Origin: Bacteroidales bacterium
Lineage (GTDB): Bacteria > Bacteroidota > Bacteroidia > Bacteroidales > F082
Direction: 5' to 3'
Assembly: GCA_017561025.1 (NCBI GenBank)
Contig: JAFZDU010000074.1
Location: 7,603 to 71,602 of the forward strand
DNA length: 64,000 nucleotides
A model generated the notes under the pieces. The model searched no databases and was not told the origin of the DNA. It saw nothing but the letters and a program-made list of their open reading frames with translations. A program made the position numbers and the translations under genes. This document shows, one piece after another, positions 1 to 64,000 of the stretch (positions within the stretch are counted from its first letter, which is position 1; each line of letters starts with the position of its first letter).

Positions 1-13
1 TTTGCCTTTTTAT

Positions 14-21
14 TATCTTTG
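14..21 (+). promoter_or_regulatory. Bacteroidota -7 box TATCTTTG upstream of ftsY
   Basis: Exact TAnnTTTG match 18 nt upstream of ATG 39. Confidence 0.5.
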
Positions 22-38
22 CAAAAAAGTATAAGATT

Positions 39-1016
39 ATGGGTATTTTTTCATTTTTCAAGAGAAACAAAGAAGTCGTTCAAGAACAGAAACAGGAACT
101 CGACAAAGGTTTGGAAAAGACACGTACAAGTGTATTTGACAGAATTTCTAAAGCTATCATCGGAAAGTCTAAAGTGGATGATGAAGTGCTCGATAATCTT
201 GAAGAGATTCTGGTGACTTCAGACGTCGGCGTCGACACAACTCTTAAAATCATCGCTCGTATCCAAGAACGTGTCGCACGTGACAAATATCTCGGAACAA
301 ATGAATTGAACCGTATCCTTAAAGAAGAAATCGCTGCCTTGTTGCAGGAAAACAATTCCGGTGACGGCACCACATTCGATATTCCAGCCGATAAGAAACC
401 TTACGTTATCTTGGTTGTTGGCGTTAATGGTGTTGGCAAGACGACTACCATCGGCAAATTAGCTCATAACTTCAAGAAAGCAGGACTGAGCGTGATGCTC
501 GGCGCTTCTGATACCTTTAGAGCTGCTGCTGTCGACCAACTCACTATCTGGTCGGAACGCGTTGGCGTGCCTATCGTTTCTCATGGCATGAACGCTGACC
601 CGGCATCAGTGGCATACGACGCAGTGAAGACTGCCGTTGAGCAAAACGTCGACGTCGTCATCATCGACACAGCAGGTCGCCTCCATAACAAGGTGAACCT
701 CATGAACGAGTTGTCTAAGATTAGAAAAGTTTGCCAGAAGGTCATTCCAGACGCACCACACGAAGTGCTTCTCGTCCTCGATGCGTCAACAGGTCAGAAC
801 GCCATCGAACAGGCACGTCAGTTTATGGCAGCTACAGAAGTCAACGCTCTTGCTCTCACTAAGTTGGATGGCACAGCAAAAGGCGGCGTGGTCATAGGCA
901 TCTCCGACCAGTTCAAGATTCCGGTAAAATATATCGGCGTGGGCGAAGGTATGGACCATCTCCAGATTTTCGATAGAAACGATTTCGTTAACAGCCTTTT
1001 CGAAGGAAGAAACTAA
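39..1016 (+). CDS. ftsY: Signal recognition particle receptor FtsY
   Basis: 325-aa ORF with SRP-GTPase motifs GVNGVGKTTTIGKLA (G1), DTAGRL (G3) and LTKLDGTAKGG (G4). Confidence 0.95.
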   Translation: MGIFSFFKRNKEVVQEQKQELDKGLEKTRTSVFDRISKAIIGKSKVDDEVLDNLEEILVTSDVGVDTTLKIIARIQERVARDKYLGTNELNRILKEEIAALLQENNSGDGTTFDIPADKKPYVILVVGVNGVGKTTTIGKLAHNFKKAGLSVMLGASDTFRAAAVDQLTIWSERVGVPIVSHGMNADPASVAYDAVKTAVEQNVDVVIIDTAGRLHNKVNLMNELSKIRKVCQKVIPDAPHEVLLVLDASTGQNAIEQARQFMAATEVNALALTKLDGTAKGGVVIGISDQFKIPVKYIGVGEGMDHLQIFDRNDFVNSLFEGRN

Positions 1017-1024
1017 TCTCACAA

Positions 1025-2341
1025 ATGAAAAAACCTAGACTCAATATCGTTACGCTCGGCTGTTCTAAAAACAAGGTTGACTCAGAGCGCCTCGCAGCCT
1101 CGCTCGAATACAGATATGACATAGTTCACGATTCTGACAAGAAATCTGACGTGGTGATAATAAACACCTGCGGATTCATTGGCGACGCCAAGGAAGAGTC
1201 AATCGACACAATCCTCGAATACGCAGAACTCAGAAGAGCCAAGAAGATAAAGAGACTTTACGTCACAGGTTGCCTCTCGCAACGATATCGTAAAGATCTA
1301 CAAGAGGAGATTCACGAAGTAGACGGATTCTATGGAGTGGAAGCAGTGCAACTCATCGCAAACGATATTTTGAGAAATGAGGAATTAGGAATTAGAAATG
1401 AGGAATTAAGTGAGGAATATAATGTTAACAGAGTTTTGTCAACTCCTGATCATTATGCTTATCTCAAGATTTCTGAAGGCTGCAACAGACGCTGTGCTTT
1501 CTGCGCTATTCCTTTGATTCGCGGCGAACATGTATCAGTGCCTATGGAGACTCTTATCCAAGAGGCTGAGCTTCTCGCCAAAAAAGGCGTCAAGGAACTT
1601 ATCCTCATCGCTCAAGACTTGACATATTACGGCCGTGACATCGACGGTCAATATCATATTGTGGAACTCGTCAAACGTCTCCTCGAGATAAAAGAGTTCG
1701 AATGGATCAGACTGCATTACGGCTATCCACAAGGATTCCCTGACGAGTTGTTAGACCTCATGAACCAAGAACCTAGAATCTGTAATTATATCGACCTTCC
1801 ATTACAGCATATCAGCACGCCTATCTTGAAAAACATGAGAAGAGGCGTCGATAAGGAACAGACTATCAACTTCGTGAAAAACGCTCGCAATAGAGTTCCT
1901 GGCATCGCCTTCAGAACAACTTTTATAGTAGGTTTCCCAGGCGAGACAGAAGAGCAGTTTGAAGAGCTATGCGATTTCATCAGAGAGATGAAGTTTGAAC
2001 GCGCTGGCGTATTCGCTTACTCTCCAGAAGAGGGAACTCCTGCTTACGAAATGGAAGACGACGTCCCTGAAGAAGTCAAGCAACAACGCGTCGACGATAT
2101 CATGGCAATACAGCAAAACATTTCTTTAGAGACAAACGAAAAACGAGTCGGCACTGTAGAAAAAGTCATCATCGACAGAATTGAAGGTGATTACTACATC
2201 GGAAGAACTCAATACGACTCACCTGAAGTAGATGATGAAATATTGATCTCACTCGATGATGCTGATCTTGAAATCGGAACTTTCGTAAACGCTAAGATCG
2301 TCAAAGCAGATTATTTCGATTTATATGCGGAGATAGTTTAA
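1025..2341 (+). CDS. rimO: Ribosomal protein S12 methylthiotransferase RimO
   Basis: N-terminal MTTase cysteines (LGCSKN, NTCGF, TGCL), radical-SAM CNRRCAFCAIP and a C-terminal TRAM-like tail. Carries an in-frame repeat insertion at 1373-1420. Confidence 0.9.
   Translation: MKKPRLNIVTLGCSKNKVDSERLAASLEYRYDIVHDSDKKSDVVIINTCGFIGDAKEESIDTILEYAELRRAKKIKRLYVTGCLSQRYRKDLQEEIHEVDGFYGVEAVQLIANDILRNEELGIRNEELSEEYNVNRVLSTPDHYAYLKISEGCNRRCAFCAIPLIRGEHVSVPMETLIQEAELLAKKGVKELILIAQDLTYYGRDIDGQYHIVELVKRLLEIKEFEWIRLHYGYPQGFPDELLDLMNQEPRICNYIDLPLQHISTPILKNMRRGVDKEQTINFVKNARNRVPGIAFRTTFIVGFPGETEEQFEELCDFIREMKFERAGVFAYSPEEGTPAYEMEDDVPEEVKQQRVDDIMAIQQNISLETNEKRVGTVEKVIIDRIEGDYYIGRTQYDSPEVDDEILISLDDADLEIGTFVNAKIVKADYFDLYAEIV
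1373..1420 (+). repeat. In-frame 21-nt tandem duplication of GAATTAGG-type words inside rimO
   Basis: AGAAATGAGGAATTAGGAATT / AGAAATGAGGAATTAAGTGAG encodes RNEELGI/RNEELSE. The 15-mer AATGAGGAATTAGGA (1376-1390) is identical to intergenic 58632-58646. Confidence 0.85.
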
Positions 2342-2374
2342 GACCACAAGACAACAGGACTACAAGACAACAAG
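2342..2374. repeat. Octamer word run GACCACAA GACAACAG GACTACAA GACAACAA
   Basis: Fills the rimO stop to next-ATG spacer. Confidence 0.8.
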
Positions 2375-2380
2375 TTTATT

Positions 2381-4003
2381 ATGAAGAAATACTTTTTATT
2401 TATAGCGATTATTGCAAGTATATTGGTTTCTTGTAAACCTGATCCTGAGAAACCAAGTGTTGTGACATTACCTGTTACAGAAATTACTGAGTCAACTGCA
2501 GTCAGTGGTGGCAATGTGACATCTGATGGCGGCGCTGAGGTGACATCAAGAGGTGTGTGCTGGAGCATAAATCAAAATCCTACAACGACCGACAATAAAA
2601 CTGTCGATGGAAGTGGAATAGGAGAGTTTACATCAAATATAAATGAGTTGAGCGACAGCACTACTTATTATGTTAGAGCTTATGCGACAAATAGCGAAGG
2701 AACTTCATACGGTGAGGAATATATTTTCACAACATTGAATATCGTTGATGGTGATGATGGTGATGATAATGGAGACGATAATGAAGGCGACGACAATGGT
2801 GATGATAATAACGATGAAGATGATGACAATGAAGAAGTCGTTGTTGAATTGCCAGTAGTTGCAACATTAGCTATTACTGAAATAACAGAGACATCTGCGA
2901 TTGCCGGTGGTGAAATTGCTTCAGATGGAGGAGCAGAAGTGACAGCAAGAGGCGTCTGTTGGAGCATAAACCAAAATCCAACAATAGAAAATGACAAGAC
3001 TGTCGATGGCAGCGGTGTCGGTTCATTCACATCAAATATAACAGGTCTGACACAAAATACAACATATTACGTAAGAGCATACGCAACAAACAGTGAAGGT
3101 ACATCATACGGCGAAGAAGTTTCTTTCACAACATTGGAAGAAGTCGTAATAGTTGCACCTACAGTAGTAACATTGGATGTTACAGAAGTGGCTCAGACAA
3201 CAGCAGTATCTGGTGGTGACGTCACATCTGACGGCGGTTCTGAAGTTTATTCAAGAGGTATATGTTGGGGCGTAAATCCTAATCCAACATTGGATGATGA
3301 TTTCACAACTAACGGAGACGGTCTCGGTGAGTTTACATGCAACATCGTCAATTTAACTCCAAATACAAAATATTACGTTAGAGCATTCGCTACAAACAGC
3401 GTCGGCACTTCATTCGGCGAACAAGTTGAATTCACTACTTTGGAAGTTGAAGAAGACGGAACAATCAATGGATATGAATATGTCGACTTAGGTTTGCCTA
3501 GCGGTTTGAAATGGGCTACACACAACATTGGCGCTACATCGCCATCAGAAAAAGGAGATATGTTCGCATGGGGTGAGATAAGTCCTAAAGCACAATATAC
3601 AGAAGCAAACTGCACTTCTTATGGTCTCAATATGCAAGACATCGCTGGTGACCCACAATACGACGCAGCACGTGCCAACTGGGGATCGACATGGAAAATG
3701 CCTAGCAAGAAAGACTTCGAAGAATTGATGAATGAATGTACTTGGGAATGGGTCGTTGATGTGAACGGCGTCGGATGCAAAAAAGTGACTGGTCCAAACG
3801 GAAATTCAATCATGCTTCCAATATCAGGATATGTTTATGAAAGTTCATACTATATGCAAGACTTCGGATATTACTGGACTTCAACGCCGATTTCTACATA
3901 CGAACAATTCTCATACGACTTCTTCTTCGATCAGGAATATAACCTCAGTATGGGTTACGATGATCGTTGCTACGGACAAGCAATTCGTCCTGTTTCGGAA
4001 TAA
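2381..4003 (+). CDS. Lipoprotein with three Fn3-like repeats, an acidic linker and a C-terminal DUF1566/Fib_succ_major-type domain
   Basis: Signal peptide with lipobox (ILVSC). A ~90-aa repeat (VTEIT..GG.V.SDGGAEVT.RGVCWS...TYYVRAYATNSEGTSYGEE) occurs 3 times. Linker DGDDGDDNGDDNEGDDNGDDNNDEDDDNEE. C-terminus YVDLGLPSGLKWATHNIGA...WKMPSKKDFEEL...YYWTST...GQAIRPV. Confidence 0.7.
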   Translation: MKKYFLFIAIIASILVSCKPDPEKPSVVTLPVTEITESTAVSGGNVTSDGGAEVTSRGVCWSINQNPTTTDNKTVDGSGIGEFTSNINELSDSTTYYVRAYATNSEGTSYGEEYIFTTLNIVDGDDGDDNGDDNEGDDNGDDNNDEDDDNEEVVVELPVVATLAITEITETSAIAGGEIASDGGAEVTARGVCWSINQNPTIENDKTVDGSGVGSFTSNITGLTQNTTYYVRAYATNSEGTSYGEEVSFTTLEEVVIVAPTVVTLDVTEVAQTTAVSGGDVTSDGGSEVYSRGICWGVNPNPTLDDDFTTNGDGLGEFTCNIVNLTPNTKYYVRAFATNSVGTSFGEQVEFTTLEVEEDGTINGYEYVDLGLPSGLKWATHNIGATSPSEKGDMFAWGEISPKAQYTEANCTSYGLNMQDIAGDPQYDAARANWGSTWKMPSKKDFEELMNECTWEWVVDVNGVGCKKVTGPNGNSIMLPISGYVYESSYYMQDFGYYWTSTPISTYEQFSYDFFFDQEYNLSMGYDDRCYGQAIRPVSE

Positions 4004-4031
4004 AATAACTTAATAATATAACACTAAAAAA

Positions 4032-4060
4032 AGAATACGTTGAATGGTGTGTTCTTTTTT
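4032..4060 (+). terminator. Intrinsic terminator after 2381-4003
   Basis: AGAATAC/GTGTTCT 7-bp stem (one U-G pair), 10-nt loop, T6. Confidence 0.6.
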
Positions 4061-4073
4061 GTTTATTAAAAAA

Positions 4074-4081
4074 TAGCTTTG
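4074..4081 (+). promoter_or_regulatory. -7 box TAGCTTTG upstream of the DUF368 gene
   Basis: Exact TAnnTTTG match just after the terminator at 4032-4060, 74 nt before ATG 4155. Confidence 0.4.
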
Positions 4082-4154
4082 ATAAATAAATATTATGTGT
4101 TGTAAAACATTAGCTGTTTTTCCACGTTTATGGAATAAAAATTGAGAAAAGATT

Positions 4155-5138
4155 TTGAAGGAAACAACAACTGATATGACAATAAAACAACAGATTATTA
4201 TATTCTTAAAAGGGATGGCGATGGGAATCGTGAATGTCATTCCTGTTTCAAGCGGTACGGTATCATTAATAATAGGTGTATTTGAACGTTTTATAAATTC
4301 AATAAAGTCATTAAATTTAAAAGCGTTCAAATTGTTATTCAAGGGTGAGTTCTCTGAGTTTGCCAAAAAGACTGATTTTAAATTCCTCATGACATTGATA
4401 TTGGGTATTTTGGCAGGTATGATTCTTACTGCCATCTCATTAAAGGCTATATTCAAGAAATATGAAATAGTGGCGTATGCCTTCTTCATCGGTTTGATAG
4501 TAGCCTCTGTCGTATATGTCTTTAAGATGATAGGCAAGAAGACGCCCAAGATGATACTGCTGATGATTGCAGCTATTGTGATTTCATTTTATCTTTCTAT
4601 AAAAAGCAATCCATATCCTAACGAAAATTTCCTTTACTTGATATTGTGTGGAGTTATAGGCTCATTGGGAATGATAGTTCCAGGTATATCCGGTTCTCAT
4701 CTTATGATGGTGATGGGTAATTATGAACTTATAGTGACGCAGGCCATTCCTGAAATAGCGCATTGGTCGACATTTGTACATGGAATGAGCATATTGCTTC
4801 CATTTCTGATAGGTTCTGTGATAAGCATCATCACTATATCTTATGTCCTGTCGTGGCTCATGAAGGAATTCCGGAATGAAACATTGTCAGTTCTTACAGG
4901 ATTTATGGTTGGAAGTCTGCCAGTGGTTTATCCATGGAAAGAAGTCCTTCCAGGCATGTACGACTACACCTTCCATCTCCCGACTATGGACGGACAGTTC
5001 GTTGCTGCAGTTATAATGGCGGTGGTAGGAGCCTCTTTGGTTTTGGTCTTGAGTCATTACTCCAAGAAAAAAGAAGAGAGGATGATGAGGAGAAAACAAA
5101 AGAAACTGCAGAGACAATTGAAGAGACAAGACCGTTGA
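4155..5138 (+). CDS. DUF368 family membrane protein (PopT-like candidate undecaprenyl-phosphate translocase)
   Basis: Polytopic membrane ORF with the two DUF368 half-motifs GMAMGIVNVIPVSSGTVSLIIGVFE and VPGISGSHLMMVMGNYE. Basic C-terminal tail. Start could also be ATG 4176. Confidence 0.75.
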   Translation: MKETTTDMTIKQQIIIFLKGMAMGIVNVIPVSSGTVSLIIGVFERFINSIKSLNLKAFKLLFKGEFSEFAKKTDFKFLMTLILGILAGMILTAISLKAIFKKYEIVAYAFFIGLIVASVVYVFKMIGKKTPKMILLMIAAIVISFYLSIKSNPYPNENFLYLILCGVIGSLGMIVPGISGSHLMMVMGNYELIVTQAIPEIAHWSTFVHGMSILLPFLIGSVISIITISYVLSWLMKEFRNETLSVLTGFMVGSLPVVYPWKEVLPGMYDYTFHLPTMDGQFVAAVIMAVVGASLVLVLSHYSKKKEERMMRRKQKKLQRQLKRQDR

Positions 5139-5169
5139 GCTTTGAACCGTTGGACCTTAAGGCTTAAAC
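5137..5169. repeat. Word run (GCTTTGAAC..CCTTAAGGCTTAAAC) between convergent genes
   Basis: Spans the gap between the DUF368 stop and the queH stop. Units resemble those at 53772-53800. Confidence 0.5.
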
Positions 5170-5174
5170 TAATT

Positions 5175-5747
5175 CTACCTCATACTGAATTCGCAACCGC
5201 AGTATCTTTGGTTGTAGAAGTTATATTCCTTTATTATTTCAATTCTTCTTTCGCTGAGACCTCCTTTGCGCCAGTTCTGTGTCCAGTATGTGACATCAGG
5301 GTAGTGGCTTTGAGCGAACAATCCTGCTTCTTCTATCTGTTCCAATGATTTCCATCGGCTTGATGCCAATGTTGTTGTAAATGCTGTTATTCCTCTTTCG
5401 TGGGCGTATTTAGCGGATTCGAGGAGACGTAGTTTGAAGCATTTAAGGCAGCGTCCGCCTCTCTCAGGTTCGTTTTCGAGACCTTTCATCTCGGTGAGCC
5501 ATTGCTCGTGATTGTAGTCAGCATCTACTATTTCCAATCCCAGACTTTGAGCGTAGCGGGTGCATTCGTCTTTTCTTATGATATATTCCTCTTCGGGATA
5601 TATGTTGGGATTGCAATAAAAAATAAGAGGCATGATGCCATTCTGCATCATGCACTCTATTATTGCTGAAGAACATGGGGCGCAGCATGTGTGGAGCAGC
5701 ACTTGCTTGACTCCGCCGGGCGCCTCTATTGTCAACTTCTTATTCAA
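5175..5747 (-). CDS. queH: Epoxyqueuosine reductase QueH (DUF208)
   Basis: 190 aa with LLHTCCAPCSS, GGRCLKCFKLRL and the C-terminal YCGCEFS cysteine motifs typical of DUF208/QueH. Confidence 0.85.
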   Translation of the reverse strand: MNKKLTIEAPGGVKQVLLHTCCAPCSSAIIECMMQNGIMPLIFYCNPNIYPEEEYIIRKDECTRYAQSLGLEIVDADYNHEQWLTEMKGLENEPERGGRCLKCFKLRLLESAKYAHERGITAFTTTLASSRWKSLEQIEEAGLFAQSHYPDVTYWTQNWRKGGLSERRIEIIKEYNFYNQRYCGCEFSMR

Positions 5748-5757
5748 TTTGATTCAA

Positions 5758-6930
5758 TTATTTTTTAACAACTTTTTGAACAGATGTTGAACCGTTGCTG
5801 TGTAATCTTACGAAGTAAACACCAGCTTCATATTCTGTCATATCGATAGTAGCTGTTTCACGTACTTCTGTAGCGAATAATTCTCTGCCGCAGATGTCGA
5901 ATAATTGAACGTGGTCAACTTCTTCTGATTCTATCATAATGTAGTTTGAAGTTGGGTTAGGATAGATTCTTGTGTTAACGCTGATGTTGTTAACTCTTGT
6001 TGTATCGTCATCGTTATCGTCGTCGTCGTCATCGCCACCTTCGATTTCATCGTATAAGAACATATAGTCTCTAACGTAAACGAGGTTGCCTGTTGATTGT
6101 TGGATGAGCCAGTATTCGTAAGAATCAACTTTGTGCTTCATTTGAGGAAGAAGTGGATAGCTGTTTTCTGGGTTTGAGAAGTGGAAGATTTCGTCAGCTG
6201 AAACTTCGTAGTCATATTCATAGATGCTTCTTTCTTGTGGAATGCCGTCAGCGCTGAATGTTGTTGTGATGTTAGCATTGCCGTATTCGTCATATTGTTG
6301 GACGAAGCTGCCCATCAAAGCCCAGTCGTATGACCATTGGAAGTACATAGAAGCTGCGAGGTAACCTTCTTCTTCTGTGTAGTAATGTTCAACTAATGTG
6401 CTGTTTTCGAATGTTCCGATGAATGGGTCTTGTTTTGCCAATTCTGCTTCGAGTTGGCCTAGGTCGTTATAGTGATATTCTACGATTTCGTATAAGTAAT
6501 TGTCGAATTCGAGTTCTCTACGAGTCATTTTGCCTTCGTCGTTGTATGAGTAGTAGTATGTACCACCGAGGATGCCACCCCAACCATCGTTGAAGTCGTT
6601 GTAGTTTTTACGTGTAGCTCTTAAGCCCATTTCATTGTATGTATAGTCAACCCAACATACTTTTCTCCAACCGTAGTCGAAGAGTTGGTGTGTTTGGACT
6701 GAAACGATGCGACCTTGTTCGTCATAAACGAGAGAGTCGATTAATTCCATTTGGTCTGCTAAGTCGATTTTGTGGATGCCTTGGAGGTTTGCTGATGCAT
6801 CGTCTAAGTATTGGTAGTTGTAAGTTTCAAAACCGTCAACTGACATGTAAGATGAAATACGGTATTTGTAGTTTTGTGCAAATGCCGGCATAGTCATGAC
6901 AACTAACAATAAAAGTAAAAATTTTCTCAT
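5758..6930 (-). CDS. T9SS-sorted secreted protein with YD-like repeats and a poly-Asp linker
   Basis: Signal peptide. Repeated Y.Y(N/D)..G motifs (YDEQGRIV, YTYNEMGLRATR, YSYNDEGKMTRR, YHYNDLGQL, YDEYGNA). GGDDDDDDNDDD linker. C-terminal IYPNPTSNYIMIES...GVYFVRLHSNG sorting domain. Confidence 0.8.
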   Translation of the reverse strand: MRKFLLLLLVVMTMPAFAQNYKYRISSYMSVDGFETYNYQYLDDASANLQGIHKIDLADQMELIDSLVYDEQGRIVSVQTHQLFDYGWRKVCWVDYTYNEMGLRATRKNYNDFNDGWGGILGGTYYYSYNDEGKMTRRELEFDNYLYEIVEYHYNDLGQLEAELAKQDPFIGTFENSTLVEHYYTEEEGYLAASMYFQWSYDWALMGSFVQQYDEYGNANITTTFSADGIPQERSIYEYDYEVSADEIFHFSNPENSYPLLPQMKHKVDSYEYWLIQQSTGNLVYVRDYMFLYDEIEGGDDDDDDNDDDTTRVNNISVNTRIYPNPTSNYIMIESEEVDHVQLFDICGRELFATEVRETATIDMTEYEAGVYFVRLHSNGSTSVQKVVKK

Positions 6931-6989
6931 GATTTTTTTGATTAGTTTAATGATTTAATAATGTTAATAATTCTAAAATTTCGAAGTCG

Positions 6990-6997
6990 CAAAGATA
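6990..6997 (-). promoter_or_regulatory. -7 box TATCTTTG (minus strand) for 5758-6930
   Basis: Plus strand reads CAAAGATA, 60 nt upstream of ATG 6930. Same geometry as the paralog. Confidence 0.5.
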
Positions 6998-7030
6998 ATA
7001 TTTTTATTGATAAAAATGAGGACGATAAAT

Positions 7031-7070
7031 AAAAAAAATAAGAGGCATGAAATGAAATATCACGCCTCTC
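7031..7070 (-). terminator. Intrinsic terminator after 7098-8273
   Basis: Minus strand AGAGGCGTGA...TCATGCCTCT (10 bp, one G-U) followed by U-rich TATTTTTTTT. Confidence 0.65.
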
Positions 7071-7097
7071 ATTTTATGAGTTTTATTCTTTATTCAA

Positions 7098-8273
7098 TCA
7101 GTTTTTGATAACTTTTTGAACTGCTGTTGCACCGTTGCTGTGTAATCTTAAGAAGTAAACACCAGCTTCGTATTCTTTCATGTCGATAGCTAAAGTGCCA
7201 CGTACTTCTGTAGCGAATAATTCTCTGCCGCAGATGTCTAAAACTTGAACGAAGTCAACTTCTTCTGATTCTACCATAACGTAGTCTGTTGTTGGGTTAG
7301 GATAGATTCTTGTGTTGACGCTGATGTTGTTAACGCTTGTTGTGTCGTCGTCATCATCATCGTCACCGTTGCCGATAACGTCATATAAGAATAAGTAGTC
7401 GATAACATAGATGAGACCTCCGTCAGCTGAGTTTTGGTCCATAGCCCAGTATTCATATGATTCGATCATATTGTGCATTTCTGGGAGTTGTGGGAAATCT
7501 TGTTCTGGGTTAGGGTAGAAGAAGATGTTTTCTGCTAATTCTTTGTCGTTGTATTTGAAAACTCTCTTTTCTTGAGCAACGCCAGCAGAACTTAATGTTT
7601 GAGCTACTGTACAGTTACCAACTTCGTCATATTCTTGAACGAGGTTTGATTGTAAAACCCAACCTCCGTCGTAAGAGAAATAAAGAGTTTCTGTGAGGTT
7701 GCCGTTTTCGTTGTAGTAGAATTCTGTTAAAGCGCTATCTTCATAAATGCCAGTGAATGGGTTGAGTTGAATTAATTCAGCTTCCATTAAACCAGCATTG
7801 TTGTAGCTGTAAGTTGCTTTTTCGTACATGATGCCACAGAAGTCGAGTTCTCTTAATGTTAATTGACCTTCTTCGTTGTATGTGTAGTAATATGTACCAC
7901 CGATTTGTGGACCCCAGCCATCGTGGAAGTCGTTGTAGTTAGTACGTGTAGCTCTTAATCCCATTTCGTTGTATGTGTAGTCGCACCAGCAAACTTTAAG
8001 CCATTCGCCATCGAGGAGTTGGTATGTTACTAAAGAAGCGATTTGGCCAGCTTCGTTGTAAACGAGTGAGTCGATGCATTCTACTGTTGGTTGTGAGAGC
8101 ATGTCGATTTCGTGAGCAGCTCTGATGTCTGTACCTAATACGTCTGAATAACCATAGTTGATTGTTTCGAAACCGTCTTCTGACATGAATGATGCGATAC
8201 GGAATTTGTAGTTGTCTTGTGCAAACATTGGCAATGTGGCGACAACTAACAACATAAGTAAAAATTTTCTCAT
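7098..8273 (-). CDS. Paralog of 5758-6930 (T9SS-sorted YD-like repeat protein)
   Basis: Colinear with the neighbouring ORF over its full length. NGDDDDDDD linker. IYPNPTTDYVMVES...GVYFLRLHSNG C-terminal domain. Confidence 0.8.
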   Translation of the reverse strand: MRKFLLMLLVVATLPMFAQDNYKFRIASFMSEDGFETINYGYSDVLGTDIRAAHEIDMLSQPTVECIDSLVYNEAGQIASLVTYQLLDGEWLKVCWCDYTYNEMGLRATRTNYNDFHDGWGPQIGGTYYYTYNEEGQLTLRELDFCGIMYEKATYSYNNAGLMEAELIQLNPFTGIYEDSALTEFYYNENGNLTETLYFSYDGGWVLQSNLVQEYDEVGNCTVAQTLSSAGVAQEKRVFKYNDKELAENIFFYPNPEQDFPQLPEMHNMIESYEYWAMDQNSADGGLIYVIDYLFLYDVIGNGDDDDDDDTTSVNNISVNTRIYPNPTTDYVMVESEEVDFVQVLDICGRELFATEVRGTLAIDMKEYEAGVYFLRLHSNGATAVQKVIKN

Positions 8274-8334
8274 GATTTTTTTTGTTTGTTTGATGATTTA
8301 ATAATGTTTGTTAATGATTTTTCGAATAAAGCTG

Positions 8335-8342
8335 CAAAGGTA
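8335..8342 (-). promoter_or_regulatory. -7 box TACCTTTG (minus strand) for 7098-8273
   Basis: Plus strand reads CAAAGGTA, 62 nt upstream of ATG 8273. An A9 tract (8346-8354) lies 3 nt further upstream. Confidence 0.5.
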
Positions 8343-8442
8343 ACATTTTTTTTTGTATGGCAAAGCATTAAAATGAAATTAATATTGGTCAAAAAAAAGG
8401 AAAAAAATCTCGTAAAAATTGTGAGTAAATGAAATGATTTAT

Positions 8443-8450
8443 TATATTTG
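8443..8450 (+). promoter_or_regulatory. -7 box TATATTTG for the hydBAC operon
   Basis: Exact match 31 nt upstream of ATG 8482. Confidence 0.55.
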
Positions 8451-8481
8451 CCACATCATTCATTAACAAACATTAAACAAA

Positions 8482-10407
8482 ATGGCAAAAATAAAATCAT
8501 TAGCAGAACTGAGAGCTTTGAAAGAAAAGTTTCAGTCTAATATTGACCTTCGTGAGAAGAGTGAAAACCCAGAAGCTTTGATTCAGACTAAAGATGCCAT
8601 GGCTGATAGTGAAGTTGGAAAGATTAAAATGCATGTGCTTTGCTGCGGCGGCACAGGATGTAAGTCATCAGCAAGTGACGAAATCGTTGCGAACTTTAAC
8701 ACCATATTAGAAGAAAAAGGTTTGCAAGAAGAAGTCATGGTTATCAAGACTGGTTGTTTTGGTTTCTGTGAAAAGGGACCTATAGTAAAAATGATACCTG
8801 ACAATACGTTTTACACTCAAGTAAAACCTGAAGATGTTAGAAGCATTGTTGAGGAACATATTATGCAAGGTTGCAAAGTGAAGGATCTCCTTTATGTAGA
8901 CCCTGAGACAAACGAACATGTCGAAGACTCTAAACATATGGGATTCTACAAGAAACAGCTTCGTATAGCTTTGCGTAACTGCGGTTTCATCAATCCTGAA
9001 GATATCCATGAATTTATTTCACGCGAAGGATATCTCGGTTTAGGCAAGGTCTTGACAGAGATGACACCACAGGAAGTCATTTCAGAAGTTACAGCATCAG
9101 GACTTCGCGGTAGAGGTGGCGCTGGTTTCCCAACAGGCGTTAAATGGGGTCTCTGCGCTAAGAATGAGGCTGACCAGAAATATGTAGTATGTAATGCTGA
9201 CGAAGGCGACCCGGGTGCATTCATGGACCGTTCTATCATGGAAGGTGACCCTCACTCAATCATCGAAGCTATGGCAATTTGCGGCTATGCAATCGGTGCA
9301 ACAAAAGGTCTTGTATATATCCGTGCAGAATATCCTCTCGCTATCGAACGTTTGCAGATAGCATTAGGTCAAGCTAGAGAATATGGTTTGTTAGGAACAG
9401 ACATCATGGGCAGCGGCTTCGACTTCGATATCGAGTTGCGTTATGGTGCAGGCGCTTTCGTTTGCGGTGAGGAGACAGCTCTCATCCACTCAATGGAAGG
9501 CCAACGTGGTGAACCTACTTTCAAACCGCCATTCCCAGCAGTGTCAGGTTATTTGAATAAACCAACTAACGTTAACAACGTTGAAACATTCGCTAACATT
9601 CCAATCATTATCACTAAAGGTGCAGATTGGTTTGCAAGCATAGGCTCAGAAAAATCAAAAGGAACAAAAGTATTCGCATTGGCAGGTCAAATCAACAACG
9701 TTGGTTTGATTGAAGTACCAATGGGAACAACACTCCGTGATATAGTATTTGAAATCGGTGGCGGTATCAAGAACAACCGTCAGTTCAAGGCTGTTCAGAC
9801 AGGTGGTCCTTCAGGCGGCTGCTTGACAAGCAAGCACTTGGATACTCCTATTGACTATGAAAGCTTGATGGCAGCAGGTTCAATGATGGGTTCAGGCGGT
9901 ATGGTCGTCATGGACGAGACATCATGTATGGTTGCTATAGCTAAGTTCTACCTTGAATTTACTTGCGAAGAAAGCTGCGGTAAATGTACACCATGCCGTG
10001 TTGGTAACAAACGTATGCTCGAGATTCTCGACAAAATTACCAAAGGCAACGGAACAATGCAAGACCTTCAAGAGTTGCGTAACCTCGCTGATGTTATCAA
10101 AGATACAGCATTGTGCGGTTTAGGTCAGACATCACCAAACCCAATCCTCTCTACATTAGACAACTTCTGGGATGAATACGTAGAACACGTCGTTGACAAG
10201 AAATGTCGCGCTGGCGCATGTAAGTCATTGATGAGCTACGAAATCGATCCTGCTAAGTGTATAGGCTGTGGCGCATGTAAACGCGTATGTCCACAAGACG
10301 CTATCTCAGGAGAAAAGAAGATGGCACATCACATCGATAACCTCAAGTGTATCAAGTGCGGTGCATGTTATGAAAAATGTAAGTTCGGTGCAATCTCTAT
10401 CAAATAA
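8482..10407 (+). CDS. hydB: [FeFe]-hydrogenase NADH-binding flavoprotein subunit (HydB, NuoF-like)
   Basis: N-terminal thioredoxin-like 2Fe-2S (CCGGTGCKSS...GCFGFCEKGP). NuoF core GRGGAGFPTG and GAGAFVCGEETAL. 4Fe-4S CGKCTPCRVG. Two C-terminal ferredoxin motifs CIGCGACKRVCP and CIKCGACYEKC. Confidence 0.9.
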   Translation: MAKIKSLAELRALKEKFQSNIDLREKSENPEALIQTKDAMADSEVGKIKMHVLCCGGTGCKSSASDEIVANFNTILEEKGLQEEVMVIKTGCFGFCEKGPIVKMIPDNTFYTQVKPEDVRSIVEEHIMQGCKVKDLLYVDPETNEHVEDSKHMGFYKKQLRIALRNCGFINPEDIHEFISREGYLGLGKVLTEMTPQEVISEVTASGLRGRGGAGFPTGVKWGLCAKNEADQKYVVCNADEGDPGAFMDRSIMEGDPHSIIEAMAICGYAIGATKGLVYIRAEYPLAIERLQIALGQAREYGLLGTDIMGSGFDFDIELRYGAGAFVCGEETALIHSMEGQRGEPTFKPPFPAVSGYLNKPTNVNNVETFANIPIIITKGADWFASIGSEKSKGTKVFALAGQINNVGLIEVPMGTTLRDIVFEIGGGIKNNRQFKAVQTGGPSGGCLTSKHLDTPIDYESLMAAGSMMGSGGMVVMDETSCMVAIAKFYLEFTCEESCGKCTPCRVGNKRMLEILDKITKGNGTMQDLQELRNLADVIKDTALCGLGQTSPNPILSTLDNFWDEYVEHVVDKKCRAGACKSLMSYEIDPAKCIGCGACKRVCPQDAISGEKKMAHHIDNLKCIKCGACYEKCKFGAISIK

Positions 10408-10427
10408 TATTAGAAAGGAACATAAAA

Positions 10428-12212
10428 ATGATAAAACTCACTATAGATAACAGACCGGTTGAAGTTGCAGAAGGCACAACTATTTTAAAGGCAGCTCGCC
10501 AAGCCGGCATTCATATTCCTACCCTATGTTATTTTGAATTGGCAGGAATGAATTTTGAAAACAAACCTGGCGGTTGCCGTGTCTGTGTAGTAGAAGTCGT
10601 AAAAGACTTCAACGGCAGACCACGTCGTAACCTCGCTCCAGCATGTGCTACCGAATGTGTTGAAGGCATGGAAGTGTTGACACACTCACAACGCGTCATC
10701 AACGCTCGTCGCACAGTCGTTGAGTTGATTCTCTCCGACCACCCAACAGATTGTCTCACCTGCGCTAAGTCAGGACAATGCGAATTGCAGACATTGGCAC
10801 AAACACTCGGTATCCGCGAGATACCTTACAAAGGCGAACAATCAACATATCGCGTCGATATGTCACCTTCAATCATCCGTGATGTCGACAAATGTATCAT
10901 GTGCCGTCGTTGCGAAAACGTATGTAACAATATCCAAAGCGTTGGTGCATTGTCAGCAGTGAACCGTGGCTTCCAAGCAGTAGTAGCTCCTGCTTTCGAA
11001 CAAGACATGGTCGACTCACCATGCGTAATGTGCGGTCAATGTGTTCAAGTATGTCCTGTAGGAGCCTTGAGCGAAGTAGACGATACACGCAAGGTCATGA
11101 TGGCTATCAACGATCCTAAGAAGACTGTCGTCGTACAAACTGCTCCAGCAGTACGCGTCGCTATAGGTGAAGAATTCGGCATGGAACCTGGAACAATAGT
11201 AACAGGACAGCTCGCAGCAGTATTGCGTCAGCTCGGATTCGACTACGTATTCGATACAGACTTCGCAGCCGACTTGACAATCATGGAAGAAGGTACAGAA
11301 TTGCTCGATCGTATCAAGAGATTTACAGAAGGCGATAAATCAGTTCGTCTCCCAATATTGACATCATGCTGCCCTGGATGGGTCAACTTCTTCGAACATA
11401 ACTTCCCAGATATGCTCGACGTCCCATCAACAGCAAAATCACCACAACAGATGTTCGGCGCTATAGCTAAGAGCTACTGGACAGAAAAAATGAATATCAA
11501 ACGTGAAGACTTGGTAGTGGTTTCTATCATGCCATGTCTCGCTAAAAAATACGAATGCAAACGTGAAGAGTTCTACGTAAACGGCAACCCTGACGTTGAC
11601 TACGTTCTCTCAACACGTGAGTTGGCTCGCTTGATAAAACAATTCAACTTAGACCTTAATGAAATGCCAACAGCCGACTTCGACGATCCTCTCGGCGAAT
11701 CAACAGGTGCAGCTGTCATCTTCGGCGTAACAGGCGGCGTTATCGAAGCAGCAACTCGTACAGCTTACGAAGTGTTCACAGGCAAGAAACTTGATAAGAT
11801 TGAATTCACAGAACTCCGTGGCCTCGAAGGCATCCGCGACGCTTGGGTCGACTTCAACGGAACTCCAATCCATATCGGTATCGCTCACGGTCTTAAGAAT
11901 GCTCGTACATTGCTCGAAAGAGTACGTAAAGGCGAAGAACAATTCCACGCTATAGAAGTCATGGCATGTCCTGGCGGATGTATCGGCGGAGCAGGCCAAC
12001 CTTACCACCACGGCAACAGCGATATCATCAAGAAACGCTTCGATGCTACTTACGAAGAAGATCGCAACAAACCTATCCGTAAGTCACACGAAAATCCATC
12101 AGTCATCAAGTTGTATAAGGAATTTCTTGGAGAACCATGTGGACATAAATCACATGAACTGTTACATACACACTATTTCGACAAATCAGACCATGTCGAG
12201 ATTGGCGAATGA
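10428..12212 (+). CDS. hydA: [FeFe]-hydrogenase catalytic subunit HydA
   Basis: N-terminal 2Fe-2S and 4Fe-4S clusters. H-cluster signatures TSCCPGWV, MPCLAKKYE and ACPGGCIGGAGQP. Confidence 0.93.
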   Translation: MIKLTIDNRPVEVAEGTTILKAARQAGIHIPTLCYFELAGMNFENKPGGCRVCVVEVVKDFNGRPRRNLAPACATECVEGMEVLTHSQRVINARRTVVELILSDHPTDCLTCAKSGQCELQTLAQTLGIREIPYKGEQSTYRVDMSPSIIRDVDKCIMCRRCENVCNNIQSVGALSAVNRGFQAVVAPAFEQDMVDSPCVMCGQCVQVCPVGALSEVDDTRKVMMAINDPKKTVVVQTAPAVRVAIGEEFGMEPGTIVTGQLAAVLRQLGFDYVFDTDFAADLTIMEEGTELLDRIKRFTEGDKSVRLPILTSCCPGWVNFFEHNFPDMLDVPSTAKSPQQMFGAIAKSYWTEKMNIKREDLVVVSIMPCLAKKYECKREEFYVNGNPDVDYVLSTRELARLIKQFNLDLNEMPTADFDDPLGESTGAAVIFGVTGGVIEAATRTAYEVFTGKKLDKIEFTELRGLEGIRDAWVDFNGTPIHIGIAHGLKNARTLLERVRKGEEQFHAIEVMACPGGCIGGAGQPYHHGNSDIIKKRFDATYEEDRNKPIRKSHENPSVIKLYKEFLGEPCGHKSHELLHTHYFDKSDHVEIGE

Positions 12213-12249
12213 AAAGTGTTATTTGTTTAATGATTAAAAAGTAAATATT

Positions 12250-12729
12250 ATGGCAGTTATAAAATTATCAGAATCCAAGATAAACTTCGTAAAGGATATA
12301 TGCAAGCAGTTCAACAATAATGGTGGCGAAGTCATCAACGTGCTCCATAAAGTACAAGGTGAATTCGGATACCTTTCAGCAGAAGTACAAGAATTGGTTG
12401 CAGAAGAATTACATATCCCTGTAGCAAGAGTTTATGGTATCGTTTCATTCTACTCATTCTTTACCATGACACCAAAAGGCCGCTTCCCAATATCAGTATG
12501 TTTGGGTACAGCATGCTACGTACGCGGTGCAGAGAAAGTCATCGATGAATTGAAACGTCAGCTCGCAGTACAAGTAGGCGGCACAACAGAAGACGGCAAG
12601 TTCTCATTGAACTGCTTACGCTGTGTCGGCGCCTGCGGCTTGGCACCAGTCATGATGATTGGCGACAAGGTATACGGCCGTGTAACACCAGATAAGGTAG
12701 CTGGTATCTTGGCAGAATACAATAATTGA
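12250..12729 (+). CDS. hydC: [FeFe]-hydrogenase 2Fe-2S subunit (HydC, NuoE-like)
   Basis: 159 aa with the NuoE-type cysteines CLGTACYVRG ... CLRCVGACGLAP. Confidence 0.85.
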   Translation: MAVIKLSESKINFVKDICKQFNNNGGEVINVLHKVQGEFGYLSAEVQELVAEELHIPVARVYGIVSFYSFFTMTPKGRFPISVCLGTACYVRGAEKVIDELKRQLAVQVGGTTEDGKFSLNCLRCVGACGLAPVMMIGDKVYGRVTPDKVAGILAEYNN

Positions 12730-12753
12730 GAATTATAAAAAACTCATAATTAT

Positions 12754-12789
12754 AGAACCTCGGAATCTTTTTCTGGGGTTCTTTTTTTT
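12754..12789 (+). terminator. Intrinsic terminator after hydC
   Basis: AGAACC..GGTTCT imperfect stem followed by T8. Confidence 0.5.
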
Positions 12790-12816
12790 GTTCAGGAATT
12801 CAGGAGTTCAGGAGTT
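12790..12816. repeat. Octamer word run GTTCAGGA ATTCAGGA GTTCAGGA
   Basis: Directly follows the hydC terminator. Confidence 0.8.
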
Positions 12817-12826
12817 TGTGGTGTTC

Positions 12827-12881
12827 GGTGCCTGAGCCTGTCGAAGGCACAATGTTCAGCGCTTCGACAAGATTTGCGACC
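12827..12881 (+). repeat. ~53-nt hairpin element, copy A (GGTGCCTGAGCCTGTCGAAGGCAC...CTTCGACAAG)
   Basis: About 80% identical to 40021-40073, same orientation. Confidence 0.8.
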
Positions 12882-12934
12882 GAATTCAAAAAAATCCTAA
12901 CGCCATCACCACATTACTTCATCACTAAAAAAAA

Positions 12935-12966
12935 CTTGTTGTCTTGAGTCTTGTAGACTTGTTGTC
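12935..12966. repeat. Octamer word run CTTGTTGT CTTGAGT CTTGTAGA CTTGTTGT
   Basis: Ends 9 nt before the -7 box of 12987. It is the reverse complement of the GACAACAA/GACTACAA family. Confidence 0.8.
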
Positions 12967-12974
12967 TTTTTTTA

Positions 12975-12982
12975 TATATTTG
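12975..12982 (+). promoter_or_regulatory. -7 box TATATTTG for 12987/13005
   Basis: Exact match only 4 nt before ATG 12987, which favours the downstream start at 13005. Confidence 0.45.
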
Positions 12983-12986
12983 TGAC

Positions 12987-14750
12987 ATGAAAAAATATCT
13001 AGTTATGAGAAAGATTGCATTAGTTACCATGTTGCTGTCAGCCTTAGTGTCTGGCGGTTTGAAAGCTCAGAGTTTCGTATCGACAGAGACACAGAAAAGA
13101 AATGTCCTTCTTGAAGAATATACCGGCAAAAACTGCAGCTGGTGCCCTGAAGGTCAGATGACAGCCAACGCTCTTGTTAGAAACAACCCAGGAAGAGTGT
13201 TCCTCGTTAACATCCATGGCGGTCCTTTTTCTCCAACAACAGATCCTAACCTCAACACCGACGACGGCACCAAAATGGTCGAGGATTACGGCATTACAGC
13301 TTATCCTGCAGGCTTCGTCAACAGAACTTCATTCTATGAAATAGCCCGCGAACAGTGGTCGGCTTATACCATGCGCCAGCTTCAACAAACAGCCGAATGT
13401 AATATTGATGGTCAGGTGATAATAGATCCAGCATCACGCATGGCGACAATAACAGTAGAGATATATTACACTGCAGATAGCAAAGAGTCGTTCAACTACC
13501 TCACAATCGCTATGTTACAAGATAACATCATGGGCGACCAGGCAGGTGGCAGCGCCAACCCAGAACAATATGTCAACGGAGAATATCGTCATATGCATAT
13601 CATGCGCGACATCATAACTCCTACATGGGGCGAGACAATCAGTCCGACAACAGCAGGAACTCTTATCACTAAGACATATTCTTACCCAATACCTCAAGTC
13701 ATAGGCGACCCTTACGGAGTGGAGGCGGTGTTGGAAGATCTCTCATTCGTGGCATTCGTTTCTGAAAGCGACGACGGAATCCAGACATGTCCTGTGCTTA
13801 ACGTCAATGAGTTGATAACAGTAATTGACAATGATGAGAATATTGCTCCTGTAATAAGCAAGGCATATCAAAAGTCAACAATATCATGTTCTGAACAAAA
13901 TGTATTATGCACAAATATCGTCAACGCTGGCAAAGAAGAAATTACCTCCTTATTGATAAAGGTGTCGACGGCAAATAATGAAGATGAATTCTTGTGGGAA
14001 GGCAATCTTCAATCTTATCATGAAATTTTGATTGAAAGCGATATCGACCTTTCAGCAGGTGATGAGGTTACAGTGGAAATTCTCGAGGTGAATGGCGAAG
14101 AATATCATTACGTAAAAACAGCGAAGATGATAATTGGAGAATGGCAGGATATTGAACTTAATGCTGAAGAAGAAACTTTCACTATTGAAGTGGTACAAGA
14201 TAAATACGGAAATCAGATTGAATGGTTCGCCTTGACAGCGGACTATGAAGTATTGGCATCAGGTGGTCCTTATCAGATGCTTTCACAACCTGGAACAGAG
14301 ATGCATCAGGTTGAGTTGACAGTGAAGGGCGGCGACTGCTTCAAGTTCGTCATCACCGATGCTGGCGGAAACGGTATCAGCGGTAACAACGGCGAAGGAT
14401 ATTACAGAATACTCAATTCCAACGGTGATGTCATCGTTGATGGCAGCGGCGACTTTGGTGCAGAAGCATCTCATCTTTTGTCTATAAACTTTAATGGAAC
14501 AAGTATAAATGAAACTGTAGATAATAATGTCAAGATTTATCCTAACCCTACACGTAATGAAGTCATGGTACAATGTGACGGAATGAAGAAGATAAGTCTT
14601 GCAACAGTCAGCGGACAGACTCTCGATGAAATGAATGTCGATGCCGACAAATATACACTCGACATGAGAAGTTACAATCCTGGAGTATATTTCATAAATG
14701 TAACTACAGAAAATAGAAATTTCGTAATTAAAGTCCTCAGAACTAACTAA
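12987..14750 (+). CDS. T9SS-sorted Omp28-like CxxC protein (modules A-B-C-CTD)
   Basis: Signal peptide. LLEEYTGKNCSWCPEG motif and the conserved Y.HMH..R...T..WG..I.PTTAG block. VQDKYGNQIEW module. IYPNPTRNEVMV...GVYFINV C-terminal domain. The -7 box at 12975-12982 suggests the true start is ATG 13005 (MRKIALV). Confidence 0.75.
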   Translation: MKKYLVMRKIALVTMLLSALVSGGLKAQSFVSTETQKRNVLLEEYTGKNCSWCPEGQMTANALVRNNPGRVFLVNIHGGPFSPTTDPNLNTDDGTKMVEDYGITAYPAGFVNRTSFYEIAREQWSAYTMRQLQQTAECNIDGQVIIDPASRMATITVEIYYTADSKESFNYLTIAMLQDNIMGDQAGGSANPEQYVNGEYRHMHIMRDIITPTWGETISPTTAGTLITKTYSYPIPQVIGDPYGVEAVLEDLSFVAFVSESDDGIQTCPVLNVNELITVIDNDENIAPVISKAYQKSTISCSEQNVLCTNIVNAGKEEITSLLIKVSTANNEDEFLWEGNLQSYHEILIESDIDLSAGDEVTVEILEVNGEEYHYVKTAKMIIGEWQDIELNAEEETFTIEVVQDKYGNQIEWFALTADYEVLASGGPYQMLSQPGTEMHQVELTVKGGDCFKFVITDAGGNGISGNNGEGYYRILNSNGDVIVDGSGDFGAEASHLLSINFNGTSINETVDNNVKIYPNPTRNEVMVQCDGMKKISLATVSGQTLDEMNVDADKYTLDMRSYNPGVYFINVTTENRNFVIKVLRTN

Positions 14751-14768
14751 TAAGAACTATTATAAAAC

Positions 14769-16883
14769 ATGAGAAAAAAATCTATCATTTTAGCATTGAT
14801 ATCGATGCTGTTTTTAACTAATAATCTTGTCGCTCAGGATTATGTCTCAACACAACCACAGAAGAGAAAAGCGTTGTTGGAAGAATTTACAGGAAGAAAC
14901 TGCCAGAACTGTCCTATGGGACACATGGTGGCAAACAATTTGGTGATTAACAATCCTGGTAATTTGTATGCAGTCAATGTTCACCTCGGACATTATTCTC
15001 CAACGAGTTACCCTAACTTTAATACGGATATGGGTGATGCTATCTATGGCGCTTTCGATATCACTGCTTATCCTCATGCTATTATAAATCGTACAACATC
15101 TTATAGTTTAAGTCGCGACCAATGGTATATCTATGTTAACGAACAATTGGCGCAGAATGCAGAATGTAACATCGATGGCGAGGTTATGATAGACCCTTCA
15201 ACACGTATGGCAAGCATCAACGTTGAGGTTTATTATACCGCTAACAGCAGTTCCAGCACCAACTATCTCAACATCTATATGTTGCAAGACAGTATCTGGG
15301 GCTCACAGGCTGGAGGTTCCGACAACCCTATGCAATATGAAAACGGATATTATTGCCACATGCATGTGCTTCGCGCTGCCTTGACACCAACATGGGGTGA
15401 TGCCATAAGTCCAACAACAGCGGGAACATTGATAAAGAAGACATATCAATATCAGATTCCACAGACGATAGGTTCTCCTAATGGCGTCGACGTAGACATC
15501 AACAACCTTACTTTCTTGGCATTCGTTACAGAGAAATACGACGGAACTCCAACACGACCAATCCTCAATGTCAAGGATTTGCATACATACCAAGGAACAT
15601 TGCTAAGTGTCTATCCTACTATAACTTCAATAGCACCATCAACAAAATTCCACTGTTCTAATGAAAAAGTCATCTCTGTGTCGGTGTATAATGCTGGCAT
15701 CAATAGCATCACATCAATGGAGATTGAAACTAGAGTCAACAATGGTTCTGTTGTTAAACACACTTGGGAAGGCGTGATACCATCACACGAGACCAAGGAA
15801 GTGGAAATTGAAGTTGAAGTGCCTGCTGGAAGCAGCAATGTAAGAGTCGAGATAGTTAAAGCCAACGACCAAGAGTTTGAGGAAGTTGCTAACACGACTG
15901 TACAGAATGATGGATGGGAAGAGATGGAAATTAACTCTGTTGAGGAGGAAGTCACAATTGAGATTATGCAGGACAAATACGGCAACCAGACCACATGGAA
16001 GCTCTTTGCATCCAATGGAAGTGTCATAACATCAGGCGGTCCTTATTCTATGTTGTCGGGAGCATCAGCAACGCAGTTGCATGAAATAAAGGTGAATATC
16101 TCTGCCGGCGAATGTATCAAGTTCGTCATTGAAGACGTGAACGGCAACGGCATCTGCTGTAACTATGGTGAAGGCTATTACAGAATCATCAATGCTAATG
16201 GCAATGTCGTTCTGGATGGAGACGGTGCTTTCGGAAGCAAGGCTGAGCATATCTTGTCTGTTGTTTATGATGAGATAGAGACAGAAAGTTTAGAGGCTCA
16301 GATTTGTGAAGGTGAGAGCTACACCGAATATGGATTTGAGTTTATTGAGCCAGCAGCTGGAACATATCACGAAACCAATCTTTACAACGGCATGCTTTAC
16401 ATCTTGGATCTCACTGTAGTTGCGAATCCGGTAGTCGTCATTGATGGAGCGACGACAATTGAGATAGGAGAGAGCGTTACCTTGACAGCAAGCGGTGCTG
16501 ATGCATACGTATGGTCTACGGGAGATAGCAGCGTTTCTATAACAGTAACGCCTGAAGAAACAACTACATATACTGTAGTGGGAACAAAAGACGGCTGCGA
16601 AGGAAGCGCCGAAATCACAGTAGAAGTGACAGTTGGTATAGGTGAAAATGAAACAATAGAAGCCAATATCTATCCTAATCCTACAAAAGACGAACTTATG
16701 ATAGAATGTCAAGGAATGAAAGAAATCACAGTCGTAATGCCAAACGGACAAGTCGTTGAGAAAATAAATGTAAGCGATGATAAATATGGGTTGGATATGA
16801 GCGATTACAGGTCAGGAATTTACTATGTGAAGATAATGACAAACGACAATAATGTTAGAGTCTATAAATCGGTAAGGATGTAA
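14769..16883 (+). CDS. T9SS-sorted Omp28-like CxxC protein (modules A-B-C-D-E-CTD)
   Basis: LLEEFTGRNCQNCPMGH, IMQDKYGNQTTW...GNGICCNYGEGYYRI, one ICEGESYTEYGF module, an SGADAYVWSTGDSS Ig-like module and IYPNPTKDELMIEC...GIYYVKI. Lies 18 nt after the previous ORF, so it is probably co-transcribed. Confidence 0.75.
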   Translation: MRKKSIILALISMLFLTNNLVAQDYVSTQPQKRKALLEEFTGRNCQNCPMGHMVANNLVINNPGNLYAVNVHLGHYSPTSYPNFNTDMGDAIYGAFDITAYPHAIINRTTSYSLSRDQWYIYVNEQLAQNAECNIDGEVMIDPSTRMASINVEVYYTANSSSSTNYLNIYMLQDSIWGSQAGGSDNPMQYENGYYCHMHVLRAALTPTWGDAISPTTAGTLIKKTYQYQIPQTIGSPNGVDVDINNLTFLAFVTEKYDGTPTRPILNVKDLHTYQGTLLSVYPTITSIAPSTKFHCSNEKVISVSVYNAGINSITSMEIETRVNNGSVVKHTWEGVIPSHETKEVEIEVEVPAGSSNVRVEIVKANDQEFEEVANTTVQNDGWEEMEINSVEEEVTIEIMQDKYGNQTTWKLFASNGSVITSGGPYSMLSGASATQLHEIKVNISAGECIKFVIEDVNGNGICCNYGEGYYRIINANGNVVLDGDGAFGSKAEHILSVVYDEIETESLEAQICEGESYTEYGFEFIEPAAGTYHETNLYNGMLYILDLTVVANPVVVIDGATTIEIGESVTLTASGADAYVWSTGDSSVSITVTPEETTTYTVVGTKDGCEGSAEITVEVTVGIGENETIEANIYPNPTKDELMIECQGMKEITVVMPNGQVVEKINVSDDKYGLDMSDYRSGIYYVKIMTNDNNVRVYKSVRM

Positions 16884-16916
16884 TTATAACATAGTTTGTA
16901 AACTACATTAAAATAA

Positions 16917-16948
16917 GGGAATACCATTGATTTGGTGTTCCTTTTTTT
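16917..16948 (+). terminator. Intrinsic terminator after 14769-16883
   Basis: GGAATACC/GGTGTTCC stem (one U-G) followed by T7. Confidence 0.65.
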
Positions 16949-17145
16949 ATTTAACAATTTTTTATCAACACATATTTATATTGTGGATTTTTTTGTATTT
17001 TAGCGCACTTTTTGGTTCTTATTAATAATGATTAATAACATGTTTTTTTGTGGTTGGAAGATTGTTGGGATATATTAGAATTTAATTGAGAAAACTATTA
17101 ACATAGTTCTATATAACACTTATTATTAACTAAATTTTAAATTTT

Positions 17146-20100
17146 ATGAAAAAGTTTTTAACTTTTTTGATGCTGATGGTGCTATTAGTGCCAAATGCAT
17201 TGCGAGCTGATGAGCTCATCATAGGAGAAGGTACTAACTCTACCAACAATGCTCCTTTTGCAAATTTTTACAGTAATTCATGGGTCGAGGCTATCTACCC
17301 AGCAAGTGAAATTGGTGAGTCAGGTCTTATCACATCAATTTCTTACTACAATGTCAGCCAAGGTTCTACTCTCAGCACTTATGACTTGAGAATTTACATG
17401 GCTGAGACAACTAAAAACACTATGTCAAGCACAAGCGACTGGACACCAATGGCTGATTTGGAATTAGTCTATGAGCATAACGATGTTGTGCTCGGTGGTG
17501 ATGCAGGATGGCAAAAATTCGAGTTGGACACACCTTATTTATATGAAGGTAAAGACAATCTCGTAGTTGTTGTTGCTAAGAAAACCTATGGCTATAGCGG
17601 AATGGCATGGCAATACACACCAACACCTAACACATGTTTGGTTCGTCGTAGCGACTTCTCTCCAGACAATTATGCAAACCACCCAGGAACAAATACAGAT
17701 TACACATGGGTGACAGACTTCAGATCTAACATTAAATTGGACTTCACTCCAAAAGCAGTTGATTGCTACAAAGTTTTATCATTAAACGTTGTAGAAACAG
17801 GAAAGAATACCATTACTATAGAATGGGAACCATATCCAGGACAATCAGAATGGGATGTTTTCGTTTCAATGACAGAAACACCTAACGAATTCACACAACC
17901 TACAGCAACAGTTTCAGAAACATCATACACTTTCACAGGCTTGAAAGGTTTCTCAAATTATAATGTTTACGTAAGAGGTAACTGCGGTTCATCAACAGGT
18001 AAATGGAAAGCTGCTAAGGCAAGTACAGACCCTGACTGGAACGGTGCAGGTACAGAAGAAGATCCATTCCTCATCTATTCAAGAAACGATTTATACATGC
18101 TTACAGTAAGTATGCAAAATGGTTTCAATACAGAAGGAAAATACTTCCTCCAAATGGCTGACATCGAAGGCATCGACTTCGCTATCGGTTCAGGTGCTAA
18201 ATTCCCATTTAGAGGCGTTTATGATGGTAACGGTTACTCAGTTGACCTTAACATCTATGGCAGCCACAACCAAGGTTTCTTCGAAACAGTTGGCGCTGGT
18301 ACAATCATCAGAAATCTTACAACAACAGGTAAGGTTGAATCACAATACTGGCAAACAGGCGGTGTCGTTGCTTACGTTGACTTATCAGCTGGCGTAGCAG
18401 AAGGCGGCCGTCACGTTGTTATTGAAAATTGCGTTAACAGAGCTAACCTCAAAAGTAATGACAACAATGTCGGTGGTATGCTCTCTGACTTCAACAGTAA
18501 TGGTACAGACTACCTTTACGTAAGAAATTGTGTCAACTACGGTACTATTACAGCTATTTCATCATCAAGTTATGCAGGTGGTATCGGCGGTAGAATGCAA
18601 AAAGACGCTGTTATCGAAAACTGTGTTAACTATGGTACTATCAATGGTCCATCATATATGGGCGGTATCATCGCTTATCCTAGAACAAACGTCAATATCA
18701 TCGACTGCTGCAACTACGGTGAAGTAAAAGGTACAGGCGAACGTATCGGCGGTATCTCTGGTTACAGCAGCGGCGGTAGCATCCATAACTGCTATAACGC
18801 AGGTACTGTAACAGGTAATAACTACATGGGTGGTATCATCGGTAGACTTAAGGCATCCTCAGAAAACCTTGGCGTTGTTTGCAATGTTTATAACGCAGGT
18901 GCTGTTGTAAGCTCTTCAAACAATACAGAAACAACAGGTGCTCTCGTAGGTTACAACGAAGGTGACTACTCAGTCGTTACAAATGCTTATTATTTAGAAG
19001 GTGTTTATGGCAATGCTTACGGTTCAACATGCAACGAAGCATTGATCAGCAATGTTTCTTCATTTACACAAGATGCAGAATTAGCATACAGATATCACTT
19101 GACAACAGCTGTTGAAGGAACAACAAACTTAGTAGCAGCATTGAACGCTTACGAAGGTTTAGGCAGCAACGAATGGTATGAAGATATCTATGGTAACTGC
19201 AAATATTTACCAACATTCAACATTGGCAACCCTCCAGGATTGGAATTCAATCCATCACCATTGGCAATGGGTCCACGTGCTATCGGCGCACAATTACACT
19301 CAGAAGTTGTTAAAGTAACTAACACAGGTTCTTTACCAATGGAAGTCACATTGTTAGAACTTGAAAGCGAAAGCTTCATTACATTTGACAATACAAAAGA
19401 AAACCCACAAGTTCCATTCATCCTTGAAGCAGGTAAGAGCGTTGATGTTTATATCACAACAAAATCTGACCCTTCAATTACTGCAAAAGAATACACAACA
19501 AGTATCGTTGCAATGTGGAACAACCAACGTACAGCATCAATCGGTACTATCACAGCTACAGCATACGTTCCAGCAGAAGGCGATGTAGTTGAAACAGCTA
19601 TCGCTGCAACAATGCCAATGAACGCTGCTGTTGACGGAACATCATTCGCTAACAACTACGAATTGCCAGGTTCAACACCAGACGCTTCTGACGTTGTTTA
19701 CGAAATCAATATTGACAAAGACGTATTGTTCAGCGCAGAAGTTGACGGCAACAATGCTAAAATCGCTCTCTATGCTGAAAACATGAACGGCGAATTATAT
19801 CCAAACACAGGAAACAACTATGTTGGTCCAGCAATCGCTCCAGTAGCAGACCTCGCATTCTTCTACTTCGGACAAGACGAATTCATTACACATTACGGTC
19901 AAGGTGCTAACGGTGCTAACGTATCAGCTATCTGCGGCAACTGTGTAAACTACGGTGCTAACTTAGTTCACCCTAGCAGAAGCATCGTCGATGACTTCTC
20001 ATCAGCAAAAGACATCGTCATCAACGAAATGGAATTCTTTGCATACCAAACAGGTTCAACAACAGAATCAACATTCACAGGCTTATACGTAAAGATCTAT

Positions 20101-23100
20101 GATGCTAGCCCACTCGAAGGCGGTAAAGTCGTTTGGGGTGATTTCGAAAACAATATCCTCACTTACTCAGAATGGACAGGTGTTTACAGAACAATGGCAA
20201 ATGATTTGGATGATGAAGAACGTCCTATCATGAGACTCGTCGCTTCTGACCTCGATATCAACCTCCCAGCAGGTACATACTGGGTTGAAGTAACTTCATC
20301 AGGTACATTAGGCAGCGGCCCATGGGGCGTTCCAAGAAGTATTTGGGGACAAAGCGCATCAGGCAACGCTCTCTTGAAAGAAGGTGACACATACGTTCCT
20401 TACTTAGACTCAGGTTACCAATTAGGCATGACAATGGTACTCAGAGAAGGTTACTCATACAGAGGCCGTCAAATGAATATCAATAGAAATGCAACAAGCG
20501 CAGCATCAGCAGCTTCAACAGAATTACAAGAATCAATGACAGAAGCTCAAATAGCACAAGCTGCTGCTACACGTGGTGAACAAAACATCAACAACATCAC
20601 ATTGGTTCCTGGTAAATATTACTTGGTTGCATCTTCAACAAGCGAAAACTACAACGTAATCGCTTCAACAGCAACAATCCCAACTCCAGCTCAACCAACA
20701 TTGGTTTACCCAGCTTACCAAGCTAAAAATATTGAAGCTCCTGTAACATTACGCTGGAACTTACCAGAATATGCAACAGAATACCAATTATTATTAGGTA
20801 CAACATTCCCTCCAACAGAAGTCGTTGTAGACTGGACAAGAGACTTGGCTAACGGTTACCAAGTAATCGACTTATACAGCCACAGCAACTACTTCTGGCA
20901 AGTTAATGTACGTAACTCTTCAGGTACAGTAGAAGGTCCAACATGGGCATTCACAACATCACTCCAAGTACCTCAAAGATTAAGCATCGAATCATCAAAA
21001 CTCTATCCAGGTAATGATGCTGTATTGTCATGGAAAGACGTTAACACACGTCAACACCGTGGTTATAACATTTACCAAGATGGCGTTAAGATCAACAAGA
21101 CTCCTGTTATCGCAACATCATATTCAATCTCAGACCTTGAATATAACATGGAAGGCTATGCATTCAATGTTACAGCTCTCTACGATGCAGGCGAATCAGA
21201 ATTATCAAATACAGTCAATGCTCTCATGACAGGCATGGGAACTGTTGAAGGTTACACATACGAAATCGACGGCGTAACACCAATCGCTGGCGTTGAAGTA
21301 GTATTGACAGGTTTGGATGAATACAATAAGACTACTACAGTAAACCTCGTATCAGACGAAAACGGTTTCTATTCAAGTGAAGTACTCGCTGGTACATACA
21401 ATGGCGTTGCTACAAAAGAAGCTTACCAATCAGCACAAATCAGCAATGTAGTCGTTGCTTATGACAACTTGACAACAGGTGCTAACTTCACATTGAGAGA
21501 AGTATTCTTCCCAGTTGAAGCTATCGTAGCAGAAGAAATCGACAACAACAGCGTCAATACATATTGGAGCTGGGACGAAATCACAGTTGTTGAACCATTC
21601 GATCCAATGTGGATCTACTACGACAATGGTGAATACAAATCATCAATCGGTACAGGTCAAGCAGCACCATGCTACTGGGCAGTATCATTCCCTAACACAG
21701 AAGAATACGCTGGTTCAGTTCTTTCAAAAGTTGCTGTATTCGACGCAGCTCCTGACTATGCAGGAACATACACAGCTAATATCTACCTCGGTGGCACAAC
21801 AGCTCCTGAAACATTAGTTGCAACACAAAGCGCACAATTAGTTGGTGTAGGTGACATGGTTGAAATCGTTCTCGACACTCCAGTTCAAATCGACGGTACA
21901 CAACCATTGTGGATCACATTCTACACATCAACAGTTACATATCCAGCAGCAGGTTGCGCATACGTAGGCGAAACTAACAGCGACTGGATCTCATTAGACG
22001 GCGCAACATGGGAACACGTAGCAACAGACTATCAATTGAACTACACATGGATGATCAGAGGCTTCTTGACAGATCCTAACGGCACAACAAGAGCTCTTAG
22101 CCGTGAAAGCTACAAACCTCAATTCGAAGGTGGCGTTTCAACAGGTACATTCGTAGCTGACGCAACAGCAGAAGCTAAATACGTTGGTCTCCCTGTTATC
22201 GAATCTAACAGAAACAACCGCGCTTTGAAATCATACAAATTATATCGTCACAACTACTTCGATGGTGAAATCACAGATGAAAACATCGTTCTCGTTGCTG
22301 AAGGTATCACAGACACAGCATATGTTGACAATGGCTGGGCTACATTAGAAGGCGGTGTATATAGCTGGGGTGTTTCAGCAGTTTACGAAGGTAACAGACA
22401 AGCTGAAAATGAATCACCAATAGTATGGTCTAACACTCTCGCTAAAGACATGTACACAAGCGTTGAAGTTAGCGTTGCTACAAACACAGAAGATTCAGCA
22501 GAAGGTACATTAGTTACATTTGTAAATATTTCAGAACCTGAAATGGGTTATGATTATGAAGTTGCATTAGATGCTACAGCATACTATGAATGGCCAGAAT
22601 TCCGTAAAGGTACTTACTCATTGACAATCATGAAAGCTGGTTTCAACTCATGTGCAAGAGGTGAAATCATGGAAATCTGGGACAACACTTCAGTTGACTG
22701 CTTACTCGAAGAAATCGCAGCAGCTGTTAACGGTCTCTACGTATCTCCAACAGGTTGGGCAATGTGGAAGAATGAACCAGCAGTTTACGGCGACGAAGCT
22801 ATGTATGACTTCGAAGGCGGTTTCCAAGGATGGACAACACTTGACGCTGATGGTGACGACCACAACTGGTATCATATCATCAACACACACTCACACAACG
22901 CTGACCCAATGCCATCACACTCAGGCGAAGGTCACGTAACATCAGAGTCATTCTGCTTCAACGAAGGCGCTCTTACACCAGATAACTACCTTGTATCTCC
23001 ACAAAAATTCGCTATCGGTTCAATGTCAGTATTGAAGTTCTGGGCAGCTGTCCAAGATTCAAACTTCCCAACAGAACACTTCGGTATCGCTGTTTCAACA

Positions 23101-26013
23101 AAGAGCAACGACAATCCAGAAGACTTCACAACAATATGGGAAACAACAATGCAAGCTAAGGGCGGCGTTAAAGGCGAAGGCCCAAGAGGTACAAGAGACT
23201 ACGGTCAATGGTATCAATTTGAAGTTGACCTCTCACAATACATCGGTCAAAATGCTTATGTAGCATTCCGTCACTTCGACAGCTACGACCAATTCTTCTT
23301 GTGCGTCGACGACGTTGAACTCGTTAACCAATTCGGTGGCGGTAACAGATCAATCGTCAACTACGATGTATATTTGAATGGTTACCTCGAAGATCAAATC
23401 ACTTCAACATACTATCAACATTCAGGTCTCATCTACGGTGAATATTATACAACAACAGTTGTTGCTAACTATACAACAGGTTCAAGTGATGCTATGTCAT
23501 ACAACTGGACAGCAGTTAAATGCGACAACTTCGAAGGCGTATCAGAATTCACAGCTGAATATGTAAACGGCAACGCAGTTCTCAACTGGGTCATCCCAGG
23601 AATGGAACCAGAAGTAAATGCTGAAACATTCACATACAGCTTCGATACAGACTTAGAAGGCTGGACAACAATCGACGGCAACGCTGACGGTCATATCTGG
23701 TATCATTCAACAGACAGTGAATTATATCACGCTGTATTGCCAGGCGATCCTCACTCAGGTGCTGGCTACGCTGGTTCAGAGTCATACTGCAACTATTACG
23801 GACCTCTCTTCCCTAACGATTATTTCGTAACACCTCAAAAATATGCAGTTGGCAACGGTGCTAAGATCTCATTCTGGGCTTGTTCAAAAGATAACTCTTG
23901 GGCTTCTGAACACTTCGGCGTAGCAGTTTCAACAGCTGGTAACACTTCAGAAGCTGACTTCACAACAATCGCTGAATGGACAATGACAGGTAAAGCTAAT
24001 GCTAAGGCTGTACGCGGCAGAGGCGAACAAGGCAACTGGTATCAATACGAAGTTGACTTAAGCGACTACGCTGGTCAAGAAATCTACGTTGCTATCCGTC
24101 ACTTCAACACAACAGACATGTTCATCTTGATGGTTGACGATGTTGAAATCACAACAGCTGGCAGAACAAGAGACAGCAAAGAAGGCACATGGATGTACTA
24201 CGATGATGGTAACTACGTTGACGGTATCGGCGGTCCTGCTTCATTCCAATGGGGTATCAAGTTACGCGCAGAAGACCTCGCTCAATACGCTCCAGCAAGC
24301 TTGACAAAGGTTTCTATCTACGACCGTCTCTCAACATCAGGCGTATTCAATATCTACTTAGGTGGCAATGCTGCTCCTCAAACAAAAGTTCATACACAAA
24401 CATACACATTGACAGGTGCTAACGACTTCGTTGAAATCGAATTGACAGAAGCAGTAGCAGTTGACGGTGCTGAAAACGTATGGGTTGTCTTCGAAACAAC
24501 AGACGGAACAAGCTTCCCTGCATCATGCACAGCAAGCACAGGCGATGCTGACGGTCGCTGGATTTCAACAGACGGCGTACAATGGTTCGACGTATTGACA
24601 GGTGCTGGCATCGACGCAACATGGATGATCCGTGCTTACATCGGTGAATCAGAAGGCGGTGAAGAAGACGACGATGATGACACAGAAACAGAAGCATTAT
24701 ACCTTGGTGCAATGTTATATCGTGATGGTGAATTAATCACTCCAGAACCAATTAAGACTGGCACATACTCAGAACCAGTTGAACCAGGTATGGAACACGA
24801 ATACTGCGTAAGAGTTGTTCACGCTGGCGCATTAGACAGCACATACTACGCAATGTCATGCCCAGAATGCATCGACTTCGTAGCAGCTCTCCCATGCGAT
24901 GCTCCAGAAGGCCTCTATGGCGTTCAAGCAACAGAAGGCGGTCAAACTGGTGTAAGCCTCGTATGGCCTTACTCATCACCAATGTCAGAATGGTTATACT
25001 ATGACAACGGCGTTAACGAAGACGCTATCGGAGGTCCTGCTTCATTCACATGGGGTATCATGTTCCCATCAGCAGCTATCGGCGGCTACGACGGAACAAT
25101 GTTGACAAAGGTAGCTATGTTCGACTATGCAGTATCAACAGGTGACATCCTCATCTACTACGGTGGCTCATCAGCTCCTGCAACATTGGTCCACAGCCAA
25201 CCTTACACAACATCAGGTCTCGGCCAATTCGTTGAATTCGAATTGACAGCAGCTCTCCCAATCGACATCACACAAAACCTCTGGGTTGCATTCTCAACAA
25301 CACAAGGTGCTAACTACCCAGCAGCAGTATGTAGCGATACAGGCGATCCTAACGGTCGTTGGATTACATTGGATGGCACAACATGGGAAGACGTTACAGC
25401 TTACGGCTTATACGACACTTGGATGATTCGTGCTTACGTAACTAATGAAGCTAAAGGTGAAATCTCATCTCTCGCTCCAATCACAGATTACGAATACACA
25501 GTAGGTACAGGCGAGTTTAAAGCTAACGGCGCAGCTAAAGGCCGCAGCTTAGACCACTATAACATCTATCGCGGTACTTCTGCAAACAACTTCGAATTGA
25601 TAGGCGAAAGCAACGAAGGTAAATACTTCGACGCAATCTCAACAACAGGCACATACTACTATCAAGTAACAGCTGTTTACAAAGCTAACGGCGAAGAATG
25701 CGAATCAGAACCTGCATCAGCATACGACAACCCTAACAACAATTACGTTGTAGTTGATGTTGTTTCAATCGATGAAAACGGTGTTAACGGCATGATGATC
25801 TATCCTAACCCAACAAACGGTAAGTTGAACATCACAGCTGAATATATGACACGTATCAGCATCACTAACACATTAGGTCAAACAATCTATGATCAAGAAG
25901 TCGACTCAGACAACCAAATCATCGATATGACTCAATATGAAGCTGGTGTTTACATGGTACGCATCACAACAGAAAACGGAGTAGCAGTAGAACGTGTTAC
26001 TGTCGTTAAATAA
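17146..26013 (+). CDS. Giant (2955 aa) T9SS-sorted adhesin/hemagglutinin with GLUG-like repeats, Fn3 domains and two HagA/gingipain-type cleaved-adhesin domains
   Basis: Signal peptide MKKFLTFLMLMVLLVPNALRAD. Repeats Y(A/M)GGI(G/I) and RIGGISGY (18340-18960). Two domains with WTT(L/I)D(A/G).(G/A)D.H.WYH...PDNYLVSPQ...EHFG(I/V)AVST...WYQ(F/Y)EVDLS...RHF...VDDVE(L/I), clearly similar to P. gingivalis HagA/Kgp adhesin modules. IYPNPTNGKLNI...GVYMVRI C-terminal domain. Confidence 0.85.
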   Translation: MKKFLTFLMLMVLLVPNALRADELIIGEGTNSTNNAPFANFYSNSWVEAIYPASEIGESGLITSISYYNVSQGSTLSTYDLRIYMAETTKNTMSSTSDWTPMADLELVYEHNDVVLGGDAGWQKFELDTPYLYEGKDNLVVVVAKKTYGYSGMAWQYTPTPNTCLVRRSDFSPDNYANHPGTNTDYTWVTDFRSNIKLDFTPKAVDCYKVLSLNVVETGKNTITIEWEPYPGQSEWDVFVSMTETPNEFTQPTATVSETSYTFTGLKGFSNYNVYVRGNCGSSTGKWKAAKASTDPDWNGAGTEEDPFLIYSRNDLYMLTVSMQNGFNTEGKYFLQMADIEGIDFAIGSGAKFPFRGVYDGNGYSVDLNIYGSHNQGFFETVGAGTIIRNLTTTGKVESQYWQTGGVVAYVDLSAGVAEGGRHVVIENCVNRANLKSNDNNVGGMLSDFNSNGTDYLYVRNCVNYGTITAISSSSYAGGIGGRMQKDAVIENCVNYGTINGPSYMGGIIAYPRTNVNIIDCCNYGEVKGTGERIGGISGYSSGGSIHNCYNAGTVTGNNYMGGIIGRLKASSENLGVVCNVYNAGAVVSSSNNTETTGALVGYNEGDYSVVTNAYYLEGVYGNAYGSTCNEALISNVSSFTQDAELAYRYHLTTAVEGTTNLVAALNAYEGLGSNEWYEDIYGNCKYLPTFNIGNPPGLEFNPSPLAMGPRAIGAQLHSEVVKVTNTGSLPMEVTLLELESESFITFDNTKENPQVPFILEAGKSVDVYITTKSDPSITAKEYTTSIVAMWNNQRTASIGTITATAYVPAEGDVVETAIAATMPMNAAVDGTSFANNYELPGSTPDASDVVYEINIDKDVLFSAEVDGNNAKIALYAENMNGELYPNTGNNYVGPAIAPVADLAFFYFGQDEFITHYGQGANGANVSAICGNCVNYGANLVHPSRSIVDDFSSAKDIVINEMEFFAYQTGSTTESTFTGLYVKIYDASPLEGGKVVWGDFENNILTYSEWTGVYRTMANDLDDEERPIMRLVASDLDINLPAGTYWVEVTSSGTLGSGPWGVPRSIWGQSASGNALLKEGDTYVPYLDSGYQLGMTMVLREGYSYRGRQMNINRNATSAASAASTELQESMTEAQIAQAAATRGEQNINNITLVPGKYYLVASSTSENYNVIASTATIPTPAQPTLVYPAYQAKNIEAPVTLRWNLPEYATEYQLLLGTTFPPTEVVVDWTRDLANGYQVIDLYSHSNYFWQVNVRNSSGTVEGPTWAFTTSLQVPQRLSIESSKLYPGNDAVLSWKDVNTRQHRGYNIYQDGVKINKTPVIATSYSISDLEYNMEGYAFNVTALYDAGESELSNTVNALMTGMGTVEGYTYEIDGVTPIAGVEVVLTGLDEYNKTTTVNLVSDENGFYSSEVLAGTYNGVATKEAYQSAQISNVVVAYDNLTTGANFTLREVFFPVEAIVAEEIDNNSVNTYWSWDEITVVEPFDPMWIYYDNGEYKSSIGTGQAAPCYWAVSFPNTEEYAGSVLSKVAVFDAAPDYAGTYTANIYLGGTTAPETLVATQSAQLVGVGDMVEIVLDTPVQIDGTQPLWITFYTSTVTYPAAGCAYVGETNSDWISLDGATWEHVATDYQLNYTWMIRGFLTDPNGTTRALSRESYKPQFEGGVSTGTFVADATAEAKYVGLPVIESNRNNRALKSYKLYRHNYFDGEITDENIVLVAEGITDTAYVDNGWATLEGGVYSWGVSAVYEGNRQAENESPIVWSNTLAKDMYTSVEVSVATNTEDSAEGTLVTFVNISEPEMGYDYEVALDATAYYEWPEFRKGTYSLTIMKAGFNSCARGEIMEIWDNTSVDCLLEEIAAAVNGLYVSPTGWAMWKNEPAVYGDEAMYDFEGGFQGWTTLDADGDDHNWYHIINTHSHNADPMPSHSGEGHVTSESFCFNEGALTPDNYLVSPQKFAIGSMSVLKFWAAVQDSNFPTEHFGIAVSTKSNDNPEDFTTIWETTMQAKGGVKGEGPRGTRDYGQWYQFEVDLSQYIGQNAYVAFRHFDSYDQFFLCVDDVELVNQFGGGNRSIVNYDVYLNGYLEDQITSTYYQHSGLIYGEYYTTTVVANYTTGSSDAMSYNWTAVKCDNFEGVSEFTAEYVNGNAVLNWVIPGMEPEVNAETFTYSFDTDLEGWTTIDGNADGHIWYHSTDSELYHAVLPGDPHSGAGYAGSESYCNYYGPLFPNDYFVTPQKYAVGNGAKISFWACSKDNSWASEHFGVAVSTAGNTSEADFTTIAEWTMTGKANAKAVRGRGEQGNWYQYEVDLSDYAGQEIYVAIRHFNTTDMFILMVDDVEITTAGRTRDSKEGTWMYYDDGNYVDGIGGPASFQWGIKLRAEDLAQYAPASLTKVSIYDRLSTSGVFNIYLGGNAAPQTKVHTQTYTLTGANDFVEIELTEAVAVDGAENVWVVFETTDGTSFPASCTASTGDADGRWISTDGVQWFDVLTGAGIDATWMIRAYIGESEGGEEDDDDDTETEALYLGAMLYRDGELITPEPIKTGTYSEPVEPGMEHEYCVRVVHAGALDSTYYAMSCPECIDFVAALPCDAPEGLYGVQATEGGQTGVSLVWPYSSPMSEWLYYDNGVNEDAIGGPASFTWGIMFPSAAIGGYDGTMLTKVAMFDYAVSTGDILIYYGGSSAPATLVHSQPYTTSGLGQFVEFELTAALPIDITQNLWVAFSTTQGANYPAAVCSDTGDPNGRWITLDGTTWEDVTAYGLYDTWMIRAYVTNEAKGEISSLAPITDYEYTVGTGEFKANGAAKGRSLDHYNIYRGTSANNFELIGESNEGKYFDAISTTGTYYYQVTAVYKANGEECESEPASAYDNPNNNYVVVDVVSIDENGVNGMMIYPNPTNGKLNITAEYMTRISITNTLGQTIYDQEVDSDNQIIDMTQYEAGVYMVRITTENGVAVERVTVVK

Positions 26014-26025
26014 TAACTAACTCAT

Positions 26026-26063
26026 AGAGACGTCACTGTAAAAAGGTGGCGTCTCTATTTTTT
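26026..26063 (+). terminator. Intrinsic terminator after the giant adhesin gene (GAGACGU-stem family)
   Basis: AGAGACGTCAC-9 nt-GTGGCGTCTCT (one U-G) followed by ATTTTTT. Confidence 0.75.
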
Positions 26064-26075
26064 AAATTATCAAAT

Positions 26076-27824
26076 ATGAAAAAGTATTTATTATCTCTTA
26101 TTATCGTACTATTCTCATTAGAACTGCTCAACGCTCAACAATATGTTGTAACAACTCCAACAAATAAGAATGTTCTTCTTGAAGAATATACCGGCAATTA
26201 TTGCACATACTGTCCAAACGGACACCGCATCGCCAATGAATTGGCAGCAAAATATCCTGGTAGAGTGTTCCCTATAAATATCCACGCGGGAAGTTTCGCT
26301 TCTACTAGCTATCCAAACATGACAACAACACAAGGTAACGAATATAATAATAACTTCGGTGTTACATCTTATCCAACAGGTATCCTCAACCGTATGGGTC
26401 AAGTTAGTTATACCCAATGGGAAAATAAGGTGGATGAAATGATGAAGGAAAATGCTATCGTCAACATCGCTGGCGACTATACAATCAACGCTGCAACACG
26501 TACTGTGCAGATCACTGTTGAGATGTATTACACTGGCAATAGCTCTGAATCAACAAACTACCTTACTATCTATATGTTACAAGATGACATCGTAGGTTAT
26601 CAGGCAGGTTCAAATTTAAACCCAACACAAATCGTCGACGGTCAATATAACCACACTCACGTGTTCCGTTCTGCTATCACATCAACATGGGGCGACGCTG
26701 TAAGTCCAACAACAGCAGGTTCTTTGATTACAAAGACTTACACTTACACAATCCCTCAGTCAATAGGCAGTCCTAACGGTGTTGACGTTGACATCAATAA
26801 GGTTTATTTCGTTGCTTTCCTTACAGAAAAAAATGAAGGTAACGTGACACGCCCAGTGCTCAACTCATGCAAACTCGGTGAACCTTCACCTAATATGTAT
26901 GTCGTTGACTTGTGCTACGGCGAAAGCTACACAGAACATGGTTTCAACTATAACAAACCAGCAGCAGGTTATTATGAAGAAATAAAGGAAAACAATGATG
27001 GCAGCTATTCATATTTATATCTCACTGTCTATCCTTCTTACACACGTAACCTCGAAATGGAAATCTGCGAAGGCGAGTCATTCCACTATGGCGCATTCCA
27101 CTTCGACAATCCAGAAGCTGGCGTACATACTCAAGAAAACGTCCTTCAAACTGTTGACGGCTGCGATAGTACAATCGTCATGACATTGACAGTTTATCCT
27201 TCTTATAACATCGAAATCACCGACGAAATCTGCGAAGGCGAAGATTATAAGAAACATGGTTTCAACCTCACAAACCTTTCAGCAGGTATTCATAACAAAA
27301 CACGTGAACTTGAAACAAATTTCGACTGCGATAGTATCGTCAATTTAGTATTGACAGTACATGAGGCACCTGAAGTTACTATTTCAGGCAATACAAACAT
27401 CTATTCAGGTGAAGGCGCAACATTGACAGCAAGCGGCGCTGACTCATATCTCTGGTCAACAGGCGAGACAACAGCTTCTATCACAGTTTATCCTTCTGCA
27501 ACAGCAACATATTCTGTAGTAGGAACAACTAACGGCTGCGACGATGAAGCAGAAGTTACTGTCAACGTAACTGTTGGAGTAGGTGAGAACGAATTGGAAA
27601 ACACTAAGGTTTATCCTAACCCAACAAATGGCGAATTGAAGATCGAATGCCTTGGAATGAGAGAGATTTCAGTCTTCATGCCAAACGGTCAATGTGTTGA
27701 AAATATCTATGTCAACGACGATGCATATACTTTAAACATGAGCGAATATAAGTCTGGCGTTTATTATGTTAAAATAACAACAAAAGACAATGCTGTTAAA
27801 GTATGCAAATCAGTGAAAATGTAA
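26076..27824 (+). CDS. T9SS-sorted Omp28-like CxxC protein (modules A-D-D-D-E-CTD)
   Basis: The ORF track starts at GTG 26046, inside the upstream terminator, so I use ATG 26076 (MKKYLLSLIIVLFSL). LLEEYTGNYCTYCPNGH. Three C.GES(Y/F)..(H/Y)G(F/A) modules. SGADSYLWSTGETT module. VYPNPTNGELKIEC...GVYYVKI. Confidence 0.75.
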   Translation: MKKYLLSLIIVLFSLELLNAQQYVVTTPTNKNVLLEEYTGNYCTYCPNGHRIANELAAKYPGRVFPINIHAGSFASTSYPNMTTTQGNEYNNNFGVTSYPTGILNRMGQVSYTQWENKVDEMMKENAIVNIAGDYTINAATRTVQITVEMYYTGNSSESTNYLTIYMLQDDIVGYQAGSNLNPTQIVDGQYNHTHVFRSAITSTWGDAVSPTTAGSLITKTYTYTIPQSIGSPNGVDVDINKVYFVAFLTEKNEGNVTRPVLNSCKLGEPSPNMYVVDLCYGESYTEHGFNYNKPAAGYYEEIKENNDGSYSYLYLTVYPSYTRNLEMEICEGESFHYGAFHFDNPEAGVHTQENVLQTVDGCDSTIVMTLTVYPSYNIEITDEICEGEDYKKHGFNLTNLSAGIHNKTRELETNFDCDSIVNLVLTVHEAPEVTISGNTNIYSGEGATLTASGADSYLWSTGETTASITVYPSATATYSVVGTTNGCDDEAEVTVNVTVGVGENELENTKVYPNPTNGELKIECLGMREISVFMPNGQCVENIYVNDDAYTLNMSEYKSGVYYVKITTKDNAVKVCKSVKM

Positions 27825-27851
27825 TTGATTTTTAACACTCTTATAGGTAAA

Positions 27852-27883
27852 GGGCGCGGTATTGAATCGCGTCCTTTTTTTTT
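27852..27883 (+). terminator. Intrinsic terminator after 26076-27824
   Basis: GGGCGCG/CGCGTCC stem (one G-U) followed by T9. Confidence 0.7.
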
Positions 27884-27928
27884 ATGAAAAATGCCAAAAA
27901 AATGACCTGTAATTATGAAAAATTTTCA

Positions 27929-27936
27929 TAATTTTG
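27929..27936 (+). promoter_or_regulatory. -7 box TAATTTTG for 28031-31780, overlapped by a 23-bp perfect palindrome
   Basis: Exact match. A second candidate TACTTTTG lies at 27960-27967. The palindrome AATTATGAAAA-A-TTTTCATAATT spans 27911-27933. Confidence 0.45.
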
Positions 27937-28030
27937 CAACTTTATTTTTAAAGTGAAAATACTTTTGTATATTATTGATTAGTAATTGAATAATTATAAA
28001 CTTATTTATCAAATTTAATTAAAATTCATT

Positions 28031-31000
28031 ATGAGAAAGTTCTTAACTTGTCTTATGGTTTTGGTGTTATTGGCACCTAACGCATTAAGAGCAGATGAGA
28101 AAAAACGTGATTCTTATCAGCCAGTTTACCAAGTGAAGGCAGATGCTATGAACGACAACACTGTCAAAGCATGCTGGAGCTGGGATGAAATCGTTCCTGA
28201 CAAACTTATGATTAACTTCGAGTCAGGTGAAATATCACAAGGCGATTTCAACAATGAAGTTTCTAACTACCCATGGGTTATCACAGAAAACGCTTACGAA
28301 GGCACTTACGCTATCAAATCTTCTAACGAAGGCAAACCAAACAGCACATCAGCAATCGAAATCACTGTCGACGTTCCTTACGACGGCGTTATGGGTTTCA
28401 ACTGCAGAGTGTCTAGTGAAACAAAATATGACTTCGGTCGTTTCTATATCGACGGCGTCATGATGCTTGAGACATCAGGTCTTAAAATGTGGCAATACAA
28501 AGAATATGAAATCACTGAAGGTACTCACACCTACAGATGGGAATACAAGAAAGATAACGGTACAGACAAACAAGAAGATACTTTCTATCTTGACAACATC
28601 AAACTCTTCGGTGAAGTAGAACCTTTCGAAGGCGGCTGGATCACATACAGCGACACTGCTTACGTTGAGTCGGTAAGCCCTGGTTACAACGCACAAATGT
28701 GGTGGGGCGTTAAATTCCCAAGAACAGAGTCATATAAAGATATGGTCCTCAGCGCTATCTCTGTATTCGACGCACAGCCAGGCGCAGGTAACTATACAGC
28801 TAACATCTTCATGGGTGGCGAAAACGCTCCTGAAGAATTGGTTTCAACACAAACATTCAGCTTGTCAGGTTCAGAACAATTCGTTGACGTAGCTCTTTCA
28901 ACACCAGTTGAAATTGAAGGCGACCAACCATTATGGATTACATTGCATTCAACAGACATCTTCGCTCCAGCAGCAGGTTGCGAATATGCTGACGATATCA
29001 ACAGCGACTGGCTCTCATTGAACGGAACAGATTGGGGTCACATCAAATCAGACTATGGTTTCCACTATTCATGGATGATCAAAGGTTATGTTGAAAATGT
29101 TGAAGGCAAGAGAGCAGAACTCGCTAATAATAACAGAGCAGAATTCAACTCATATAAAGTCTATCGCTACGACTGCTTCGCAGGTGAGATGTCAGAACAA
29201 ACAGTGACATTGCTCGCTGAAAACGTAACAGACACATTGTTCTTAGACAACGATTGGGCAGGCATGGAAGACGGTATCTACCAATGGGGCGTCTCTGCAG
29301 TTTATGACGGCAATAACGAATCTTCAATCACATGGTCAAACATCGTTGACAAAAACATGGTTGCTACAATGAATGTCAACGTTACAACAAACAACAACAA
29401 GACTGCTGAAGGTACTTTGGTAAGATTCATCAACCTCTCAGAACCAGGAATGGAATATGACTATGAAGTTGTTTTGGATGAAACAGGCGCTTGCTCATGG
29501 AAGAAATTCCGTAAAGGTATTTATGAAGTGACAATCTCAAACGATGGTTATTATTCATGCTACGACAGCGAAGTCATAGAAATCTGGGACGCAACAACAT
29601 TAAGCTGCGAACTCGAAGAAATAGTTGCTGCTGTTAACCTTTACGTCTCTCCAACAGGATGGGCAATGTGGAACGAAGAAGAAAACACTTCTAACGCTTT
29701 GAGCTATGACGTTTATTTGAACAACACATTATTAGAACAAGTAACAACAACATATTATCAACACTCAGACCTCACCGTTGGTCAGTCATACACAACAAAG
29801 GTCATCGCTAACTACGCTACTGGTGTCAGCGACCCAATGACATACACATGGACATATAGAGACTGTGACAACTATGAAGGCGTTTCTGACTTCACAGTGA
29901 AATATGCTAACGGCAAGGCAGTTCTTAACTGGACAGTTCCTGGAATCGACGTCTCACAAGAACCACATACATTATCATATGGTTTCGAAAATGACTTAGA
30001 CCAATGGACAAATATCGATGCTGACAACGACGGTCACGTTTGGTATCATAACTCAGAATATGAAGAACACGAAGTAGACCCAGTTGAAGCTCACACAGGC
30101 AACGGCTACATCTGTTCAGAGTCGTTCTGCAACGCTTTCACAGCTCTTACTCCAGACGATTATTTAGTATCTCCAGAAAAAGTCGTTGCTACAGCAACAT
30201 CAAAGATCACTTTCTGGGCATCAGCACAAGACGCTGCTTACGCTGCTGAACACTTCGGCGTCGCTGTTTCATCAGACGGCAACACTTCAGCTGACGACTT
30301 CGTAACCTTAGCAGAATGGACAATGACAGCAAAGAGCGGTGCTAAATCACAACGCGGCACAAGAAACCAAGGCAACTGGTATCAATATGAAGCTGACTTA
30401 AGTTCATACGAAGGTCAAGAAATCTGGGTTGCTATCCGTCACTTCAACACAACAGACATGTTCATCTTGTTAGTTGACGACGTACAACTCGTTGACGTTG
30501 CTCTCATCCCAGAAGTAAAAGAGACAGAAGCTCTCGGCGCTATGGTTTATCGTGATGGTCAACTCCTCAACACAACTCCAATCAGAACAGGCAGATTCTC
30601 AGAAAGCATGGCTGTTGAAACAGAACGCGAATATTGTGTCAGAGTCGTTTACGGCGGCGAAAAAGATGATACATACTACGCAATGTCATGCCCTGACTGT
30701 GAGTCACTCTTCTCACAAATGTTCTGCGACGCTCCAGAAGATCTCTATGGCGTTCAGTCATCTAACGAACAAGGCTTGATGGGCGTTCGCCTCGTATGGC
30801 CTTACTCAGCACCTACAACAAACTGGTTATATTATGACAACGGTCTTAAACTCGACGGCGTCGGCGGACCAGAAACATTCTTGTGGGGTGTCATGTTCCC
30901 AGCACAATCCCTCATCGGTTACGAAGGAACATCATTGACAAAAGTCACTATGTATGCTAACGCTATGTCAGAAGGTTTCATCTATATCTACAGCGGCGGT

Positions 31001-31780
31001 ATCACAACACCTGCATCAATGGTTCACGCTCAACAATATTCAACTGACGGTATAGCAGATGACTTCGAAGAATACGTATTGACAACACCAGTGAAAATCG
31101 ATGCTTCAAAGAACCTCTGGATCGTATTCAGCACAAATACAGGTACTATATTCCCAGCTGGTGTTGCTGCAGACTGTGGCGACCCTAACGCACGCTGGAT
31201 CTCATTGGACGGCTACACATGGGAAGACATGAGCATCTACGGTTTGAACTACTCATGGATGGTTCGTGGTTATGTATCTGACGACGATAAATTAGGTGGC
31301 GAGACACGCGCTTTGCAACACTATAACATCTATCGCGGTTCTTCAGAAAACGACTTCGAATTGATCGATAACACAACAGAAACAACTTACTTCGATGTTG
31401 TTAACGAAGGTACATATTACTATCAATTAACAGCAGTATATGAGCAAGAAGGAAAAGAATGCGAATCAGATCCTGCTAATGCTTATGAAAACGAAGAACA
31501 AGACTACATCATCGTTATCGTTAAGAAAGGTGAGTCATTAGATGAAAATGCTTTTGTCACTATGGTTTATCCAAACCCAGCAAAAGACGTCTTGAACATC
31601 AGCGCTGAAGCGATGACACGCGTAAGCATCATCAACACATTAGGTCAGACAGTATACGACCAAGCAGTTGACGCTGACGATGTAGTTCTCGATATGACAC
31701 AATTTAAATCAGGCGTCTATATGTTACGCATCGCAACAGAAAACGGCGTAGCAACACAACGCATCATGGTTAACAATTGA
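28031..31780 (+). CDS. 1249-aa T9SS-sorted adhesin, a shorter mosaic paralog of 17146-26013
   Basis: Near-identical signal peptide (MRKFLTCLMVLVLLAPNALRAD). One cleaved-adhesin domain (WTNIDADNDGHVWYH...PDDYLVSPE...EHFGVAVSS...WYQYEADLS...RHFNTTDMFILLVDDVQL). Two W.YYD..G...WM(I/V)(K/R)GYV modules. VYPNPAKDVLNI...GVYMLRI C-terminal domain. Confidence 0.85.
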   Translation: MRKFLTCLMVLVLLAPNALRADEKKRDSYQPVYQVKADAMNDNTVKACWSWDEIVPDKLMINFESGEISQGDFNNEVSNYPWVITENAYEGTYAIKSSNEGKPNSTSAIEITVDVPYDGVMGFNCRVSSETKYDFGRFYIDGVMMLETSGLKMWQYKEYEITEGTHTYRWEYKKDNGTDKQEDTFYLDNIKLFGEVEPFEGGWITYSDTAYVESVSPGYNAQMWWGVKFPRTESYKDMVLSAISVFDAQPGAGNYTANIFMGGENAPEELVSTQTFSLSGSEQFVDVALSTPVEIEGDQPLWITLHSTDIFAPAAGCEYADDINSDWLSLNGTDWGHIKSDYGFHYSWMIKGYVENVEGKRAELANNNRAEFNSYKVYRYDCFAGEMSEQTVTLLAENVTDTLFLDNDWAGMEDGIYQWGVSAVYDGNNESSITWSNIVDKNMVATMNVNVTTNNNKTAEGTLVRFINLSEPGMEYDYEVVLDETGACSWKKFRKGIYEVTISNDGYYSCYDSEVIEIWDATTLSCELEEIVAAVNLYVSPTGWAMWNEEENTSNALSYDVYLNNTLLEQVTTTYYQHSDLTVGQSYTTKVIANYATGVSDPMTYTWTYRDCDNYEGVSDFTVKYANGKAVLNWTVPGIDVSQEPHTLSYGFENDLDQWTNIDADNDGHVWYHNSEYEEHEVDPVEAHTGNGYICSESFCNAFTALTPDDYLVSPEKVVATATSKITFWASAQDAAYAAEHFGVAVSSDGNTSADDFVTLAEWTMTAKSGAKSQRGTRNQGNWYQYEADLSSYEGQEIWVAIRHFNTTDMFILLVDDVQLVDVALIPEVKETEALGAMVYRDGQLLNTTPIRTGRFSESMAVETEREYCVRVVYGGEKDDTYYAMSCPDCESLFSQMFCDAPEDLYGVQSSNEQGLMGVRLVWPYSAPTTNWLYYDNGLKLDGVGGPETFLWGVMFPAQSLIGYEGTSLTKVTMYANAMSEGFIYIYSGGITTPASMVHAQQYSTDGIADDFEEYVLTTPVKIDASKNLWIVFSTNTGTIFPAGVAADCGDPNARWISLDGYTWEDMSIYGLNYSWMVRGYVSDDDKLGGETRALQHYNIYRGSSENDFELIDNTTETTYFDVVNEGTYYYQLTAVYEQEGKECESDPANAYENEEQDYIIVIVKKGESLDENAFVTMVYPNPAKDVLNISAEAMTRVSIINTLGQTVYDQAVDADDVVLDMTQFKSGVYMLRIATENGVATQRIMVNN

Positions 31781-31799
31781 TAAGAGATTTTTATAAAAA

Positions 31800-31830
31800 C
31801 TCAGAATCTCAAAATCTCAGAATCTCAGAA
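31800..31830. repeat. Octamer word run CTCAGAAT CTCAAAAT CTCAGAAT CTCAGAA
   Basis: The last unit is the 5' arm of the terminator at 31823-31852. Confidence 0.8.
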
Positions 31831-31852
31831 ATGGGGTTCTGAGATTTTTTTT
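31823..31852 (+). terminator. Intrinsic terminator after 28031-31780
   Basis: TCTCAGAA/TTCTGAGA perfect 8-bp stem followed by T8. The 5' arm is the last unit of the word run at 31800-31830. Confidence 0.75.
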
Positions 31853-31864
31853 GACTTCGTGCTT

Positions 31865-31908
31865 CATCACCTGCTTATGATCTGTCGCTCCTAACGGAGC
31901 TGTTTTTT
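31865..31908 (+). repeat. CCTAACGG hairpin element, copy 1
   Basis: 29/38 identical to the reverse complement of 43253-43290. GCTCC-TAAC-GGAGC hairpin followed by T6. Confidence 0.65.
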
Positions 31909-31939
31909 GGAATTCAAGGTATCAGGAATTCAGGTTTCC
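31909..31939. repeat. Word run GGAATTCAAGG TATCAGGAATTCAGG
   Basis: GAATTCAGG-type units between the convergent adhesin and murB genes. Confidence 0.6.
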
Positions 31940-31964
31940 ACAATCACTAAAAAATCATTCTTAA

Positions 31965-31992
31965 TAAAAAAGACGCCACAGGGTGACGTCTC
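31965..31992 (-). terminator. Intrinsic terminator after murB (GAGACGU-stem family)
   Basis: Minus strand GGAGACGTCAC-CCT-GTGGCGTCT followed by TTTTTT. Same arms as the terminator at 26026. Confidence 0.7.
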
Positions 31993-31994
31993 CA

Positions 31995-32013
31995 CTTGTA
32001 GTCTTGTAGTCTC
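31995..32013. repeat. Word run CTTGTAGT CTTGTAGT CTC abutting the murB stop
   Basis: On the murB strand the order is stop, GACTACAA x2, then the terminator. Confidence 0.75.
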
Positions 32014-33073
32014 AAACAAGGTTCACTTCCGGTTTAATCTCAATGCCGAATTTCTCTTTCACGCTTTCCTGTATCTTCGTCATGAGGTCGAGAATCTCTT
32101 CAGGTCTGCCGCCGCCGTAATGAACCAGCACGAGCGCCTGCTTGTCCCAGACTCCCACATGATTCTCACGGTAGCCTTTCCATCCCGACTTGTCGATGAG
32201 CCATCCAGCAGGAATCTTCACTCCATTGTCGTTAGGATATGAAGGCACTTCAGGATATGTCTCTTTGATGCTTTGATATTTGTCGACATCGACGATAGGA
32301 TTCTGGAAGAAACTGCCGACGCTGCCAACGACACCTACTTCGGGCAATTTCTCCGCGCGTATCGTCTTGATCGCACTGGCGACGTCATATAGAGTAGGGG
32401 ATTCTATGTTTTTCTTGGAAAGATAATCTTTGATATTGCCATATTCCAACTTCAACTCAGCATTTCTCTTTAGTCTGAAGTCGATGGCGTAGATGAAATA
32501 TTTCTTGTTCTCTTCCTTCTTGAATATGCTGTTACGATAGGCGAACTCGCATTCTTCGTTGTCGAAGACGCGTTCCTCGCCGCTTTCAATGTCGATGGTA
32601 TAAACCTTTGTGATGCAGTCTTTCACCTCGCTGCCGTATGCGCCGATGTTCTGGACAGGAGCAGCACCCACGCTGCCAGGGATGTCGACGAGATTCTCTA
32701 ATCCGTAGAGATTGTTGCTAACAGTGAAATCAACGAAATCCTTCCAAACCTCACCCGACATGCACCTTACGGTAAGGAATTGAGGAATTGAGGAATTGAG
32801 GAATTGAGGAAATTCTTTATCCGTTGACTGTTGACCATCAACAAAAGTAATTCCTTTTAAATTGGAGTGTATTACTACTCCGTCAAAGTATTCTTCAGTG
32901 AAAAGAATGTTGCTTCCGCCTCCAAGGAAAAGTTTCTTAGATTCTTTAAATGTCTTGTCATCAATGAGTTTTTTTATGTCGTCCAATGAATTGACTTCGC
33001 AGAAATATTTTGCGATAACATTGAATCCCATTGTGTTTAAACCTTGAAGAGAATAATCTTTTTTCATCTGCAT
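32012..33073 (-). CDS. murB: UDP-N-acetylenolpyruvoylglucosamine reductase MurB
   Basis: LNTMGFNVIAKYF...LFLGGGSNILF...IPGSVGAAPVQNIGAYG...YRNSIFK. Start set to ATG 33073 (or 33067) because a TAATTTTG -7 box (33083-33090, minus) lies downstream of the ORF-track start at 33115. Contains an in-frame (AGGAATTG)x4 run. Confidence 0.88.
   Translation of the reverse strand: MQMKKDYSLQGLNTMGFNVIAKYFCEVNSLDDIKKLIDDKTFKESKKLFLGGGSNILFTEEYFDGVVIHSNLKGITFVDGQQSTDKEFPQFLNSSIPQFLTVRCMSGEVWKDFVDFTVSNNLYGLENLVDIPGSVGAAPVQNIGAYGSEVKDCITKVYTIDIESGEERVFDNEECEFAYRNSIFKKEENKKYFIYAIDFRLKRNAELKLEYGNIKDYLSKKNIESPTLYDVASAIKTIRAEKLPEVGVVGSVGSFFQNPIVDVDKYQSIKETYPEVPSYPNDNGVKIPAGWLIDKSGWKGYRENHVGVWDKQALVLVHYGGGRPEEILDLMTKIQESVKEKFGIEIKPEVNLV
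32775..32811 (-). repeat. Perfect (AGGAATTG)x4 + AGGAA octamer array inside murB
   Basis: Four exact 8-nt units, translated on the minus strand as PQFLNSSIPQFL. Confidence 0.95.
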
Positions 33074-33082
33074 ATTTTTTTT

Positions 33083-33090
33083 CAAAATTA
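33083..33090 (-). promoter_or_regulatory. -7 box TAATTTTG (minus strand) for murB
   Basis: Plus strand reads CAAAATTA, 10 nt upstream of ATG 33073. Confidence 0.45.
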
Positions 33091-33153
33091 AAAGTTTTTT
33101 GCTAAAGCGAGACATAAAAGAACTAATTTTATAAACTCAAAAAAGATATTAAA

Positions 33154-34269
33154 TTGAAACGTGTTATTGTATCAGTTATCAACGATTTAGTGACAGACCA
33201 GAGAGTCAATAAGTCGTGCCTTACACTTCAGAAAGCAGGATTCGAGGTGTTGTTGGTAGGTCGTAAGCAGAAGAAAAGTCCCGAAATGGATGAGCGTCCC
33301 TATCGTTCTCATCGCATGAGACTTATATTCGAAAAGGGTCCGCTTTTCTACGCGGAATATAATATCAGATTGTTTTTCTTCCTTATGTTCCATCGCGCCG
33401 ACTGCTTCTTGTCGAACGACCTAGACACTTTGCTGCCTTCTTTTTTAGTATCTAAGATAAAGAGAAAGAAACTCATCTACGACAGTCACGAATATTTCAC
33501 CGAGGTGCCTGAACTCGTAAGTCGTCCTAAGGTGCAGAAAGTGTGGCGTAGGATAGAAGAGTTCGTCTTGCCTAAGATGAAGGAGATGATAACAGTGAAT
33601 GAATCTATCGCGAATCTTTTCAGAGAGAAATACGGCATTAAGGTTCATATCATAAGAAACATCCCAATGCGCAAGATGCTGCCGGAACCTTCAACGCGTG
33701 AGAGACTGAATCTCCCTGACGACAAGCATATCCTCATTCTTCAAGGTTCTGGAATCAATATCCACAGAGGTTCAGAGGAACTCGTCGATGCTATGCAGTA
33801 TCTCGACGATTGTATATTGTTGATAATAGGTGGCGGCGACGTGCTTCCAATCTTGAAGAAAACGGTGGCAGAACGTCATCACGAAGACAGAGTGCGTTTC
33901 TATCCTCGCATGCCTTATAAAGACATGATGGCGATAACACGTCTCGCTGAGGTGGGCTTCACTCTCGATAAACCTAACAACCTCAACTATCTCTTCAGTC
34001 TGCCGAATAAGTTGTTCGACTACATACAAGCTAATGTCCCGATCATAGCATCGCATCTTCCTGAGATAGAAAGGATAATAAAAGATTATAACATCGGCAC
34101 ATTCGTCGACGACCATAATCCTCAGCATATTGCAGAGAAAATCAAGGAAGTGCTTTCTGATGAAAATACCTTGAAAACTTGGAAAAATAATCTTAACTTC
34201 GCAGCTCAAGAATTATGTTGGGAAAACGAAGAAAAAACTTTGATTAAAATATATGAGCAATACATCTGA
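33154..34269 (+). CDS. Glycosyltransferase (GT4-like)
   Basis: 371 aa with a GT-B C-terminal half (ILQGSGINIHRGSEELVDAM...LLIIGGGD...EVGFTLDKP...PNKLFDYIQANVPIIAS). TTG start at 33154. An in-frame stop at 33124 leaves no upstream ATG. Confidence 0.7.
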   Translation: MKRVIVSVINDLVTDQRVNKSCLTLQKAGFEVLLVGRKQKKSPEMDERPYRSHRMRLIFEKGPLFYAEYNIRLFFFLMFHRADCFLSNDLDTLLPSFLVSKIKRKKLIYDSHEYFTEVPELVSRPKVQKVWRRIEEFVLPKMKEMITVNESIANLFREKYGIKVHIIRNIPMRKMLPEPSTRERLNLPDDKHILILQGSGINIHRGSEELVDAMQYLDDCILLIIGGGDVLPILKKTVAERHHEDRVRFYPRMPYKDMMAITRLAEVGFTLDKPNNLNYLFSLPNKLFDYIQANVPIIASHLPEIERIIKDYNIGTFVDDHNPQHIAEKIKEVLSDENTLKTWKNNLNFAAQELCWENEEKTLIKIYEQYI

Positions 34270-35377
34270 TAAACATTTGCATATCGTAAGTTTCGATATT
34301 CCTTATCCTGCCAACTACGGCGGCGTTATTGACGTCTTCTTTAGAATTAAGGCGCTCTCGGAACGTGGTGTTAAAATTCATTTGCATTGTTTCGAATACG
34401 GACGCGAACACTCAGAATATCTTGAGAGGTTCTGCTACTCTGTAAATTATTATAAGAGAGAGACTAAACTGACAAAACTCTTTAATTCAATTCCTTATAT
34501 CGTTTGCTCCCGCGATTCTGAGGAGTTGCTAGAAAATCTCAAGAAAGACGACTATCCTATTTTGCTCGAAGGTCTGCATTGCTGTATGTTGCTTACCTGT
34601 GACGACTTGAAGGATAGAAATGTGATAGTGAGAGCTCATAATGTTGAACATGATTATTATGAACATCTTGCAAAGGTAGAAGTCGATTCAAAGAAGAAAT
34701 TATACCTCAAACAGGAAGTCGATAAACTCAGAAATTTCGAGTGTATCTTGAATAAGGCGAGCGCTATATTGGCGATTTCACAGAAAGACTACGAATATTT
34801 CTCTGAGAAATATAATAATGTATATAAGGTCACAGCATACAACGCTTATACTGAAGTCGACATCTTGGAAGGAAGCAGCGACTATGTCTTATATCATGGC
34901 AATCTGTCAGTGGCAGAGAATTATAGAGCTGCTGAAATACTTATTGAGACATTCGAGAATTTTGATGTCAAGTTGAAGATTGCTGGCATGAACCCTCCGC
35001 CTCATATCGTGAAACTTATTGAAGATGTGCCGAATATTGAACTTATCGATAGTCCTAGCGATCAGGTCTTGTTCGATCTTATACGTCATGCTCATATCAA
35101 TATCCTTGTGACAGAACAGGCTACTGGTCTTAAGTTGAAATTGCTGAACACTCTCTTCAATGGTCGATTCTGTCTCGTCAACGACAAGATGGTCGAAGGT
35201 CTGGATGTCAATGGATTATGTTATATCGTCAACGATTCAAATGCTATACGATTTGCTGTCAGTGAGCTTATGCCTCGTTCTTTCGATAAGCATCAGATAG
35301 AACGTCGTAGAAAGAATATGAAACATTTCTATGATATCGAAGAGGCGACAGATTTGTTGTTGAAGTTGATAGAGTAG
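34253..35377 (+). CDS. Glycosyltransferase-like protein (GT1/GT4-type fold)
   Basis: 374 aa. N-terminus LHIVSFDIPYPANYGGVIDVF. Overlaps the upstream GT by 17 nt (operon). The family call is weak and made from memory. Confidence 0.55.
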   Translation: MSNTSDKHLHIVSFDIPYPANYGGVIDVFFRIKALSERGVKIHLHCFEYGREHSEYLERFCYSVNYYKRETKLTKLFNSIPYIVCSRDSEELLENLKKDDYPILLEGLHCCMLLTCDDLKDRNVIVRAHNVEHDYYEHLAKVEVDSKKKLYLKQEVDKLRNFECILNKASAILAISQKDYEYFSEKYNNVYKVTAYNAYTEVDILEGSSDYVLYHGNLSVAENYRAAEILIETFENFDVKLKIAGMNPPPHIVKLIEDVPNIELIDSPSDQVLFDLIRHAHINILVTEQATGLKLKLLNTLFNGRFCLVNDKMVEGLDVNGLCYIVNDSNAIRFAVSELMPRSFDKHQIERRRKNMKHFYDIEEATDLLLKLIE

Positions 35378-35385
35378 GGGTAGGA

Positions 35386-35419
35386 GCATTATGCATTGTG
35401 AATTATGAATTATGAAATT
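35386..35419. repeat. Word run GCATTATG CATTGTG AATTATG AATTATG AAATT containing the methyltransferase start codon
   Basis: ATG 35412 is part of the last unit. Confidence 0.8.
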
Positions 35420-36992
35420 AAACAAGGTCTCAACTAAAAGTGCTGCCGAGCAACTGAATGTCTCTGTTGTAAGTATTCATAACTGGATTAAGGAAGGTAT
35501 CCTGAAAACCACCGACAATCGCATAACTCAGGAATCTCTCGAAGAGTTTAAGAGAGAGTATCTCAATAATAACAAACTTTCAGCTCGCGCGAACAAGCAA
35601 TATAAAGAGTCGCACAATCATAAGTCGTTGACAGAAGAGATAAAGAAAGATCTGAAGTCTTCTATGTCGGGCGACGAACTTTCTACAAAATACGAGTCTT
35701 CATTATCAGATTCATATAAAAATAAAGAAGGAATTTATTACACGCCTCAATATATAGTTGAGGATATGTTAAAATCTATTGACATTACGGAAGACAAAAT
35801 CTTCTTGGATCCTTGTTGTGGTTCGGGTAACTTCATCATAGAGGCTATAAGAAAAGGTGTCTCTCCAGAGAATGTCTATGGCTTTGATACTGATGAGAAT
35901 GCTGTCGCAATAACAAAGAAACGCATTAAAGAAATAAGCGGTTACGAAAGCAAAAATATCATCTGTGGAGACTTCTTAAACCAACAGCCAACAATCAACG
36001 GTCAACAGTTCGATTATATTTTTACAAATCCGCCTTGGGGAAAGAAAATCAATAAGGTGGATAAAATCAGATATTCTTCTTTATATAATTCAGGAAATAG
36101 CACCGACACATCGGCATTGTTTTACTTTGCCTGTTTGAATGTGTTAAAAAAAGATGGCAAGATTGGAATGTTATTACCTGATTCATTCTTTAACATAAGT
36201 TCGTTTGAAAACGCTCGTAAGTCGTTGATGACATTACAGATAAATCGTTTCGTCGATTATGGCAATGCATTCAAAGGACTGATGACCAAGGCGATGGCAT
36301 TTGTAGCTACAAATGGCGAATGGCAAAAGTCTGATGACAAAAGCTTTATAGAATGCGTGATTTATAATGTTAATAAACATTTACGTTCGCAGGAGAGTTT
36401 TGGTGATATACCTAAATGTATCTTTAATTTTCATATTGAAGAAAGTGAAAGCGATATAATACGTCGTGTATTTTCTGTGCCGCATATCAGGTTGAAAGAC
36501 AATGCGAAGTGGGGACTAGGTGTCATTACGGGAAACAACGAGAAAATCTGTAGGAAAGAGAAAGCCGTTGGTTGTGTTCCAATATATAGAGGTAAGGATA
36601 TTATGAAGAATGCCTTGGCAGAACCATCATTGTTTATAGATGAAAATCTAGAAGGATGTCGTCAGGTCGCAGACATGGAGTTGTATAAAGCTTCGGAGAA
36701 AGTGATATATCGTTTTATCTCTAATAAGATAGTCTGTTTTTATGATACAGAACAGCGATATATTTTAAACAGTGCAAACCTTTTTGTCTTGAATGAAGAT
36801 TTTCCAATATCATATTCGCAATTGGTTGATCTTTTGAATTCCGATTTCATGAACTGGCTTTTCAGAAGTATCTTCAATACGCACAAAATACTACGCGGCG
36901 ACTTGGAGTCATTGCCTATCTTTCACGAGTATTTTAAGAAATACGAAACCTTTTCTGAAGAAACTTTGAAGATGTATCTCTCTATCTTGTAG
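35412..36992 (+). CDS. Stand-alone gamma-class N6-adenine DNA methyltransferase (TaqI/Eco57I-like) with N-terminal HTH
   Basis: Motif I LDPCCGSGNFI precedes motif IV FTNPPWGKK. TaqI_C-like C-terminal half (IYRGKDIMKN). N-terminal LNVSVVSIHNWIKEGIL helix-turn-helix. No endonuclease gene on either side. Confidence 0.75.
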   Translation: MKLNKVSTKSAAEQLNVSVVSIHNWIKEGILKTTDNRITQESLEEFKREYLNNNKLSARANKQYKESHNHKSLTEEIKKDLKSSMSGDELSTKYESSLSDSYKNKEGIYYTPQYIVEDMLKSIDITEDKIFLDPCCGSGNFIIEAIRKGVSPENVYGFDTDENAVAITKKRIKEISGYESKNIICGDFLNQQPTINGQQFDYIFTNPPWGKKINKVDKIRYSSLYNSGNSTDTSALFYFACLNVLKKDGKIGMLLPDSFFNISSFENARKSLMTLQINRFVDYGNAFKGLMTKAMAFVATNGEWQKSDDKSFIECVIYNVNKHLRSQESFGDIPKCIFNFHIEESESDIIRRVFSVPHIRLKDNAKWGLGVITGNNEKICRKEKAVGCVPIYRGKDIMKNALAEPSLFIDENLEGCRQVADMELYKASEKVIYRFISNKIVCFYDTEQRYILNSANLFVLNEDFPISYSQLVDLLNSDFMNWLFRSIFNTHKILRGDLESLPIFHEYFKKYETFSEETLKMYLSIL

Positions 36993-37686
36993 TCTTGTAG
37001 TCTTGTTGACTTGTAGTCTTATCTATAACAGTTCCTTCATCGCATTTGATGATTCTTGATGGATATTTCAAGATGAGGTTATAGTTGTGTGTCGCCATGA
37101 AGATTGTTCTGCCTTTTGTGCAGATGTCGCGAAGCAGATCCATGATGTCGTTGGTGGTTTCAGGGTCGAGGTTGCCGGTAGGCTCGTCGGCCAAGATGAG
37201 AGCCGGGTCGTTGAGTAGCGCTCTTGCTATGGCGATGCTCTGCTGCTCGCCGCCCGACAACTGATGAGGCATAGATTTACGTTTGTTTGGAAGTCCCACT
37301 TGTTCCAGCACCTCGTCTATCCTTTTTGACATGGCAGACTTGTCTTTCCATCCAGTAGCGTCTAGCACGAAATAAAGATTGTCTTCTACGTTTCTGTCAT
37401 AAAGAAGCTGGAAGTCTTGAAACACTATGCCTATCTTTCTTCTGAGCATCGGGATGTCGCGTTTCTTTATCGTGCGGAGATTGTAGTCGGCGATGTTGAT
37501 ATCACCTTCTTTGGCAGGCAGGTCTGCATATAATGTCTTGAGAAGAGATGACTTGCCACTTCCTGTTCTTCCTATTAGATATACGAATTCGCCCTCTTCA
37601 ATTTCGAAGTTGACATCTTTCAACACGCAGTTATTGTGCTGAAATATGGAGGCATTCTTTAATGATATGACGCTTTTTGAATTCAT
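36982..37686 (-). CDS. ftsE: Cell-division ABC ATPase FtsE-like
   Basis: Walker A GRTGSGKSSLL, signature LSGGEQQ and Walker B LILADEPTGNLD. The last ~13 codons (DKTTSQQDYKTTR) are encoded by an octamer repeat run. Confidence 0.8.
   Translation of the reverse strand: MNSKSVISLKNASIFQHNNCVLKDVNFEIEEGEFVYLIGRTGSGKSSLLKTLYADLPAKEGDINIADYNLRTIKKRDIPMLRRKIGIVFQDFQLLYDRNVEDNLYFVLDATGWKDKSAMSKRIDEVLEQVGLPNKRKSMPHQLSGGEQQSIAIARALLNDPALILADEPTGNLDPETTNDIMDLLRDICTKGRTIFMATHNYNLILKYPSRIIKCDEGTVIDKTTSQQDYKTTR
36985..37021. repeat. Octamer word run TCTTGTAG x2, TCTTGTTG, ACTTGTAG, TCTTA
   Basis: Contains the stop codons of both convergent genes (methyltransferase TAG 36990-36992, ftsE TAG 36982-36984 on the minus strand). 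Confidence 0.9.
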
Positions 37687-37712
37687 AATTTACAATTCAT
37701 AATTCATAATGC
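37681..37712. repeat. Word run of ATTCATAA-type units around the ftsE start codon
   Basis: Reverse complement of the GAATTATG family seen at 35386 and 52857. Confidence 0.75.
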
Positions 37713-37726
37713 AAATATATAAAAAA

Positions 37727-37756
37727 GGCTAAAGGCGAAAGACAAAAGTCTAAAGG
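37727..37756. repeat. Word run GGCTAAAG GCGAAAGA CAAAAGTCTAAAGG
   Basis: xxCTAAAG family. Confidence 0.75.
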
Positions 37757-37772
37757 AAAAAAATCAAATTTA

Positions 37773-37829
37773 AGACGCATCAACGACATATTGTCTATTT
37801 TAATTGTGTCGTGTGACACGTCTCTACAA
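37773..37829 (-). repeat. AGACG...CGTCT-CTACAA hairpin element H1
   Basis: AGACGCATCAACGAC-20 nt-GTCGTGTGACACGTCT + CTACAA. Both plus-strand mismatches become G-U pairs on the minus strand. Confidence 0.75.
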
Positions 37830-37843
37830 ATTCCTAATTACTA

Positions 37844-37896
37844 AGACGCTTCAATGTTTGTTTATTTATGTAGGAATCATTGAAACGTCTCTACAA
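37844..37896 (-). repeat. Hairpin element H2
   Basis: AGACGCTTCAATG-21 nt-CATTGAAACGTCT + CTACAA. Confidence 0.85.
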
Positions 37897-37914
37897 ATTG
37901 CTGATTCCTAATTA

Positions 37915-38766
37915 TCACCAGCTTCCTCCAGCGCCGCCGCCACCGAAGCTGCCGCCGCCGAATCCGCTGAATCCTCCGCCGCCGAAACCACCAGATCCGC
38001 CTGAGAAATTGTTCCAATTGTTGTGATGATGATGATGTCGATTGCTGCTGTTGTTGAGTACGCTCAACCAGAACAATGTCCTCCAGAATGATGAGTCGTC
38101 TTTTCTGGATGAGATAGTGGTGCCGACTTTATTCGCTAATTTGATATATAAAATCATTGCTGCCATTCCTATTAAGATGAATATCAATGCAGCTAGTTCT
38201 GAGTTTTCTTCTGTGGATTTGTCTGATGAGAAACCGCCGGAGGCGAGCTTTATTATTGAGTCGATGGCATTGTTGACACCGCCGTAATAGTCGTTGTATT
38301 TGAATGCTGGTATCATCTGGTTCTCGATGATACGTTTTGCCAATGCGTCGGGAACATATTGTTCGAGGCCGTATCCGACGCTGATGAACACCTCACCTTT
38401 AGTTTCATTCTTTGGTTTTACTAAGATAACGATGCCGTTGTTTTCTTTTGTTCCTACGCCCCATTTCTCGCCGAGTTGATATGCGAAATCCGCTGCCGTA
38501 GTGCCTTGTAAGTCGTTGACGAATACCACGGCGATTTGTGTCGACGTAGTGTCGTTGTAGTTTCTGAGTTTATATTCAAGACTGTTAACCTGAGATGCTG
38601 TCAGAGTGTTAGTGAAATCGTTGACAAGTCGAGGAGGTGACGGACGACTAGGAATCAGCTGAGCATGGCATATAAAAACCATGAATAATAATAAAAATAA
38701 TGTGGCGAACTTTTTCTGTCCACTAATCCACACGAAATTGTCACTGATATTTTTGTTATTTGTCAT
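37915..38766 (-). CDS. TPM domain membrane protein (YgcG-like) with Gly-rich tail
   Basis: Signal/TM, then a TPM-type core (VNDFTNTLT...QIAVVFVNDLQG...NGIVILV...VFISVGYGLE), a TM segment, then HHHHH...GGSGGFGGGGFSGFGGGSFGGGGAGGSW. Confidence 0.75.
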   Translation of the reverse strand: MTNNKNISDNFVWISGQKKFATLFLLLFMVFICHAQLIPSRPSPPRLVNDFTNTLTASQVNSLEYKLRNYNDTTSTQIAVVFVNDLQGTTAADFAYQLGEKWGVGTKENNGIVILVKPKNETKGEVFISVGYGLEQYVPDALAKRIIENQMIPAFKYNDYYGGVNNAIDSIIKLASGGFSSDKSTEENSELAALIFILIGMAAMILYIKLANKVGTTISSRKDDSSFWRTLFWLSVLNNSSNRHHHHHNNWNNFSGGSGGFGGGGFSGFGGGSFGGGGAGGSW

Positions 38767-38795
38767 TATTGTAAATTATTATTTCCTAATAGAAT

Positions 38796-38853
38796 AGACG
38801 CTTCAATTACGTATTGTTCATTTTTATGGTGTAATTTGAAACGTCTTTACCAA
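38796..38853 (-). repeat. Hairpin element H3
   Basis: AGACGCTTCAATTAC...GTAATTTGAAACGTCT + TTACCAA. Confidence 0.8.
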
Positions 38854-38870
38854 TCATTCCTAATTATAAA

Positions 38871-38896
38871 GTCGCACGTCCGTGCGCCTCTACGCG
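38871..38896 (-). repeat. Mini hairpin followed by a TCTAC tail
   Basis: GTCGCAC-GTCC-GTGCGCC then TCTACGCG. Possibly a degenerate member of the H family. Confidence 0.4.
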
Positions 38897-38905
38897 AAAT
38901 TTTTT

Positions 38906-38943
38906 AATTCCTCAAATCCTCAATTCCTTAAATCCTCAGATTC
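38906..38943. repeat. Word run abutting the stop of 38943-39377
   Basis: Minus strand GAATCTGAGGATTTAAGGAATTGAGGATTTGAGGAATT, with stop triplets spaced 8 nt apart that cover all three frames. Confidence 0.85.
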
Positions 38944-39377
38944 TAACTAAAAGAAATCTCATCACTAAGTTCATTGACGTCATCGCTTTGATAAGGGAAG
39001 TAAGTCTTGAGTTTCTCGCCGCATTTCAATATTCCAGCGATGAGTCCGTCGGCGAATCTGTTCTCTTTGAACTTGGTTGTCATCTCGTCTTTGATGTCGT
39101 TCCAGAAGTCGTGTTCCACCTTTTTGTTGATGCCTTCGTCGCCTATGATGGCGAATTTATGGTCTTTTACGGCGAGGTAGAACAAGATGCCGTTGCGCGC
39201 GGCAGTACGATCCATCTTTAAATCGTAAAACACTTCTGCCGCGCGCTCCAGAGTCTCTTCTTTACAATGATTCTCAATATGCACTCTGATCTCGCCGGAG
39301 GTGTTGAGTTCCGCTTCCTTGATGGCAGCGACAATGTCGTGCTGCTCTTCCTTCGAAAAGAATGTTCTTGATGTCAT
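38943..39377 (-). CDS. TPM domain protein (cytoplasmic/short form)
   Basis: 144 aa with FSKEEQHDIVAAIKEAELNTSGEIRVHIE...FAIIGDEGI, as in TLP18.3/Psb32/MOLO-1-type domains. Confidence 0.7.
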   Translation of the reverse strand: MTSRTFFSKEEQHDIVAAIKEAELNTSGEIRVHIENHCKEETLERAAEVFYDLKMDRTAARNGILFYLAVKDHKFAIIGDEGINKKVEHDFWNDIKDEMTTKFKENRFADGLIAGILKCGEKLKTYFPYQSDDVNELSDEISFS

Positions 39378-39395
39378 TATGTTTATTTTTTTAAA

Positions 39396-39983
39396 TTAAA
39401 ATTCAACTTTAGGCGCTACCTCAGCACCTGCTGCTGCCTCGAAATATGCTTTCTTGTCGAAACCAAACATATTGGCAACGATGTTGGTAGGGAATCTGCG
39501 TAATCCTGTGTTGTATTCTTTCACAGCGTCGTTGAAGTTCTTGCGCTCCACAGAGATGCGGTTCTCTGTTCCTTCAAGCTGCGCCTGCAACTCTCTGAAG
39601 TTTTCGTTTGCCTTCAAGTCAGGATATTTCTCCACTGTGACCAAAAGTCTCGACAATGCGCCTGACAACTGATCTTGCGCTGCCTGGAATGCCTTGATGT
39701 TTTCTTCTGTCATATTGTCGGCATTGAAGTTGACAGATGTCGCTTTGGCACGTGCTGCTACTACGTCGGTCAAAACTTGTTGCTCATGTTCTGCGTAGCC
39801 TTTTACTGTCGCTACTAAGTTAGGGATGAGGTCGGCACGACGTTGATATACGTTCTCAACCTGAGCCCATTTTGAATTTACATTCTCTTCCTTGTTGACC
39901 AAGCTGTTGTATTTGCCTATAAACCAAAAGACAATCAAGGCAACAACGCCAACGATTAAAATAATGGTGTTTTTGTTTTTCAT
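39396..39983 (-). CDS. lemA: LemA family protein
   Basis: N-terminal TM, then NSLVNKEENVNSKWAQVENVYQRRADLIPNLV...YPDLKANENFRELQ...RRFPTNIVA. Start set to ATG 39983 (MKNKNT). The 33 upstream ORF-track codons are encoded by a repeat element. Confidence 0.85.
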   Translation of the reverse strand: MKNKNTIILIVGVVALIVFWFIGKYNSLVNKEENVNSKWAQVENVYQRRADLIPNLVATVKGYAEHEQQVLTDVVAARAKATSVNFNADNMTEENIKAFQAAQDQLSGALSRLLVTVEKYPDLKANENFRELQAQLEGTENRISVERKNFNDAVKEYNTGLRRFPTNIVANMFGFDKKAYFEAAAGAEVAPKVEF

Positions 39984-40020
39984 ATTTTCTCCTTTTTTGT
40001 TGCTGTGAACTTGAACTGGC

Positions 40021-40073
40021 GGTGCCTGAGCTTGTCGAAGGTACAATCTGTCACTTCGACAAGCTCTGTGACC
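40021..40073 (+). repeat. ~53-nt hairpin element, copy B, flanked by GTTCA-type word runs (40004-40019, 40074-40110)
   Basis: Contains a perfect 13-bp stem GAGCTTGTCGAAG/CTTCGACAAGCTC (40028-40040 / 40054-40066). Lies between the htpG stop and the lemA start. Confidence 0.85.
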
Positions 40074-40099
40074 ATAGTTCAAAGTTCAGTGTTCATAGT

Positions 40100-42001
40100 T
40101 CAAAGTTCACCAAAACTTCTCTTAACAAACTCATTCAAATCTTTACCTTTCAATAAGTTCTTTGAAAGGCGTGCTAAGTCGTATAATTGTTTGATTGTGT
40201 TCTTCTGTGCTTCTTCGTCTTTGTCGGCGAGACCTGCAACGACAGGGTTGTTGACGTTGAGCATGAGGGTGTAGCTGTCTGGCATTGTGCCCCACATCTG
40301 CATTCCGCCGCCCATGGCGCTCATCTCTTTCATACGGCGCATGAACTCGTTTTGTATTATTTCAACAGGAGCGTCGTCTTCGCCTAAGTTGCTGAATTCA
40401 ACGTGGTATGTGACTTTATCGATGATGTTGTCAAATGCCTTCTTGATGTTTTCTTTTTGTTCGTCGTTGAGTTTTGACTCTTTGCTTTCGTCTTCTTTCT
40501 CAATGAGTTTGTCGATAGAAGCAGAGTCGACGCGAGCGAATGAGCAGTCGCCGTATTTTTGTTCTAATGTGCTGATAAAGTGTGAGTCGAGGATGCCGTC
40601 TAACATAAGGACGCTGTAGCCTTTGCTCTTTGCGTTTTCGATGTTGCTGTATTGCTCGTCAGCGTTAGTCGCATAGAGATAAACGAGTCTGTTGTCCTTG
40701 TTCTTCTGGTTTTCTTCGATATGCTTCTTGTATTCTTCTAATGTATAGTAGATGCCGTCGGTGTCTTTTACGAGCATGAATTTCTCTGCTCTCTCGAAGA
40801 ACTTAGGATCTGCTATCATGCCGTATTCGATGAAGACGCTGATGTCGTCCCATTTCTTTTCGTATTCAGCGCGGTCTTTCTTAAAGAGTTCTTCAAGTTT
40901 CTCAGCGACTTTCTTGGTGATATAACCAGAAATCTTCTTGACGTTCTGGTCGTTTTGCAAGAATGAACGGCTTACGTTCAATGGGATGTCTGGTGAGTCG
41001 ATGACGCCGTGGAGCATTGTCAAGAACTCTGGCAAGATGCCGTCGACAGAGTCTGTAACGAAAACTTCGTTGCAATAGAGTTGTATCTTGTTGCGTTGAA
41101 ATTCGTATCTGTTCTTGATTTTAGGGAAGTATAAGATACCTGTCAAGTTGAAAGGATAATCGACGTTGAGGTGGATGTGGAACAAGGGTGTCTCGAAGTT
41201 CATCGGATACAAGACATGATAGAAGTCGTCGTATTCCTTGTCTTCTATTGATGATGGTGACTTCTTCCAGAGTGGAGCGACGTCGTTGATGATCCAAGGT
41301 TTCTCTACTGACTGTGTCTTTGGTTTGCCGTCTTCGTCATTCTCGCCTTCGATGATTTCTTCGACATTCTTTGTTCCGAATTGGATTGGTACTGACAAGA
41401 ACTTACAGTATTTGTTCAGCAACTCGCGGATCTTGCTTTCTTCGAGGAAGTCGGCGCAGTCGTCGGAGATATAAAGAATGACATCTGTTCCGCGTGAGCC
41501 TTTTGGTATCTCGTTCATTGTGTATTCAGGACTGCCGTCGCATTCCCACATAACGCCTTTTTCTTCTTCTGTCTGTCTGAATGACTTGCTGATGAGAGCC
41601 ACTTTGTTTGACACCATGAATGATGAGTAGAATCCTAAACCGAAGTGACCTATGATGTTAGCTGCTTCTGCCTCGCTTTGTGTCTTGAATTTCTCCACGA
41701 ATTCTGTAGCGCCAGAGAAGGCGATTTGGTTGATGTATTTGTCGACTTCAGCGCTTGTCATGCCGATGCCGTTGTCGCGGATGGTGAGAGTCTTTTTCTG
41801 CTTGTCGATCTCGACTCTGATGGTGAGGTCGCCGAGTTCGCCTTTGAATTCGCCTGCTGAAGCGAGAGTCTTGAGTTTGTTGGTCGCATCGACAGCGTTG
41901 CTTACGATCTCACGTAAGAATATTTCGTTTTCTGAATATAAGAACTTCTTGATTACAGGAAAAATGTTTTCCGTTTTTACACCTATTGAACCTGTTTGCA
42001 T
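40100..42001 (-). CDS. htpG: Molecular chaperone HtpG (Hsp90)
   Basis: 633 aa with IFLREIVSNAVDA (GHKL ATPase N box) and IGHFGLGFYSSFMV. Confidence 0.95.
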   Translation of the reverse strand: MQTGSIGVKTENIFPVIKKFLYSENEIFLREIVSNAVDATNKLKTLASAGEFKGELGDLTIRVEIDKQKKTLTIRDNGIGMTSAEVDKYINQIAFSGATEFVEKFKTQSEAEAANIIGHFGLGFYSSFMVSNKVALISKSFRQTEEEKGVMWECDGSPEYTMNEIPKGSRGTDVILYISDDCADFLEESKIRELLNKYCKFLSVPIQFGTKNVEEIIEGENDEDGKPKTQSVEKPWIINDVAPLWKKSPSSIEDKEYDDFYHVLYPMNFETPLFHIHLNVDYPFNLTGILYFPKIKNRYEFQRNKIQLYCNEVFVTDSVDGILPEFLTMLHGVIDSPDIPLNVSRSFLQNDQNVKKISGYITKKVAEKLEELFKKDRAEYEKKWDDISVFIEYGMIADPKFFERAEKFMLVKDTDGIYYTLEEYKKHIEENQKNKDNRLVYLYATNADEQYSNIENAKSKGYSVLMLDGILDSHFISTLEQKYGDCSFARVDSASIDKLIEKEDESKESKLNDEQKENIKKAFDNIIDKVTYHVEFSNLGEDDAPVEIIQNEFMRRMKEMSAMGGGMQMWGTMPDSYTLMLNVNNPVVAGLADKDEEAQKNTIKQLYDLARLSKNLLKGKDLNEFVKRSFGEL

Positions 42002-42096
42002 ATCTGTATATTTTTAAAGTTATTATTTTTTTCTGACATTCGCGATGTCAAACAATATGCCACGAAGGTGTCACTGACAAAATGACTTTTTAAAAT

Positions 42097-42125
42097 GTCT
42101 AAAGGCTAAAGACCAAAGTCTAAGG
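42097..42125. repeat. Word run GTCTAAAG GCTAAAGA CCAAAGTCTAAGG
   Basis: xxCTAAAG family, in the htpG upstream region. Confidence 0.75.
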
Positions 42126-42196
42126 TTTTTTGAAACCAATATACACTAAAATCTGCCTTTTACACTTTAAAGCTATTCTAAATTTTAACAACAAAA

Positions 42197-42344
42197 CTTT
42201 AGTCATTTGTCTTTTGACTTTTGTCATTAGTCAATTTCTTTGGGCGTTCCGGCTTTGCCGTCGGGCTTTCCGCTATATCTTTGCTTGCTCCGTTATCACT
42301 CCGCTCGCAAAGGATGCCGCTCCAATCCCTAACGCATTGGGGCG
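42197..42344 (+). repeat. Left arm of a ~150-bp inverted repeat (word run + GC-rich element)
   Basis: The blocks TTTGGGCGTTCCGGCT, CCGTCGGGCTTTCCGCT.TATCTTTGCT.GCTCC and GCTCGCAAAGGATGCCGCTCCAATCCCTAACGCA recur reverse-complemented at 44692-44836. Confidence 0.9.
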
Positions 42345-42461
42345 ATGAGTAACAAACTGCGAGCCTTGAGCAAGAGAACTGAAGCTGTTAAAAAAAAATT
42401 CTTAAACTTATAATTTCAATTGATAATTTTTCTATATTCGTAGCATTAAAAATTTACAATT

Positions 42462-43106
42462 ATGAAGAAAATCTATTTAATTATGACGCTTTGTATGATT
42501 ATGGTGTCATGTAAGCCAGATGGTGGTAATGGAAGACATGAAGATCATGAATATGTTGACCTCGGTTTAAGCGTAAAATGGGCTACATGTAATGTTGGAG
42601 CGAAATCGCCAGAAGGCTATGGACTATATTTTGCTTGGGGTGAGACAACTACAAAATCAGAGTACAATTCATCTAACTGCCCTATCTACGGACTTAGTGT
42701 GTCGGAGTTGCAATCACAAGAATATATAGATAGCGTGGGCAATCTTATGCCACAATATGATGCCGCTACAGCCAACTGGGGCGGTGATTGGAGAATGCCG
42801 ACAAGAACAGAACAAGAAGAATTATTGGATAACTGCACATGGAGTTGGGTGTCGCAAAACGGAGTTAATGGTTATAAGGTGACATCTAAGGTAAACGGTA
42901 ATAGTATTTATTTGCCTGCTGCTGGGTTTCGTGACGGGTCATTGCTTTTCAGCGATGGATATATAGGCCAATACTGGAGTTCTTCGCCTCTTGAAACCAA
43001 TCATTATGGTGCTTTTATGTTGTATTTTTATAGTGATGTTCAGCGTATGGATGGAAGTTATCGCGTTCTTGGTCAAAGCGTTCGTCCTGTCCTAGAAGAA
43101 AAGTAG
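42462..43106 (+). CDS. Small lipoprotein with DUF1566/Fib_succ_major-type domain
   Basis: Lipobox MVSC. YVDLGLSVKWATCNVGA...FAWGE...YDAATANWGGDWRMPTRTEQEELL...YWSSSP...GQSVRPV. Paralogous to the C-terminus of 2381-4003. Confidence 0.7.
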   Translation: MKKIYLIMTLCMIMVSCKPDGGNGRHEDHEYVDLGLSVKWATCNVGAKSPEGYGLYFAWGETTTKSEYNSSNCPIYGLSVSELQSQEYIDSVGNLMPQYDAATANWGGDWRMPTRTEQEELLDNCTWSWVSQNGVNGYKVTSKVNGNSIYLPAAGFRDGSLLFSDGYIGQYWSSSPLETNHYGAFMLYFYSDVQRMDGSYRVLGQSVRPVLEEK

Positions 43107-43154
43107 AGACATATCAGAATTCGTTTGAAAATAAGAATTTTGTTGCGTCTTTTG
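43107..43154 (+). terminator. Imperfect AGAC...GCGTCT hairpin directly after the stop of 42462-43106
   Basis: 16 paired positions (12 Watson-Crick, 2 U-G, 2 mismatches) followed by TTTT. Confidence 0.4.
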
Positions 43155-43187
43155 CATAATCTTTTTAAATGCACTTTCGACTAAAAT

Positions 43188-43243
43188 TCCCTCATTGAGT
43201 GATGAAAATATTAAAATCAAGCACTCATTGAGGGATTTTTTTT
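43188..43243 (+). terminator. Second terminator after 42462-43106
   Basis: TCCCTCATTGAGTG...CACTCATTGAGGGA (one central mismatch) followed by T8. Confidence 0.65.
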
Positions 43244-43252
43244 GTTCAAAAC

Positions 43253-43318
43253 CAGTCCCGTTAGGGACGTCAGACCATAGGCAGGCGGTGGAGCGCGTAG
43301 CTCGCCTGTGAAAAAAGA
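43253..43318 (-). repeat. CCTAACGG hairpin element, copy 2, plus adjacent GC-rich hairpin
   Basis: GTCCC-GTTA-GGGAC hairpin and CAGGCG..GAGC-GCGTA-GCTC-GCCTG hairpin. Confidence 0.65.
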
Positions 43319-43354
43319 TTCGTTTTGATAGAATGAATCTTCGCTGTTTTTTAC

Positions 43355-43362
43355 TATGTTTG
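43355..43362 (+). promoter_or_regulatory. -7 box TATGTTTG for the methyltransferase gene
   Basis: Exact match 72 nt upstream of ATG 43434. The predicted leader contains the word run at 43374-43406. Confidence 0.4.
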
Positions 43363-43373
43363 CAAATTGAAAA

Positions 43374-43406
43374 GTCTAATGGTTAAAGGCAAAAGACTAA
43401 AGTCTG
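43374..43406. repeat. Word run GTCTAATG GTTAAAGG CAAAAGACTAAAGTCTG
   Basis: xxCTAAAG family, in the methyltransferase leader. Confidence 0.75.
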
Positions 43407-43433
43407 TTAGTCGTTGACAAAAAAAATCGAATT

Positions 43434-44687
43434 ATGCAAAATTTCATAGATAAACTACAATCATCATTAAAAGAAGGTTCATTTGTAAAACTGACGTTGT
43501 CAAAACCAGTAGGGACGCGATTAATCGCATACGTAGGGACGCGATTAATCGCGTCCGTACAAGGACAATCAATAGAAGAATTACGTAACGTCTACGTGAA
43601 ACCTATCATCCTCAAAAACGAGAAGATGTATTCTTTCACATATCGTTACGAGAGAAGAGACGAGACCAAGAACTATGACGCTGAGCAGACTCTTGAGGTA
43701 ATCACGGAATTGCTTTCTGGAATATTTCTCAATGCTTCGTTGTTCACTCTTACTGAAGACGTCACTCTTCTCGTGAGCAAGAAAGGCAAGGCTACTGTCA
43801 TGTGCAAGGCTGTCAAGGAACAGAGAGAGCAGAACGTGCAGCACGACAAAGTCAAGAATCGTCTGATAAATACGGATAATCCTTGGTGGTTTAAGTTAGG
43901 TCTGACAACACGCGAAGGCAAGGTCACTGCTGACATGCAGCATAAGTTCAAGCAGATTTGCAAATATGTCGAGATTGTTGACGGCGTGATGAAGAACGTG
44001 AAGTTCGATGGCAAGATCCGCATCGCCGACATGGGAGCAGGGAAAGGTTATCTCACTTTTGCCTTATATGAATATCTCACACAGAAATGCAAATACGACA
44101 TCATGATGGAAGGCGTGGAGATACGTCCTGACTTAGTCGTTAAAATCAACGAGATAATAAAAGAATCAAATTTGAAAGACTTTCGTTTTGTGGAAAGTAG
44201 TATAGAATCCTTCGGATGTGGATGTCAACAGACAATGCCAAAGGTTCAAAGTTCAGAGTTCAAAGTTCAAAGTCAATTAGATGTCCTCATCGCTCTTCAT
44301 GCATGCAACACTGCCACCGACGATGCTATTATAAAAGGTATAAAGTCTGGGGCTAAGTTAATCATCTGCGCTCCTTGTTGTCACAAGCAGATCCGTCAGG
44401 AGATGGAGAAGTCGAAAGTCGTTGATCCTATCACACGTTACGGCATCTTCCTGGAACGTCAGGCGGTGATGATTACTGATGCGATACGGGCCTTGATAAT
44501 GGAATATTACGGTTACAAGACACAGGTGATGGAGTTCATCGAGATGGAACATACTCCTAAAAACATATTGCTCGTTGGAAGAAAGAGCGATGCACCGGTC
44601 GATAAAGAATCCATTTTGAAGCAGATAGAAGAATTGAAGAAACAATACGGAATAGAGAGACATTATCTGGAGAGAATCTTTGATTAA
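43434..44687 (+). CDS. Class I SAM-dependent methyltransferase (Methyltransf_32-like)
   Basis: SAM motif IADMGAGKGYLTFALY and LIALHACNTATDDAI. Carries two in-frame repeat insertions (43509-43556 and 44243-44274). Confidence 0.7.
   Translation: MQNFIDKLQSSLKEGSFVKLTLSKPVGTRLIAYVGTRLIASVQGQSIEELRNVYVKPIILKNEKMYSFTYRYERRDETKNYDAEQTLEVITELLSGIFLNASLFTLTEDVTLLVSKKGKATVMCKAVKEQREQNVQHDKVKNRLINTDNPWWFKLGLTTREGKVTADMQHKFKQICKYVEIVDGVMKNVKFDGKIRIADMGAGKGYLTFALYEYLTQKCKYDIMMEGVEIRPDLVVKINEIIKESNLKDFRFVESSIESFGCGCQQTMPKVQSSEFKVQSQLDVLIALHACNTATDDAIIKGIKSGAKLIICAPCCHKQIRQEMEKSKVVDPITRYGIFLERQAVMITDAIRALIMEYYGYKTQVMEFIEMEHTPKNILLVGRKSDAPVDKESILKQIEELKKQYGIERHYLERIFD
43509..43556 (+). repeat. In-frame 24-nt tandem duplication carrying a 20-nt perfect palindrome, inside the methyltransferase CDS
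   Basis: GTAGGGACGCGATTAATCGCATAC / GTAGGGACGCGATTAATCGCGTCC. The palindrome GGACGCGATTAATCGCGTCC spans 43537-43556. Encodes VGTRLIAY/VGTRLIAS. Confidence 0.9.
44243..44274 (+). repeat. In-frame GTTCAAAG word run inside the methyltransferase CDS
   Basis: GGTTCAAA GTTCAGA GTTCAAA GTTCAAAGTC. The 17-mer at 44258-44274 is the reverse complement of intergenic 61027-61043. Confidence 0.85.
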
Positions 44688-44691
44688 CTTT

Positions 44692-44836
44692 CCCCTTTGC
44701 GTTAGGGATTGGAGCGGCATCCTTTGCGAGCGGAGCGAGCAAAGATAGAGCGGAAAGCCCGACGGCGGAGCTGAAGGCGTAGCCGGAACGCCCAAAAAAA
44801 GACTAAAGACTAATGACAAAAGCCGAAAGACTAAAG
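44692..44836 (-). repeat. Right arm of the ~150-bp inverted repeat
   Basis: See 42197-44344. Starts 5 nt after the methyltransferase stop. Followed by further word units at 44845-44883. Confidence 0.9.
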
Positions 44837-44984
44837 AATTTTTAGATTAAAGTTTGAAATGTAAAGAGGTTAAAGTCCAAGGCAAAAAATAAATTTAAAA
44901 AACTCTTTCCATATAAATAAAAATGTTTATCTTCGTGGACTTGAAAAAAACACAAAGTATTTAACGTTAAAAAAAATAAATATC

Positions 44985-46010
44985 ATGCAAAACATTGAAT
45001 GGTCAAAACTTCCATTTGGTTATTATCCAACTAATTACAATGTTCGTTGTTACTACAGAAACGGACAATGGGGCGAATTAGAAGTAAGCTCAGAAACATC
45101 TATCAATATTCACATGGCAGCAACATGTTTGCACTATGGTCAAGAAGCATTCGAAGGTTTGAAGGCTTTCCGTGGTGTTGATGGTAAAGTTCGTATTTTC
45201 CGTTTGGAAGAAAACGCTAAACGTTTGCAATCATCATGCGATGGTATCATGATGCCACAATTCCCAATCGAGAAGTTTGAAGAAGCTATGAAGAAATGTG
45301 TTCAGCTCAATGCAGAATTCATTCCTCCATTTGAAAGCGGCGCTTCTTTATATCTCCGTCCATTGATCATTGGTACAGGCATCCGCGTTGGTGTTAGCCC
45401 AGCTGACGAATATTTGTTCTTAGTATTTGCAACACCAGTAGGTCCTTACTTCAAAGGCGGTTTCCAAGCTAACCCATATGTCATCACACGTAAATATGAC
45501 CGTGCAGCTCCTCTCGGAACAGGTACATACAAAGTTGGTGGCAACTACGCTGCAAGTATGCGTCCTCACATGGAAGCATGCCAAGGCGGTAAATACGCTT
45601 GCGAATTCTATCTCGACGCTAAAGAAAAATGTTATATCGACGAAGCTGGCGCAGCTAACTTCTTCGCTATTAAAGACAATACATACATCACTCCATTGTC
45701 AACATCAATTCTCCCATCAATCACAAACAAGAGCTTGATGTTCTTGGCAGAAAAAATGGGTATGAAAGTAGAACGTCGTCCAATCCACGTTGACGAACTC
45801 GCTACATTCGAAGAAGCTGGTGCTTGCGGTACAGCAGCTGTTATCAGCCCTATCTCACGTATCGACGACCTCGACAATGACAAGTCATACGTATTCGGTG
45901 ATGGCAAACCAGGTCCACAAAGTGAAAAGTTATATAACAAACTTCGTGGTATCCAAACAGGTGCAGAAGCTGACGAATATGGCTGGATCACTATGGTAGA
46001 AGGTATATAA
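44985..46010 (+). CDS. ilvE: Branched-chain amino acid aminotransferase
   Basis: 341 aa of class IV aminotransferase type: LHYGQEAFEGLKAFR, YLRPLIIGTG, GTGTYKVGGNYAAS. Confidence 0.9.
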   Translation: MQNIEWSKLPFGYYPTNYNVRCYYRNGQWGELEVSSETSINIHMAATCLHYGQEAFEGLKAFRGVDGKVRIFRLEENAKRLQSSCDGIMMPQFPIEKFEEAMKKCVQLNAEFIPPFESGASLYLRPLIIGTGIRVGVSPADEYLFLVFATPVGPYFKGGFQANPYVITRKYDRAAPLGTGTYKVGGNYAASMRPHMEACQGGKYACEFYLDAKEKCYIDEAGAANFFAIKDNTYITPLSTSILPSITNKSLMFLAEKMGMKVERRPIHVDELATFEEAGACGTAAVISPISRIDDLDNDKSYVFGDGKPGPQSEKLYNKLRGIQTGAEADEYGWITMVEGI

Positions 46011-46061
46011 TATATGAAAAAATTATCCCTAAGCAGATGAGTTTTTTCATAGCTTTGTTTG

Positions 46062-46091
46062 AGCGCCGTTGTTTTTACGGCGCTTTTTTTG
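46062..46091 (+). terminator. Intrinsic terminator after ilvE
   Basis: AGCGCCGT/ACGGCGCT perfect 8-bp stem followed by T7. Confidence 0.8.
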
Positions 46092-46149
46092 TTTTAAAAA
46101 AAACTTAAAAAAATCATTCTTACCTATTGATTATTTGTGATTAAAAGTG

Positions 46150-46157
46150 TATTTTTG
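46150..46157 (+). promoter_or_regulatory. -7 box TATTTTTG for 46215-47972
   Basis: Exact match 58 nt upstream of the ATG. Confidence 0.45.
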
Positions 46158-46214
46158 CGCCTTAATAATTAGATATAAATCGAAATTAATAAATCTAAAT
46201 TAAAATTTAATCAA

Positions 46215-47972
46215 ATGAAAAAATTTACTTTCTTAATGTGTGCAGTATTGGCTTGCTTACTTCAAGTTAATGCACAACAATTCGTTTCTACAGAAGTACA
46301 AAATAGAAACGCAATGATCGAAGAATTTACAGGAAGAAACTGCGGTTACTGTCCAGACGGTCACGTTATCGCTAACTCAATCGTTCATGCTAACCCAGGT
46401 AGAGTATGGGCAGTTAACGTTCACGCAGGTGGATACGCTCCAACATCATACCCTAACTTCAACACAGGCGTTAGTACAACAATCTGCAACGGTTTCCAAG
46501 TAACAGGTTTCCCAGCTGGCGTTGTTAACCGTTCAACAGCACAAGCTCAAGGCCGTGGTTCATGGCAATCATTAACAAACCAACAACTTTCACAAGTTGC
46601 TGAATGTAACGTAGCTGGTCAAGTTGTTATTAACCCTGTAACACGTCTCGCAAAAATCACTGTTGAGGTTTACTATACAGCTAACAGCGCTTCAGATAAA
46701 AACTACCTCACAATATATATGTTGCAAGACAGTATCTGGGGTTCACAATCAGGCGGCAGCTCAAACCCTGAACAATATGTAGGTGGTAACTACTGCCACA
46801 TGCACATCCTCCGCGATGCTATCACAGCTGACTGGGGTGATGAAATTGCTCCAACAACAGCAGGTACTTTAATCACAAAAGAATACGTTTACGAAATCCC
46901 AGCTTCAATCGGTTCACCAAACGGCGTTGAAGTTGACCTCGAAAATATTGCATTCCTCGCTTTTGTAGAAGAAAAACAACAAGGCGCAACATACCGTCCT
47001 ATTCTCAACGTTAACGAATTAACAATGACACAAGGTACAGAAGAAGCTATCTATCCAATCATCGCTAACGTAGCAGCAGCTTCAGGTTTCTCATGTTCAA
47101 CAACAAGAACTTTAAAACTCGACCTCGTTAATGGCGGTTTAGATGAATTGACATCTCTCAAATATCAAGTTAAAGTTGCTGACAACGAGCCAATCGAATT
47201 CACATGGGAAGGCAGCATCGCTTCATACCAAAGCTCATCAATCGAAGTCGATGTTGAAATTCCTTTCGGTTCACACGATGTTGAAGTTAAGATCGTTGAA
47301 GCTAACGGTACAGCATACGAATTTGCTAAAGAAGCTACAATCAAGAGCGAAGAATGGGTAAATGTTGCTATCGAAGGTGAAACAGAAGAACTTTCAATCG
47401 AAATTATGCAAGATAAATACGGCAACCAAATCACATGGCAACTCCTTGCTTCAGACAACACAGTTATCGCTGAAGGCGGTCCTTACCAAATGTTAGTCGG
47501 TGGTTCAGCTGCTACACAATTACACATCCAAAAAGCTACAGTTAACAAAGGTGACTGCGTTAAATTCGTTATCAAAGACAACGTAGGTAACGGTATCTGC
47601 TGCAGCTTCGGTGAAGGTTACTACCAAATCAAAGACAGCAAAGACAATATCGTTGTTGATGGCGACGGCGACTTCGGTTCAGAAGCATCAGCATTATTGT
47701 CAATCGGTGATGGCGTTGCTGTTGAAGAAATTGAAACAGTTGAAACATTAAATATCTTCCCTAACCCTGTAAAAGACGTTCTTACAGTTAAAGGTGAAAA
47801 CATGAGCCAAGTTGTTATCTGCAACGCTTTAGGTCAAGTTGTTGAATCAATCAACACAAACGACAGCGAAGTTAGAGTTAACGTAAGCGCATTCCAAAAC
47901 GGTATGTATTTCATCAACGTTATCGATAACAACGGTGTTATGACAACAACAAAAGTATCAGTTTTACATTGA
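46215..47972 (+). CDS. T9SS-sorted Omp28-like CxxC protein (modules A-B-C-CTD)
   Basis: MIEEFTGRNCGYCPDGH, IMQDKYGNQITW...GNGICCSFGEGYYQI and IFPNPVKDVLTV...GMYFINV. Confidence 0.78.
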   Translation: MKKFTFLMCAVLACLLQVNAQQFVSTEVQNRNAMIEEFTGRNCGYCPDGHVIANSIVHANPGRVWAVNVHAGGYAPTSYPNFNTGVSTTICNGFQVTGFPAGVVNRSTAQAQGRGSWQSLTNQQLSQVAECNVAGQVVINPVTRLAKITVEVYYTANSASDKNYLTIYMLQDSIWGSQSGGSSNPEQYVGGNYCHMHILRDAITADWGDEIAPTTAGTLITKEYVYEIPASIGSPNGVEVDLENIAFLAFVEEKQQGATYRPILNVNELTMTQGTEEAIYPIIANVAAASGFSCSTTRTLKLDLVNGGLDELTSLKYQVKVADNEPIEFTWEGSIASYQSSSIEVDVEIPFGSHDVEVKIVEANGTAYEFAKEATIKSEEWVNVAIEGETEELSIEIMQDKYGNQITWQLLASDNTVIAEGGPYQMLVGGSAATQLHIQKATVNKGDCVKFVIKDNVGNGICCSFGEGYYQIKDSKDNIVVDGDGDFGSEASALLSIGDGVAVEEIETVETLNIFPNPVKDVLTVKGENMSQVVICNALGQVVESINTNDSEVRVNVSAFQNGMYFINVIDNNGVMTTTKVSVLH

Positions 47973-47992
47973 TATTTCCATAAATAAATAAT

Positions 47993-48025
47993 GAGACGTT
48001 GCTTTTAGCAGCGTCTCTTTTTTTT
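47993..48025 (+). terminator. Intrinsic terminator after 46215-47972 (GAGACGU-stem family)
   Basis: GAGACGTTGC-TTTTA-GCAGCGTCTC (one U-G) followed by T8. Confidence 0.8.
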
Positions 48026-48044
48026 CATAATAAATCTAAACCAA

Positions 48045-51000
48045 ATGAAAAAACTTACTTTCTTAATGCTGACTGTCTTAGTTTGCTTGTTGCAAGTCAA
48101 TGCTCAGCAGTTCGTTTCTACAGAAGTACAAAATAGAAACGCTATCATTGAAGAATTCACAGGAAGAAATTGCGGATACTGCCCTGATGGTCACGTTATC
48201 GCTAACTCAATCGTTCACGCTAACCCAGGTAGAGTATGGGCAGTTAATGTCCATGCCGGCGGTTACGCTCCAACATCTTATCCTAACTTCAATACAGATG
48301 TCACCAATACTATCATGAACGGTTTTAGTGTTACCAGTTTCCCTTCAGGCGTTGTTAACCGTTCAACGGCAACAGCTCAAGGTCGCGGTTCATGGCAATC
48401 ATTAACAACACAGCAACTTTCTCAAACAGCAGAATGTAACGTTGGCGGTCAAGCTATCATCAATCCTCTTACACGCACAGCAAAGATCAACGTTGAAGTA
48501 TATTATACATCAAACAGCGCTTCTTCAACAAACTATCTCACAATAGTTATGTTGCAAGATAGTATCTGGGGCTCACAGTCAGGCGGCAGCTCAAACCCTG
48601 ATCAATATGTAGGTGGTCAATATTGCCACATGCACATCCTCCGCGATGCAATCACTGCTGACTGGGGCGACCAAATCTCTCCAACAACAGCAGGTACTTT
48701 GATCTCAAAAGAATATATGTACCAAATCCCTGAATCAATAGGTTCTCCTAATGGTGTTGCAGTCGACCTCGATAATATCATTTTCTTAGCTTATGTATCA
48801 GAAAAATATCAAGGAACACCAACACGTGCTATCCTCAACGTAAACGAGTTGAACACAATGCAAGGCTCAGAAGAAGACTTGTATCCTTATATCACAAACG
48901 TAGCTCCAACAACATCTATCTCATGTTCAACAACAAAGACAATGAAGATAGATTTAGTCAACGGCGGTTTGCAAACTCTTACATCATTGAAGTTACAAGC
49001 AAAGGTTGGTAATTCACAACCTGTTGAATTCGATTGGAATGGTAATGTTCCTTCTTATGGATTGTTCTCAATTGAAAAAGATCTCAACGTTCCTTTCGGA
49101 TCACATATCGTAGAAGTTAAAATCATTCAAGCAAACGGCACTGCATTCGAGTTTTCAAAAGAAACAGTAATCGATAGCGAAGAATGGACTGAAGTTCAAA
49201 TCGATGGCGAGAAAGAAGAACTCACAATCAATATCATGCAAGATAAATATGGCAACCAAACCACATGGGAACTCATTGCATCAGACTACAGCGTTATCGC
49301 TTCTGGTGGACCTTACACAATGTTGGTAGGCGGTTCAACAGCAACACAATTACATACTGAAAAAGCAACAGTAAATAGCGGCGACTGTGTCAAATTCGTT
49401 ATTAAAGACAATATTGGCAATGGCATCTGCTGCCAATACGGTGAAGGCTACTATCAAATCAAAGATAGCAAAGGTAACATACTTGTTGATGGCGACGGCG
49501 CATTCGGTTCAGAAGCATCTGTTCTTTTGTCAATCCAAGGTAATGATGACGGAGAAGACGATGGTGATGATGATGACGATGACAACAACGGCGAAGTTAA
49601 CGCAGATTATGTTTCAACAACACCACAAAACAGAAACCTTCTCATCGAAGAGTTCACAGGAAGAAACTGTCCTAACTGCCCAGCAGGTCATATCATCTCA
49701 AGCGGCATCACACATGACAATCCTGGAAGAGCATGGAGCATGGGTATCCACTCAGGTTATTTCGCTGTGACAACATATCCTAACTTCAATACAGATATCA
49801 GTGCTATCTTCACTGATCCTTACGATGATGTTCAAGGCGGTCTCGGTTATCCTGCTGCTGTTTTGAACCGTTCAACAGAAGAAGCATTGGGAAGAGGCTA
49901 CTGGGAAGCAGCTGCTGCTGAACAACTCCAAATCGCTGCTGAATGTAATGTAGGCGGTCATGTCACTATCGACCCTATCACTCGCAAGGCTTATATCACA
50001 ACAGAAGTTTACTACACAGCAAACAGCGCTGAGTCAACAAACTATCTCACTATCGTTATGTTGCAAGATAGTATCGCTGGTCAGCAAGCATACGGTCATA
50101 CTAACCCTGCTCAAGATCTCGGCGATGACATGTATTGCCACATGCACGTCCTCCGCGATGTCGTTACTTCTTCATGGGGTGATGCTATAACTCCTACAAC
50201 AGAAGGTTCTTTGGTTAAGAAGACTTACGAATATAGCATTCCAGAAATCATCGGCGACCCTAACGGCGTGACCGTTGATTTGGATAATATCTACTTCATC
50301 GCTTTTGTTACTGAGAAATATCAAGGCATGCCAACACGTCCAATCTTGAATGTTAACAAATTATCACAAGAACAATCGACAGGCATGGCAGTGTCACCTT
50401 ATATCTCAGACCTCGTAATGGAAGAAGGCGTATTCTGCGCTAACTCAAGAACATTCAAAAACTACGTTAAGAACGTCGGTTCTTCAGCACTCACATCAAT
50501 GAAGTTTGAAGTTAAAACTGCTGACGGTAATGTAGTTGAACATTCATGGGAAGGCAACATCGCTCCCGATGCAACAGAACGTATCGACATCACTTTAGAT
50601 ATTCCTTTCGGCAACAACGAAATAGATTTCAATATCGTTGAGGCTAACGCTCAATCTCATGACTATACTAAATCTGTTATGGCTCTCTGCGATGAATGGG
50701 ATGAATATGATACAGGTTGTATAGAAGAAATACCATTGACAATTGAAATCATGCAAGATAAATATGGTAACCATACAACATGGGAGTTCATGTCATCAGA
50801 TAACACAGTCTTAGCTTCAGGCGGTCCTTACAGCTATTTGCCTAACGCTAATTCAGAATTACATACTTACACAGTTAATGTTATGGAAGACTGTTATAAA
50901 TTCGTTATTTATGACAGCTATGGCAATGGTATCTGCTGCGGTGAAGATGGCGACGGATATTACAGAATCCTTGACGAAGGCGGCAATATCGTCGTCGATG

Positions 51001-51308
51001 GTAACGGCGAATTCGAAGACATCGCTTACAGCATTCTTTCAGTCAAGACATCAGGATCTGTTAACGATGTGATTGCATCTGCATATAATATTTATCCTAA
51101 CCCAGCAAAAGATATGATAACAGTGAAAGGTGCAAATATGAGCCAAATCAAGGTTTACAATGCCTTAGGTCAGATGGTTAAAGCTATAGACTGCGACGCA
51201 AATGAAATGAATATCAGTGTTAATAACTTGCAAAATGGAATCTATTTCATCAATATCACAAATGATAAAGGTGAAATGACAACGAGCAAAGTCTCAATTC
51301 AACATTGA
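48045..51308 (+). CDS. T9SS-sorted fusion of two Omp28-like units (A-B-C-acidic linker-A-B-C-CTD)
   Basis: First unit is ~85% identical to 46215-47972 at its N-terminus. Linker GNDDGEDDGDDDDDDNNGE. Second unit restarts at YVSTTPQNRNLLIEEFTGRNCPNCPAGH with no signal peptide. Single C-terminal domain IYPNPAKDMITV...GIYFINI. Confidence 0.8.
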   Translation: MKKLTFLMLTVLVCLLQVNAQQFVSTEVQNRNAIIEEFTGRNCGYCPDGHVIANSIVHANPGRVWAVNVHAGGYAPTSYPNFNTDVTNTIMNGFSVTSFPSGVVNRSTATAQGRGSWQSLTTQQLSQTAECNVGGQAIINPLTRTAKINVEVYYTSNSASSTNYLTIVMLQDSIWGSQSGGSSNPDQYVGGQYCHMHILRDAITADWGDQISPTTAGTLISKEYMYQIPESIGSPNGVAVDLDNIIFLAYVSEKYQGTPTRAILNVNELNTMQGSEEDLYPYITNVAPTTSISCSTTKTMKIDLVNGGLQTLTSLKLQAKVGNSQPVEFDWNGNVPSYGLFSIEKDLNVPFGSHIVEVKIIQANGTAFEFSKETVIDSEEWTEVQIDGEKEELTINIMQDKYGNQTTWELIASDYSVIASGGPYTMLVGGSTATQLHTEKATVNSGDCVKFVIKDNIGNGICCQYGEGYYQIKDSKGNILVDGDGAFGSEASVLLSIQGNDDGEDDGDDDDDDNNGEVNADYVSTTPQNRNLLIEEFTGRNCPNCPAGHIISSGITHDNPGRAWSMGIHSGYFAVTTYPNFNTDISAIFTDPYDDVQGGLGYPAAVLNRSTEEALGRGYWEAAAAEQLQIAAECNVGGHVTIDPITRKAYITTEVYYTANSAESTNYLTIVMLQDSIAGQQAYGHTNPAQDLGDDMYCHMHVLRDVVTSSWGDAITPTTEGSLVKKTYEYSIPEIIGDPNGVTVDLDNIYFIAFVTEKYQGMPTRPILNVNKLSQEQSTGMAVSPYISDLVMEEGVFCANSRTFKNYVKNVGSSALTSMKFEVKTADGNVVEHSWEGNIAPDATERIDITLDIPFGNNEIDFNIVEANAQSHDYTKSVMALCDEWDEYDTGCIEEIPLTIEIMQDKYGNHTTWEFMSSDNTVLASGGPYSYLPNANSELHTYTVNVMEDCYKFVIYDSYGNGICCGEDGDGYYRILDEGGNIVVDGNGEFEDIAYSILSVKTSGSVNDVIASAYNIYPNPAKDMITVKGANMSQIKVYNALGQMVKAIDCDANEMNISVNNLQNGIYFINITNDKGEMTTSKVSIQH

Positions 51309-51334
51309 TTTATGACGAAAGTCTAAAGACAAAA

Positions 51335-51367
51335 GGCTAAAGGTTTTCCCGACCTTTAGCCTTTTTT
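51335..51367 (+). terminator. Intrinsic terminator after 48045-51308
   Basis: GGCTAAAGGT/ACCTTTAGCC perfect 10-bp stem followed by T6. The 5' arm continues the word run at 51321-51343. Confidence 0.8.
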
Positions 51368-51380
51368 GTTATATTTCAAT

Positions 51381-51411
51381 AAGAGACGCAAAGACACAGA
51401 GACGCAGAGAC
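51381..51411. repeat. Word run AAGAGACGCA AAGACACA GAGACGCA GAGAC
   Basis: Lies downstream of the ion-channel gene stop (minus strand). Confidence 0.6.
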
Positions 51412-51420
51412 TGTTGTTCT

Positions 51421-52194
51421 CTAGTTCCTCTTCCCCTCTATCTCCTCTAACTTCCTCTCAATCCTATCAAGTTGTTTCTTGATATCGTCGTTGTTGTCTT
51501 CTGCCATGGCATCAACAAAGACAGAGTTGATGAATGATAATCCTATGATGCCGCCACCGCATAATAAAAGACAGAAATAGAGTCGAGATATTTTTCCAAT
51601 AAATGGTGATGTTGCTGCAGCTATTGTGTCTGGTATCTCATACCATCCTTCTAATGTAAAGATTCTAAATACAGTATATATGGAGTCGAGTGGGGTGGAG
51701 AAGAACTCTGGTGCTATGTTCTTATACAGACAGCAGTTAATCAGACTGGAAATAAAAATTATTATCACGAATCCCAACAGTATTGCTCTCGATTGTTTCA
51801 AGGCTCTGGCAAATCCTTTTGTAATCTGGCTTATATTTGGGAAGAACTTGAATACTCTGAAAATCCTGAATATCCTTAAAAGACGCAGCGCCAGAATAAC
51901 AGAGAGATTGGAGAGTGACGAGTTGATGAATAATGTTGTGATAGAAGGAACGGACAAAAGTATTATGATAAAATCAAATCTGTCCCATCCGTTTTCCCAG
52001 AATTTCTTGAAACCGTATTCCCTGATTTTCACTATCATCTCTATGATGAAAAAGATAGTGATGAAAATATCGAAATGCATCAGCATGTAATTGTTAATGC
52101 CGGATTCTGTAAGGAATATTATCAATGTATTGATGATAATTATTGATAGAATGACACTTTCATTAAGGAATATTTTTTTCAATTTTGATAGCAT
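51421..52194 (-). CDS. Voltage-gated ion channel family protein (BacNav-like, single 6-TM domain)
   Basis: S4 with Arg every third residue (LRLLRIFRIFRVFKF). Pore motif FRIFTLEGWYEI. C-terminal coiled-coil-like DDIKKQLDRIERKLEEIEGKR. Confidence 0.75.
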   Translation of the reverse strand: MLSKLKKIFLNESVILSIIIINTLIIFLTESGINNYMLMHFDIFITIFFIIEMIVKIREYGFKKFWENGWDRFDFIIILLSVPSITTLFINSSLSNLSVILALRLLRIFRIFRVFKFFPNISQITKGFARALKQSRAILLGFVIIIFISSLINCCLYKNIAPEFFSTPLDSIYTVFRIFTLEGWYEIPDTIAAATSPFIGKISRLYFCLLLCGGGIIGLSFINSVFVDAMAEDNNDDIKKQLDRIERKLEEIEGKRN

Positions 52195-52239
52195 AATTAT
52201 TTATGATTTAATTGATAACAAAATTAAAAAAAATATTTT

Positions 52240-52247
52240 TACTTTTG
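52240..52247 (+). promoter_or_regulatory. -7 box TACTTTTG for 52275-52760
   Basis: Exact match 28 nt upstream of the ATG. Confidence 0.5.
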
Positions 52248-52274
52248 TCTTATATATTTTTAACATGAATTAAA

Positions 52275-52760
52275 ATGAAAATTAAATCATTCTTTCCCTG
52301 GGATTCATTGATAAGTGTAATTACTATTATATTTAATGCAATATTTCTGTTTTGTGTTTGGGATGCTTTTCAAACTGGAGTCTTGTTGTTTGAAATTATT
52401 TCATTATGCTTTATAACAATACCTGTTTTATTTTTGCCACTTAGATTGGTCGTTACCGATGAAAATGTAATTATATATAGACTTTGTGGAATGGTAAAGA
52501 TAAAATTGTCTGATATTATGTCTTGTTATATAATAGAAGATAGTTATGAATTTTTTAATAATGGAGCCAGAAGATTTGGTAGCGGAGGAATGTACGGAGT
52601 ATTGGGACATTTTAAACATGATAAACTTGGAAAAATGAGATGCTTCGTCACTCATAGAGAACAATGTTTTATAATAAAAAAGAAAGACGGTAAAATCTTT
52701 GTAATCACATCTCCAAGACGGAAAGAGATAGTAGAGTTCATTAATAAAAATAAGGTTTAA
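52275..52760 (+). CDS. Membrane protein with bacterial PH-like domain (bPH_5-like)
   Basis: Two N-terminal TM helices, then RRFGSGGMYGVLGHFKHDKLGKMRCFVTHREQCFIIKKKDGKIFVITSPRRKEIVEFI. The family call is from memory. TACTTTTG box lies 28 nt upstream. Confidence 0.5.
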   Translation: MKIKSFFPWDSLISVITIIFNAIFLFCVWDAFQTGVLLFEIISLCFITIPVLFLPLRLVVTDENVIIYRLCGMVKIKLSDIMSCYIIEDSYEFFNNGARRFGSGGMYGVLGHFKHDKLGKMRCFVTHREQCFIIKKKDGKIFVITSPRRKEIVEFINKNKV

Positions 52761-52804
52761 CGTCATTACAACATTAAACCTTATTTTAATTGTTTATTTA
52801 TATT

Positions 52805-52857
52805 AGACGCATCAATGTGTGTTTATTTTAATAGGAATCATTGATACGTCTCTACAA
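52805..52857 (-). repeat. Hairpin element H4
   Basis: AGACGCATCAATG-21 nt-CATTGATACGTCT + CTACAA. About 85% identical to H2, including the loop, with one compensatory pair change. Confidence 0.85.
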
Positions 52858-52882
52858 TTATGCATTATGAATTATGAATTAC
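52857..52882. repeat. Word run ATTATGC ATTATGA ATTATGA ATTAC overlapping the pyrF stop
   Basis: GAATTATG family. On the pyrF strand the order is stop, run, then H4. Confidence 0.8.
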
Positions 52883-53688
52883 AAAAACGCTGCCATTTGT
52901 TCTTGTAATTTCTTTGCTTCATCAGCTGCTTTTTCTGCGAAGTCTTGTTCTTTTGAAGCGTAGATGATGCCTCTTGATGAGTTGACCAACAAACCGCATT
53001 CTTTGTTGAGACCGAATTTAGCTACTGCTGCCAAGTCGCCGCCTTGTGCTCCAACGCCAGGAACCAAGAAGAAGTGATTTGGCAACATCTGTCTGATTTC
53101 GCCTAATTCTTCAGGGTGTGTTGCGCCAACAACGTACATCATCTTGCTGTCGTCAGCCCATGTGCTTGACTTAGCGAGAACTTCTTTGTAAAGTTCACGA
53201 CCTTCAATGTTGAGGTATTGGAAATCTTTTGAACCTTTGTTTGAAGTGAGTGCTAACAAGATAACCCATTTGTCTTCGAAGCCTAAGAATGGTTCTACTG
53301 AATCTAACCCCATGTAAGGAGCTACTGTGATAGCGTCGCTGCTCATTGATTCGAAGAATGCTCTTGCGTAGTTAGCTGATGTGTTGCCGATATCGCCTCT
53401 CTTAGCGTCAGCGATGACGAAAATCTCAGGATAGTTAGCTTTGATGTATTTTATTGTCTTGTCCAAGCTTTCCCAGCCTTTAGCGCCGTATACTTCGTAG
53501 AAAGCAGTGTTAGGTTTGTAAGCTACTGTATATTGAGCTGTTGCATCGATGATTTGCTTGTTGAATTCGAAGACTGGATCTTCACATTCTAAAAGATGTT
53601 GAGGAATCTTGTTGATGTCGGTGTCTAAACCAACGCAAAGGAATGATTTCTTTGCAAATATCTGTTCTACTAATTGTTGTTTGTTCAT
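52879..53688 (-). CDS. pyrF: Orotidine 5'-phosphate decarboxylase
   Basis: 269 aa with LCVGLDTD and [13 protein letters not shown] (type 2 PyrF). Confidence 0.9.
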
Positions 53689-53699
53689 GGTATTATATT

Positions 53700-53800
53700 T
53701 TAGTTTAAAGTTTATGGTTTAAAGTGGTTTTAAAGTTGATAGTTTAAAGTTATTAAGTTTATAAAATTCAACCTTAAACCTTAAGCTTTAAGCCTTAAAC
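53700..53800. repeat. ~100-nt word palindrome between prfA and pyrF
   Basis: The left half has four (G)GTTTAAAG-type units. The right half has CCTTAAAC/CTTTAAGC units, which are their reverse complements. Confidence 0.8.
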
Positions 53801-53828
53801 AAATTTAATTTTAACTTTCAGTTTTCTA

Positions 53829-54902
53829 TTATATATTTTCCTTAAGGCGTTCAGCGTTTTCTGCCATCTGGAGTTTTTCTATTATCTCGTTGATGTCGCC
53901 GTCGATGATAGCCTGCAAGTTATAAATTGTCAGGTTGATACGATGGTCGGTAACGCGTCCTTGTGGATAGTTGTATGTTCTGATCTTTGCTGAGCGGTCG
54001 CCTGTCGACACCATTGTCTTTCTCTGCGAAGCGATGCTTTCCAAGTATTTGTTGTATTCTTGTTCGTAGAGACGTGTTCTCAAGACTTTCATCGCTGTTG
54101 CCAAGTTCTTGATCTGTGATTTCTCGTCTTGGCATGAAACTACGATACCGCTAGGGATGTGTGTCAGACGTACAGCAGAATAAGTAGTGTTAACCGACTG
54201 TCCACCTGGACCTGATGCGCAGAATGTCTCTTTGCGGATATCTTTTTCGTTAAGTTCTACGTCGAATTCTTCTGCTTCAGGGAGAACTACTACTGACGCT
54301 GCTGATGTATGGATTCTGCCTTGAGTCTCTGTCTTAGGTACACGTTGAACGCGGTGAACGCCCGACTCGAATTTAAGGAGTCCGTAGGCGCCGTCGCCGA
54401 TAACGTTGAATACTATTTCCTTGAAACCGCCTGCTGTGCCTTCGTTGAGTTCAACGACTTCTATCTTCCAGCCTTTTGTCTCGCAGTATCTGATATACAT
54501 TCTGTAGAGGTCGCCGGCGAAGATAGAAGCCTCGTCGCCACCGCTGCCGGCACGTATTTCCATTACGGCGTTCTTGTCGTCTGTCGGATCTTTAGGGATG
54601 AGCATGACACGGATTTCTTCTTCAATAGTCTCACGTCTTTGTTCTGCCTCATTGAGTTCTTCCTGTGCCATCTCGCGCATATCATCGTCTTTCTCGTTCT
54701 TCAAGATTTCTTTGGCTTCCTCTATGTTAGCCAAGAGGTTCTTATATTCCTTGAAAGCAGCAACGATAGGTTCCAACTCTTTGTAGTCCTTGTTGATCTT
54801 GACGAAACGTTTCATGTCGCCAATAATCTCAGGGTCGTTGAGCTGTTCACCTAATGTCTCCCATTTGGTTTTTATATCTTCTAACTTATCAATGATTTCC
54901 AT
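53829..54902 (-). CDS. prfA: Peptide chain release factor 1
   Basis: GGQSVNT (GGQ), a P.T-type tripeptide ([14 protein letters not shown]) and an uninterrupted frame. Confidence 0.93.
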
Positions 54903-54922
54903 CTTTGGTAGGTTATTTTTTA

Positions 54923-56089
54923 TTAATATTCGAATGTGCCGAATTCGCTCTTGATAGTAAGTTGTTTCTTTTCTGATGCTTCAACGTGACCGACAATCTG
55001 AGCTTCGATATTGAATTCTTTTGCTATTTGAATCATTTCTTCAGCAGCTTTCTCGTTTGTATAAATCTCAAGACGGTGACCCATGTTGAATACCTTATAC
55101 ATTTCTTTCCAGTCTGTTCCTGACGACTCTTGAATCATTCTGAAGAGTGGAGGAAGTTTGAACATATTGTCTTTCACGATATGGAGACTGTTGGTGAAGT
55201 GGAGCACTTTTGTTTGTGCGCCGCCGCTGCAGTGGATGATACCGTTAATCTGTTTTCTGAAGTTGTTCAAGATTGGAACCATCAATGGGAGATATGTACG
55301 GGTAGGAGAGAGGATGAGTTTGCCTACGTCAACGCCTTCTATCTCTGTCGGTTCTGTCAATGTATGAGGACCTGAATAGATTAAGTCTTCAGGAATTGAA
55401 TGGTCGAAGCTTTCTTCGTATTTCTCTGCTAAGTAGTGACCTAAAACATCGTGACGTGCTGATGTGAGGCCGTTGCTGCCCATACCGCCGTTGTAGCTTG
55501 TTTCGTATGTTGCTTGTCCTGATGAAGCGAAACCTACGATTACGTCGCCTGCTTGGATATTGTTTTCAACTACTTCGTCTCTTCTCATGCGAGCTGTCAC
55601 TGTGCTGTCGACGATAACTGTACGTACCAAGTCGCCGACGTCGGCTGTCTCGCCGCCTGTGAGGTAGATGCCGCAACCGAGTGAACGTAATTTAGCGAGG
55701 AATTCTTCTGTGCCGTTGATGATGGCTGAGATAACTTCGCCAGGGATTAGGTTCTTGTTACGTCCAATTGTTGATGAAAGAAGCATCTTGTCAGTTGCGC
55801 CAATACATAAGAGGTCGTCGGTGTTCATGACTATAGCATCTTGTGCTATGCCTGACCATACTGAAAGGTCGCCTGTTTCTTTCCAATAGAGATATGCCAA
55901 TGATGACTTGGTGCCTGCTCCGTCGGCGTGCATGATGTTGCAGAATTCATCATCGCCACCCATGACGTCAGGTATGATTTTACAGAATGCATTAGGATAT
56001 AATCCTTTGTCTAAATTTTTTATTGCATTGTGAATGTCTTCTTTTTCTGCAGAGACACCACGAAGTTGATAACGCTTTTCTACTGACAT
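54923..56089 (-). CDS. purM: Phosphoribosylformylglycinamidine cyclo-ligase (AIR synthase, long Bacteroidota form)
   Basis: 388 aa with [20 protein letters not shown]...[22 protein letters not shown] and PurM-like N and C domains. Confidence 0.8.
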
Positions 56090-56094
56090 AGCTT

Positions 56095-58557
56095 TTATTT
56101 GTTAAAGATGAGATTCATGGTTTCGGTGTCGATGGTGAACTCTCCGAATTGTTTGAGAGTCTTTTCTCCGATAAGCCAATCTGTTCTCAAATTGTTATAT
56201 ACTCTTACTTTTACATTTTTCACTGAACGGTTTGCAATCCACATCTCTTTGATGATGAACTCTGCTCTGTCGGCAACAGCGCCAATGGTGATGATTCTCT
56301 CTATGTTCTCACCAATGAAGTCGTCTTTTGTGATGACGCCGTCGTTCAACATCTTCATGACTTTTTTCTGTGATACTCCAAATTCGAAGTCTTTGTCGTA
56401 TGTTATATTTTCTGTATATGCATTGACTGTAGCCTTGAATGATATATATCCTTGTTTGTCCACTGCAATGGATACTTTGTTGTCGTCAGGTCTCATGTTG
56501 ACATTGGCCATCTGTTCGTCGCTGATGTTCTCGCGTGGTATATAGTCTTTGCTGATGACTCTGAATTCTGTTCTACGATTCAGTTGATGTGCAAATTCTT
56601 TCAACTCGTCGTTTGATAAGTTCTTGATATAATCTTCTGTGAGAGTTGTTCCTGCTTTGATAGTGAATCCGTTGAATGTATAGTCTTTATGCAATGTTCT
56701 TGGCACGCGTTCTCCATATCCTTTTGCAGTGAGACGGAATGGGTCAATACCTCTGATGACGAGATAGTCGCATACTGACTGGGCACGTCTTTGTGATAAG
56801 ATATCGTTCTTTTCGTGAGTGTCGCGGCTATCGGTATGTGAGCCTAATTCAATTGCGATGCTTGGGTTGACTTGTAACAATTCAATGAGTCCTCTGAGTG
56901 AGTCTTCAAACTGCGGTCTTAATTCCCATTTTGACAATTCGTACAAGATATCAGGAAGTACGATAGGCATATCTGGAATTACGCTAATCTCATAATCCTT
57001 ATTGAAGTCTCTGCTGAACTCCAGTCCTACAGTGCTGATAGTGTCTGTGAAACTGAAGAAGTTTTTCTTTTCAATGCTAAGGATATATATGTTGTTAGCT
57101 TTTATCTGTGTGTTGGTGAACAAGAATGCTCCTTTTTCACTACTGTTGGTTGTGAAGTTTGAGCCATCTGAGCCGCTTACTTTTACTGTTGCACCTTCAA
57201 CATATTGGAGGCTGTTTTGGTTCTTGATGGTTCCGCTGATGGTGAATAGGACAGGAGGTTCGATGAAATAGTATATGTCGTCATCGAGTCCGTTTTTCAC
57301 GTCTCTGTTGCTGATGAAGAAACCTCTTTCTTCTGACGGATGGAATGTGATTCCATAATCATTGCCAATAGAATTTATTGGTGATTTGAGGTTTACTGGA
57401 GCTGACCATTCTCCTAATGAGTCTAATGTAGTGACGTAGATGTCGAGTCCGCCCATTCCGCCATGACCGTTAGAAGCGAAATATAGAGTGCTGTCGTTTC
57501 TCATATATGGATAGAGTTCGTCACCTTCAGTGTTGATGATTTCGCCTATGTTTCTAGGACGGCCGAATTTTTCTGAAGTGCTTTCTCTTTCTGACATCCA
57601 GATGTCTTTTCCGCCTATTCCGCCTTTACGTTCTGAAGCGAAGAAGAGTTTTAATTCGTCGCTCGATAATGTTGGGTGCCCTACGACATCGAGACTGTCG
57701 ATGGTTGTTATTTCCACTGCTACAGGTTCGCTCCATGCGCTACCTGTGCGTGATGACTTCATAATCTGGCAGCCTGATTCTCTTTTCTTATGATTTGGAC
57801 AACGTGTGAAATACATTGTCGAGAAGTTCTTGTTCATGAAAGGAGTTCCTTCGCTGCCTGTTGAGTTGATTCCTTCTTCGTCGGCCAATACAGCTTCTTC
57901 CCATTCGCCTTGTTTGTTCATTCTTGCGATGTAGAAGTCTGCGAAGCTTTGGCCTGTGATAGCGTCTTTTTCTTTAGAGACGCCGCCTTCTCTTGTTGAA
58001 GAGAATATCACTTCATTGTAATTGTTTGAGACCCATGCCACGCCGAATTCAGCTGCTTTAGAGTTGATTTTCTTCAGTCGTGTCACTTCATATTTTGAAG
58101 GAAATTCTATCCATTCTTTGATATATTGCATGTCTTCCAATGCAGCGAAGCCTCTTGGGTCGTCAGGAACTAATTCGTTGTATATTGTATAGTATTCTGC
58201 AGCCAATTCATATTTCTGGTTTCTTTTCAGTACGTCGGCATAGTTGAGGTATACTATAGGGTTTTCTTTAGGGAATTCAGTTCTGAGTAATCTCTTGTAT
58301 TGTGACTCTGCAAGTTTTGGAGCTTCTGTGAGTCGGTAGCATTCTGCAAGACGGTAGGTGATATGGATACGATCTTCTTCGTATTTTTTCTTTCCTGTCT
58401 TTTTGTATGCTTTTTTATATCTTTCTATTGCAACATTGTATTGTTTGCGTTCGAATGCTATGTCGGCAGATTTGCTAGGGCTTTTACGTTGAGCGCAAAC
58501 AGGTTCTGCGGCACCTAAAACAATGACTATGAGTATGAGAAATAATTTCTTTAACAT
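56095..58557 (-). CDS. OmpA family protein with TPR, TolB-like beta-propeller repeats and a C-terminal extension
   Basis: Signal peptide, TPR-like N-terminus and repeated ELYPYMRNDSTLYFASN-type propeller blades. OmpA_C motif ELGSHTDSRDTHEKNDILSQRRAQSVCDYL. About 170 extra C-terminal residues. Confidence 0.75.
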   Translation of the reverse strand: MLKKLFLILIVIVLGAAEPVCAQRKSPSKSADIAFERKQYNVAIERYKKAYKKTGKKKYEEDRIHITYRLAECYRLTEAPKLAESQYKRLLRTEFPKENPIVYLNYADVLKRNQKYELAAEYYTIYNELVPDDPRGFAALEDMQYIKEWIEFPSKYEVTRLKKINSKAAEFGVAWVSNNYNEVIFSSTREGGVSKEKDAITGQSFADFYIARMNKQGEWEEAVLADEEGINSTGSEGTPFMNKNFSTMYFTRCPNHKKRESGCQIMKSSRTGSAWSEPVAVEITTIDSLDVVGHPTLSSDELKLFFASERKGGIGGKDIWMSERESTSEKFGRPRNIGEIINTEGDELYPYMRNDSTLYFASNGHGGMGGLDIYVTTLDSLGEWSAPVNLKSPINSIGNDYGITFHPSEERGFFISNRDVKNGLDDDIYYFIEPPVLFTISGTIKNQNSLQYVEGATVKVSGSDGSNFTTNSSEKGAFLFTNTQIKANNIYILSIEKKNFFSFTDTISTVGLEFSRDFNKDYEISVIPDMPIVLPDILYELSKWELRPQFEDSLRGLIELLQVNPSIAIELGSHTDSRDTHEKNDILSQRRAQSVCDYLVIRGIDPFRLTAKGYGERVPRTLHKDYTFNGFTIKAGTTLTEDYIKNLSNDELKEFAHQLNRRTEFRVISKDYIPRENISDEQMANVNMRPDDNKVSIAVDKQGYISFKATVNAYTENITYDKDFEFGVSQKKVMKMLNDGVITKDDFIGENIERIITIGAVADRAEFIIKEMWIANRSVKNVKVRVYNNLRTDWLIGEKTLKQFGEFTIDTETMNLIFNK

Positions 58558-58595
58558 ATAAAAACCTTTTATAAGGTGTAACGTAATTTATGTTA

Positions 58596-58603
58596 CAAAA
58601 GTA
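58596..58603 (-). promoter_or_regulatory. -7 box TACTTTTG (minus strand) for the OmpA-family/purM/prfA transcription unit
   Basis: Plus strand reads CAAAAGTA, 39 nt upstream of ATG 58557. Confidence 0.5.
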
Positions 58604-58631
58604 TGAAAAAAAATGATATGATTTTAAAAAT

Positions 58632-58664
58632 AATGAGGAATTAGGAGTTAGGAATTAGGAATGA
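58632..58664. repeat. Word run AATGAGGAATTAGGAGTTAGGAATTAGGAATGA
   Basis: GAATTAGG family. Shares a 15-mer with the rimO insertion. Confidence 0.8.
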
Positions 58665-58704
58665 TTTTTTTGAGCCATTCACCATTAAAGTAGTGCTATA
58701 ATCA

Positions 58705-58734
58705 ATATAAAAGAGGCGTCATTTGACGCCTCTT
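58705..58734 (-). terminator. Terminator hairpin spanning the stop codon of 58719-59270
   Basis: AAGAGGCGTCA/TGACGCCTCTT 11-bp palindrome. On the minus strand it is followed by TTTATATT. One arm encodes the last residues (RGV). Confidence 0.55.
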
Positions 58735-59270
58735 ACAACCATGCCTATAGTTATACTATGAATGTTTAGTATGTTACAATCTTTTAATGGTAAAGAGTAA
58801 TTGTAATGCAATCGTATCATCCAGATATCATTTCTCTTTGATTTTTTATTGTTTAGAAATTCTAAATCAACATTTACCCCAATTGAAGATATGGGAGTGC
58901 TTTTCAAATTATAGTCATTACTATGATTCATAATGCCGAATCCTAATAATGGTGTAATTTGTAAAATACTTTTGTCAGTTAGATTGTAACCGGTCAGTAT
59001 GCCATAATTGAACATAGTGTTTTTTGAGTTCCATCCACCTTGACTATAAAGAGAAGTTTGTATTCGATTGTGATATAAATCTATACCCCATTTACAATTT
59101 CCATAACTATTGATGTTGTTAGTGGAGAATTCTTTGCTGATGCTGATTCCTCCTGAAATAGATGTTCCGAAACACCATTTTGAATGTGAAGGTGATTCTT
59201 GACCTATACATAAATTTGCATAAGTCAACTGCATAACAAAAACTAGAAGTAATAAATTAATTTTTTTCAT
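58719..59270 (-). CDS. Hypothetical secreted protein, possible small outer-membrane beta-barrel
   Basis: 183 aa with a signal peptide (MKKINLLLLVFVMQLTYA), alternating aromatic/Gly-rich strands and a C-terminal hydrophobic strand. No family recognised. Confidence 0.4.
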   Translation of the reverse strand: MKKINLLLLVFVMQLTYANLCIGQESPSHSKWCFGTSISGGISISKEFSTNNINSYGNCKWGIDLYHNRIQTSLYSQGGWNSKNTMFNYGILTGYNLTDKSILQITPLLGFGIMNHSNDYNLKSTPISSIGVNVDLEFLNNKKSKRNDIWMIRLHYNYSLPLKDCNILNIHSITIGMVVRGVK

Positions 59271-59385
59271 TTTGTTTGGTTTAAAATATAGCCCTATTTA
59301 TTTTATGTGATATAGCAGAAGGGCATTTACCGCCTCATCGGCAGCAAAAATATATATATTAAACTATTCAAAAATATGTTTTTGA

Positions 59386-60939
59386 TTATATAAGTCCTTC
59401 TTTGAGGCTATTTTGCATGAAATCAATCAGCTTATTGTTATTGAGTGATTCTTTAAGTTTACTTGTTACTCTCTTGCGACGACTTACAATGCCTTGATAT
59501 GATAATGATAGTAATCCTGCTTTTTGAATTTCTGTCAAAGGAAGAATGGAAATGAAGCAATAATCAAGTTCGATACTGCTCATGTCTGAATGCTTTGATG
59601 TGAATTTGTGTGTGAAGTCATTGAATATGGAATCTATAGTTGTTTTATACATGCTAATTTCAGTAGTAGTAAGTGGATTCTTAAAATACATTATACTGTC
59701 TCCCATCAAATCTTTGTTGTTATCGCATCTTTCTATAATTGATATAACTATCTCTGTTTCTTGAAATGCTTTCCATTTTTCTAAATACAAAGTGTTGGTT
59801 ACTTCCTCGCAATTTGATGCCTTATTTTTTATAGCATTAAGTTTTATTGTTACAACAATGACAATTACTATTATTACAAAAATACATATAGGTTGAGCAC
59901 TTTTTTTATTGCTTTCAATCTTTATTTTGTTTGTTAGATAATTGTCGTATGTCTTTGATATTTCTGAATTTTGGATTTTAAGATCTAAATACGTTCTTTG
60001 GATTTCACGATGCAAGCTCGCATATTTAGCAGATTCTTTTTCATTACCTAATTCTTTATAAATTTCAGCTAAACCTTCTGCTGCATCTCTTTGATCAAAT
60101 AAATCTGGTGAGCGGAATGCTTCCAGAGCATAATACAAAGCAGAGTCATATTCTTTTTCTGCATAATATGCATAAGCAGCAGCCCTATTCATGGAATAGT
60201 ATATGGATGTATATTTAGGCACATTTTGTAGTGCTTTGTTTCGAAGTATTAAGGCTGAGTCTTGTTTGTGAATTGACCTATAATAATATGATAAACAGTA
60301 ATAATAGTAGGCTTTTTCATAAGATTGTTCTGGAAACTTGGATAGATAATTTTCGGCTGTCTTTATGTAATATAAATTAGTATCCGGATTGTTCCCGTTT
60401 TTGTCAAGCATATCACAAAAACTTCCTAATGTCAAATATTCAACTGCCAAGTGCGATGAGTCGTTACACTCATGAAATTCATTTATACATTCCAATAATA
60501 AATCGAAAGATTTATTGAAATGCTCAGATAAAAGAAATAATGATGAAATTTTCTTATATATTAAACCTGTCAAATAGTGTTTCTTTATATCATAGTATTG
60601 ACTGTTTATATTATCTAATGTTTTTAAAGATATAACATAATTGTTCATGGCATTATTATAATCTAAATTTGCAGCATTTATACTGCCTAAAATATGGTAA
60701 GACCTGGCTTTGTTCCATTTTATTTCTAGATCATTATGAATTATGTCGAGAGAGTCAAAATAATTTGCCACATGTAAGATTGCTGAATCATTGTAAATTT
60801 GATGCCAACTATTTAATAGCTGTTCGTGCATGTCAATAACTATTTCATATTGTGTTTTATAATCTAATGTGTTATCATCTGTAGTGACATCATATGTTGT
60901 TATCAATGATAGTATTAACAAGATTAAAGTAGTTTGCAT
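59386..60939 (-). CDS. TPR-repeat membrane protein, possible DUF6377-like regulator
   Basis: N-terminal hydrophobic segment, TPR-like Y/A-rich repeats, a central TM (ICIFVIIVIVIVVTI) and a C-terminal ~130 aa with a weak HTH-like segment (LTEIQKAGLLSLSYQGIVSRRKRVTSKL). Start moved to ATG 60939 because a TACATTTG box sits at 60960-60967. Confidence 0.4.
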   Translation of the reverse strand: MQTTLILLILSLITTYDVTTDDNTLDYKTQYEIVIDMHEQLLNSWHQIYNDSAILHVANYFDSLDIIHNDLEIKWNKARSYHILGSINAANLDYNNAMNNYVISLKTLDNINSQYYDIKKHYLTGLIYKKISSLFLLSEHFNKSFDLLLECINEFHECNDSSHLAVEYLTLGSFCDMLDKNGNNPDTNLYYIKTAENYLSKFPEQSYEKAYYYYCLSYYYRSIHKQDSALILRNKALQNVPKYTSIYYSMNRAAAYAYYAEKEYDSALYYALEAFRSPDLFDQRDAAEGLAEIYKELGNEKESAKYASLHREIQRTYLDLKIQNSEISKTYDNYLTNKIKIESNKKSAQPICIFVIIVIVIVVTIKLNAIKNKASNCEEVTNTLYLEKWKAFQETEIVISIIERCDNNKDLMGDSIMYFKNPLTTTEISMYKTTIDSIFNDFTHKFTSKHSDMSSIELDYCFISILPLTEIQKAGLLSLSYQGIVSRRKRVTSKLKESLNNNKLIDFMQNSLKEGLI

Positions 60940-60959
60940 AATTATTATGGTTAACAATG

Positions 60960-60967
60960 CAAATGTA
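60960..60967 (-). promoter_or_regulatory. -7 box TACATTTG (minus strand) for the TPR protein gene
   Basis: Plus strand reads CAAATGTA. It lies upstream of ATG 60939 but overlaps the ORF-track start region at 60957. Confidence 0.4.
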
Positions 60968-61026
60968 ATATTTTTTTCTTAGATCCTTTTATACATTTGA
61001 ATCCAAGAAACTCAATATCGCAGAAT

Positions 61027-61064
61027 GACTTTGAACTTTGAACTGTTGTCTGTTGTCTGTTGTC
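61027..61064. repeat. Word runs (GACTTTGAA CTTTGAAC)(TGTTGTC x3)
   Basis: Distal to the secDF terminator. Confidence 0.85.
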
Positions 61065-61096
61065 AAAAAAAAGAGCCCCTGAAAATCAGGAGCTCT
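61065..61096 (-). terminator. Intrinsic terminator after secDF
   Basis: Minus strand AGAGCTCCTGA-TTT-TCAGGGGCTCT (one U-G) followed by T8. Confidence 0.75.
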
Positions 61097-61101
61097 CTCA
61101 A

Positions 61102-61133
61102 CTTTAGCCATTAGCCATTAGCCATTAGCCAAT
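61102..61133. repeat. Octamer run (CCATTAGC)x3.5 abutting the secDF stop
   Basis: On the secDF strand TAA is followed by TTGGCTAATGGCTAATGGCTAATGGCTAAAG. Confidence 0.9.
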
Positions 61134-64000
61134 TATTTCTTTTTTGTATTAGCTGCTTCTAATTCTGCATCGTATTCTTTACCTTTGAAAAGTCTGTATG
61201 CCAAAGGTGTAGCGATGAACATTGAAGAGAATGTACCAGCGATCATACCAACTAACAATGCGAATACGAAACCGCGGATTGTTTCACCACCGAAGATGAA
61301 GATTGCTAACAATACGACTATTGTTGTACCTGATGTGTTGATAGAACGTAACAATGTGCTGTTGTTTGCACTGTTGAAGAGCTCTCTCCAGCCTTTCTTA
61401 GGGAATAATGTAACGTTTTCACGTACACGGTCGAAGATAACCACTGTGTTGTTGATTGAGTAACCGATGATTGTCAAAACAGCAGCGATGAATGATTGGT
61501 TGACTTCCATTGTGAATGGTAATACATTGTTGAGCAATGAGTACATACCGATAACGATCAATGTGTCGTGAGCCAAACAAACGATGCTTGACAAACCATA
61601 TTGCCATCTTCTGAAACGGATAGCGATGTAAACGAACATAACAACGAGTGATACGATAACAGCAACGACAGCTTTACGTGTTACGTCGTCAGCAACTGTA
61701 GCACCAACTTTTTGTGAGCTTAAGATACCGAGTAATACGTTGCTCTTGTCTGAGTCTGTTGTGAATTGTTCGTATGTCATTTCTGTGTTGTACAAGCCTT
61801 TGAGTGCGTTGTAGATGAGACCTTGGATTTCTGCGTCAACGTCTTGTGCGTTGTCGTTGATCTTATAGTCTGTTGTTATCTTAACTTGGCGGCTTGGACC
61901 GTATGTCTTAACTTCTGGAACGCTTTCGAATTCTTTAACGTTTGCTAAAGCGCTGCGTACTTCGTTAACTGTAACGTCTTTGTCGAAACGTACAACATAG
62001 TTACGTCCACCTTTGAAGTCGATACCGAGGTTTAATCCACGTACTGCGATTGAACCAACGCTGATAACGATGAAGATAACTGCGATGATAGCTGCTCTCT
62101 TACCGAAACCGATGAAGTCGAATGCTGTGTTCTTTAAGAAGTCGCGTGTGGCGTTATTTGAGAAGTTGATGTTCTTGTCTTTCTTCAACCAGCCTTCAAA
62201 TACTAAACGTGAGATGAAGATTGATGTGAACAATGATGTAGCGATACCAATCATCAATGTTGTTGCGAAACCTTGAACAGGACCTGTACCGAATTGGAAC
62301 AATACGAATGCTGTCAAGAATGTTGTGATGTTACCGTCGATGATAGCTGAGTAAGCAGCTTTGTAACCGTCTGCGATAGCTGTTCTTAAACCTTTACCTG
62401 CGCGTAATTCTTCTTTGATACGTTCGAAGATGATAACGTTAGAGTCAACTGCCATACCGAGTGTCAAAACGATACCTGCGAGACCTGGCAATGTCAATAC
62501 TGTTCCGAATGATGCTAATACGCCGAACATGAAGAAGATGTTGACTAATAAAGCTGCGTCTGCTGCGATACCAGCTTTGTTGTAGAAGAACATCATATAA
62601 ATAAGAACGAGGATGAAAGCGATGATGAGTGACCAGAGACCTGATTGGATAGCTTCTTGACCTAATGATGGACCAACAACGTTTTCTTCGAGGATTCTTG
62701 CTGGAGCTGGTAATTTACCTGCTTTCAAGATGTTAGCTAAGTCTTGTGCTTCTTCAACTGTCATGTCACCGCCAGAGATTGATGAACGTACGCTTGGGAT
62801 TTCATCGTTAACAACTGGATATGAATATACGTAGTTGTCGAGAACGATAGCAACTTGTCTGCCGATGTTTTCACCTGTTAAGCGTTTCCATGCTTTAGCG
62901 CCTTCGCTGTTCATTTGGATTGTAACTTCAACGCGACCGTTTTGATCGTAGTCTTGACGAGCGTCAACGATAACTTCACCGCCGAGAGCAGCTTTGTTGT
63001 CACGTGATGTCTTTAATGCAACGAGGTCGATATATTCAACGCCACCCATTGTGTTAGGTTTTACGCACCATGCGAATCTAACGTTACGTGGGAATACGTT
63101 CTTAACTTGCTTGAGCATTCTGTTGATGTTAGCTGTATCTTTTACTAAAGCCATACCAACGCGTGCTGTTTGAGCTGGGTATGTTTGACCCATTTCGTTT
63201 TGATAGTAAGAAGGTGTCAAATAGTTGTAGATAGGGAAGTTAGCTCTCATTTCTTTCAAAGCTTCTTCTTGTGCTTTTAAAGTGTCGTTTGCTAAAAGAG
63301 CTGGTTCGTTATCACTATTTTCTTCTTTAACTTCTTCTGTTAAAGCTTCGTTTGCTTTGTTGATTTCAGCAAGACGTTTGTTAGCTTCGTCGAAATATTC
63401 GTAAAGTTCTGTGAAGTTGTATGTTTCCCAGAATTCGAGTTGTGCTGTACCTTGTAAGAGTTTGCGAACACGTTTAGGATCTTTGATACCTGGGAGTTCA
63501 ACAAGGATACGTCCTGAGTTTTCTAATTTTTGGATGTTTGGTTGTGCAACGCCGAAACGGTCGATACGTGTTCTTAAGATTTGGTATGAACGGTCGATAG
63601 CGCTGTTTGTTTCGTCTTTGATAACGCTCAAAACTTCAGCGTTTGTTGAGTTGACTGTTATACCTTTGTCTTTGAATTCGAACAAGAAGATAGGAGCTAA
63701 TTTTGCATTAGGATCTAATTGTTGGAAAGCGTCACCGAACAAGTCAACATAATCTCTTTGGCTGTTGAGGTGTTGTTCGTTAGCCATTTGGATAGCTTGG
63801 ACGAAAACTGGGTCTGTGCTGTGGCCTGAAAGAACTTCGATGATGTCTGGAACTGAAACTTCCATCATAACGTTCATACCACCTTTAAGGTCGAGACCTA
63901 AGTTGATTTCCATTTCTTTTGCTTGACGATAAGTTTGTCCTAATGGATAAACTTTCACTGTGCTCATTGAATCTAAATAATAAGTTTCTCTAGCACTTTG
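61133..64000 (-). CDS. secDF: Protein translocase subunit SecDF (fused), 5' end outside the window
   Basis: INLGLDLKGGMNV and two RND-like 6-TM bundles. The reading frame stays open upstream of the ORF-track Met (63967) to the window edge. Confidence 0.9.
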   Translation of the reverse strand, partial: QSARETYYLDSMSTVKVYPLGQTYRQAKEMEINLGLDLKGGMNVMMEVSVPDIIEVLSGHSTDPVFVQAIQMANEQHLNSQRDYVDLFGDAFQQLDPNAKLAPIFLFEFKDKGITVNSTNAEVLSVIKDETNSAIDRSYQILRTRIDRFGVAQPNIQKLENSGRILVELPGIKDPKRVRKLLQGTAQLEFWETYNFTELYEYFDEANKRLAEINKANEALTEEVKEENSDNEPALLANDTLKAQEEALKEMRANFPIYNYLTPSYYQNEMGQTYPAQTARVGMALVKDTANINRMLKQVKNVFPRNVRFAWCVKPNTMGGVEYIDLVALKTSRDNKAALGGEVIVDARQDYDQNGRVEVTIQMNSEGAKAWKRLTGENIGRQVAIVLDNYVYSYPVVNDEIPSVRSSISGGDMTVEEAQDLANILKAGKLPAPARILEENVVGPSLGQEAIQSGLWSLIIAFILVLIYMMFFYNKAGIAADAALLVNIFFMFGVLASFGTVLTLPGLAGIVLTLGMAVDSNVIIFERIKEELRAGKGLRTAIADGYKAAYSAIIDGNITTFLTAFVLFQFGTGPVQGFATTLMIGIATSLFTSIFISRLVFEGWLKKDKNINFSNNATRDFLKNTAFDFIGFGKRAAIIAVIFIVISVGSIAVRGLNLGIDFKGGRNYVVRFDKDVTVNEVRSALANVKEFESVPEVKTYGPSRQVKITTDYKINDNAQDVDAEIQGLIYNALKGLYNTEMTYEQFTTDSDKSNVLLGILSSQKVGATVADDVTRKAVVAVIVSLVVMFVYIAIRFRRWQYGLSSIVCLAHDTLIVIGMYSLLNNVLPFTMEVNQSFIAAVLTIIGYSINNTVVIFDRVRENVTLFPKKGWRELFNSANNSTLLRSINTSGTTIVVLLAIFIFGGETIRGFVFALLVGMIAGTFSSMFIATPLAYRLFKGKEYDAELEAANTKKK

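What the first reader, a model, noticed from the sequence alone, without database searches (positions are those of the whole stretch)
12987..31780. 18.8-kb block of five consecutive T9SS cargo genes between the hydrogenase operon and murB
All five plus-strand ORFs carry signal peptides and type-A T9SS C-terminal domains. Two are HagA/gingipain-type cleaved-adhesin giants. Three are Omp28-like CxxC proteins. With the blocks at 5758-8273 and 46215-51308, nine T9SS substrates occupy about 40% of the window.

The interleaving of thioredoxin-motif surface proteins with hemagglutinin-like adhesins recurs at two loci. This could reflect a functional pairing, for example surface redox handling or attachment of the adhesins, rather than chance. 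That pairing is inference only. Neither protein family here has a demonstrated function.
Basis: partly seen in the sequence, partly recalled or inferred. Interest (0 to 1): 0.68.

Follow-up and report, generated by a model that had tools for sequence, protein, structure and literature searches.

The report
Cluster of T9SS surface-protein genes
An uncultured herbivore-gut Bacteroidales bacterium carries a real but ordinary cluster of five exported surface-protein genes from two known families, and I found no good evidence that the two families work as a pair.

Summary
The observation mostly holds. Five consecutive + strand genes (12987-31780) lie between hydABC and murB, and all carry signal-peptide-like N-termini and type-A T9SS sorting domains. 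A, B and D are Omp28/HBP35-like proteins with an invariant CxxCP motif. C (2955 aa) and E (1249 aa) carry gingipain K-type cleaved-adhesin domains. Nine T9SS cargo genes cover 41% of the window.

Two statements fail. The second locus (46215-51308) holds two Omp28-like genes and no adhesin, so the interleaving does not recur. Both families also have characterised members: HBP35 has thioredoxin activity and binds hemin, and the Kgp/HagA K domains are known adhesin modules.

The pairing hypothesis gets little support:
- Adjacency occurs only at this hyd-murB site, in one subclade where housekeeping synteny is equally conserved.
- It is absent at the widely conserved aminotransferase site (0 of 55 loci).
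- It is absent in 80 diverse metagenome loci.
- It is absent around P. gingivalis hbp35.
- Hairpin and T-run terminators follow B, C, D and E.

A few near relatives fuse the module to cleaved-adhesin, C10 or S8 peptidase domains, which leaves a weak lead. Verdict: new members of known families, low interest.

The parts
12987..14750 (+). Gene A, 587 aa. Signal peptide, then an HBP35/Omp28-like thioredoxin-type module (CSWC at residues 50-53), an unassigned middle domain and a type-A T9SS sorting domain.
   Evidence: Pfam Omp28 77.2 bits and Por_Secre_tail 36.8 bits. TIGR04183. CxxC.
14769..16883 (+). Gene B, 704 aa. Same module (CQNC 45-48), with an A-type middle domain, then a D-type repeat/Ig-like region and the sorting domain. 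It starts 18 bp after A with no hairpin between them, so the two are probably co-transcribed.
17146..26013 (+). Gene C, 2955 aa giant. In order: signal peptide, N-terminal beta-sandwich, fn3 (212-288), GLUG-type beta-helix (~300-660), beta-sandwich domains, CarboxypepD_reg (1378-1450), repeated domains, two cleaved-adhesin domains (1888-2059 and 2162-2335) and the sorting domain (2885-2952). No catalytic domain and no HExxH motif were found.
   Evidence: The model has pLDDT above 85 over residues 300-610. Foldseek matches 3n6z at E 7.8e-8. HExxH check.
22807..24150 (+). The two K-type cleaved-adhesin (choice-of-anchor J) domains of C.
   Evidence: PF07675 211.8 bits with two stretches. NF038128 153 bits. 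PDB 4itc and 3m1h at E ~4e-26.
26076..27824 (+). Gene D, 582 aa from ATG 26076 (the ORF list starts it at GTG 26046). Signal peptide, HBP35/Omp28-like module (CTYC), cysteine-containing 'ICEGE..GF' repeats, an Ig-like domain and the sorting domain.
28031..31780 (+). Gene E, 1249 aa. It is a paralogue of the C-terminal ~1450 aa of C (46-54% identity), with one cleaved-adhesin domain (648-819) and the sorting domain.
12754..12782 (+). Terminator-like hairpin with a T-run after hydC, upstream of the block.
   Evidence: 12-pair stem followed by T8.
16915..16944 (+). Terminator-like hairpin with a T-run after B.
26024..26058 (+). Terminator-like hairpin with a T-run after C, filling most of the 62-bp C-D gap.
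   Evidence: 14-pair stem.
27849..27877 (+). Terminator-like hairpin with a T-run after D. Two Bacteroidetes-type TAnnTTTG motifs follow at 27929 and 27960, upstream of E.
31811..31848 (+). Terminator-like hairpin with a T-run after E.
   Evidence: 17-pair stem.
46215..51308 (+). Second Omp28-like locus. F is 585 aa. G is 1087 aa with two tandem modules (CGYC 43-46 and CPNC 542-545). There is no cleaved-adhesin domain. The locus sits after a class-IV aminotransferase gene, which is the widely conserved position for this family in the clade.
5758..8273 (-). Two paralogous T9SS cargo genes (390 and 391 aa, 58% identical) with no recognised domain besides the sorting domain.

Best explanation
The block is a lineage-specific cluster of surface-protein genes in an uncultured herbivore-gut Bacteroidales bacterium (closest genome: a water-buffalo caecum MAG).

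Export. Each product is exported by Sec through a signal-peptidase-I signal. It is then carried across the outer membrane by the type IX secretion system, which recognises the type-A C-terminal domain. By analogy with other type-A cargo, that domain is cut off and the protein is anchored to surface lipopolysaccharide or released.

The Omp28-like proteins. A, B and D, with F and G elsewhere in the window, are T9SS-anchored relatives of P. gingivalis HBP35. They have a thioredoxin-type start (beta strand, CxxCP, helix) followed by the Omp28 beta-sandwich with a conserved YxHxH..R motif, then variable Ig-like or repeat domains. The most likely activity is thiol-disulfide exchange at the cell surface, possibly with ligand or hemin binding by the sandwich.

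The giants. C and E are multi-domain adhesins. A GLUG beta-helix and beta-sandwich stalks carry K-type jelly-roll binding modules. No protease domain was found.

Gene organisation. Apart from A-B, the genes look like separate transcription units. The Omp28-like and adhesin genes are neighbours because this hyd-murB interval accumulated and duplicated T9SS cargo genes in one subclade. The evidence does not show that the two families need each other.

Shown: the domain content, the homologies, the synteny pattern and the hairpins. Inferred: export route, anchoring, redox activity and adhesion.
For: Family assignments: Pfam and NCBIfam hits above cut-off.

Link to HBP35:
- D matches HBP35 (5y1a) and Omp28 (2r2c) by sequence.
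- A family profile matches HBP35 over positions 13-213 at E 6.9e-9, and 2r2c at 3.4e-15.
- The D model matches 5y1a by Foldseek at E 3.6e-9, TM 0.55.
- The window's CxxC aligns with HBP35 C48/C51, which are required for insulin reduction (PMC2907840).

Conservation of the motif:
- CxxC is kept in 101 of 101 complete modules in clade genomes.
- It is kept in 145 of 153 modules of 150 diverse cluster representatives.
- An NCBIfam model for an Omp28-related selenoprotein also hits these proteins weakly.

The giants: K-domain homology; GLUG beta-helix.

Transcription: long hairpin and T-run structures sit exactly in the gaps after hydC, B, C, D and E.

Synteny:
- The same order is seen in orthologous loci at 75% and 63% identity.
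- Adjacency is confined to this site.
- There were 0 of 55 adjacent adhesin genes at the aminotransferase site, none of Pfam grade in 80 diverse metagenome loci, and none near P. gingivalis hbp35.
Against: - The D model is only moderately confident (mean pLDDT 73), and the CxxC loop itself scores below 50.
- No signal-peptide predictor was available, and no T9SS machinery gene lies in the window.
- Total terminator-like and promoter-like counts in the region are no higher than in shuffles (13 vs 13.2; 53 vs 48.7). The hairpin argument therefore rests on their position and stem length, and read-through is possible. The C-D gap of 62 bp leaves no room for a promoter.
- Adjacency is 10 of 10 at the murB site.
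- Near relatives fuse the module to Cleaved_Adhesin domains in one polypeptide (P0251, P0261). Some functional link in this clade therefore cannot be excluded.
Confidence: 0.6

Rival explanations
1. Dedicated redox partnership. The surface thioredoxin-type proteins act on the neighbouring giant adhesins, for example by reducing or isomerising their cysteines during or after attachment. On this reading the interleaved gene order is selected.
For: - The C-D adjacency is conserved in all 10 informative murB-site loci, and in orthologues down to ~56% module identity.
- C and E contain 30 and 17 cysteines.
- Near relatives carry the module and a Cleaved_Adhesin domain in one protein (P0251, P0261).
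- HBP35 complements an E. coli dsbA mutant (PMC2907840).
Against: - The second locus in the window has no adhesin.
- There were 0 of 55 adjacent adhesin genes at the conserved aminotransferase site, none of Pfam grade in 80 diverse loci, and none near hbp35 in P. gingivalis.
- E is missing in three relatives that keep D (L001/L004, L008).
- Hairpins separate the genes.
- P0261 has lost the second cysteine of the motif.
- The cysteine content of C (1.0%) is lower than that of the Omp28-like proteins themselves.
- Housekeeping synteny is equally conserved at this depth.
Confidence: 0.12
2. Heme-capture locus. As in P. gingivalis, K-type adhesin domains would bind haemoproteins, and the HBP35-like proteins would bind and hand on hemin. 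The two families would then share a pathway without interacting directly.
For: - HBP35 binds hemin through residues 135-344, the part that aligns with the Omp28 sandwich, and is needed for growth at low hemin (PMC2907840).
- The K domains of C and E are homologous to Kgp K1-K3. From general knowledge, those domains take part in haemoglobin binding.
Against: - The window has no gingipain-type C25 protease, no hmuY/hus-type gene and no TonB receptor.
- The HBP35 hemin-binding residues are not defined, so their conservation cannot be checked.
- The family is also abundant in marine and other non-host metagenomes.
Confidence: 0.1
3. Protease-handling modules. The Omp28-like module would bind or condition proteases at the surface. 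These could be the cell's own cysteine or serine proteases, or host proteases as reported for Paraprevotella 00502 and trypsin. The adhesin giants would be unrelated neighbours.
For: - Near relatives (module 52-57% identical to D) fuse the module to I69-C10 cysteine peptidase (P0251, P0255, both keeping CxxC) and to S8 subtilase (P0254, P0261).
- A T9SS cargo annotated 'Omp28-related outer membrane protein' recruits trypsin and promotes its autodegradation together with a second cargo (PMC9477747).
Against: - Its published model is a beta-propeller plus Ig-like domains. No propeller is seen in D.
- Fusions are a small minority: 5 of the 25 longest among 150 representatives.
- There is no peptidase gene in the block.
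Confidence: 0.1

Closest known systems
HBP35 of Porphyromonas gingivalis (PDB 5y1a)
   Same: - N-terminal thioredoxin-type CxxCP motif that aligns residue for residue.
- Following beta-sandwich with the Y.H.H motif.
- Signal peptide.
- T9SS C-terminal domain.
- Profile match E 6.9e-9 over ~200 positions, and Foldseek E 3.6e-9.
   Different: - Only ~16% identity in the structural alignment.
- The window's proteins are 580-1090 aa, with extra middle domains (Ig-like, cysteine-containing repeats, or a second module).
- They occur as five paralogues.
- hbp35 itself sits between typA and ahpC-ahpF, not near adhesin genes.
- Activity was not tested here.
Omp28 outer-membrane lipoprotein family (PF11551, NF033782; PDB 2r2c)
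   Same: The Pfam domain is matched well above cut-off. The NCBIfam model aligns over residues ~17-264. NCBI names the orthologues 'Omp28-related outer membrane protein'.
   Different: Single-module proteins score 95-138 bits, below the 150-bit cut-off of the lipoprotein model. There is no lipobox cysteine. Anchoring is through a T9SS domain rather than a lipid.
Haemagglutinin/adhesin K domains of Kgp, RgpA and HagA (PDB 4itc, 3km5, 3m1h)
   Same: C has two and E has one homologous ~175-aa jelly-roll domain (E 1e-15 to 1e-28). Both proteins also carry a T9SS domain.
   Different: - No C25 catalytic domain.
- No HagA-type long repeat unit.
- The rest of C is a GLUG beta-helix plus fn3-type and other beta-sandwich domains, shared with giant surface proteins of Firmicutes.
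- NCBIfam files the domain under the broader 'choice-of-anchor J'.
Paraprevotella clara 00502/00509 trypsin-recruiting T9SS cargo pair (PMC9477747)
   Same: This is a published case in which an 'Omp28-related' T9SS cargo and a second, nearby T9SS cargo act together at the cell surface.
   Different: The relationship rests on the product name only. The 00502 model is described as a beta-propeller plus five Ig-like domains. 00509 is an unannotated hypothetical protein.
GLUG beta-helix of BACOVA_03286 (PDB 3n6z) and M26 IgA1 proteases
   Same: Residues ~300-660 of C are predicted with high confidence as a beta-helix built of NCxNxGxVxGxxxVGGIxG-type repeats. Foldseek matches 3n6z at E 7.8e-8.
   Different: There is no M26 catalytic domain and no HExxH motif anywhere in C. 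The Pfam GLUG hit is below cut-off (16.7 vs 20.5 bits).

Membership tests
T9SS type-A cargo | C-terminal type-A sorting domain (TIGR04183 / PF18962) at the very C-terminus | tested here: met
   All nine proteins score above both curated cut-offs, and the match ends within 8 residues of the stop.
T9SS type-A cargo | N-terminal Sec signal peptide | tested here: met
   K/R-rich start, hydrophobic core, and A-x-A-like site followed by Q or D. Judged by inspection only; no predictor was available.
T9SS type-A cargo | T9SS machinery (PorK/L/M/N, Sov, PorU/V) in the same genome | not testable with these tools
   None of these genes lies in the 64-kb window. The whole genome is not available.
T9SS type-A cargo | Removal of the C-terminal domain and surface attachment | not testable with these tools
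   Needs proteomics.
HBP35/Omp28 superfamily | Omp28 domain (PF11551) above the gathering score | tested here: met
   A 77, B 79, D 100, F 74 and G 141 bits, against a cut-off of 34.9.
HBP35/Omp28 superfamily | CxxC pair aligned with the catalytic C48/C51 of HBP35 | tested here: met
   Alignments. The pair is invariant in the clade. The role of C48/C51 is from PMC2907840.
HBP35/Omp28 superfamily | Thioredoxin-type start plus beta-sandwich architecture | tested here: met
   The model shows strand 33-36, CxxC 43-46, helix 47-59, strand 64-68 and a sandwich at 129-266. Foldseek matches 5y1a at E 3.6e-9, TM 0.55. Confidence around the CxxC loop is low.
HBP35/Omp28 superfamily | Disulfide reductase activity and hemin binding | not testable with these tools
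   Needs biochemical assays.
Omp28 lipoprotein proper (NF033782) | Score above the NCBIfam cut-off, and a lipoprotein signal with a lipobox cysteine | tested here: not met
   A 105, B 111, D 138 and F 95 bits, all below 150. Only the two-module G reaches 171. There is no cysteine at the signal cleavage site.
Gingipain / HagA adhesins | Cleaved_Adhesin (K-type) domain | tested here: met
   PF07675 scores 212 bits for C (two copies) and 114 bits for E. PDB 4itc, 3m1h and 3km5 are matched.
Gingipain / HagA adhesins | C25 cysteine-protease catalytic domain (gingipains) | tested here: not met
   No peptidase family was hit in Pfam, NCBIfam or PDB searches of C and E.
Gingipain / HagA adhesins | Long tandem haemagglutinin repeat units (HagA) | tested here: inconclusive
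   C has two K domains 36-48% identical, and a second domain type repeated three times. It does not have near-identical long units.
Gingipain / HagA adhesins | Proteolytic processing into non-covalent adhesin complexes | not testable with these tools
   Needs protein chemistry.
Paraprevotella 00502-type trypsin recruiter | Sequence homology to 00502, and an N-terminal beta-propeller plus an Ig-like cluster | not tested
   The 00502 sequence was not obtainable with these tools. The D model shows no propeller. The description of 00502 comes from PMC9477747.

The most novel reading that the evidence does not exclude
In this Bacteroidales clade the HBP35-like CxxC module could be a surface redox accessory that works on partner cargo supplied either in cis or by the neighbouring gene. 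The cis partners would be the fusions to C10 cysteine peptidase, S8 subtilase and cleaved-adhesin domains. The module would keep catalytic or structural cysteines reduced, or reduce disulfides in bound substrates. The Omp28/adhesin interleaving would then be the unfused form of the same arrangement.
Probability: 0.12. Interest if true: 0.55.

Novelty: new member of a known kind. Interest (0 to 1): 0.25.

Why it matters
If the ordinary reading is right, the value is in annotation. The block adds well-delimited examples of HBP35-like, T9SS-anchored thioredoxin-type proteins and K-domain giant adhesins in an uncultured herbivore-gut lineage. It also shows that the HBP35/Omp28 module family is very large: 6979 clusters at 50% identity, mostly with a T9SS domain and an intact CxxC.

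That breadth makes the unexplained biochemical role of a surface-exposed CxxC in anaerobes a reasonable target for experiment.

If the clade-specific link to adhesin and peptidase domains were functional, it would point to extracellular thiol chemistry as part of how gut Bacteroidales attach to or process substrates.

Tried and rejected
- An iterated HMM for the cleaved-adhesin domain drifted. It called 13 'fusions' in the metagenome loci. Pfam showed only weak MAM-like hits and no Cleaved_Adhesin, so those counts were discarded. The counts were redone with a one-round model. The three residual hits of that model are also not Pfam-grade.
- A whole-protein self-BLAST of C and E returned nothing useful. 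A windowed search was used instead.
- Sigma-70-type promoter and terminator counts for the region equal the shuffle expectation. Only the position and stem length of the five intergenic hairpins carry weight.
- Four murB-site loci without an adhesin gene (L011, L014, L017, L019) were rejected as evidence of absence. In each, the contig begins 150-300 bp before the Omp28-like gene.
- The link to Paraprevotella 00502 could not be tested. The paper gives only GenBank record names.
- A search with the first 117 residues of HBP35 found only one truncated cluster. That was still enough to read the hbp35 neighbourhood.
- A C..17..CPxC..8..C pattern shared by C and E is present in only 8 of 28 related adhesin ORFs. 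It was dropped.
- Residues 893-1144 of C were modelled with pLDDT below 50, so nothing is claimed for them.
- Whether B-C and D-E arose by duplication of a two-gene unit could not be settled from pairwise identities.


Full report
**What is in the sequence**

The ORF list gives five consecutive + strand ORFs at 12987-14750 (A), 14769-16883 (B), 17146-26013 (C), 26046-27824 (D) and 28031-31780 (E). Upstream lie three genes of an [FeFe]-hydrogenase operon: an Nuo51-type subunit, the Fe-only hydrogenase large subunit, and a thioredoxin-like 2Fe-2S ferredoxin. Downstream on the opposite strand lies murB.

All five proteins end in a type-A T9SS sorting domain above the curated cut-offs of both PF18962 and TIGR04183. 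All five start with a K/R-rich segment, a hydrophobic core and an A-x-A-like site.

A, B and D match PF11551 (Omp28). Each carries one CxxC followed by P near residue 45-56. C has two and E has one Cleaved_Adhesin / choice-of-anchor-J domain. These match the solved K1, K2 and K3 domains of Lys-gingipain at E 1e-15 to 1e-28.

A scan of every ORF of 100 aa or more finds exactly nine sorting-domain proteins in the window. The other four are at 5758-6930 and 7098-8273 on the minus strand, and at 46215-47972 and 48045-51308. The three blocks add up to 26,404 bases, or 41%. The core observation is therefore correct and is not a chance pattern.

**Corrections to the observation**

D almost certainly starts at ATG 26076. 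Forty-three near-identical homologues are all 582 aa. The GTG at 26046 lies inside a 14-bp-stem hairpin with a T-run at 26024-26058.

The claim that the thioredoxin-motif/adhesin interleaving recurs at a second locus is wrong. F (46215) and G (48045) are both Omp28-like. G is a head-to-tail duplication of the ~500-aa module with two CxxC motifs, and neither protein has a cleaved-adhesin domain. The minus-strand pair at 5758-8273 consists of two 58%-identical proteins with no recognised domain besides the sorting signal.

**What the Omp28-like proteins are**

The five proteins share a ~255-aa N-terminal module at 46-54% identity (F and G at 77%). Its invariant residues include EE.TG..C..CP.GH, NIH, P..NR and Y.H.H..R.

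By sequence, D matches two P. gingivalis structures. HBP35 (5y1a) matches over the CxxC half, and Omp28 (2r2c) matches over the second half. A profile built from distant family members matches HBP35 over about 200 positions (E 6.9e-9) and 2r2c (E 3.4e-15).

An AlphaFold model of D (mean pLDDT 73) places the CxxC between a beta strand and the N-terminus of a helix, as in thioredoxins. A beta-sandwich follows, then several Ig-like domains and the sorting domain. Foldseek recovers HBP35 (E 3.6e-9, TM 0.55). Otherwise it returns only chains of Ig-like domains.

The window's cysteines align with HBP35 C48 and C51. Mutating those residues abolishes insulin-disulfide reduction. Hemin binding maps to HBP35 residues 135-344, the sandwich side (PMC2907840). 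HBP35 is also a T9SS cargo (PMC3120885, listed).

The proteins are not the classical Omp28 lipoprotein. They score below the NF033782 cut-off and have no lipobox.

The family is large. A profile search of 1.84 billion representatives finds 6979 clusters at E <= 0.001. Among the best 150, 108 carry the sorting domain, and 145 of 153 modules keep CxxC. In 80 genomes of the window's own clade, the motif is kept in all 101 complete modules.

**What the giants are**

E is a paralogue of the C-terminal half of C. C additionally has:
- an N-terminal beta-sandwich;
- an fn3 domain;
- a confidently modelled beta-helix (residues ~300-660, pLDDT mostly above 85) built from GLUG-type repeats.

The beta-helix matches the B. 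ovatus 'putative IgA1 protease' fragment 3n6z (E 7.8e-8). It is shared with many giant surface proteins of Firmicutes.

No peptidase family and no HExxH motif were found. 'HagA/gingipain-type' is therefore true of the binding domain only. These are multi-domain adhesin-like proteins without a catalytic domain.

**Organism and synteny**

The closest genome is a Bacteroidales MAG from water-buffalo caecum (96% over the D module). Other relatives are MAGs from ruminant, deer, horse and bird guts labelled Bacteroidales, Lentimicrobiaceae or Candidatus Limimorpha.

Orthologous loci at 75% and 63% identity show the same order: Omp28-like, giant adhesin, Omp28-like, (adhesin), murB.

I classified the 80 genome loci by flanking marker genes. 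This gives three Omp28-like sites in the clade: after hydABC (A, B), before murB (D), and after a class-IV aminotransferase (F, G).

| Site | Loci | Adhesin gene adjacent | Note |
|---|---|---|---|
| murB (D) | 14 | 10 of 10 informative | In the other 4 the contig begins at the Omp28-like gene |
| hydABC (A, B) | 3 | 1 adjacent, 2 within the flank | One locus is truncated downstream |
| Aminotransferase (F, G) | 55 | 0 | 2 have an adhesin gene within 10 kb |
| Unplaced (no marker gene) | 8 | 2 adjacent, 3 within the flank | — |

The aminotransferase site is by far the most widely conserved. In the same loci murB, the glycosyltransferase and hydABC keep their order at 66-98% identity. The depth sampled is therefore too shallow for conserved adjacency to indicate selection.

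**Tests outside the clade**

A metagenome scan was seeded with distant family members. It returned 80 loci from marine, sediment, termite and other sources. In 73 of them an Omp28-like gene carries the sorting domain, and many have other small T9SS cargo genes beside them. None has a Pfam-grade cleaved-adhesin neighbour. An over-iterated HMM had suggested fusions; the Pfam check showed this was drift to MAM-like domains.

In P. gingivalis-type contigs, hbp35 lies between typA and ahpC-ahpF-lon. No adhesin gene lies within 10 kb upstream or 5.7 kb downstream.

**What speaks for a link**

Among the 25 longest of the 150 representatives:
- three contain a Cleaved_Adhesin domain in the same polypeptide as the module;
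- three contain an I69-C10 cysteine peptidase;
- two contain an S8 subtilase.

Examples are P0251 (I69, C10, Flg_new_2, module, Cleaved_Adhesin, PKD, sorting domain) and P0261 (S8, module, Cleaved_Adhesin, LRR). Their modules are 52-57% identical to D, so they come from near relatives. The C10 fusions keep CxxC, while P0261 has lost the second cysteine.

A Paraprevotella T9SS cargo annotated 'Omp28-related' works with a second nearby cargo to recruit trypsin (PMC9477747). Its homology to the window's module could not be tested.

These points keep a clade-specific functional link possible. They are also what promiscuous domain shuffling among T9SS cargo would produce.

**Transcription**

A and B are 18 bp apart with no hairpin between them. 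Long hairpins followed by T-runs sit in the gaps after hydC, B, C, D and E. Bacteroidetes-type TAnnTTTG motifs precede A and E. Overall counts of such patterns equal the shuffle expectation. This is therefore suggestive of separate transcription units, not proof.

**Verdict**

The block is a real, densely packed cluster of T9SS cargo genes. They belong to two known families: the HBP35/Omp28-like thioredoxin-type surface proteins and the K-domain adhesin-like giants. The cluster was inherited as a unit within one herbivore-gut Bacteroidales subclade.

The most likely mechanism is Sec export, T9SS translocation and surface anchoring. The CxxC module would carry out thiol-disulfide chemistry, possibly with ligand binding. 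The giants would act as adhesins. The proposed pairing is at best a weak, clade-limited lead.

Novelty: new members of known kinds. Interest is low.

Noticed in passing
window, e.g. 12790-12816, 12934-12962, 31795-31832, 31995-32012, 37680-37756, 44798-44837, 53702-53800, 61028-61131: The window holds 22 short tandem arrays of 7-8-nt units (3.4-7.9 copies), each with a different unit. None appeared in any of 10 shuffles. 17 of the 22 are intergenic although only ~8% of the window is non-coding. Density is 2.2 per 10 kb in loci of the window's clade against 0.38 per 10 kb in diverse metagenome loci, and the arrays are absent from three Limimorpha-like loci checked. From memory, they resemble the cyanobacterial STRR heptamer repeats.
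   Followed up: partly
window 32775-32811 (inside murB, minus strand); L001 12587-12623: One octamer array (AGGAATTG x4.6) lies inside the murB reading frame and encodes FPQFLNSSIPQFL (residues 102-114). A variant array (AGGAACTG x4.6) lies within murB in a relative (D protein 75% identical).
   Followed up: partly
window 48045-51308: G is an internal tandem duplication of the whole ~500-aa Omp28-like unit, and both copies keep CxxC. Orthologues of ~1084-1099 aa occur at the same aminotransferase site in other genomes (L033, L055, L058).
   Followed up: partly
window 44985-46010 with 46215-51308; loci L012-L082: In this clade a class-IV aminotransferase gene is followed by one to three Omp28-like T9SS genes in 55 of 80 species-level genomes. 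This is the ancestral-looking home of the family there.
   Followed up: yes
loci L083-L162 (e.g. L096 8609-9361, L103 9134-9847 and 14188-15084): In diverse (largely marine) metagenome loci the Omp28-like T9SS gene very often has a ~240-265-aa gene beside it. In the two checked with Pfam, the only domain is the sorting signal. A sorting-domain-less Omp28 gene of 300-390 aa often lies 2-4 kb away. This is a different recurrent neighbourhood from the one in the window.
   Followed up: partly
proteins P0251, P0254, P0255, P0260, P0261 (not in the window): Near relatives embed the module in 1700-2800-aa T9SS proteins. The N-terminal partners are an I69-C10 cysteine peptidase, an S8 subtilase or a BNR propeller.
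   Followed up: partly
window 5758-6930 and 7098-8273 (minus strand): Two tandem paralogues (58% identical, ~390 aa) have a type-A sorting domain and no other recognisable domain.
   Followed up: no
L164 3184-6895 (P. gingivalis-type contig): hbp35 lies directly upstream of ahpC and ahpF, which are peroxide-detoxifying thiol enzymes. In this assembly hbp35 is split into three ORFs.
   Followed up: no
window 2381-4003: This is a 540-aa protein with weak fn3-type hits. It contains an acidic, low-complexity stretch encoded by 3-, 12- and 27-nt tandem repeats at 2746-2837.
   Followed up: no

Follow-up and report, generated by a model that had tools for sequence, protein, structure and literature searches.

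The window, by which is meant the whole stretch of 64,000 nucleotides analysed here, carries on its minus strand an open reading frame (32012..33115) that encodes 367 aa when read as the longest ORF; near-identical proteins annotated at NCBI begin with MKKDYS and are 351 aa long, with a start near 33067. The product contains the Pfam domains FAD_binding_4 (PF01565, E 1.6e-14) and MurB_C (PF02873, E 2.6e-24) and matches P. aeruginosa MurB (4jay) with E 8e-76 over residues 14-366, and its AlphaFold model aligns in Foldseek with 4jay, 3i99, 2q85 and 1mbb at TM 0.69-0.74. The arginine of YR(D/N)S, the serine of GSFF(K/Q)NP and the glutamate of the C-terminal (E/K)PE are aligned identically to 4jay, the three catalytic motifs of MurB are invariant in the alignment of homologs (A1), and the motif residues presumably correspond to R159, S229 and E325 of the E. 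coli enzyme. The ORF is murB, encoding UDP-N-acetylenolpyruvoylglucosamine reductase of the long E. coli/Pseudomonas type, an enzyme essential for peptidoglycan synthesis.

Inside this gene, at 32775..32811, lies a perfect octamer array (period 8, 4.6 copies, 100% matches) that reads AGGAATTG on the plus strand and CAATTCCT on the coding (minus) strand, as determined with TRF and by direct reading of the sequence. Both the array and its in-frame MurB translation, ...EFPQFLNSSIPQFLT..., had been claimed in the original prediction, and both are borne out; the array product is FPQFLNSSIPQFL, at about residues 102-114 of MurB. Among arrays of 5-12-nt units it is the longest perfect one in the window and the sole perfect one within an ORF, and perfect period-8 runs of this length are expected about 6e-13 times per 64 kb. 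The strand asymmetry that had been claimed is likewise present in the letters: CAATTCCT has no stop trinucleotide in any phase, and the AGGAATTG strand has one TGA per unit, which in an octamer repeat hits all three frames. Directly 5' of the octamer array is a remnant heptamer pair, CAACAGT CAACGGA (32820..32833, minus strand), encoding QQSTD. The related intergenic array at 38906..38943 (plus strand) is also real; it reads AATTCCTC AAATCCTC AATTCCTT AAATCCTC, and this AATTCCTC/AAATCCTC array belongs to the word family of the MurB-loop arrays of the window and of relative L019.

The octamer array and the heptamer remnant both fall in a hypervariable loop-coding segment (32771..32848, minus strand) between the invariant motifs HSNLKGI and VRCMSGE, which has 26 codons in the window versus 11 in outgroup MurB and in 4jay; the alignment with 4jay opens a 15-residue gap facing DGQQSTDKEFPQFLN. 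The comparison set consisted of 41 related genomes of uncultured gut Bacteroidales (from water buffalo, yak, cattle, deer and horse), in which MurB has 54-64% identity in the outgroup and 65-95% identity in the ingroup, the clade of the window. All 20 outgroup loci (L020-L037, L039, L040) have the 11-residue loop. Ingroup loops are 17-33 residues long, with the lone exception of L018, which has the minimal 11 residues and no array. In the AlphaFold model, whose mean pLDDT of 69 denotes moderate confidence and which was used for loop placement only and not for distances, residues 95-110 form a coil with pLDDT <50 between strands 89-91 and 113-119. The array segment is an insertion specific to this lineage, and it sits in a beta-hairpin loop that is disordered and belongs to the FAD-binding domain; this agrees with the proposal that the segment is an insertion, which the P. 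aeruginosa enzyme and the 20 outgroup genomes support with their 11-residue loops, and the suggested mapping to a surface loop likewise leads to low-confidence coil between two strands. A check of sister genomes, also suggested, finds periodic loops in most ingroup genomes, none in L018 and none at the 20 outgroup loci.

The possibility that an error of assembly or sequencing produced the array or its copy number is effectively refuted for the in-frame array and is given next to no weight here. The identical 37-nt run has been assembled independently in L093, and the corresponding protein, P0124, is found on 6 contigs; periodic homologous loops occur in more than 20 species from various studies and assemblers; and the murB reading frame is intact. 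The one point in favor of an artefact is that assemblers do stumble on these arrays, since in the contigs L085 and L086 a chimeric junction falls exactly at the tract. Both contigs are short and of low coverage; they leave murB inside the tract (L085 946-1310, L086 930-1209) and run on into other, unrelated genes, and assembly through unit-sharing arrays probably produced them. Their junctions show that identical units exist at several loci per genome.

Comparison of the ingroup genomes shows that the DNA between HSNLKGI and VRCMSGE is periodic in most of them, that the units differ, and that the loop arrays of most relatives are degenerate. The CAATTCCT unit is found in the window (as the 37-nt perfect run), in L081 and in L001, where its 3' end is degenerate. 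L082 has a near-identical backbone, its protein sharing a 90% cluster with that of the window, but its loop instead reads ATTCTAGA GTTCCAGA GTTCTAAA ATTCTAGA ATTCTCAA. A third unit, CAGAATCT, forms a 39-nt perfect run in six samples (L087-L092) assembled with two assemblers, and other relatives have CAGCAACT (L008 and L046), GAAACTCA/GTAACTCA (L015 and L047), CCTCAAAT (L019) or the heptamers CAACAGA/CAACGGA (L005, L011 and L014). The heptamer pair that is a remnant in the window is expanded to 6-7 units in L005 and to 3-4 units in L011 and L014. The loop sequences thus indicate that the MurB loop has been recolonised, or its array turned over, with different units in different species. Lengths of the loop DNA differ by three units: 78 versus 54 nt (24 nt, or three octamers) and 99 versus 78 nt (21 nt, or three heptamers), and the proteins P0038 and P0181, members of one 90% cluster, differ by exactly NSSNPEFL. 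These 24-nt and 21-nt steps are the only ones seen among in-frame alleles, as anticipated from the claim that only changes of three units keep the frame.

A second octamer array, ACTACAAG x2.2 (31995..32012, minus strand), directly follows the murB stop codon and is itself followed directly by a terminator-like hairpin with a T-run (31969..31993, minus strand). Close relatives have 2, 4 or 5 units of ACTACAAG at this position, a series not confined to three-unit steps, and unit number therefore appears to move freely where no reading frame constrains it. Farther on, an array of AAAATCTC/AGAATCTC (31795..31832, plus strand) forms the 5' arm of a terminator-like hairpin that spans 31795-31848 and has a 17-bp stem and a T-run; its unit is the MurB-loop unit CAGAATCT of L038 and L087-L092. 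Arrays abutting stop codons were considered as a functional signal and set aside: intergenic spacers average ~125 nt, so closeness of arrays to gene ends is partly unavoidable. Upstream of murB, many relatives have a heptamer array of GACAACA/ACAACGG (in L004-L009 near position 2939) whose unit family is that of the heptamers inside the loop, and gene callers turn this upstream array into spurious N-terminal extensions such as MEGQRTTDNRQQT (P0006, P0012, P0037 and others).

The window as a whole contains 24 arrays of 7- or 8-nt units, 20 of which lie in the 7.5% of the DNA that is non-coding (p 3e-19), and several unit families (AAAGnCn, AGTTCAA, AATTAGG, AATTATG, CTTGTAGn and AAtTCCTs) recur at unrelated sites. 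Across the ingroup, 435 pairs of units are within one mismatch of each other compared to 75 ± 8 for shuffled units, an excess that is partly due to orthologous sites across loci. With murB excluded, array density is 4.25 per 10 kb in ingroup flanks and 0.66 per 10 kb in outgroup flanks (p 4e-6); arrays are thus ~6-fold denser in the clade of the window than in the outgroup. The MurB-loop units are within this common vocabulary, the unit of the window matching the array at 38906-38943 and the CAGAATCT unit of L038 and L087 matching that at 31795-31832. Far from being an isolated oddity, the murB array belongs to a population of 7/8-nt arrays that extends across the clade.

Several features of individual arrays were observed in passing. 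Four imperfect heptamer arrays of the AAAGnCn family (37724-37756, 42197-42241, 44798-44837 and 51314-51343, one of them on the opposite strand) have variable positions that look patterned and an inconsistent orientation to transcription. A search of Rfam returned no family overlapping any array in the window; its sole match is a Flavo-1 sRNA (RF01705, 42255-42348, minus strand) that, at 44 bits, is barely above the gathering score and, in an intergenic region between divergent genes, directly adjoins the array at 42197-42241. Three arrays crowd one terminator at 61028-61131, downstream of ORF 61133-63967: TTAGCCA x4 (perfect), CTGTTGT x3 (perfect; the reverse complement of the loop heptamer ACAACAG) and ACTTTGA x2.4.

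Other in-frame arrays in the window are found in a RimO-like enzyme, a methyltransferase and an ABC ATPase. In the RimO-like methylthiotransferase (ORF 1025-2341) the heptamers AATGAGG AATTAGG AATTAGA AATGAGG (1371-1408) are read in frame as LRNEELGIRNEEL in the linker between the UPF0004 and Radical_SAM domains, and the same unit is also intergenic at 58632-58662; this array was rejected as a length insertion, as linker residues are overwritten and nothing is gained in length over T. maritima RimO (4jc0). The protein with a Methyltransf_32 domain (ORF 43434-44687) has CAAAGTT x4.9 in frame at 44239-44273, encoding PKVQSSEFKVQS, and this unit family is intergenic too, at 40076-40109 and 61028-61044. 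An octamer array, TCTTGTAG x4.5 (36985-37020), lies across the convergent ends of two ORFs and encodes the C-terminal tail KTTSQQDYKTTR of the ABC-transporter ATPase (36982-37686, minus strand).

The common vocabulary of loop and intergenic arrays, together with the retention of intergenic arrays at orthologous positions across species, beside stop codons and terminators, would be expected if the arrays bound a DNA- or RNA-binding factor, in which case the murB copy would regulate the mRNA or mark the locus and its peptide would be incidental; a similar role has been proposed for the TAACTGA heptamer repeats (PMC4679880). However, close relatives differ in the loop unit (CAATTCCT versus ATTCTAGA) on a near-identical backbone, the tract is missing from L018 and from the outgroup, the orientation of arrays to transcription varies between sites, and the analysis yielded no candidate binding factor. 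A cis-element embedded in murB is therefore regarded as unlikely.

The explanation that we favor, and consider probable, is that a short-repeat process acting across the genome brought arrays into a permissive loop, where purifying selection keeps the resulting frameshift-prone site in frame. The murB array would then be a young, still perfect member of the clade-wide population of 7-/8-nt tandem arrays, which fill intergenic DNA and occasionally settle in permissive parts of proteins such as loops, linkers and termini; in the MurB loop it is read in frame because this orientation is free of stops in every phase. The tract would be remodelled by slipped-strand mispairing or unequal exchange. 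Intergenic arrays would change by any number of units, and the survivors in murB would be three-unit changes (24 or 21 nt), since one-unit changes would frameshift the gene and be removed by selection. With one-unit frameshifts purged in this manner the array would be a tolerated mutational hazard and not a device. That slippage drives the changes and that selection filters them is inferred from the pattern, and the encoded loop peptide would have no function of its own. Plain slippage on random sequence leaves two observations unexplained, namely that the same few units turn up at unrelated sites and across species, and that the enrichment is limited to periods 7 and 8. The presence of near-equal perfect arrays (37 and 39 nt) at one spot in two lineages could hint at selection for repetitiveness.

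Two alleles that lack one unit bear directly on the reading frame. L081, an ENA contig from a close relative, has TTTCCT(CAATTCCT)x3 where the window has x4, a run of 29 nt versus 37; its N-terminal reading terminates at ...SSIPNSKMHVG*, and murB is undamaged in the +1 frame to the end of the contig. L038, a 13.9-kb MAG contig, has (CAGAATCT)x3 where in-frame relatives have x4 (30 nt versus 38-39); the 251 codons downstream are intact to the native stop, and addition of one unit restores a complete ORF with the loop of P0061. The claim that loss of a single unit would frameshift murB is thus matched by two alleles in public assemblies. They are the only tract-internal frameshifts among several hundred sequences, and each is a singleton; a metagenome scan returned only four ingroup alleles, all four in frame. 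If one-unit changes are lethal, the two consensus alleles must be artefacts, or else the frameshift is somehow survivable. Both contigs were assembled by MEGAHIT, whose default k list includes 29, and runs of 29 and 30 nt are the shortest path through the repeat cycle at k=29; the missing units could therefore be assembler artefacts, although three other MEGAHIT assemblies recovered the 39-nt run, which makes an artefact less likely.

Other short or truncated MurB sequences were considered as products of slippage and rejected. P0177 and P0203 (249 aa, equal in length to the stretch from Met119 to the end) are not frameshifted C-terminal halves, as their contigs begin inside the loop, in frame. 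The contigs of the truncated P0233 and P0236 exit murB within the tract into unrelated DNA and are probably chimeric joins via shared units, and P0244-P0246, short members of the P0232 cluster, are unrelated C-terminal fragments drawn in by a chimeric sequence.

The same two alleles, each minus exactly one unit and otherwise undamaged, invite comparison with the SSR contingency loci of Haemophilus, Neisseria and Campylobacter, in which a non-triplet tract likewise lies within an ORF and a one-unit change shifts the frame. A contingency locus in murB would be a tract selected for mutability, whose one-unit gains and losses would toggle the gene ON and OFF in a bet-hedging subpopulation, and the unit of 8 nt, not a multiple of three, within an ORF and perfect in two lineages, has the form that this calls for. 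The known loci, however, have long tracts, dispensable surface or restriction-modification functions and demonstrated reversible switching, whereas the murB tract is short and lies in an essential gene. Known switching tracts are usually much longer than the 4.6 units of murB, and the MurB product is not of the conditionally dispensable class (surface, restriction-modification or host interaction); since MurB is essential, OFF cells should die. Nor has the tract been kept long and perfect, since the arrays of most relatives have degenerated and L018 has no array. Each out-of-frame allele was encountered once, against several hundred in-frame sequences, with a run at the shortest k=29 path, and like arrays are also present between genes and in housekeeping genes other than murB. 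Because the tract is short, the gene essential, the arrays of relatives decayed and the out-of-frame alleles singletons, an adaptive switch is judged quite unlikely. Of the alternatives offered in the original prediction, a fragile site or a contingency-type switch, the former stands, in that one-unit losses do frameshift the gene, and the latter does not. A literature search for murB with SSRs or phase variation found no relevant report.

A frameshift could be survivable, and one-unit slips reversible, if translation were to restart just beyond the tract. The codon of Met119 in RCMSGE (32759..32761, minus strand), a possible and speculative reinitiation point, is invariant in the ingroup and is replaced by Y/F in the outgroup. 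Both out-of-frame readings end within about 10 nt of the Met119 ATG, one at a TAA 5 nt before it and the other at a TGA that overlaps the ATG in ATGTCGGGTGA, and ribosomes could therefore reinitiate there, yielding a two-piece MurB (1-118 + 119-367) split at the disordered loop. This scheme predicts consensus alleles that lack one unit in a gene otherwise intact, as in L081 and L038. We hold it to be very unlikely; if true, the tract would switch an essential cell-wall enzyme from one chain to two and back, the split form probably being the less active, and would constitute a phase switch in a core gene.

The favored reading, colonisation of a permissive loop by a repeat process that acts throughout the genome, places the murB array among repeats that have been described elsewhere. 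In Cyanobacteria, STRR are families of tandem heptamers dispersed through the intergenic DNA of one lineage; the likeness of the present arrays to these dispersed heptamers is one of general description, and the phylum differs. Long simple-sequence repeats (LSSRs) with 5-11-nt units are known from prokaryotic genomes (Mrazek et al., 2007, as summarised in PMC4679880). In that summary they are attributed to polymerase slippage, and like the arrays of the window they have short non-triplet units with heptamers prominent, are mostly non-coding and occur sporadically across lineages. The window contains many arrays of 5-11-nt units, far above chance and mostly in non-coding DNA. As far as the summary describes LSSRs, the present arrays differ in that octamers are as common as heptamers, in that the description does not extend to uncultured Bacteroidales of the ruminant and equine gut, and in that non-triplet arrays stand in frame within the core of an essential enzyme, whereas the coding-region repeats of the survey, as summarised, were mostly multiples of three (PMC4679880).

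A further parallel is offered by TAACTGA, a heptamer that forms direct repeats in Beggiatoaceae, Cyanobacteria and five Bacteroidetes (MacGregor, 2015, PMC4679880). Its arrays too are abundant between genes, have 2-6 copies and lie near the ends of genes, with stops in all frames in one orientation and a translatable sequence in the other; copies inside ORFs are rare and occupy permissive positions, among them the C-terminus of MurG (PMC4679880). In-ORF copies of TAACTGA are, however, found mainly at protein termini (PMC4679880) and the murB copy is in an internal loop; TAACTGA is one unit, whereas the window has many unit families; and the main location of the arrays in the window is near stop codons and terminators rather than upstream of start codons alone. 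The repeats themselves are not shared, as a search of the window for TAACTGATAACTGA with up to 2 mismatches gave 0 matches. The murB array belongs with the long simple-sequence repeats of prokaryotes.

In an essential gene, every slip by one unit of a non-triplet tandem repeat amounts to a null mutation, and such genes therefore normally lack repeats of this kind; here a whole clade of gut Bacteroidales tolerates such arrays in MurB, with units turned over repeatedly at one loop. In practical terms the arrays break assemblies and produce apparent pseudogenes in MAGs. The small vocabulary of 7/8-nt units that these genomes share beside stops and terminators, at a density ~6-fold that of the sister clade, suggests that a process not yet described generates or uses repeats in these uncultured bacteria. 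The murB loop and its relatives thus offer a natural system for asking how strong a mutational hazard selection tolerates, how repeat arrays are born, homogenised and lost to decay, and which positions of a drug-target enzyme accept arbitrary insertions of 6-22 residues.

Follow-up and report, generated by a model that had tools for sequence, protein, structure and literature searches.

The conspicuous intergenic hairpins H1-H4, found in a 64-kb stretch of Bacteroidales DNA (hereafter the window), are very probably GTAG-tagged REPs (repetitive extragenic palindromes), belonging to a family that is specific to a clade of uncultured animal-gut Bacteroidales and is probably mobilised by RAYT transposases. 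REPs are small DNA hairpins that owe their mobility to a dedicated transposase, RAYT. Each unit consists of a GTAG tag followed by an imperfect palindrome with the foot AGACG/CGTCT and an A-rich loop, and the units are extragenic and insertion-polymorphic, with ~10^2 copies per genome. In related genomes the same hairpins flank, with GTAG pointing inward, a gene for a single-domain Y1 HUH transposase of the RAYT/TnpA_REP type. Most likely, the copies were mobilised by RAYT as single-stranded DNA hairpins and were then retained as 3'-UTR hairpins. The family is new, although the kind of element is well known, and it does not appear in the literature searchable here. It is atypical in that its loop is long and conserved, its stem carries a single conserved Y·R mismatch, its copies lie head-to-tail and its sense bias is strong.

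Hairpins of the window and their surroundings

The pattern AGACG-N25-55-CGTCT has six matches in the window, where 1.37 would be expected, and none of 100 shuffled sequences reached six. Four of these matches are H1-H4 (Table 1), all in one orientation. Read on the minus strand, each copy has the form 5'-(T)TGTAG, AGACG-Y-N-TCA, loop, TGA-N-R-CGTCT-3', with an A-rich loop of ~20 nt; the conserved motif CTACAA is the reverse complement of the 5' GTAG tag at the foot of the palindrome. In H2, the tag (37894-37891) is followed by a 13-bp stem with a U·G pair at position 6 and an A-rich loop of 21 nt, and in H1 it is followed by a stem of 16-17 bp that contains two G·U pairs and a bulge of 1 nt. 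REPs have a GTAG or GTGG tag no more than 2 nt 5' of the foot; GTAG lies directly at the foot in H1, H2 and H4, whereas the tag of H3 is degenerate, with GTAA in its place. H1 and H2 are arranged head-to-tail, and H2 is found 20 nt past the stop codon of a TPM gene encoding 283 amino acids. H4 is situated between convergent genes, 23 nt past the stop codon of pyrF.

Table 1. Hairpin copies, neighbouring genes and associated repeats in the window
Feature	Position	Strand	Description
H1	37773-37829 (37773..37827)	-	REP copy, long-stem subfamily; model E = 2e-13
H2	37844-37896 (37844..37894)	-	REP copy; model E = 1.8e-16
H3	38796-38853 (38796..38850)	-	REP copy, long-stem subfamily; model E = 1e-11
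H4	52805-52857 (52805..52855)	-	REP copy; model E = 3.3e-18
Decayed fifth copy	43103..43150	+	Covariance model E = 4.2e-5
TPM gene	37915-38766	-	Neighbour gene; H1-H4 lie just 3' of this and the next two genes
TPM gene	38943-39377	-	Neighbour gene
pyrF	52879-53688	-	Neighbour gene
Short GC-rich GTAG hairpin (GTAGAGGCGCACGGACGTGCGAC)	38870..38893	-	Immediately 5' of H3
Word-run spacer (AATTAGGAAT...)	37895..37914	-	Between TPM stop codon and H2
Word run AATTATG x3.7	52856..52881	.	Between pyrF stop codon and H4

When H1-H4 were folded as RNA, energies were -15.0 to -20.4 kcal/mol for the minus strand versus -11.9 to -17.3 kcal/mol for the plus strand, and the minus-strand folds had z-scores of -3.2 to -5.4. 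With RNA and DNA folds taken together the z-scores were -2.7 to -5.4, and the copies can also fold into hairpins as single strands, like REPs. A covariance model gave E values of 1e-11 to 3e-18 for H1-H4 on the minus strand, with scores on the plus strand lower by 32-45 bits.

H1-H4 were located in the sequence exactly where the initial annotation had placed them, and they share one polarity. That annotation had put the identity of H2 and H4 at about 85%; the two are indeed highly similar, loop included, but the figure is 89% (47/53). The compensatory swap that it had described at stem position 7 (T:A in H2, A:T in H4) is present, as are the plus-strand C-A mismatch at position 6 of all four copies and the A-C mismatch at position 7 of H1, all of which become G-U pairs on the minus strand. 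All four copies do lie downstream of minus-strand genes, i.e., the two TPM genes and pyrF. Its statement that the hairpins lack a U-tract was also correct: there was no T-run directly after the stem at any of H1-H4, and a terminator scan of the window called none of the four.

The decayed fifth copy lies on the other DNA strand than H1-H4, yet is sense to its own upstream gene, the ORF at 42462-43106 (+), whose TAG stop codon is supplied by the GTAG of the copy. As single-stranded DNA, this copy (43103-43150) folded no better than shuffled sequence.

The only GTAG hairpins that stand out in the window are those of the AGACG/CGTCT family and two minor types, and a general enrichment of GTAG followed by any hairpin was considered and rejected, because the count for GTAG (32/377) was similar to those for control tetramers. 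The short hairpin immediately 5' of H3 is probably a second, short REP type. As a separate observation, a short GTAG palindrome occurs twice, in frame, within a methyltransferase ORF (43509-43559).

The word run between the TPM stop codon and H2 is target-side context and lies outside the repeat unit, and a word akin to it recurs between H2 and H1 (37828-37843). That such runs might be part of the mobile unit was rejected, because identical copies have different 5' words and runs are found at orthologous sites free of REPs. The intergenic DNA of this clade is full of short tandem word runs with a period of 7-8 and many different words, at ~25 per 64 kb. They form the 5' flank of a REP in 35 of 162 copies and the 3' flank in 6 of 160, occur at REP-free sites as well, and differ between orthologous spacers whose flanking genes share 94-98% protein identity.

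The family in related genomes and an associated transposase

A pattern scan of GTDB genomes returned at least 117 blocks (8 kb), which among the matches listed came nearly all from uncultured animal-gut Bacteroidales MAGs. Those among the matches listed include 'Candidatus Limimorpha', 'Lentimicrobiaceae' SIG104-107, and RGIG and SGB bins (cattle, yak, buffalo and deer). From 118 unique copies we built an HMM and a covariance model; the covariance model, a type of check that the initial annotation had proposed, recovered H1-H4 on the minus strand and found the family in relatives. In total, at least 187 copies of the family were recovered from 106 blocks of 30 MAGs and the window (854 kb of blocks), and the 54 copies that fall outside the search pattern constitute an independent set.

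Corrected for ascertainment, the density among the matches listed is 0.07-0.095 additional copies per kb, or ~1 per 10-14 kb, and the five copies in the 64 kb of the window match this density of the relatives. For a genome of ~2.5-3 Mb, a size that is assumed rather than measured, this extrapolates to ~200-280 copies. Only 4 of the 187 copies lie inside ORFs (among the matches listed). The family is high-copy, dispersed and extragenic, as expected of REPs, the genome-wide count being an extrapolation.

Of 181 near-full copies, 153 have GTAG immediately 5' of the stem, among them copies from outside the GTAG-containing pattern. Identical copies within a genome have a common sequence from GTAG onward and unrelated 5' flanks; because they diverge 5' of GTAG, the tag marks the left boundary of the unit. 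The units are 51-60 nt long with conserved loops of 16-21 nt, and so do not have the short size (20-40 nt) and small loop of REPs in the classical definition; they fit among the long or atypical REPs that have been admitted (PMC6006769).

Comparison with orthologous sites showed that the element is polymorphic for insertion. The closest relative among the matches listed is JAZOSK, with amino acid identities of 88% for ftsE and 98% for pyrF. In its TPM-to-ftsE spacer (L114) the flanks are conserved and there is no REP where the window has H2 and H1, and the same spacer in L086, again with conserved flanks, is also REP-free. Conversely, JAZOSK has a REP between prfA and pyrF (L074), where the window is without one. 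At the position of H3, between the two TPM genes, JAZOSK (L114) carries a RAYT gene with REP arrays on its flanks. Because orthologous spacers lack them, H1 and H2 are insertions; because the empty spacers retain the same flanking genes, the element is dispensable. A TAnnTTTG-like box downstream of H1 is conserved in the REP-free orthologue L114, and therefore belongs to ftsE and not to the element. The loop or tail was also considered as a Bacteroidetes promoter (TTTG / TAnnTTTG), but this was rejected as there was no match inside the element. A sigma-70 promoter reading was likewise set aside, the scan matches being uninformative for Bacteroidota.

When ORFs in the fetched blocks were clustered, a protein of 179-186 amino acids was found in four blocks. 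Its sole NCBIfam match was NF047646 REP_Tyr_transpos (E = 1e-13; 51 bits, below the equivalog cut-off of 80), and the Pfam threshold for Y1_Tnp was reached by one of three proteins. In a PDB profile search the best match was E. coli TnpA_REP (4er8, E = 1.2e-5), with IS200-type structures at 3e-3 or weaker. An AlphaFold model (pLDDT 79) had 4er8_A as its top Foldseek match (E = 4e-7, TM 0.53/0.58), ahead of the IS608, ISDra2 and IS200 transposases. By NCBIfam, PDB profile and Foldseek ranking alike, the protein is closer to TnpA_REP than to IS200/IS605 transposases. Of 120 homologues, 115-120 have the HuH (P[ND]H[VIL]H), WQxRF and Y-x3-N motifs, and H81, H83, W144, Q145, Y165 and N169 are invariant in 48 aligned homologues, i.e., the protein has the motifs of class 2. 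There are 1,864 homologues, some of them named 'REP element-mobilizing transposase RayT' by JGI; most are on contigs of <2 kb, as would be expected of genes that lie within repeats.

In all seven lineages examined (L060, L077, L087 and L114 among the blocks; P0019, P0035 and P0029 fetched with their contigs), the RAYT gene is flanked on both sides by copies or arrays of the family with their GTAG ends inward. These flanks often consist of head-to-head pairs in BIME-like arrays, among them a second REP type with a long loop, and the RAYT gene often takes its stop codon from the TAG of GTAG. Such REPtrons, i.e., a RAYT gene with its cognate inverted REPs, are therefore present in related genomes and on contigs from metagenomes, whereas a tblastn search of the 64-kb window and of conspecific contigs (20-kb flanks) revealed no RAYT gene. 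The putative link between the window copies and a transposase is by homology with the related genomes.

The Y1 protein might instead be an ordinary IS transposase, with the hairpins being IS200/IS605 IS ends or miniature derivatives of them (MITE/PATE). The protein does have the IS200-like Y1 HUH fold, with the ISDra2 and IS608 TnpA proteins as its next structural matches, and one member matches Pfam Y1_Tnp. However, we regard such an origin as extremely improbable: the best matches of both sequence and structure are to TnpA_REP rather than TnpA_IS200, and the tyrosine motif is the Y-x3-N of RAYTs and not the Y-x3-Q of the IS200 type (PMC6006769). In addition, there is no tnpB partner, the hairpins vastly outnumber the transposase genes, and these genes lie within REP arrays instead of being bounded by distinct left-end and right-end hairpins.

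Stem mismatch, orientation and a possible RNA layer

In the alignment of 118 sequences the main helix is 99.7% paired. Compensatory changes affect seven pairs, i.e., four in the core helix and three in the extension of long-stem copies, and examples of pair counts are GC 51/AU 41/UA 12/GU 12, UA 91/CG 25 and GC 84/UA 14/AU 10/CG 6. The 169 double-change cells were not reached by any of 500 shuffles, although eight pairs are fixed by the search pattern and subfamily expansion inflates the counts. The proposal of a genuine repeat family, whose hairpin is conserved and whose stem changes are compensatory, was thus borne out across the family.

Position 6 behaves differently. On the GTAG strand of 121 unique copies this pair is T:G in 57, C:A in 57, T:A in 6, A:T in 1 and C:G in none, a distribution that runs against Watson-Crick pairing (Fisher p = 9e-28 against independence). 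The position is a mismatch conserved as a mismatch, in two forms with wobble geometry. The T:G and C:A types did not split cleanly by RAYT clade (seven lineages only, with 55-65% mutual identity). Inversion of the loop as the origin of the C:A type was considered and rejected, because the orientation of the loop relative to GTAG is the same in both types; one true flipped-loop variant was seen, in L014 and L057.

In E. coli, mismatches in the REP stem are required for the activity of TnpA_REP, which binds the REP strand and not iREP (PMC8266576). The position-6 pair resembles this conserved stem irregularity needed by the E. coli RAYT. By analogy with E. coli TnpA_REP and the IS200/IS605 paradigm, the GTAG strand would fold as single-stranded DNA, and RAYT would recognise the GTAG tag and the hairpin, including the conserved pyrimidine·purine pair at position 6 that departs from Watson-Crick pairing and would stand in for the obligatory bulge of E. 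coli REPs. RAYT would then cleave and rejoin the strand, spreading copies. Here and below, we infer both transposition and any RNA role in the Bacteroidales lineage from such analogies.

The initial annotation had named an absence of orientation bias relative to genes as evidence against its proposal, but a strong bias was found. Among the matches listed, the GTAG strand is the sense strand of the 5'-side gene in 106 of 123 pattern-selected copies (p = 7e-17). In the independent set, 28 of 36 copies outside the RAYT array are sense (p = 1e-3). The median distance from stop codon to copy is about 20-26 nt. Convergent spacers are enriched (32% versus 15% of all spacers in the same blocks) and divergent spacers depleted (3% versus 13%; chi-square p = 7e-6 for the spacer distribution), while in co-directional spacers 82-83% of copies are sense (60/72-73). 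This distribution of spacers and positions is as described for GTAG REPs (PMC3733652). Outside the RAYT locus of L087, neighbouring copies form 15 tandem versus 6 inverted pairs, and most copies are single. The family therefore does not have the layout of REPINs, i.e., mostly inverted pairs with a fixed spacer; head-to-head pairs occur mainly beside RAYT genes. Nor do the copies look like intrinsic terminators, since the loops are ~20 nt and just 27 of 163 copies have six or more T among the 8 nt that follow the stem.

In most bacteria, the orientation of genes is correlated with the direction of replication. The orientation bias might for that reason reflect replication and not transcription, with insertion into the lagging-strand template as for IS608, and Y1 transposases do work on single-stranded DNA at replication forks (PMC6006769). 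We give this explanation very little credence. It is unlikely because the sense bias in co-directional spacers exceeds the gene-strand bias of ~55-65% (our own estimate for Bacteroidales), even with perfect coupling, and because the fifth window copy, although on the opposite DNA strand, is still sense to its upstream gene.

The type of mismatch also varies with orientation. In co-directional spacers, sense copies have T:G in 47 cases and C:A in 21, whereas antisense copies have C:A in 10 and T:G in 3 (Fisher p = 0.0036 for type versus orientation, spread over 6 MAGs). In co-directional transcripts, position 6 takes the G·U form in 57 of 81 copies. This signal at the RNA layer is modest. U·G and C·A(+) pairs are isosteric in RNA.

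One reading of these results is that the hairpin is primarily an RNA element, i.e., a 3'-UTR hairpin kept by selection at the RNA level, such as a U-tract-independent terminator, a stability element or a site bound by a protein, and that its association with RAYT is secondary. Both the strong sense bias and the placement ~20 nt after stop codons would be expected of such an element. So would the transcribed G·U at position 6, with C:A in 10 of 13 antisense but only 21 of 68 sense copies, the isostericity of the two mismatches, the 12 G·U versus 2 A·C at position 7 of the GTAG strand, and a loop sequence that is conserved across species. Nevertheless, we consider a primary RNA element improbable. 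C·A occurs on the GTAG strand in half of the copies, the tag itself is a DNA-level signature, and orthologous spacers without the hairpin keep both their flanking genes and the downstream promoter-like box. Moreover, inverted arrays flank the RAYT genes, where the logic of a 3' UTR fails. A preference for wobble pairs on one strand would be just as expected if a protein reads a single DNA strand, as does E. coli TnpA_REP (PMC8266576). Finally, no Rfam family was matched: a scan of the whole window at gathering thresholds returned Flavo-1 alone, elsewhere in the window, and a local scan by E value at the copies gave only chance-level matches.

These results bear on the central proposal of the initial annotation, which was selection on an RNA structure in the sense transcript, argued from G-U pairing on the sense strand only. 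The pairing holds for the four window copies, but the argument fails for the family because C·A is on the sense strand in half of its copies. The orientation bias and the compensatory changes remain in favour of the proposal. Selection for RNA structure is thus at most a second layer above a mobile DNA element. The annotation had also named identification with a known element as evidence against its proposal, and in kind this is what was found, since the hairpins are identified as GTAG-tagged REPs tied to RAYT transposases.

For RAYT-mobilised REPs, such a second layer would consist in the survival of copies almost exclusively just past stop codons, in the orientation that puts the GTAG strand in the mRNA. 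They would be transcribed as 3'-UTR hairpins without a U-tract and would act like documented REPs, as 3'-exonuclease barriers and/or partial factor-dependent terminators. Position and orientation suggest that they probably do have such a role. The most economical account would be that they function as mRNA stabilisers and partial Rho-dependent terminators.

A more specific possibility, which we consider doubtful, is that this is a directional REP. RAYT would insert it into the exposed coding (non-template) strand at the 3' ends of transcription units, or else it would have been domesticated as a U-tract-independent 3'-end or insulator module, in which case a host factor would read the position-6 wobble and the A-rich loop in RNA. 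If true, directional insertion or domestication would explain the 83% co-directional sense bias, the head-to-tail layout and the surplus of G·U in the strand that is transcribed.

Significance and comparison with known systems

With the family assigned to RAYT-mobilised REPs, the conspicuous intergenic hairpins of a large group of uncultured animal-gut Bacteroidales would be explained as REP/RAYT elements. A survey in 2013 found GTAG REPs in Proteobacteria, Cyanobacteria, Chloroflexi and PVC, and none in Bacteroidetes (PMC3733652), so that GTAG-tagged REPs would be extended to a phylum without any in that survey. REP/RAYT repeats break assemblies, and the covariance model and the sequence rule can be used to mask or annotate the family. 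Because position 6 conserves a mismatch (T·G or C·A), the family is also a natural data set on what a RAYT reads in a hairpin, and its strong sense bias makes it a good system in which to separate insertion bias from RNA-level selection in REP biology. In genome scans, compensatory changes combined with G-U pairing on one strand do not by themselves speak for an RNA gene, because single-stranded DNA hairpins recognised by a protein give the same signature.

The closest known systems are the REP/RAYT 'REPtrons', i.e., E. coli REP/BIME, Pseudomonas REP/REPIN and Stenotrophomonas SMAG (PMC2817692, PMC3733652, PMC8266576). As in these, a 5' GTAG lies at the foot of an imperfect palindrome, there are ~10^2 or more extragenic copies, and these lie in unidirectional and convergent spacers, less than ~20-30 nt past the 3' end of an ORF, with GTAG sometimes providing the stop codon. 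Also shared are a conserved irregularity in the stem, subfamilies set apart by complementary stem changes, and a RAYT gene with inverted REPs and BIME-like arrays on its flanks. However, the Bacteroidales family is AT-rich (GC about 0.3) and has a conserved A-rich loop of ~16-21 nt where REPtrons have loops of 2-5 nt. Its stem is irregular at one pair only, T·G or C·A, its sense-strand bias is unusually strong, and its copies are mostly single or head-to-tail, whereas inverted dimers dominate in described REP families (PMC3733652).

Among transposases, subclasses 2.4 and 2.6 of TnpA_REP (Quentin et al. 2018; groups 4 and 5 of Bertels) occur in Bacteroidetes and Cyanobacteria (PMC6006769). The RAYTs studied here appear to fit these subclasses by the motifs NHVH, WQ and YIxNN alone. 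Compared by motifs only, the two sets share a length of about 179-194 amino acids, the motifs NH[IVL]H, WQ and YIxNN, and Bacteroidetes hosts. They also share flanking hairpins of a long, 'double-foot' or 'atypical' kind, which are found again at other sites of the genome. Our pattern scan also matched double-foot palindromes (GTAGAGACG...CGTCTCTAC), which among the matches listed came from cyanobacteria, Mucilaginibacter and Bacteroidales UBA1756 and have the same foot as the AGACG/CGTCT family. A difference is that YIxNN is followed here by I or V, whereas the published consensus has P. The 2018 survey described only the hairpins flanking the genes, with no dispersed cognate REPs, orientation bias or mismatch rule (PMC6006769).

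A third point of comparison is provided by REP325 and other REPs of E. coli that act as 3'-UTR regulators. E. coli REPs without poly-U stabilise the upstream mRNA and cause partial Rho-dependent termination (bioRxiv 10.64898/2026.03.23.713779). Like REP325, the Bacteroidales elements are hairpins that lack a poly-U tract and are situated between tandem or convergent genes. Unlike it, they are single hairpins and not multi-REP arrays. The suggestions in the initial annotation of a U-tract-independent terminator or an RNA-stability element agree with the documented roles of E. coli REPs (bioRxiv 10.64898/2026.03.23.713779).

REP variants at orthologous sites and short GTAG-type hairpins

The repetitive extragenic palindrome (REP) downstream of pyrF in the window, H4, has orthologous sites in two of the blocks matched by our scan for the family, L014 and L057, which carry an inverted variant whose upper stem and loop are flipped relative to the GTAG tag. 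Position 6 of its stem is a Watson-Crick pair (T:A), and the preceding word run (a short tandem repeat) is also different (ACAATTA vs. AATTCAT). That a flipped variant occupies this site, together with the changed word run, indicates turnover at a conserved site. In another block, L073, five REPs form a head-to-tail tandem array (2471-2994) with a period of ~112-120 nt, each copy being accompanied by ~60 nt of flank.

Two shorter palindromes of the window were also found. One, GTAGGGACGCGATTAATCGCGTCC(GTAC), lies within a methyltransferase-like gene, where 24 nt (8 codons) are tandemly duplicated in frame. The palindrome has the appearance of a second REP type, short and "double-foot", that inserted into coding sequence, and such insertion has been reported for some REP families. 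The other, the GC-rich GTAG hairpin GTAGAGGCGCACGGACGTGCGAC, resembles GTAGAGCCGCACGGCCGTGCGG, which comes after a REP in block L029; this short hairpin is possibly a third REP type. The sole Rfam match within the window was the Flavo-1 RNA motif.

Features of the window and of matched blocks (L-numbers)
Feature	Location	Strand	Remarks
Flavo-1 RNA motif	42255-42348	-	RF01705; 44 bits, gathering score 42
Tandem duplication of palindrome	43509-43559	+	ORF 43434-44687
Short GTAG hairpin	38870-38893	-	immediately upstream of H3, the REP between two TPM genes
Inverted REP variant	L014 7794-7856; L057 7764-7830		downstream of pyrF, SUWS01000020
TAnnTTTG-like box (TATATATTTG), TTTG upstream	37700-37730	-	ahead of ftsE
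Word runs (examples)	1376-1408, 12790-12816, 31795-31832, 32775-32811, 35388-35416, 36985-37020, 37680-37756, 38906-38943, 40076-40109, 44239-44273, 44798-44837, 53701-53800, 58632-58662, 61043-61131		window
Double-foot palindromes	L018, L063, L101		Phormidium CP143273
Double-foot palindromes	L075		Floridaenema
Double-foot palindromes	L039, L069, L099		Mucilaginibacter
Double-foot palindromes	L112		Calditrichia
Double-foot palindromes	L034		Bacteroidales UBA1756

Double-foot palindromes in distant phyla

In distant phyla, perfect double-foot palindromes with the foot sequence of the REP family (GTAGAGACGTTTCATGAAACGTCTCTAC and related sequences) also occur, frequently in tandem. In L034 the palindrome immediately follows a fragment of a RAYT (the REP-associated Y1 HUH transposase), from the same protein family as the RAYTs flanked by hairpin REPs. 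The foot shared across phyla and this adjoining fragment suggest an old relationship between these REP families.

The ftsE spacer and intergenic word runs

The box ahead of ftsE is kept, as in the window, in the REP-free orthologue from the closest relative (L114 2100-2125). TAnnTTTG with an upstream TTTG is the Bacteroidetes-type promoter consensus, and by its sequence the box is consistent with a candidate promoter of this type for ftsE.

The intergenic spacers of the window are filled by about 25 word runs, each with 4-5 units and a period of 7 or 8, and many different words are used (e.g., AATTAGG, AGGAATTG, TCTTGTAG, AATTCAT, AAAGGCT and AGTTCAA). The same habit was seen in ~30 related MAGs, and words differ between orthologous spacers whose flanking genes encode proteins of 94-98% identity. 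Because many words include a stop codon, three units place a stop in all frames. The REP family does not account for the runs, since they are present also at REP-free sites. The TAACTGA repeats (PMC4679880), which consist of a single word, are a partial analogue only.

Follow-up and report, generated by a model that had tools for sequence, protein, structure and literature searches.

Inverted repeats at a strain-variable slot in a Bacteroidales genome are probably separate copies of a Flavo-1-class intergenic repeat

Introduction

Flavo-1 has been an orphan RNA motif since 2010, and it is typed "Gene; sRNA" in Rfam. The ERIC/IRU elements of enterobacteria are imperfect palindromes of about 100 nt or longer, with a wide taxonomic range and internal insertions at fixed points; they lie in both orientations in transcribed spacers, and we know of no enzyme associated with them. 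Invertons have short, near-perfect repeats and a nearby serine or tyrosine invertase, and they are found in both orientations in a population. REPs are single hairpins of 20 to 40 nt with a GTAG tag (PMC2817692, PMC3733652). In Flavobacterium psychrophilum, matches to Flavo-1 lie on the sense or the antisense strand of transcribed regions, with many not being transcribed themselves (PMC9723704).

Here, we describe a pair of inverted repeats, or arms, that enclose two genes in a 64-kb window, this being the whole stretch of Bacteroidales DNA that was analyzed (64,000 nucleotides). The initial annotation offered three readings: a dispersed repeat present in two copies of opposite orientation, a cassette that can invert by homologous recombination, and the remnant ends of a non-autonomous mobile unit. 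We conclude that the arms are the ordinary case, a known repeat family represented by two copies in opposite orientation.

Results

The arms, at positions 42197 to 42344 and 44836 to 44692, are 76.6% identical over 158 columns (E = 4e-31, blastn against the window), and a repeat search of the window links them through four colinear inverted blocks (I1 to I4). Globally aligned, they are identical at 122 of 160 positions, with indels and with perfect blocks of 16, 18 plus 10 (one mismatch between), and 38 nt. The inverted repeat first reported is thus borne out by all three methods, although its blocks are in part of other sizes than were given: the 16-nt block stands, but the perfect block of 34 nt is really 38 nt, and the block of 36 nt with two mismatches is really 29 nt with one. 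The arm cores have GC contents of 57 to 60%, compared with 19 to 32% in the adjoining spacers and a window mean of 40.6%, in keeping with the GC richness that was noticed initially, and the two small spurious ORFs said to have PLAKDAAPIPNA in common are present at 42130 to 42348 (plus strand) and 44557 to 44742 (minus strand). Each arm comprises a repeat unit and, directly 3' of it, a period-7 A-rich word run that forms its outer part, where such runs had been described. The left unit is at 42237 to 42341 on the minus strand, with an outer stem (P0), a Flavo-1 stem (P1), and a small hairpin (P2), and its word run is at 42197 to 42233 on the same strand; the right unit is at 44693 to 44798 on the plus strand, followed by a run at 44797 to 44836 that includes word families D1 to D3. 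Both runs belong to block I3.

The left arm matches Flavo-1 (RF01705) at 42255 to 42348 on the minus strand with 44.0 bits, and the Rfam gathering cutoff for this covariance model is 42 bits; the right arm matches at 44694 to 44768 on the plus strand with 41.5 bits (E = 1e-6), 0.5 bit below the cutoff. All 76 model positions are aligned in both arms, and our own model, R1, scores the left and right units at 105.2 and 105.1 bits, respectively. An 18-nt core word, AGCGGAAAGCCCGACGGC, is present at more than 111 loci among the matches listed, mostly in ruminant-gut Bacteroidales MAGs and on several contigs per MAG; the source records of the loci are Bacteroidales, Flavobacterium, and Lentimicrobiaceae. 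Two of the checks proposed with the initial annotation, a search for further copies and an Rfam search, have thereby been run, and both returned hits. The core word is in only 4 of 2.9 million viral contigs, which argues that the repeat is not phage-borne. The high copy number of the family, the Rfam match, and foreign copies that are closer to an arm than its partner (see below) all favor the first of the three readings. We put at roughly 0.85 the probability that the arms are two separate copies of a structured repeat that is dispersed in the intergenic DNA of Bacteroidetes and has the Flavo-1 motif as its core.

The units of this family are 81 to 215 nt long, start with GCGTT, and end with AACGCC. 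A 5-bp outer closing stem (GCGTT/AACGC) encloses a long Flavo-1 stem, whose AGCGG internal loops are conserved and whose tip varies, and a small CGGC/GCCG hairpin; the fold found by RNAalifold is essentially the same as the one written by hand. Among 94 copies, in an alignment that was fitted to the model and consists of related repeats, such that counts can be inflated, 97.1% of cells pair compared with 37 to 48% when the partners are slid, double changes are present at twelve pairs, and the observed values are reached in 0 of 500 shuffles. In the same alignment, helix 4 has double changes in all eight pairs, and helices 2 and 3 are 98 to 99% paired. Single-sequence folding energies of the arms are no better than those of shuffled sequences (z = -0.4 and -1.2) and were not used as evidence, and the fold thus rests on covariation among related copies.

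A conserved fold with covariation would suit an independent small-RNA gene, with the arrangement being simply two such genes, as would the Rfam type label and the non-Watson-Crick pairs, in which G-U outnumbers A-C by 12 to 6. We consider this improbable, as a TAnnTTTG box is upstream of only 6 of 84 copies and at scattered positions, indicating that there is no conserved Bacteroidetes promoter box, and a terminator-like T-run is downstream of only 16 of 87 copies. The copy number is high, the flanks of the units are mosaics of other repeats, and the F. psychrophilum matches lie on either strand of transcribed regions and are in many cases untranscribed (PMC9723704). A scan for sigma-70 promoters and simple terminators gave chance-level counts and is ill-suited to Bacteroidetes.

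The family is intergenic at 85 of 88 copies, and neighboring genes are co-oriented with the unit at a ratio of about 2:1 (48:24 upstream and 55:29 downstream). The units could be cis-acting RNA modules for their neighbors: the right one would stabilize the methyltransferase mRNA, or mark it for processing, from within its 3'-UTR, the left one would be an upstream element of htpG, and the family would be a regulatory module that has been domesticated, not selfish DNA. The outer stem of the right unit starts 11 nt past the methyltransferase stop codon with no terminator between, copies are often 12 to 60 nt from a co-oriented stop codon, a unit upstream of htpG is shared with L005, L006, and L067, and REPs act in this way in other bacteria (PMC3733652). 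However, one-third of copies are opposite to their neighbors in orientation, the neighbor genes have no common function, and sister strains without the htpG-proximal or methyltransferase-distal unit keep the neighboring genes intact, so that we regard a cis-acting role as possible but unlikely. It is compatible with, and not exclusive of, the arms being separate repeat copies. The unit as a promoter was also considered, as TATCTTTG on the reverse strand resembles the Bacteroidetes -7 box; this was dropped because no correctly spaced -33 TTTG was seen by eye, and it is also disfavored by the orientation statistics.

Hallmarks of transposition were sought throughout the family. Direct repeats between the 5' and 3' flanks, the expected trace of a target-site duplication, are at the permuted level, and the only terminal inverted repeat seen is the 5-bp closing stem, with a slight excess of 4- to 5-nt complementarity beyond it. 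The 372 ORFs within 2.5 kb of copies include no recurrent transposase, reverse transcriptase, or nuclease, and the only recurrent proteins are those of housekeeping genes and orthologous neighbors. The loci compared yielded no enzyme acting in trans, no donor copy, and no clean pair of filled and empty sites. We note that genomes with Flavo-1-class units also hold separate GTAG-tagged hairpins, and that in L004 the hairpins on either side of the Y1 gene are of other kinds and not Flavo-1-class units.

Comparison of strains shows that the two arms have separate histories. Foreign copies are up to 94 to 95% identical to each arm compared with 76% between the arms, and 39 and 46 of 60 foreign copies (one figure per arm) are closer to an arm than its partner is. 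Most foreign copies thus being closer to each arm, the right arm is not a local duplicate of the left, and the arms belong to different sub-variants. Both are present in 8 distinct contigs, all in one orientation, but only the right arm is in the sister strains L122 to L125, only the left arm is in L006 and L005, the left arm is truncated in L004, and neither is in L003. The right unit is missing at the orthologous site in L006, L005, L004, and L003, and relative to these empty relatives the whole spacer differs, including the last four codons of the methyltransferase gene; the right-arm site is a replacement rather than a simple insertion. On these sequence comparisons, the two units were acquired separately, with the left one being old and present upstream of htpG in other species, and the right one confined to the source species. 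Each arm takes the direction of the genes on its side of a divergent gene junction, which is why the two are oppositely oriented.

In all relatives, whether or not they carry arms, the methyltransferase gene lies between htpG and ilvE (htpG-slot-MTase-ilvE). Comparison with L123 delimits a strain-variable segment at 42092 to 43186 (edges placed by reading the sequences, to within about 2 nt) that contains a word run, the left unit, and the lipoprotein gene, and in the sister strains a D12 (Dam-like) methylase and a 361-aa ORF take its place. The synteny check suggested initially therefore did reveal a presence/absence polymorphism, but with edges at 42092 and 43186 and not at the arms. With the methyltransferase gene in fixed synteny and the variable piece exchanged for other cargo, the two enclosed genes are not one unit. 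The lipoprotein gene has the same context in 13 contigs and a single orientation in all of them.

These comparisons bear on the two remaining readings of the initial annotation, neither of which is sustained. Recombination between the arms could in principle flip the 2.3-kb segment and alter expression of the lipoprotein or methyltransferase gene: the arms are inverted, their common perfect block of 38 nt would permit rare RecA-mediated inversion, and the enclosed genes would retain their own upstream regions after a flip. An invertible cassette is nonetheless extremely unlikely, as the 8 two-arm contigs and the 13 lipoprotein-gene contigs have one orientation in assemblies, which reveal the majority state only, the arms share only 76% identity, differ by indels, and occur singly in related strains, and methyltransferase synteny is fixed. 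Moreover, five other loci have two copies of the repeat within 8 kb, and all of these pairs are in direct rather than inverted orientation. As noted at the outset, the window has no recombinase or transposase; there are none among its 38 ORFs of at least 100 aa, of which 34 were covered by Pfam scans and four by Pfam matches at the identical locus L001.

The inverted-repeat-cargo-inverted-repeat geometry also evokes the remnant of a non-autonomous mobile unit or composite transposon, with the arms as terminal inverted repeats and the two genes as cargo, and the htpG-methyltransferase interval does differ between strains. We give this reading next to no credence, since the methyltransferase gene keeps its place in all relatives regardless of the arms, the variable segment includes one arm and is not arm bounded, and the arms segregate independently, with right-only and left-only genomes and all four arm combinations seen. 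The sub-variant difference between the arms, the family's lack of target-site duplication, and the lack of a nearby recombinase also count against it. In a search of JGI metagenome contigs, neither the inverted junction nor the normal (control) junction was matched, indicating that the species is absent from that collection.

Two plus-strand genes are enclosed by the arms, as first described. The lipoprotein-like gene (42462 to 43106) has only a weak Lcl_C/DUF1566 match, of 28 bits, below the Pfam cutoff of 34.9, whereas Pfam upholds the second gene (43434 to 44687), which is next to ilvE in all relatives, as a SAM-dependent methyltransferase (Methyltransf_32). NCBIfam has no match for the lipoprotein gene, the methyltransferase gene, or the type-B cargo genes. 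The claim that both genes have their own promoters and terminators is verifiable only in part: a plus-strand hairpin with a T8 run at 43188 to 43243 ends the lipoprotein gene and is common to strains with different slot cargo, but the methyltransferase gene has no terminator before the right arm. Both repeat insertions reported in the methyltransferase gene are present, in frame and on the plus strand, and consist of two copies of a GTAG-tagged palindromic repeat at 43509 to 43560 (D4, I5, and I11) and a period-7 word run of GTTCAAA type at 44240 to 44277 (D7). They sit in two protein loops of varying length among homologues.

Period-7/8 A-rich word arrays are in 54% of 3' flanks of Flavo-1-class units, compared with 16% for the 5' flanks and 10.8% for intergenic windows that lack the element, a five-fold enrichment directly 3' of the unit. 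Arrays adjoining units have periods of 7 and 8 only, and period 10 is seen in 2 of 64 baseline windows. The 64-kb window holds 17 arrays, 13 of them within 4.8 kb of spacer. Besides the runs of the arms, plus-strand period-7 runs mark the left border of the strain-variable segment (42094 to 42125; D1 to D3) and, with no adjoining Flavo-1 unit, the DNA immediately before the methyltransferase start (43371 to 43402; D1). We note that the left edge of the swap between lipoprotein and restriction-modification cargo is at a word array.

Discussion

The original question was of modest importance, and its resolution removes a false lead, that of an invertible or mobile cassette, and assigns both arms to a known motif. 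The side results are of some use to students of bacterial repeats and orphan RNA motifs. In gut Bacteroidales, Flavo-1 acts as a multi-copy mosaic repeat and not as a gene. It has an outer closing stem and a second hairpin outside the Rfam model and is tied to fast-changing 7-/8-nt word arrays, a link that is absent from the literature we examined. In addition, the locus neatly illustrates a slot that varies among strains while the core genes on both sides are conserved.

The slot cargo is most likely exchanged through recombination between conserved flanking sequences. The family may be maintained as REP/BIME or ERIC elements are, with a folded single strand recognized by a putative trans factor or with recombination copying its modules. 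The methyltransferase mRNA is predicted to include the right unit at its 3' end, where the fold could slow 3' decay, and the left unit is probably silent. A more ambitious proposal, which we find doubtful, is that the Flavo-1 core and its 3' array of 7-/8-nt words form one mobile or self-copying unit of an undescribed kind. A putative enzyme would recognize the folded single strand, copying would seed or target the fast-changing word arrays, and units with arrays would be junctions for small-cargo swaps among Bacteroidales strains. If true, this would give the orphan Flavo-1 a role and explain the origin of intergenic heptamer arrays.

Separate copies of a dispersed repeat, the reading that we prefer, can be set against several known systems. 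Inverted repeats around a short segment of a gut Bacteroidales genome recall invertons, but these arms are not short and near-perfect, there is no invertase in the window, and a single orientation is seen in assemblies. MITEs such as Correia and RUP are similarly small, non-coding, multi-copy, and present or absent between strains, but Flavo-1-class units have no target-site duplication, their 5-bp closing stem is the only terminal inverted repeat seen, and no related IS was seen beside the copies. ERIC/IRU elements are alike in size, imperfect palindromy, wide range, fixed-point insertions, both orientations, location in transcribed spacers, and having no enzyme known to us; however, they have no sequence relation to the units, belong to another phylum, and lack an attached word array. 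REP/BIME elements (PMC2817692, PMC3733652) share high copy number, folding, intergenic location often just downstream of genes, mosaicism with other modules, and occurrence singly or in pairs in either orientation. A unit that has three helices, measures 81 to 215 nt, and bears neither a GTAG nor a CGTC tag at its ends is nonetheless unlike a REP, and, in contrast to the REP/RAYT arrangement, no Y1 transposase flanked by units was found in ORFs within 2.5 kb of copies.

Intergenic heptamer arrays (TAACTGA arrays; MacGregor 2015, PMC4679880) are likewise tandem 7-nt words in spacers, and sometimes in frame within genes, that differ by site and occur in some Bacteroidetes, but the words here are many and imperfect, have a period of 7 or 8, and are enriched 3' of a Flavo-1-class unit. 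The match to Flavo-1 itself (Weinberg et al. 2010, PMC2864571) extends to sequence, a stem with AGCGG-type internal loops and a tip of variable length, the phylum Bacteroidetes, and the lack of a consistent gene association. Relative to the 76-nt Rfam model, the copies described here add the outer closing stem, the second hairpin, the 3' word array, and 5' modules, and they come from gut Bacteroidales and not from Flavobacteria.

Two Flavo-1 units in inverted orientation

The initial annotation described reverse-complementary, GC-rich arms at 42197-42344 and 44692-44836, and alignment of the first with the reverse complement of the second bears this out (76.6% identity over 158 aligned columns, E 4e-31). 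A repeat search resolves four colinear inverted blocks, and global alignment gives 122 identical columns of 160, with perfect blocks of 16, 18, 10, and 38 nt, such that the block sizes first proposed are roughly right. The cores are 57 to 60% GC versus 19 to 32% in the adjoining spacers, runs of 7-nt words are present on the outer side of each arm, and both small ORFs with a common PLAKDAAPIPNA are found and are a by-product of the repeat, all as described. The two enclosed genes are also present, one lipoprotein-like and one coding for a Methyltransf_32 protein, although the Lcl_C/DUF1566 assignment of the lipoprotein scores only 28 bits, under the Pfam cutoff.

The left arm is the sole Rfam match in the window at the curated cutoff, to Flavo-1 (RF01705; 42255-42348, minus strand, 44.0 bits versus 42), and a more permissive scan matches the right arm to the full Flavo-1 model (44694-44768, plus strand, 41.5 bits, E 1e-6). 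Both arms are members of this family, one at the cutoff and the other slightly below it. Flavo-1 is a computationally defined Bacteroidetes motif of unknown function (PMC2864571), and its matches in Flavobacterium psychrophilum are sense or antisense to transcribed regions, with many not transcribed (PMC9723704).

A structured, dispersed repeat family

The repeat is dispersed and high-copy. The 18-nt word AGCGGAAAGCCCGACGGC, common to both arms, matches more than 111 stretches when one genome per species is searched; the 64-kb window has no further core copy. The matches listed are mostly from uncultured Bacteroidales of ruminant and other animal guts, often on several contigs of the same metagenome-assembled genome (MAG), with some from Flavobacterium and Lentimicrobiaceae. 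Oriented copies share the order GCGTT, A, GGGATTGGAGCGGCATCCTTT, a variable tip, AAAGATATAGCGGAAAGCCC, GA, CGGC, a variable loop, GCCG, G, AACGC, and CCAAA. The fold written by hand combines the Flavo-1 stem (P1) with an outer stem (P0) and a small hairpin (P2), and RNAalifold on 49 copies returns essentially the same structure. Both arms score 105 bits with a covariance model built from family copies.

In an alignment of 94 copies, which are related to one another and were fitted to the model, standard pairs fill 97.1% of cells, versus 37 to 48% with the 3' partners slid by 1 to 3 columns; twelve pairs have substitutions on both sides, and none of 500 shuffles attains these values. In other lineages, GCGTG/CACGC and GCGCC/GGCGC take the place of GCGTT/AACGC in the outer stem. 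The folding energy of each arm taken singly is no better than that of shuffled sequence. Because the excess of G-U over A-C pairs is only 12 to 6, the folding molecule could be either RNA or single-stranded DNA.

Nearly all Bacteroidales copies are intergenic (85 of 88), often within tens of nucleotides of the 3' end of a gene, and neighboring genes are co-oriented with the unit by about 2:1 (48:24 for 5' neighbors and 55:29 for 3' neighbors). The unit is unlikely to be a stand-alone gene, since both a conserved upstream TAnnTTTG box and a downstream T-run are absent. No target-site duplication was found at the unit ends, no transposase or other enzyme recurs among the 372 ORFs flanking copies, and viral contigs contain almost no copies. 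On either side, the units are bordered by mosaics of other short modules, some of which are GTAG-tagged hairpins.

The arms are not a pair

Five lines of evidence show that the two arms are not a pair: identity, segregation, synteny, the borders of the variable piece, and the orientation of other close pairs. The two arm cores share 76% identity, yet a copy in L093 matches the right arm at 94.7% and copies in L012 and L035 match the left arm at 93.7%; foreign copies are closer than the partner arm in 39 of 60 comparisons for the right arm and 46 of 60 for the left. Together with the copy number and the Flavo-1 matches, this supports the reading of two oppositely oriented copies of a dispersed repeat. 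The arms also segregate independently. Both are present in eight distinct contigs of this species, only the right arm in four sister-strain contigs (L122-L125; methyltransferase ∼100% identical), and only the left in L005 and L006, the latter with the same lipoprotein gene and a 94% identical methyltransferase; contig L004 has a truncated left arm and L003 has neither. Five other loci have a second unit within 8 kb, in direct orientation each time. The window's inverted pair lies at a junction of divergent genes, with each unit following its outward neighbor.

All relatives keep the order htpG, slot, methyltransferase, ilvE, and the methyltransferase is therefore part of the core synteny and not cargo; the slot content varies. 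Within the species, the piece that differs between strains is 42092-43186, comprising a word run, the left unit, and the lipoprotein gene, whereas strains with either slot content share a terminator hairpin at 43188-43243 and all sequence to the right of it. Other strains carry instead a D12 Dam-like methylase and a 361-aa ORF (828-3252 in the sister-strain contig L123), possibly a restriction-modification pair, and word arrays occur at the left breakpoint in both strain types. In more distant relatives the slot is occupied by an IS200-like Y1 transposase or by an 83-aa ORF. The proposal that the arms are the ends of a mobile unit is thus disfavored by their single occurrence elsewhere, by the core position of the methyltransferase, and by a variable piece that is not bounded by the arms.

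An invertible cassette fares no better, as each contig covering the region has one gene order and one arm orientation, and none of the 38 window ORFs of at least 100 aa has a recombinase or transposase domain, in agreement with the initial annotation (34 were scanned directly against Pfam and 4 taken from precomputed hits at the identical locus L001). JGI metagenome contigs match neither the inverted nor the normal junction and have no bearing on orientation. Rare homologous inversion is very improbable, the inverted arrangement being in none of the contigs; we do not set it at zero because the 38-nt perfect block could support it and assemblies hide minor states.

Word arrays and neighboring modules

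Period-7 or -8 arrays are present in 54% of unit 3' flanks and 16% of 5' flanks, with a baseline of 10.8% of 70-nt windows from unit-free spacers and 0.7% of coding windows. Intergenic heptamer arrays have been described, yet are unexplained, in some bacteria, a few Bacteroidetes among them (PMC4679880). In light of these frequencies and precedents, the "xxCTAAAG run" of the initial annotation is a real, family-wide companion of the unit and not private to these arms. Recent paralogous copies (loci L014, L021, L032, and L093) share an array. At orthologous loci of related MAGs (L049/L096, L045/L082, L087/L101, L005/window, L022/L093, and others), the core and distal flank align and the first 30 to 150 nt past the unit do not; the arrays thus change much faster than the sequence around them. 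The window has 17 arrays, 13 within ∼4.8 kb of spacer and 4 in coding sequence, and nearly every one uses its own word; 7- or 8-nt direct repeats lie at 1370-1408, 2340-2374, 12788-12820, 31795-31833, 32770-32816, 35385-35419, 36983-37020, 37680-37715, 38904-38938, 51382-51412, 52854-52886, 53766-53800, 58631-58665, and 61028-61136.

Methyltransferase (43434-44687) homologues with >85% identity range from 390 to 438 aa and differ almost only at two loops (residues ∼26-45 and 260-280), which are filled with repeat-derived sequence that varies among lineages. A REP-like, GTAG-tagged palindromic hairpin (GTAGGGACGCG..CGCGTCCGTAC) forms an in-frame dimer in this gene at 43509-43560, and also occurs right past the methyltransferase stop in L003 and 5' of the Flavo-1 unit in L021; a 2013 survey of GTAG repeats does not list Bacteroidetes. 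Another GC-rich repeat, GTCCCGNTAGGGACG..GGCAGG..CCTG, is at 43255-43312, and two direct copies in L004 (5037-5100 and 5800-5862) flank an IS200/RAYT-like Y1 transposase gene (5148-5603), itself bracketed by inverted CTGTAGGNGCGACAG hairpins in a REPtron-like layout.

We note that the window also codes for numerous paralogs with an Omp28 domain and a type IX secretion sorting tail (12987-16883, 26076-27824, and 46215-51308) and two very large adhesin-like proteins with Cleaved_Adhesin domains (2955 and 1249 aa; 17146-26013 and 28031-31780). A TaqI-like N6 DNA methylase (35412-36992) directly follows a 374-aa ORF without a Pfam family (34253-36992 together).

Possible roles and comparison with known repeats

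The arms are two independent copies of a structured, multicopy, intergenic repeat, each with its own word array and with no joint behavior. By analogy, the family may persist as REP/BIME or ERIC elements do, either through a factor recognizing the folded single strand or by copying of modules through recombination. The right-arm site differs from that of empty relatives throughout the spacer and in the final four codons, which looks like replacement by recombination and not clean insertion. The right unit begins 11 nt past the methyltransferase stop codon with no terminator between; it is probably in the 3' end of that mRNA and could slow decay there. The left unit lies between divergent genes, ∼240 nt from htpG on its upstream side and ∼125 nt from the start of the lipoprotein gene, and is probably outside any defined transcript.

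The units resemble REP/BIME, ERIC, and MITE elements in distribution, but have neither the short GTAG hairpin nor, among the ORFs flanking copies, the RAYT that define REPs, and show neither the target duplication that defines MITEs nor, in the window and the contigs compared, the recombinase and both orientation states that define invertons. Two additional helices and a 3' array set them apart from the Flavo-1 Rfam model, which does not cover these features.
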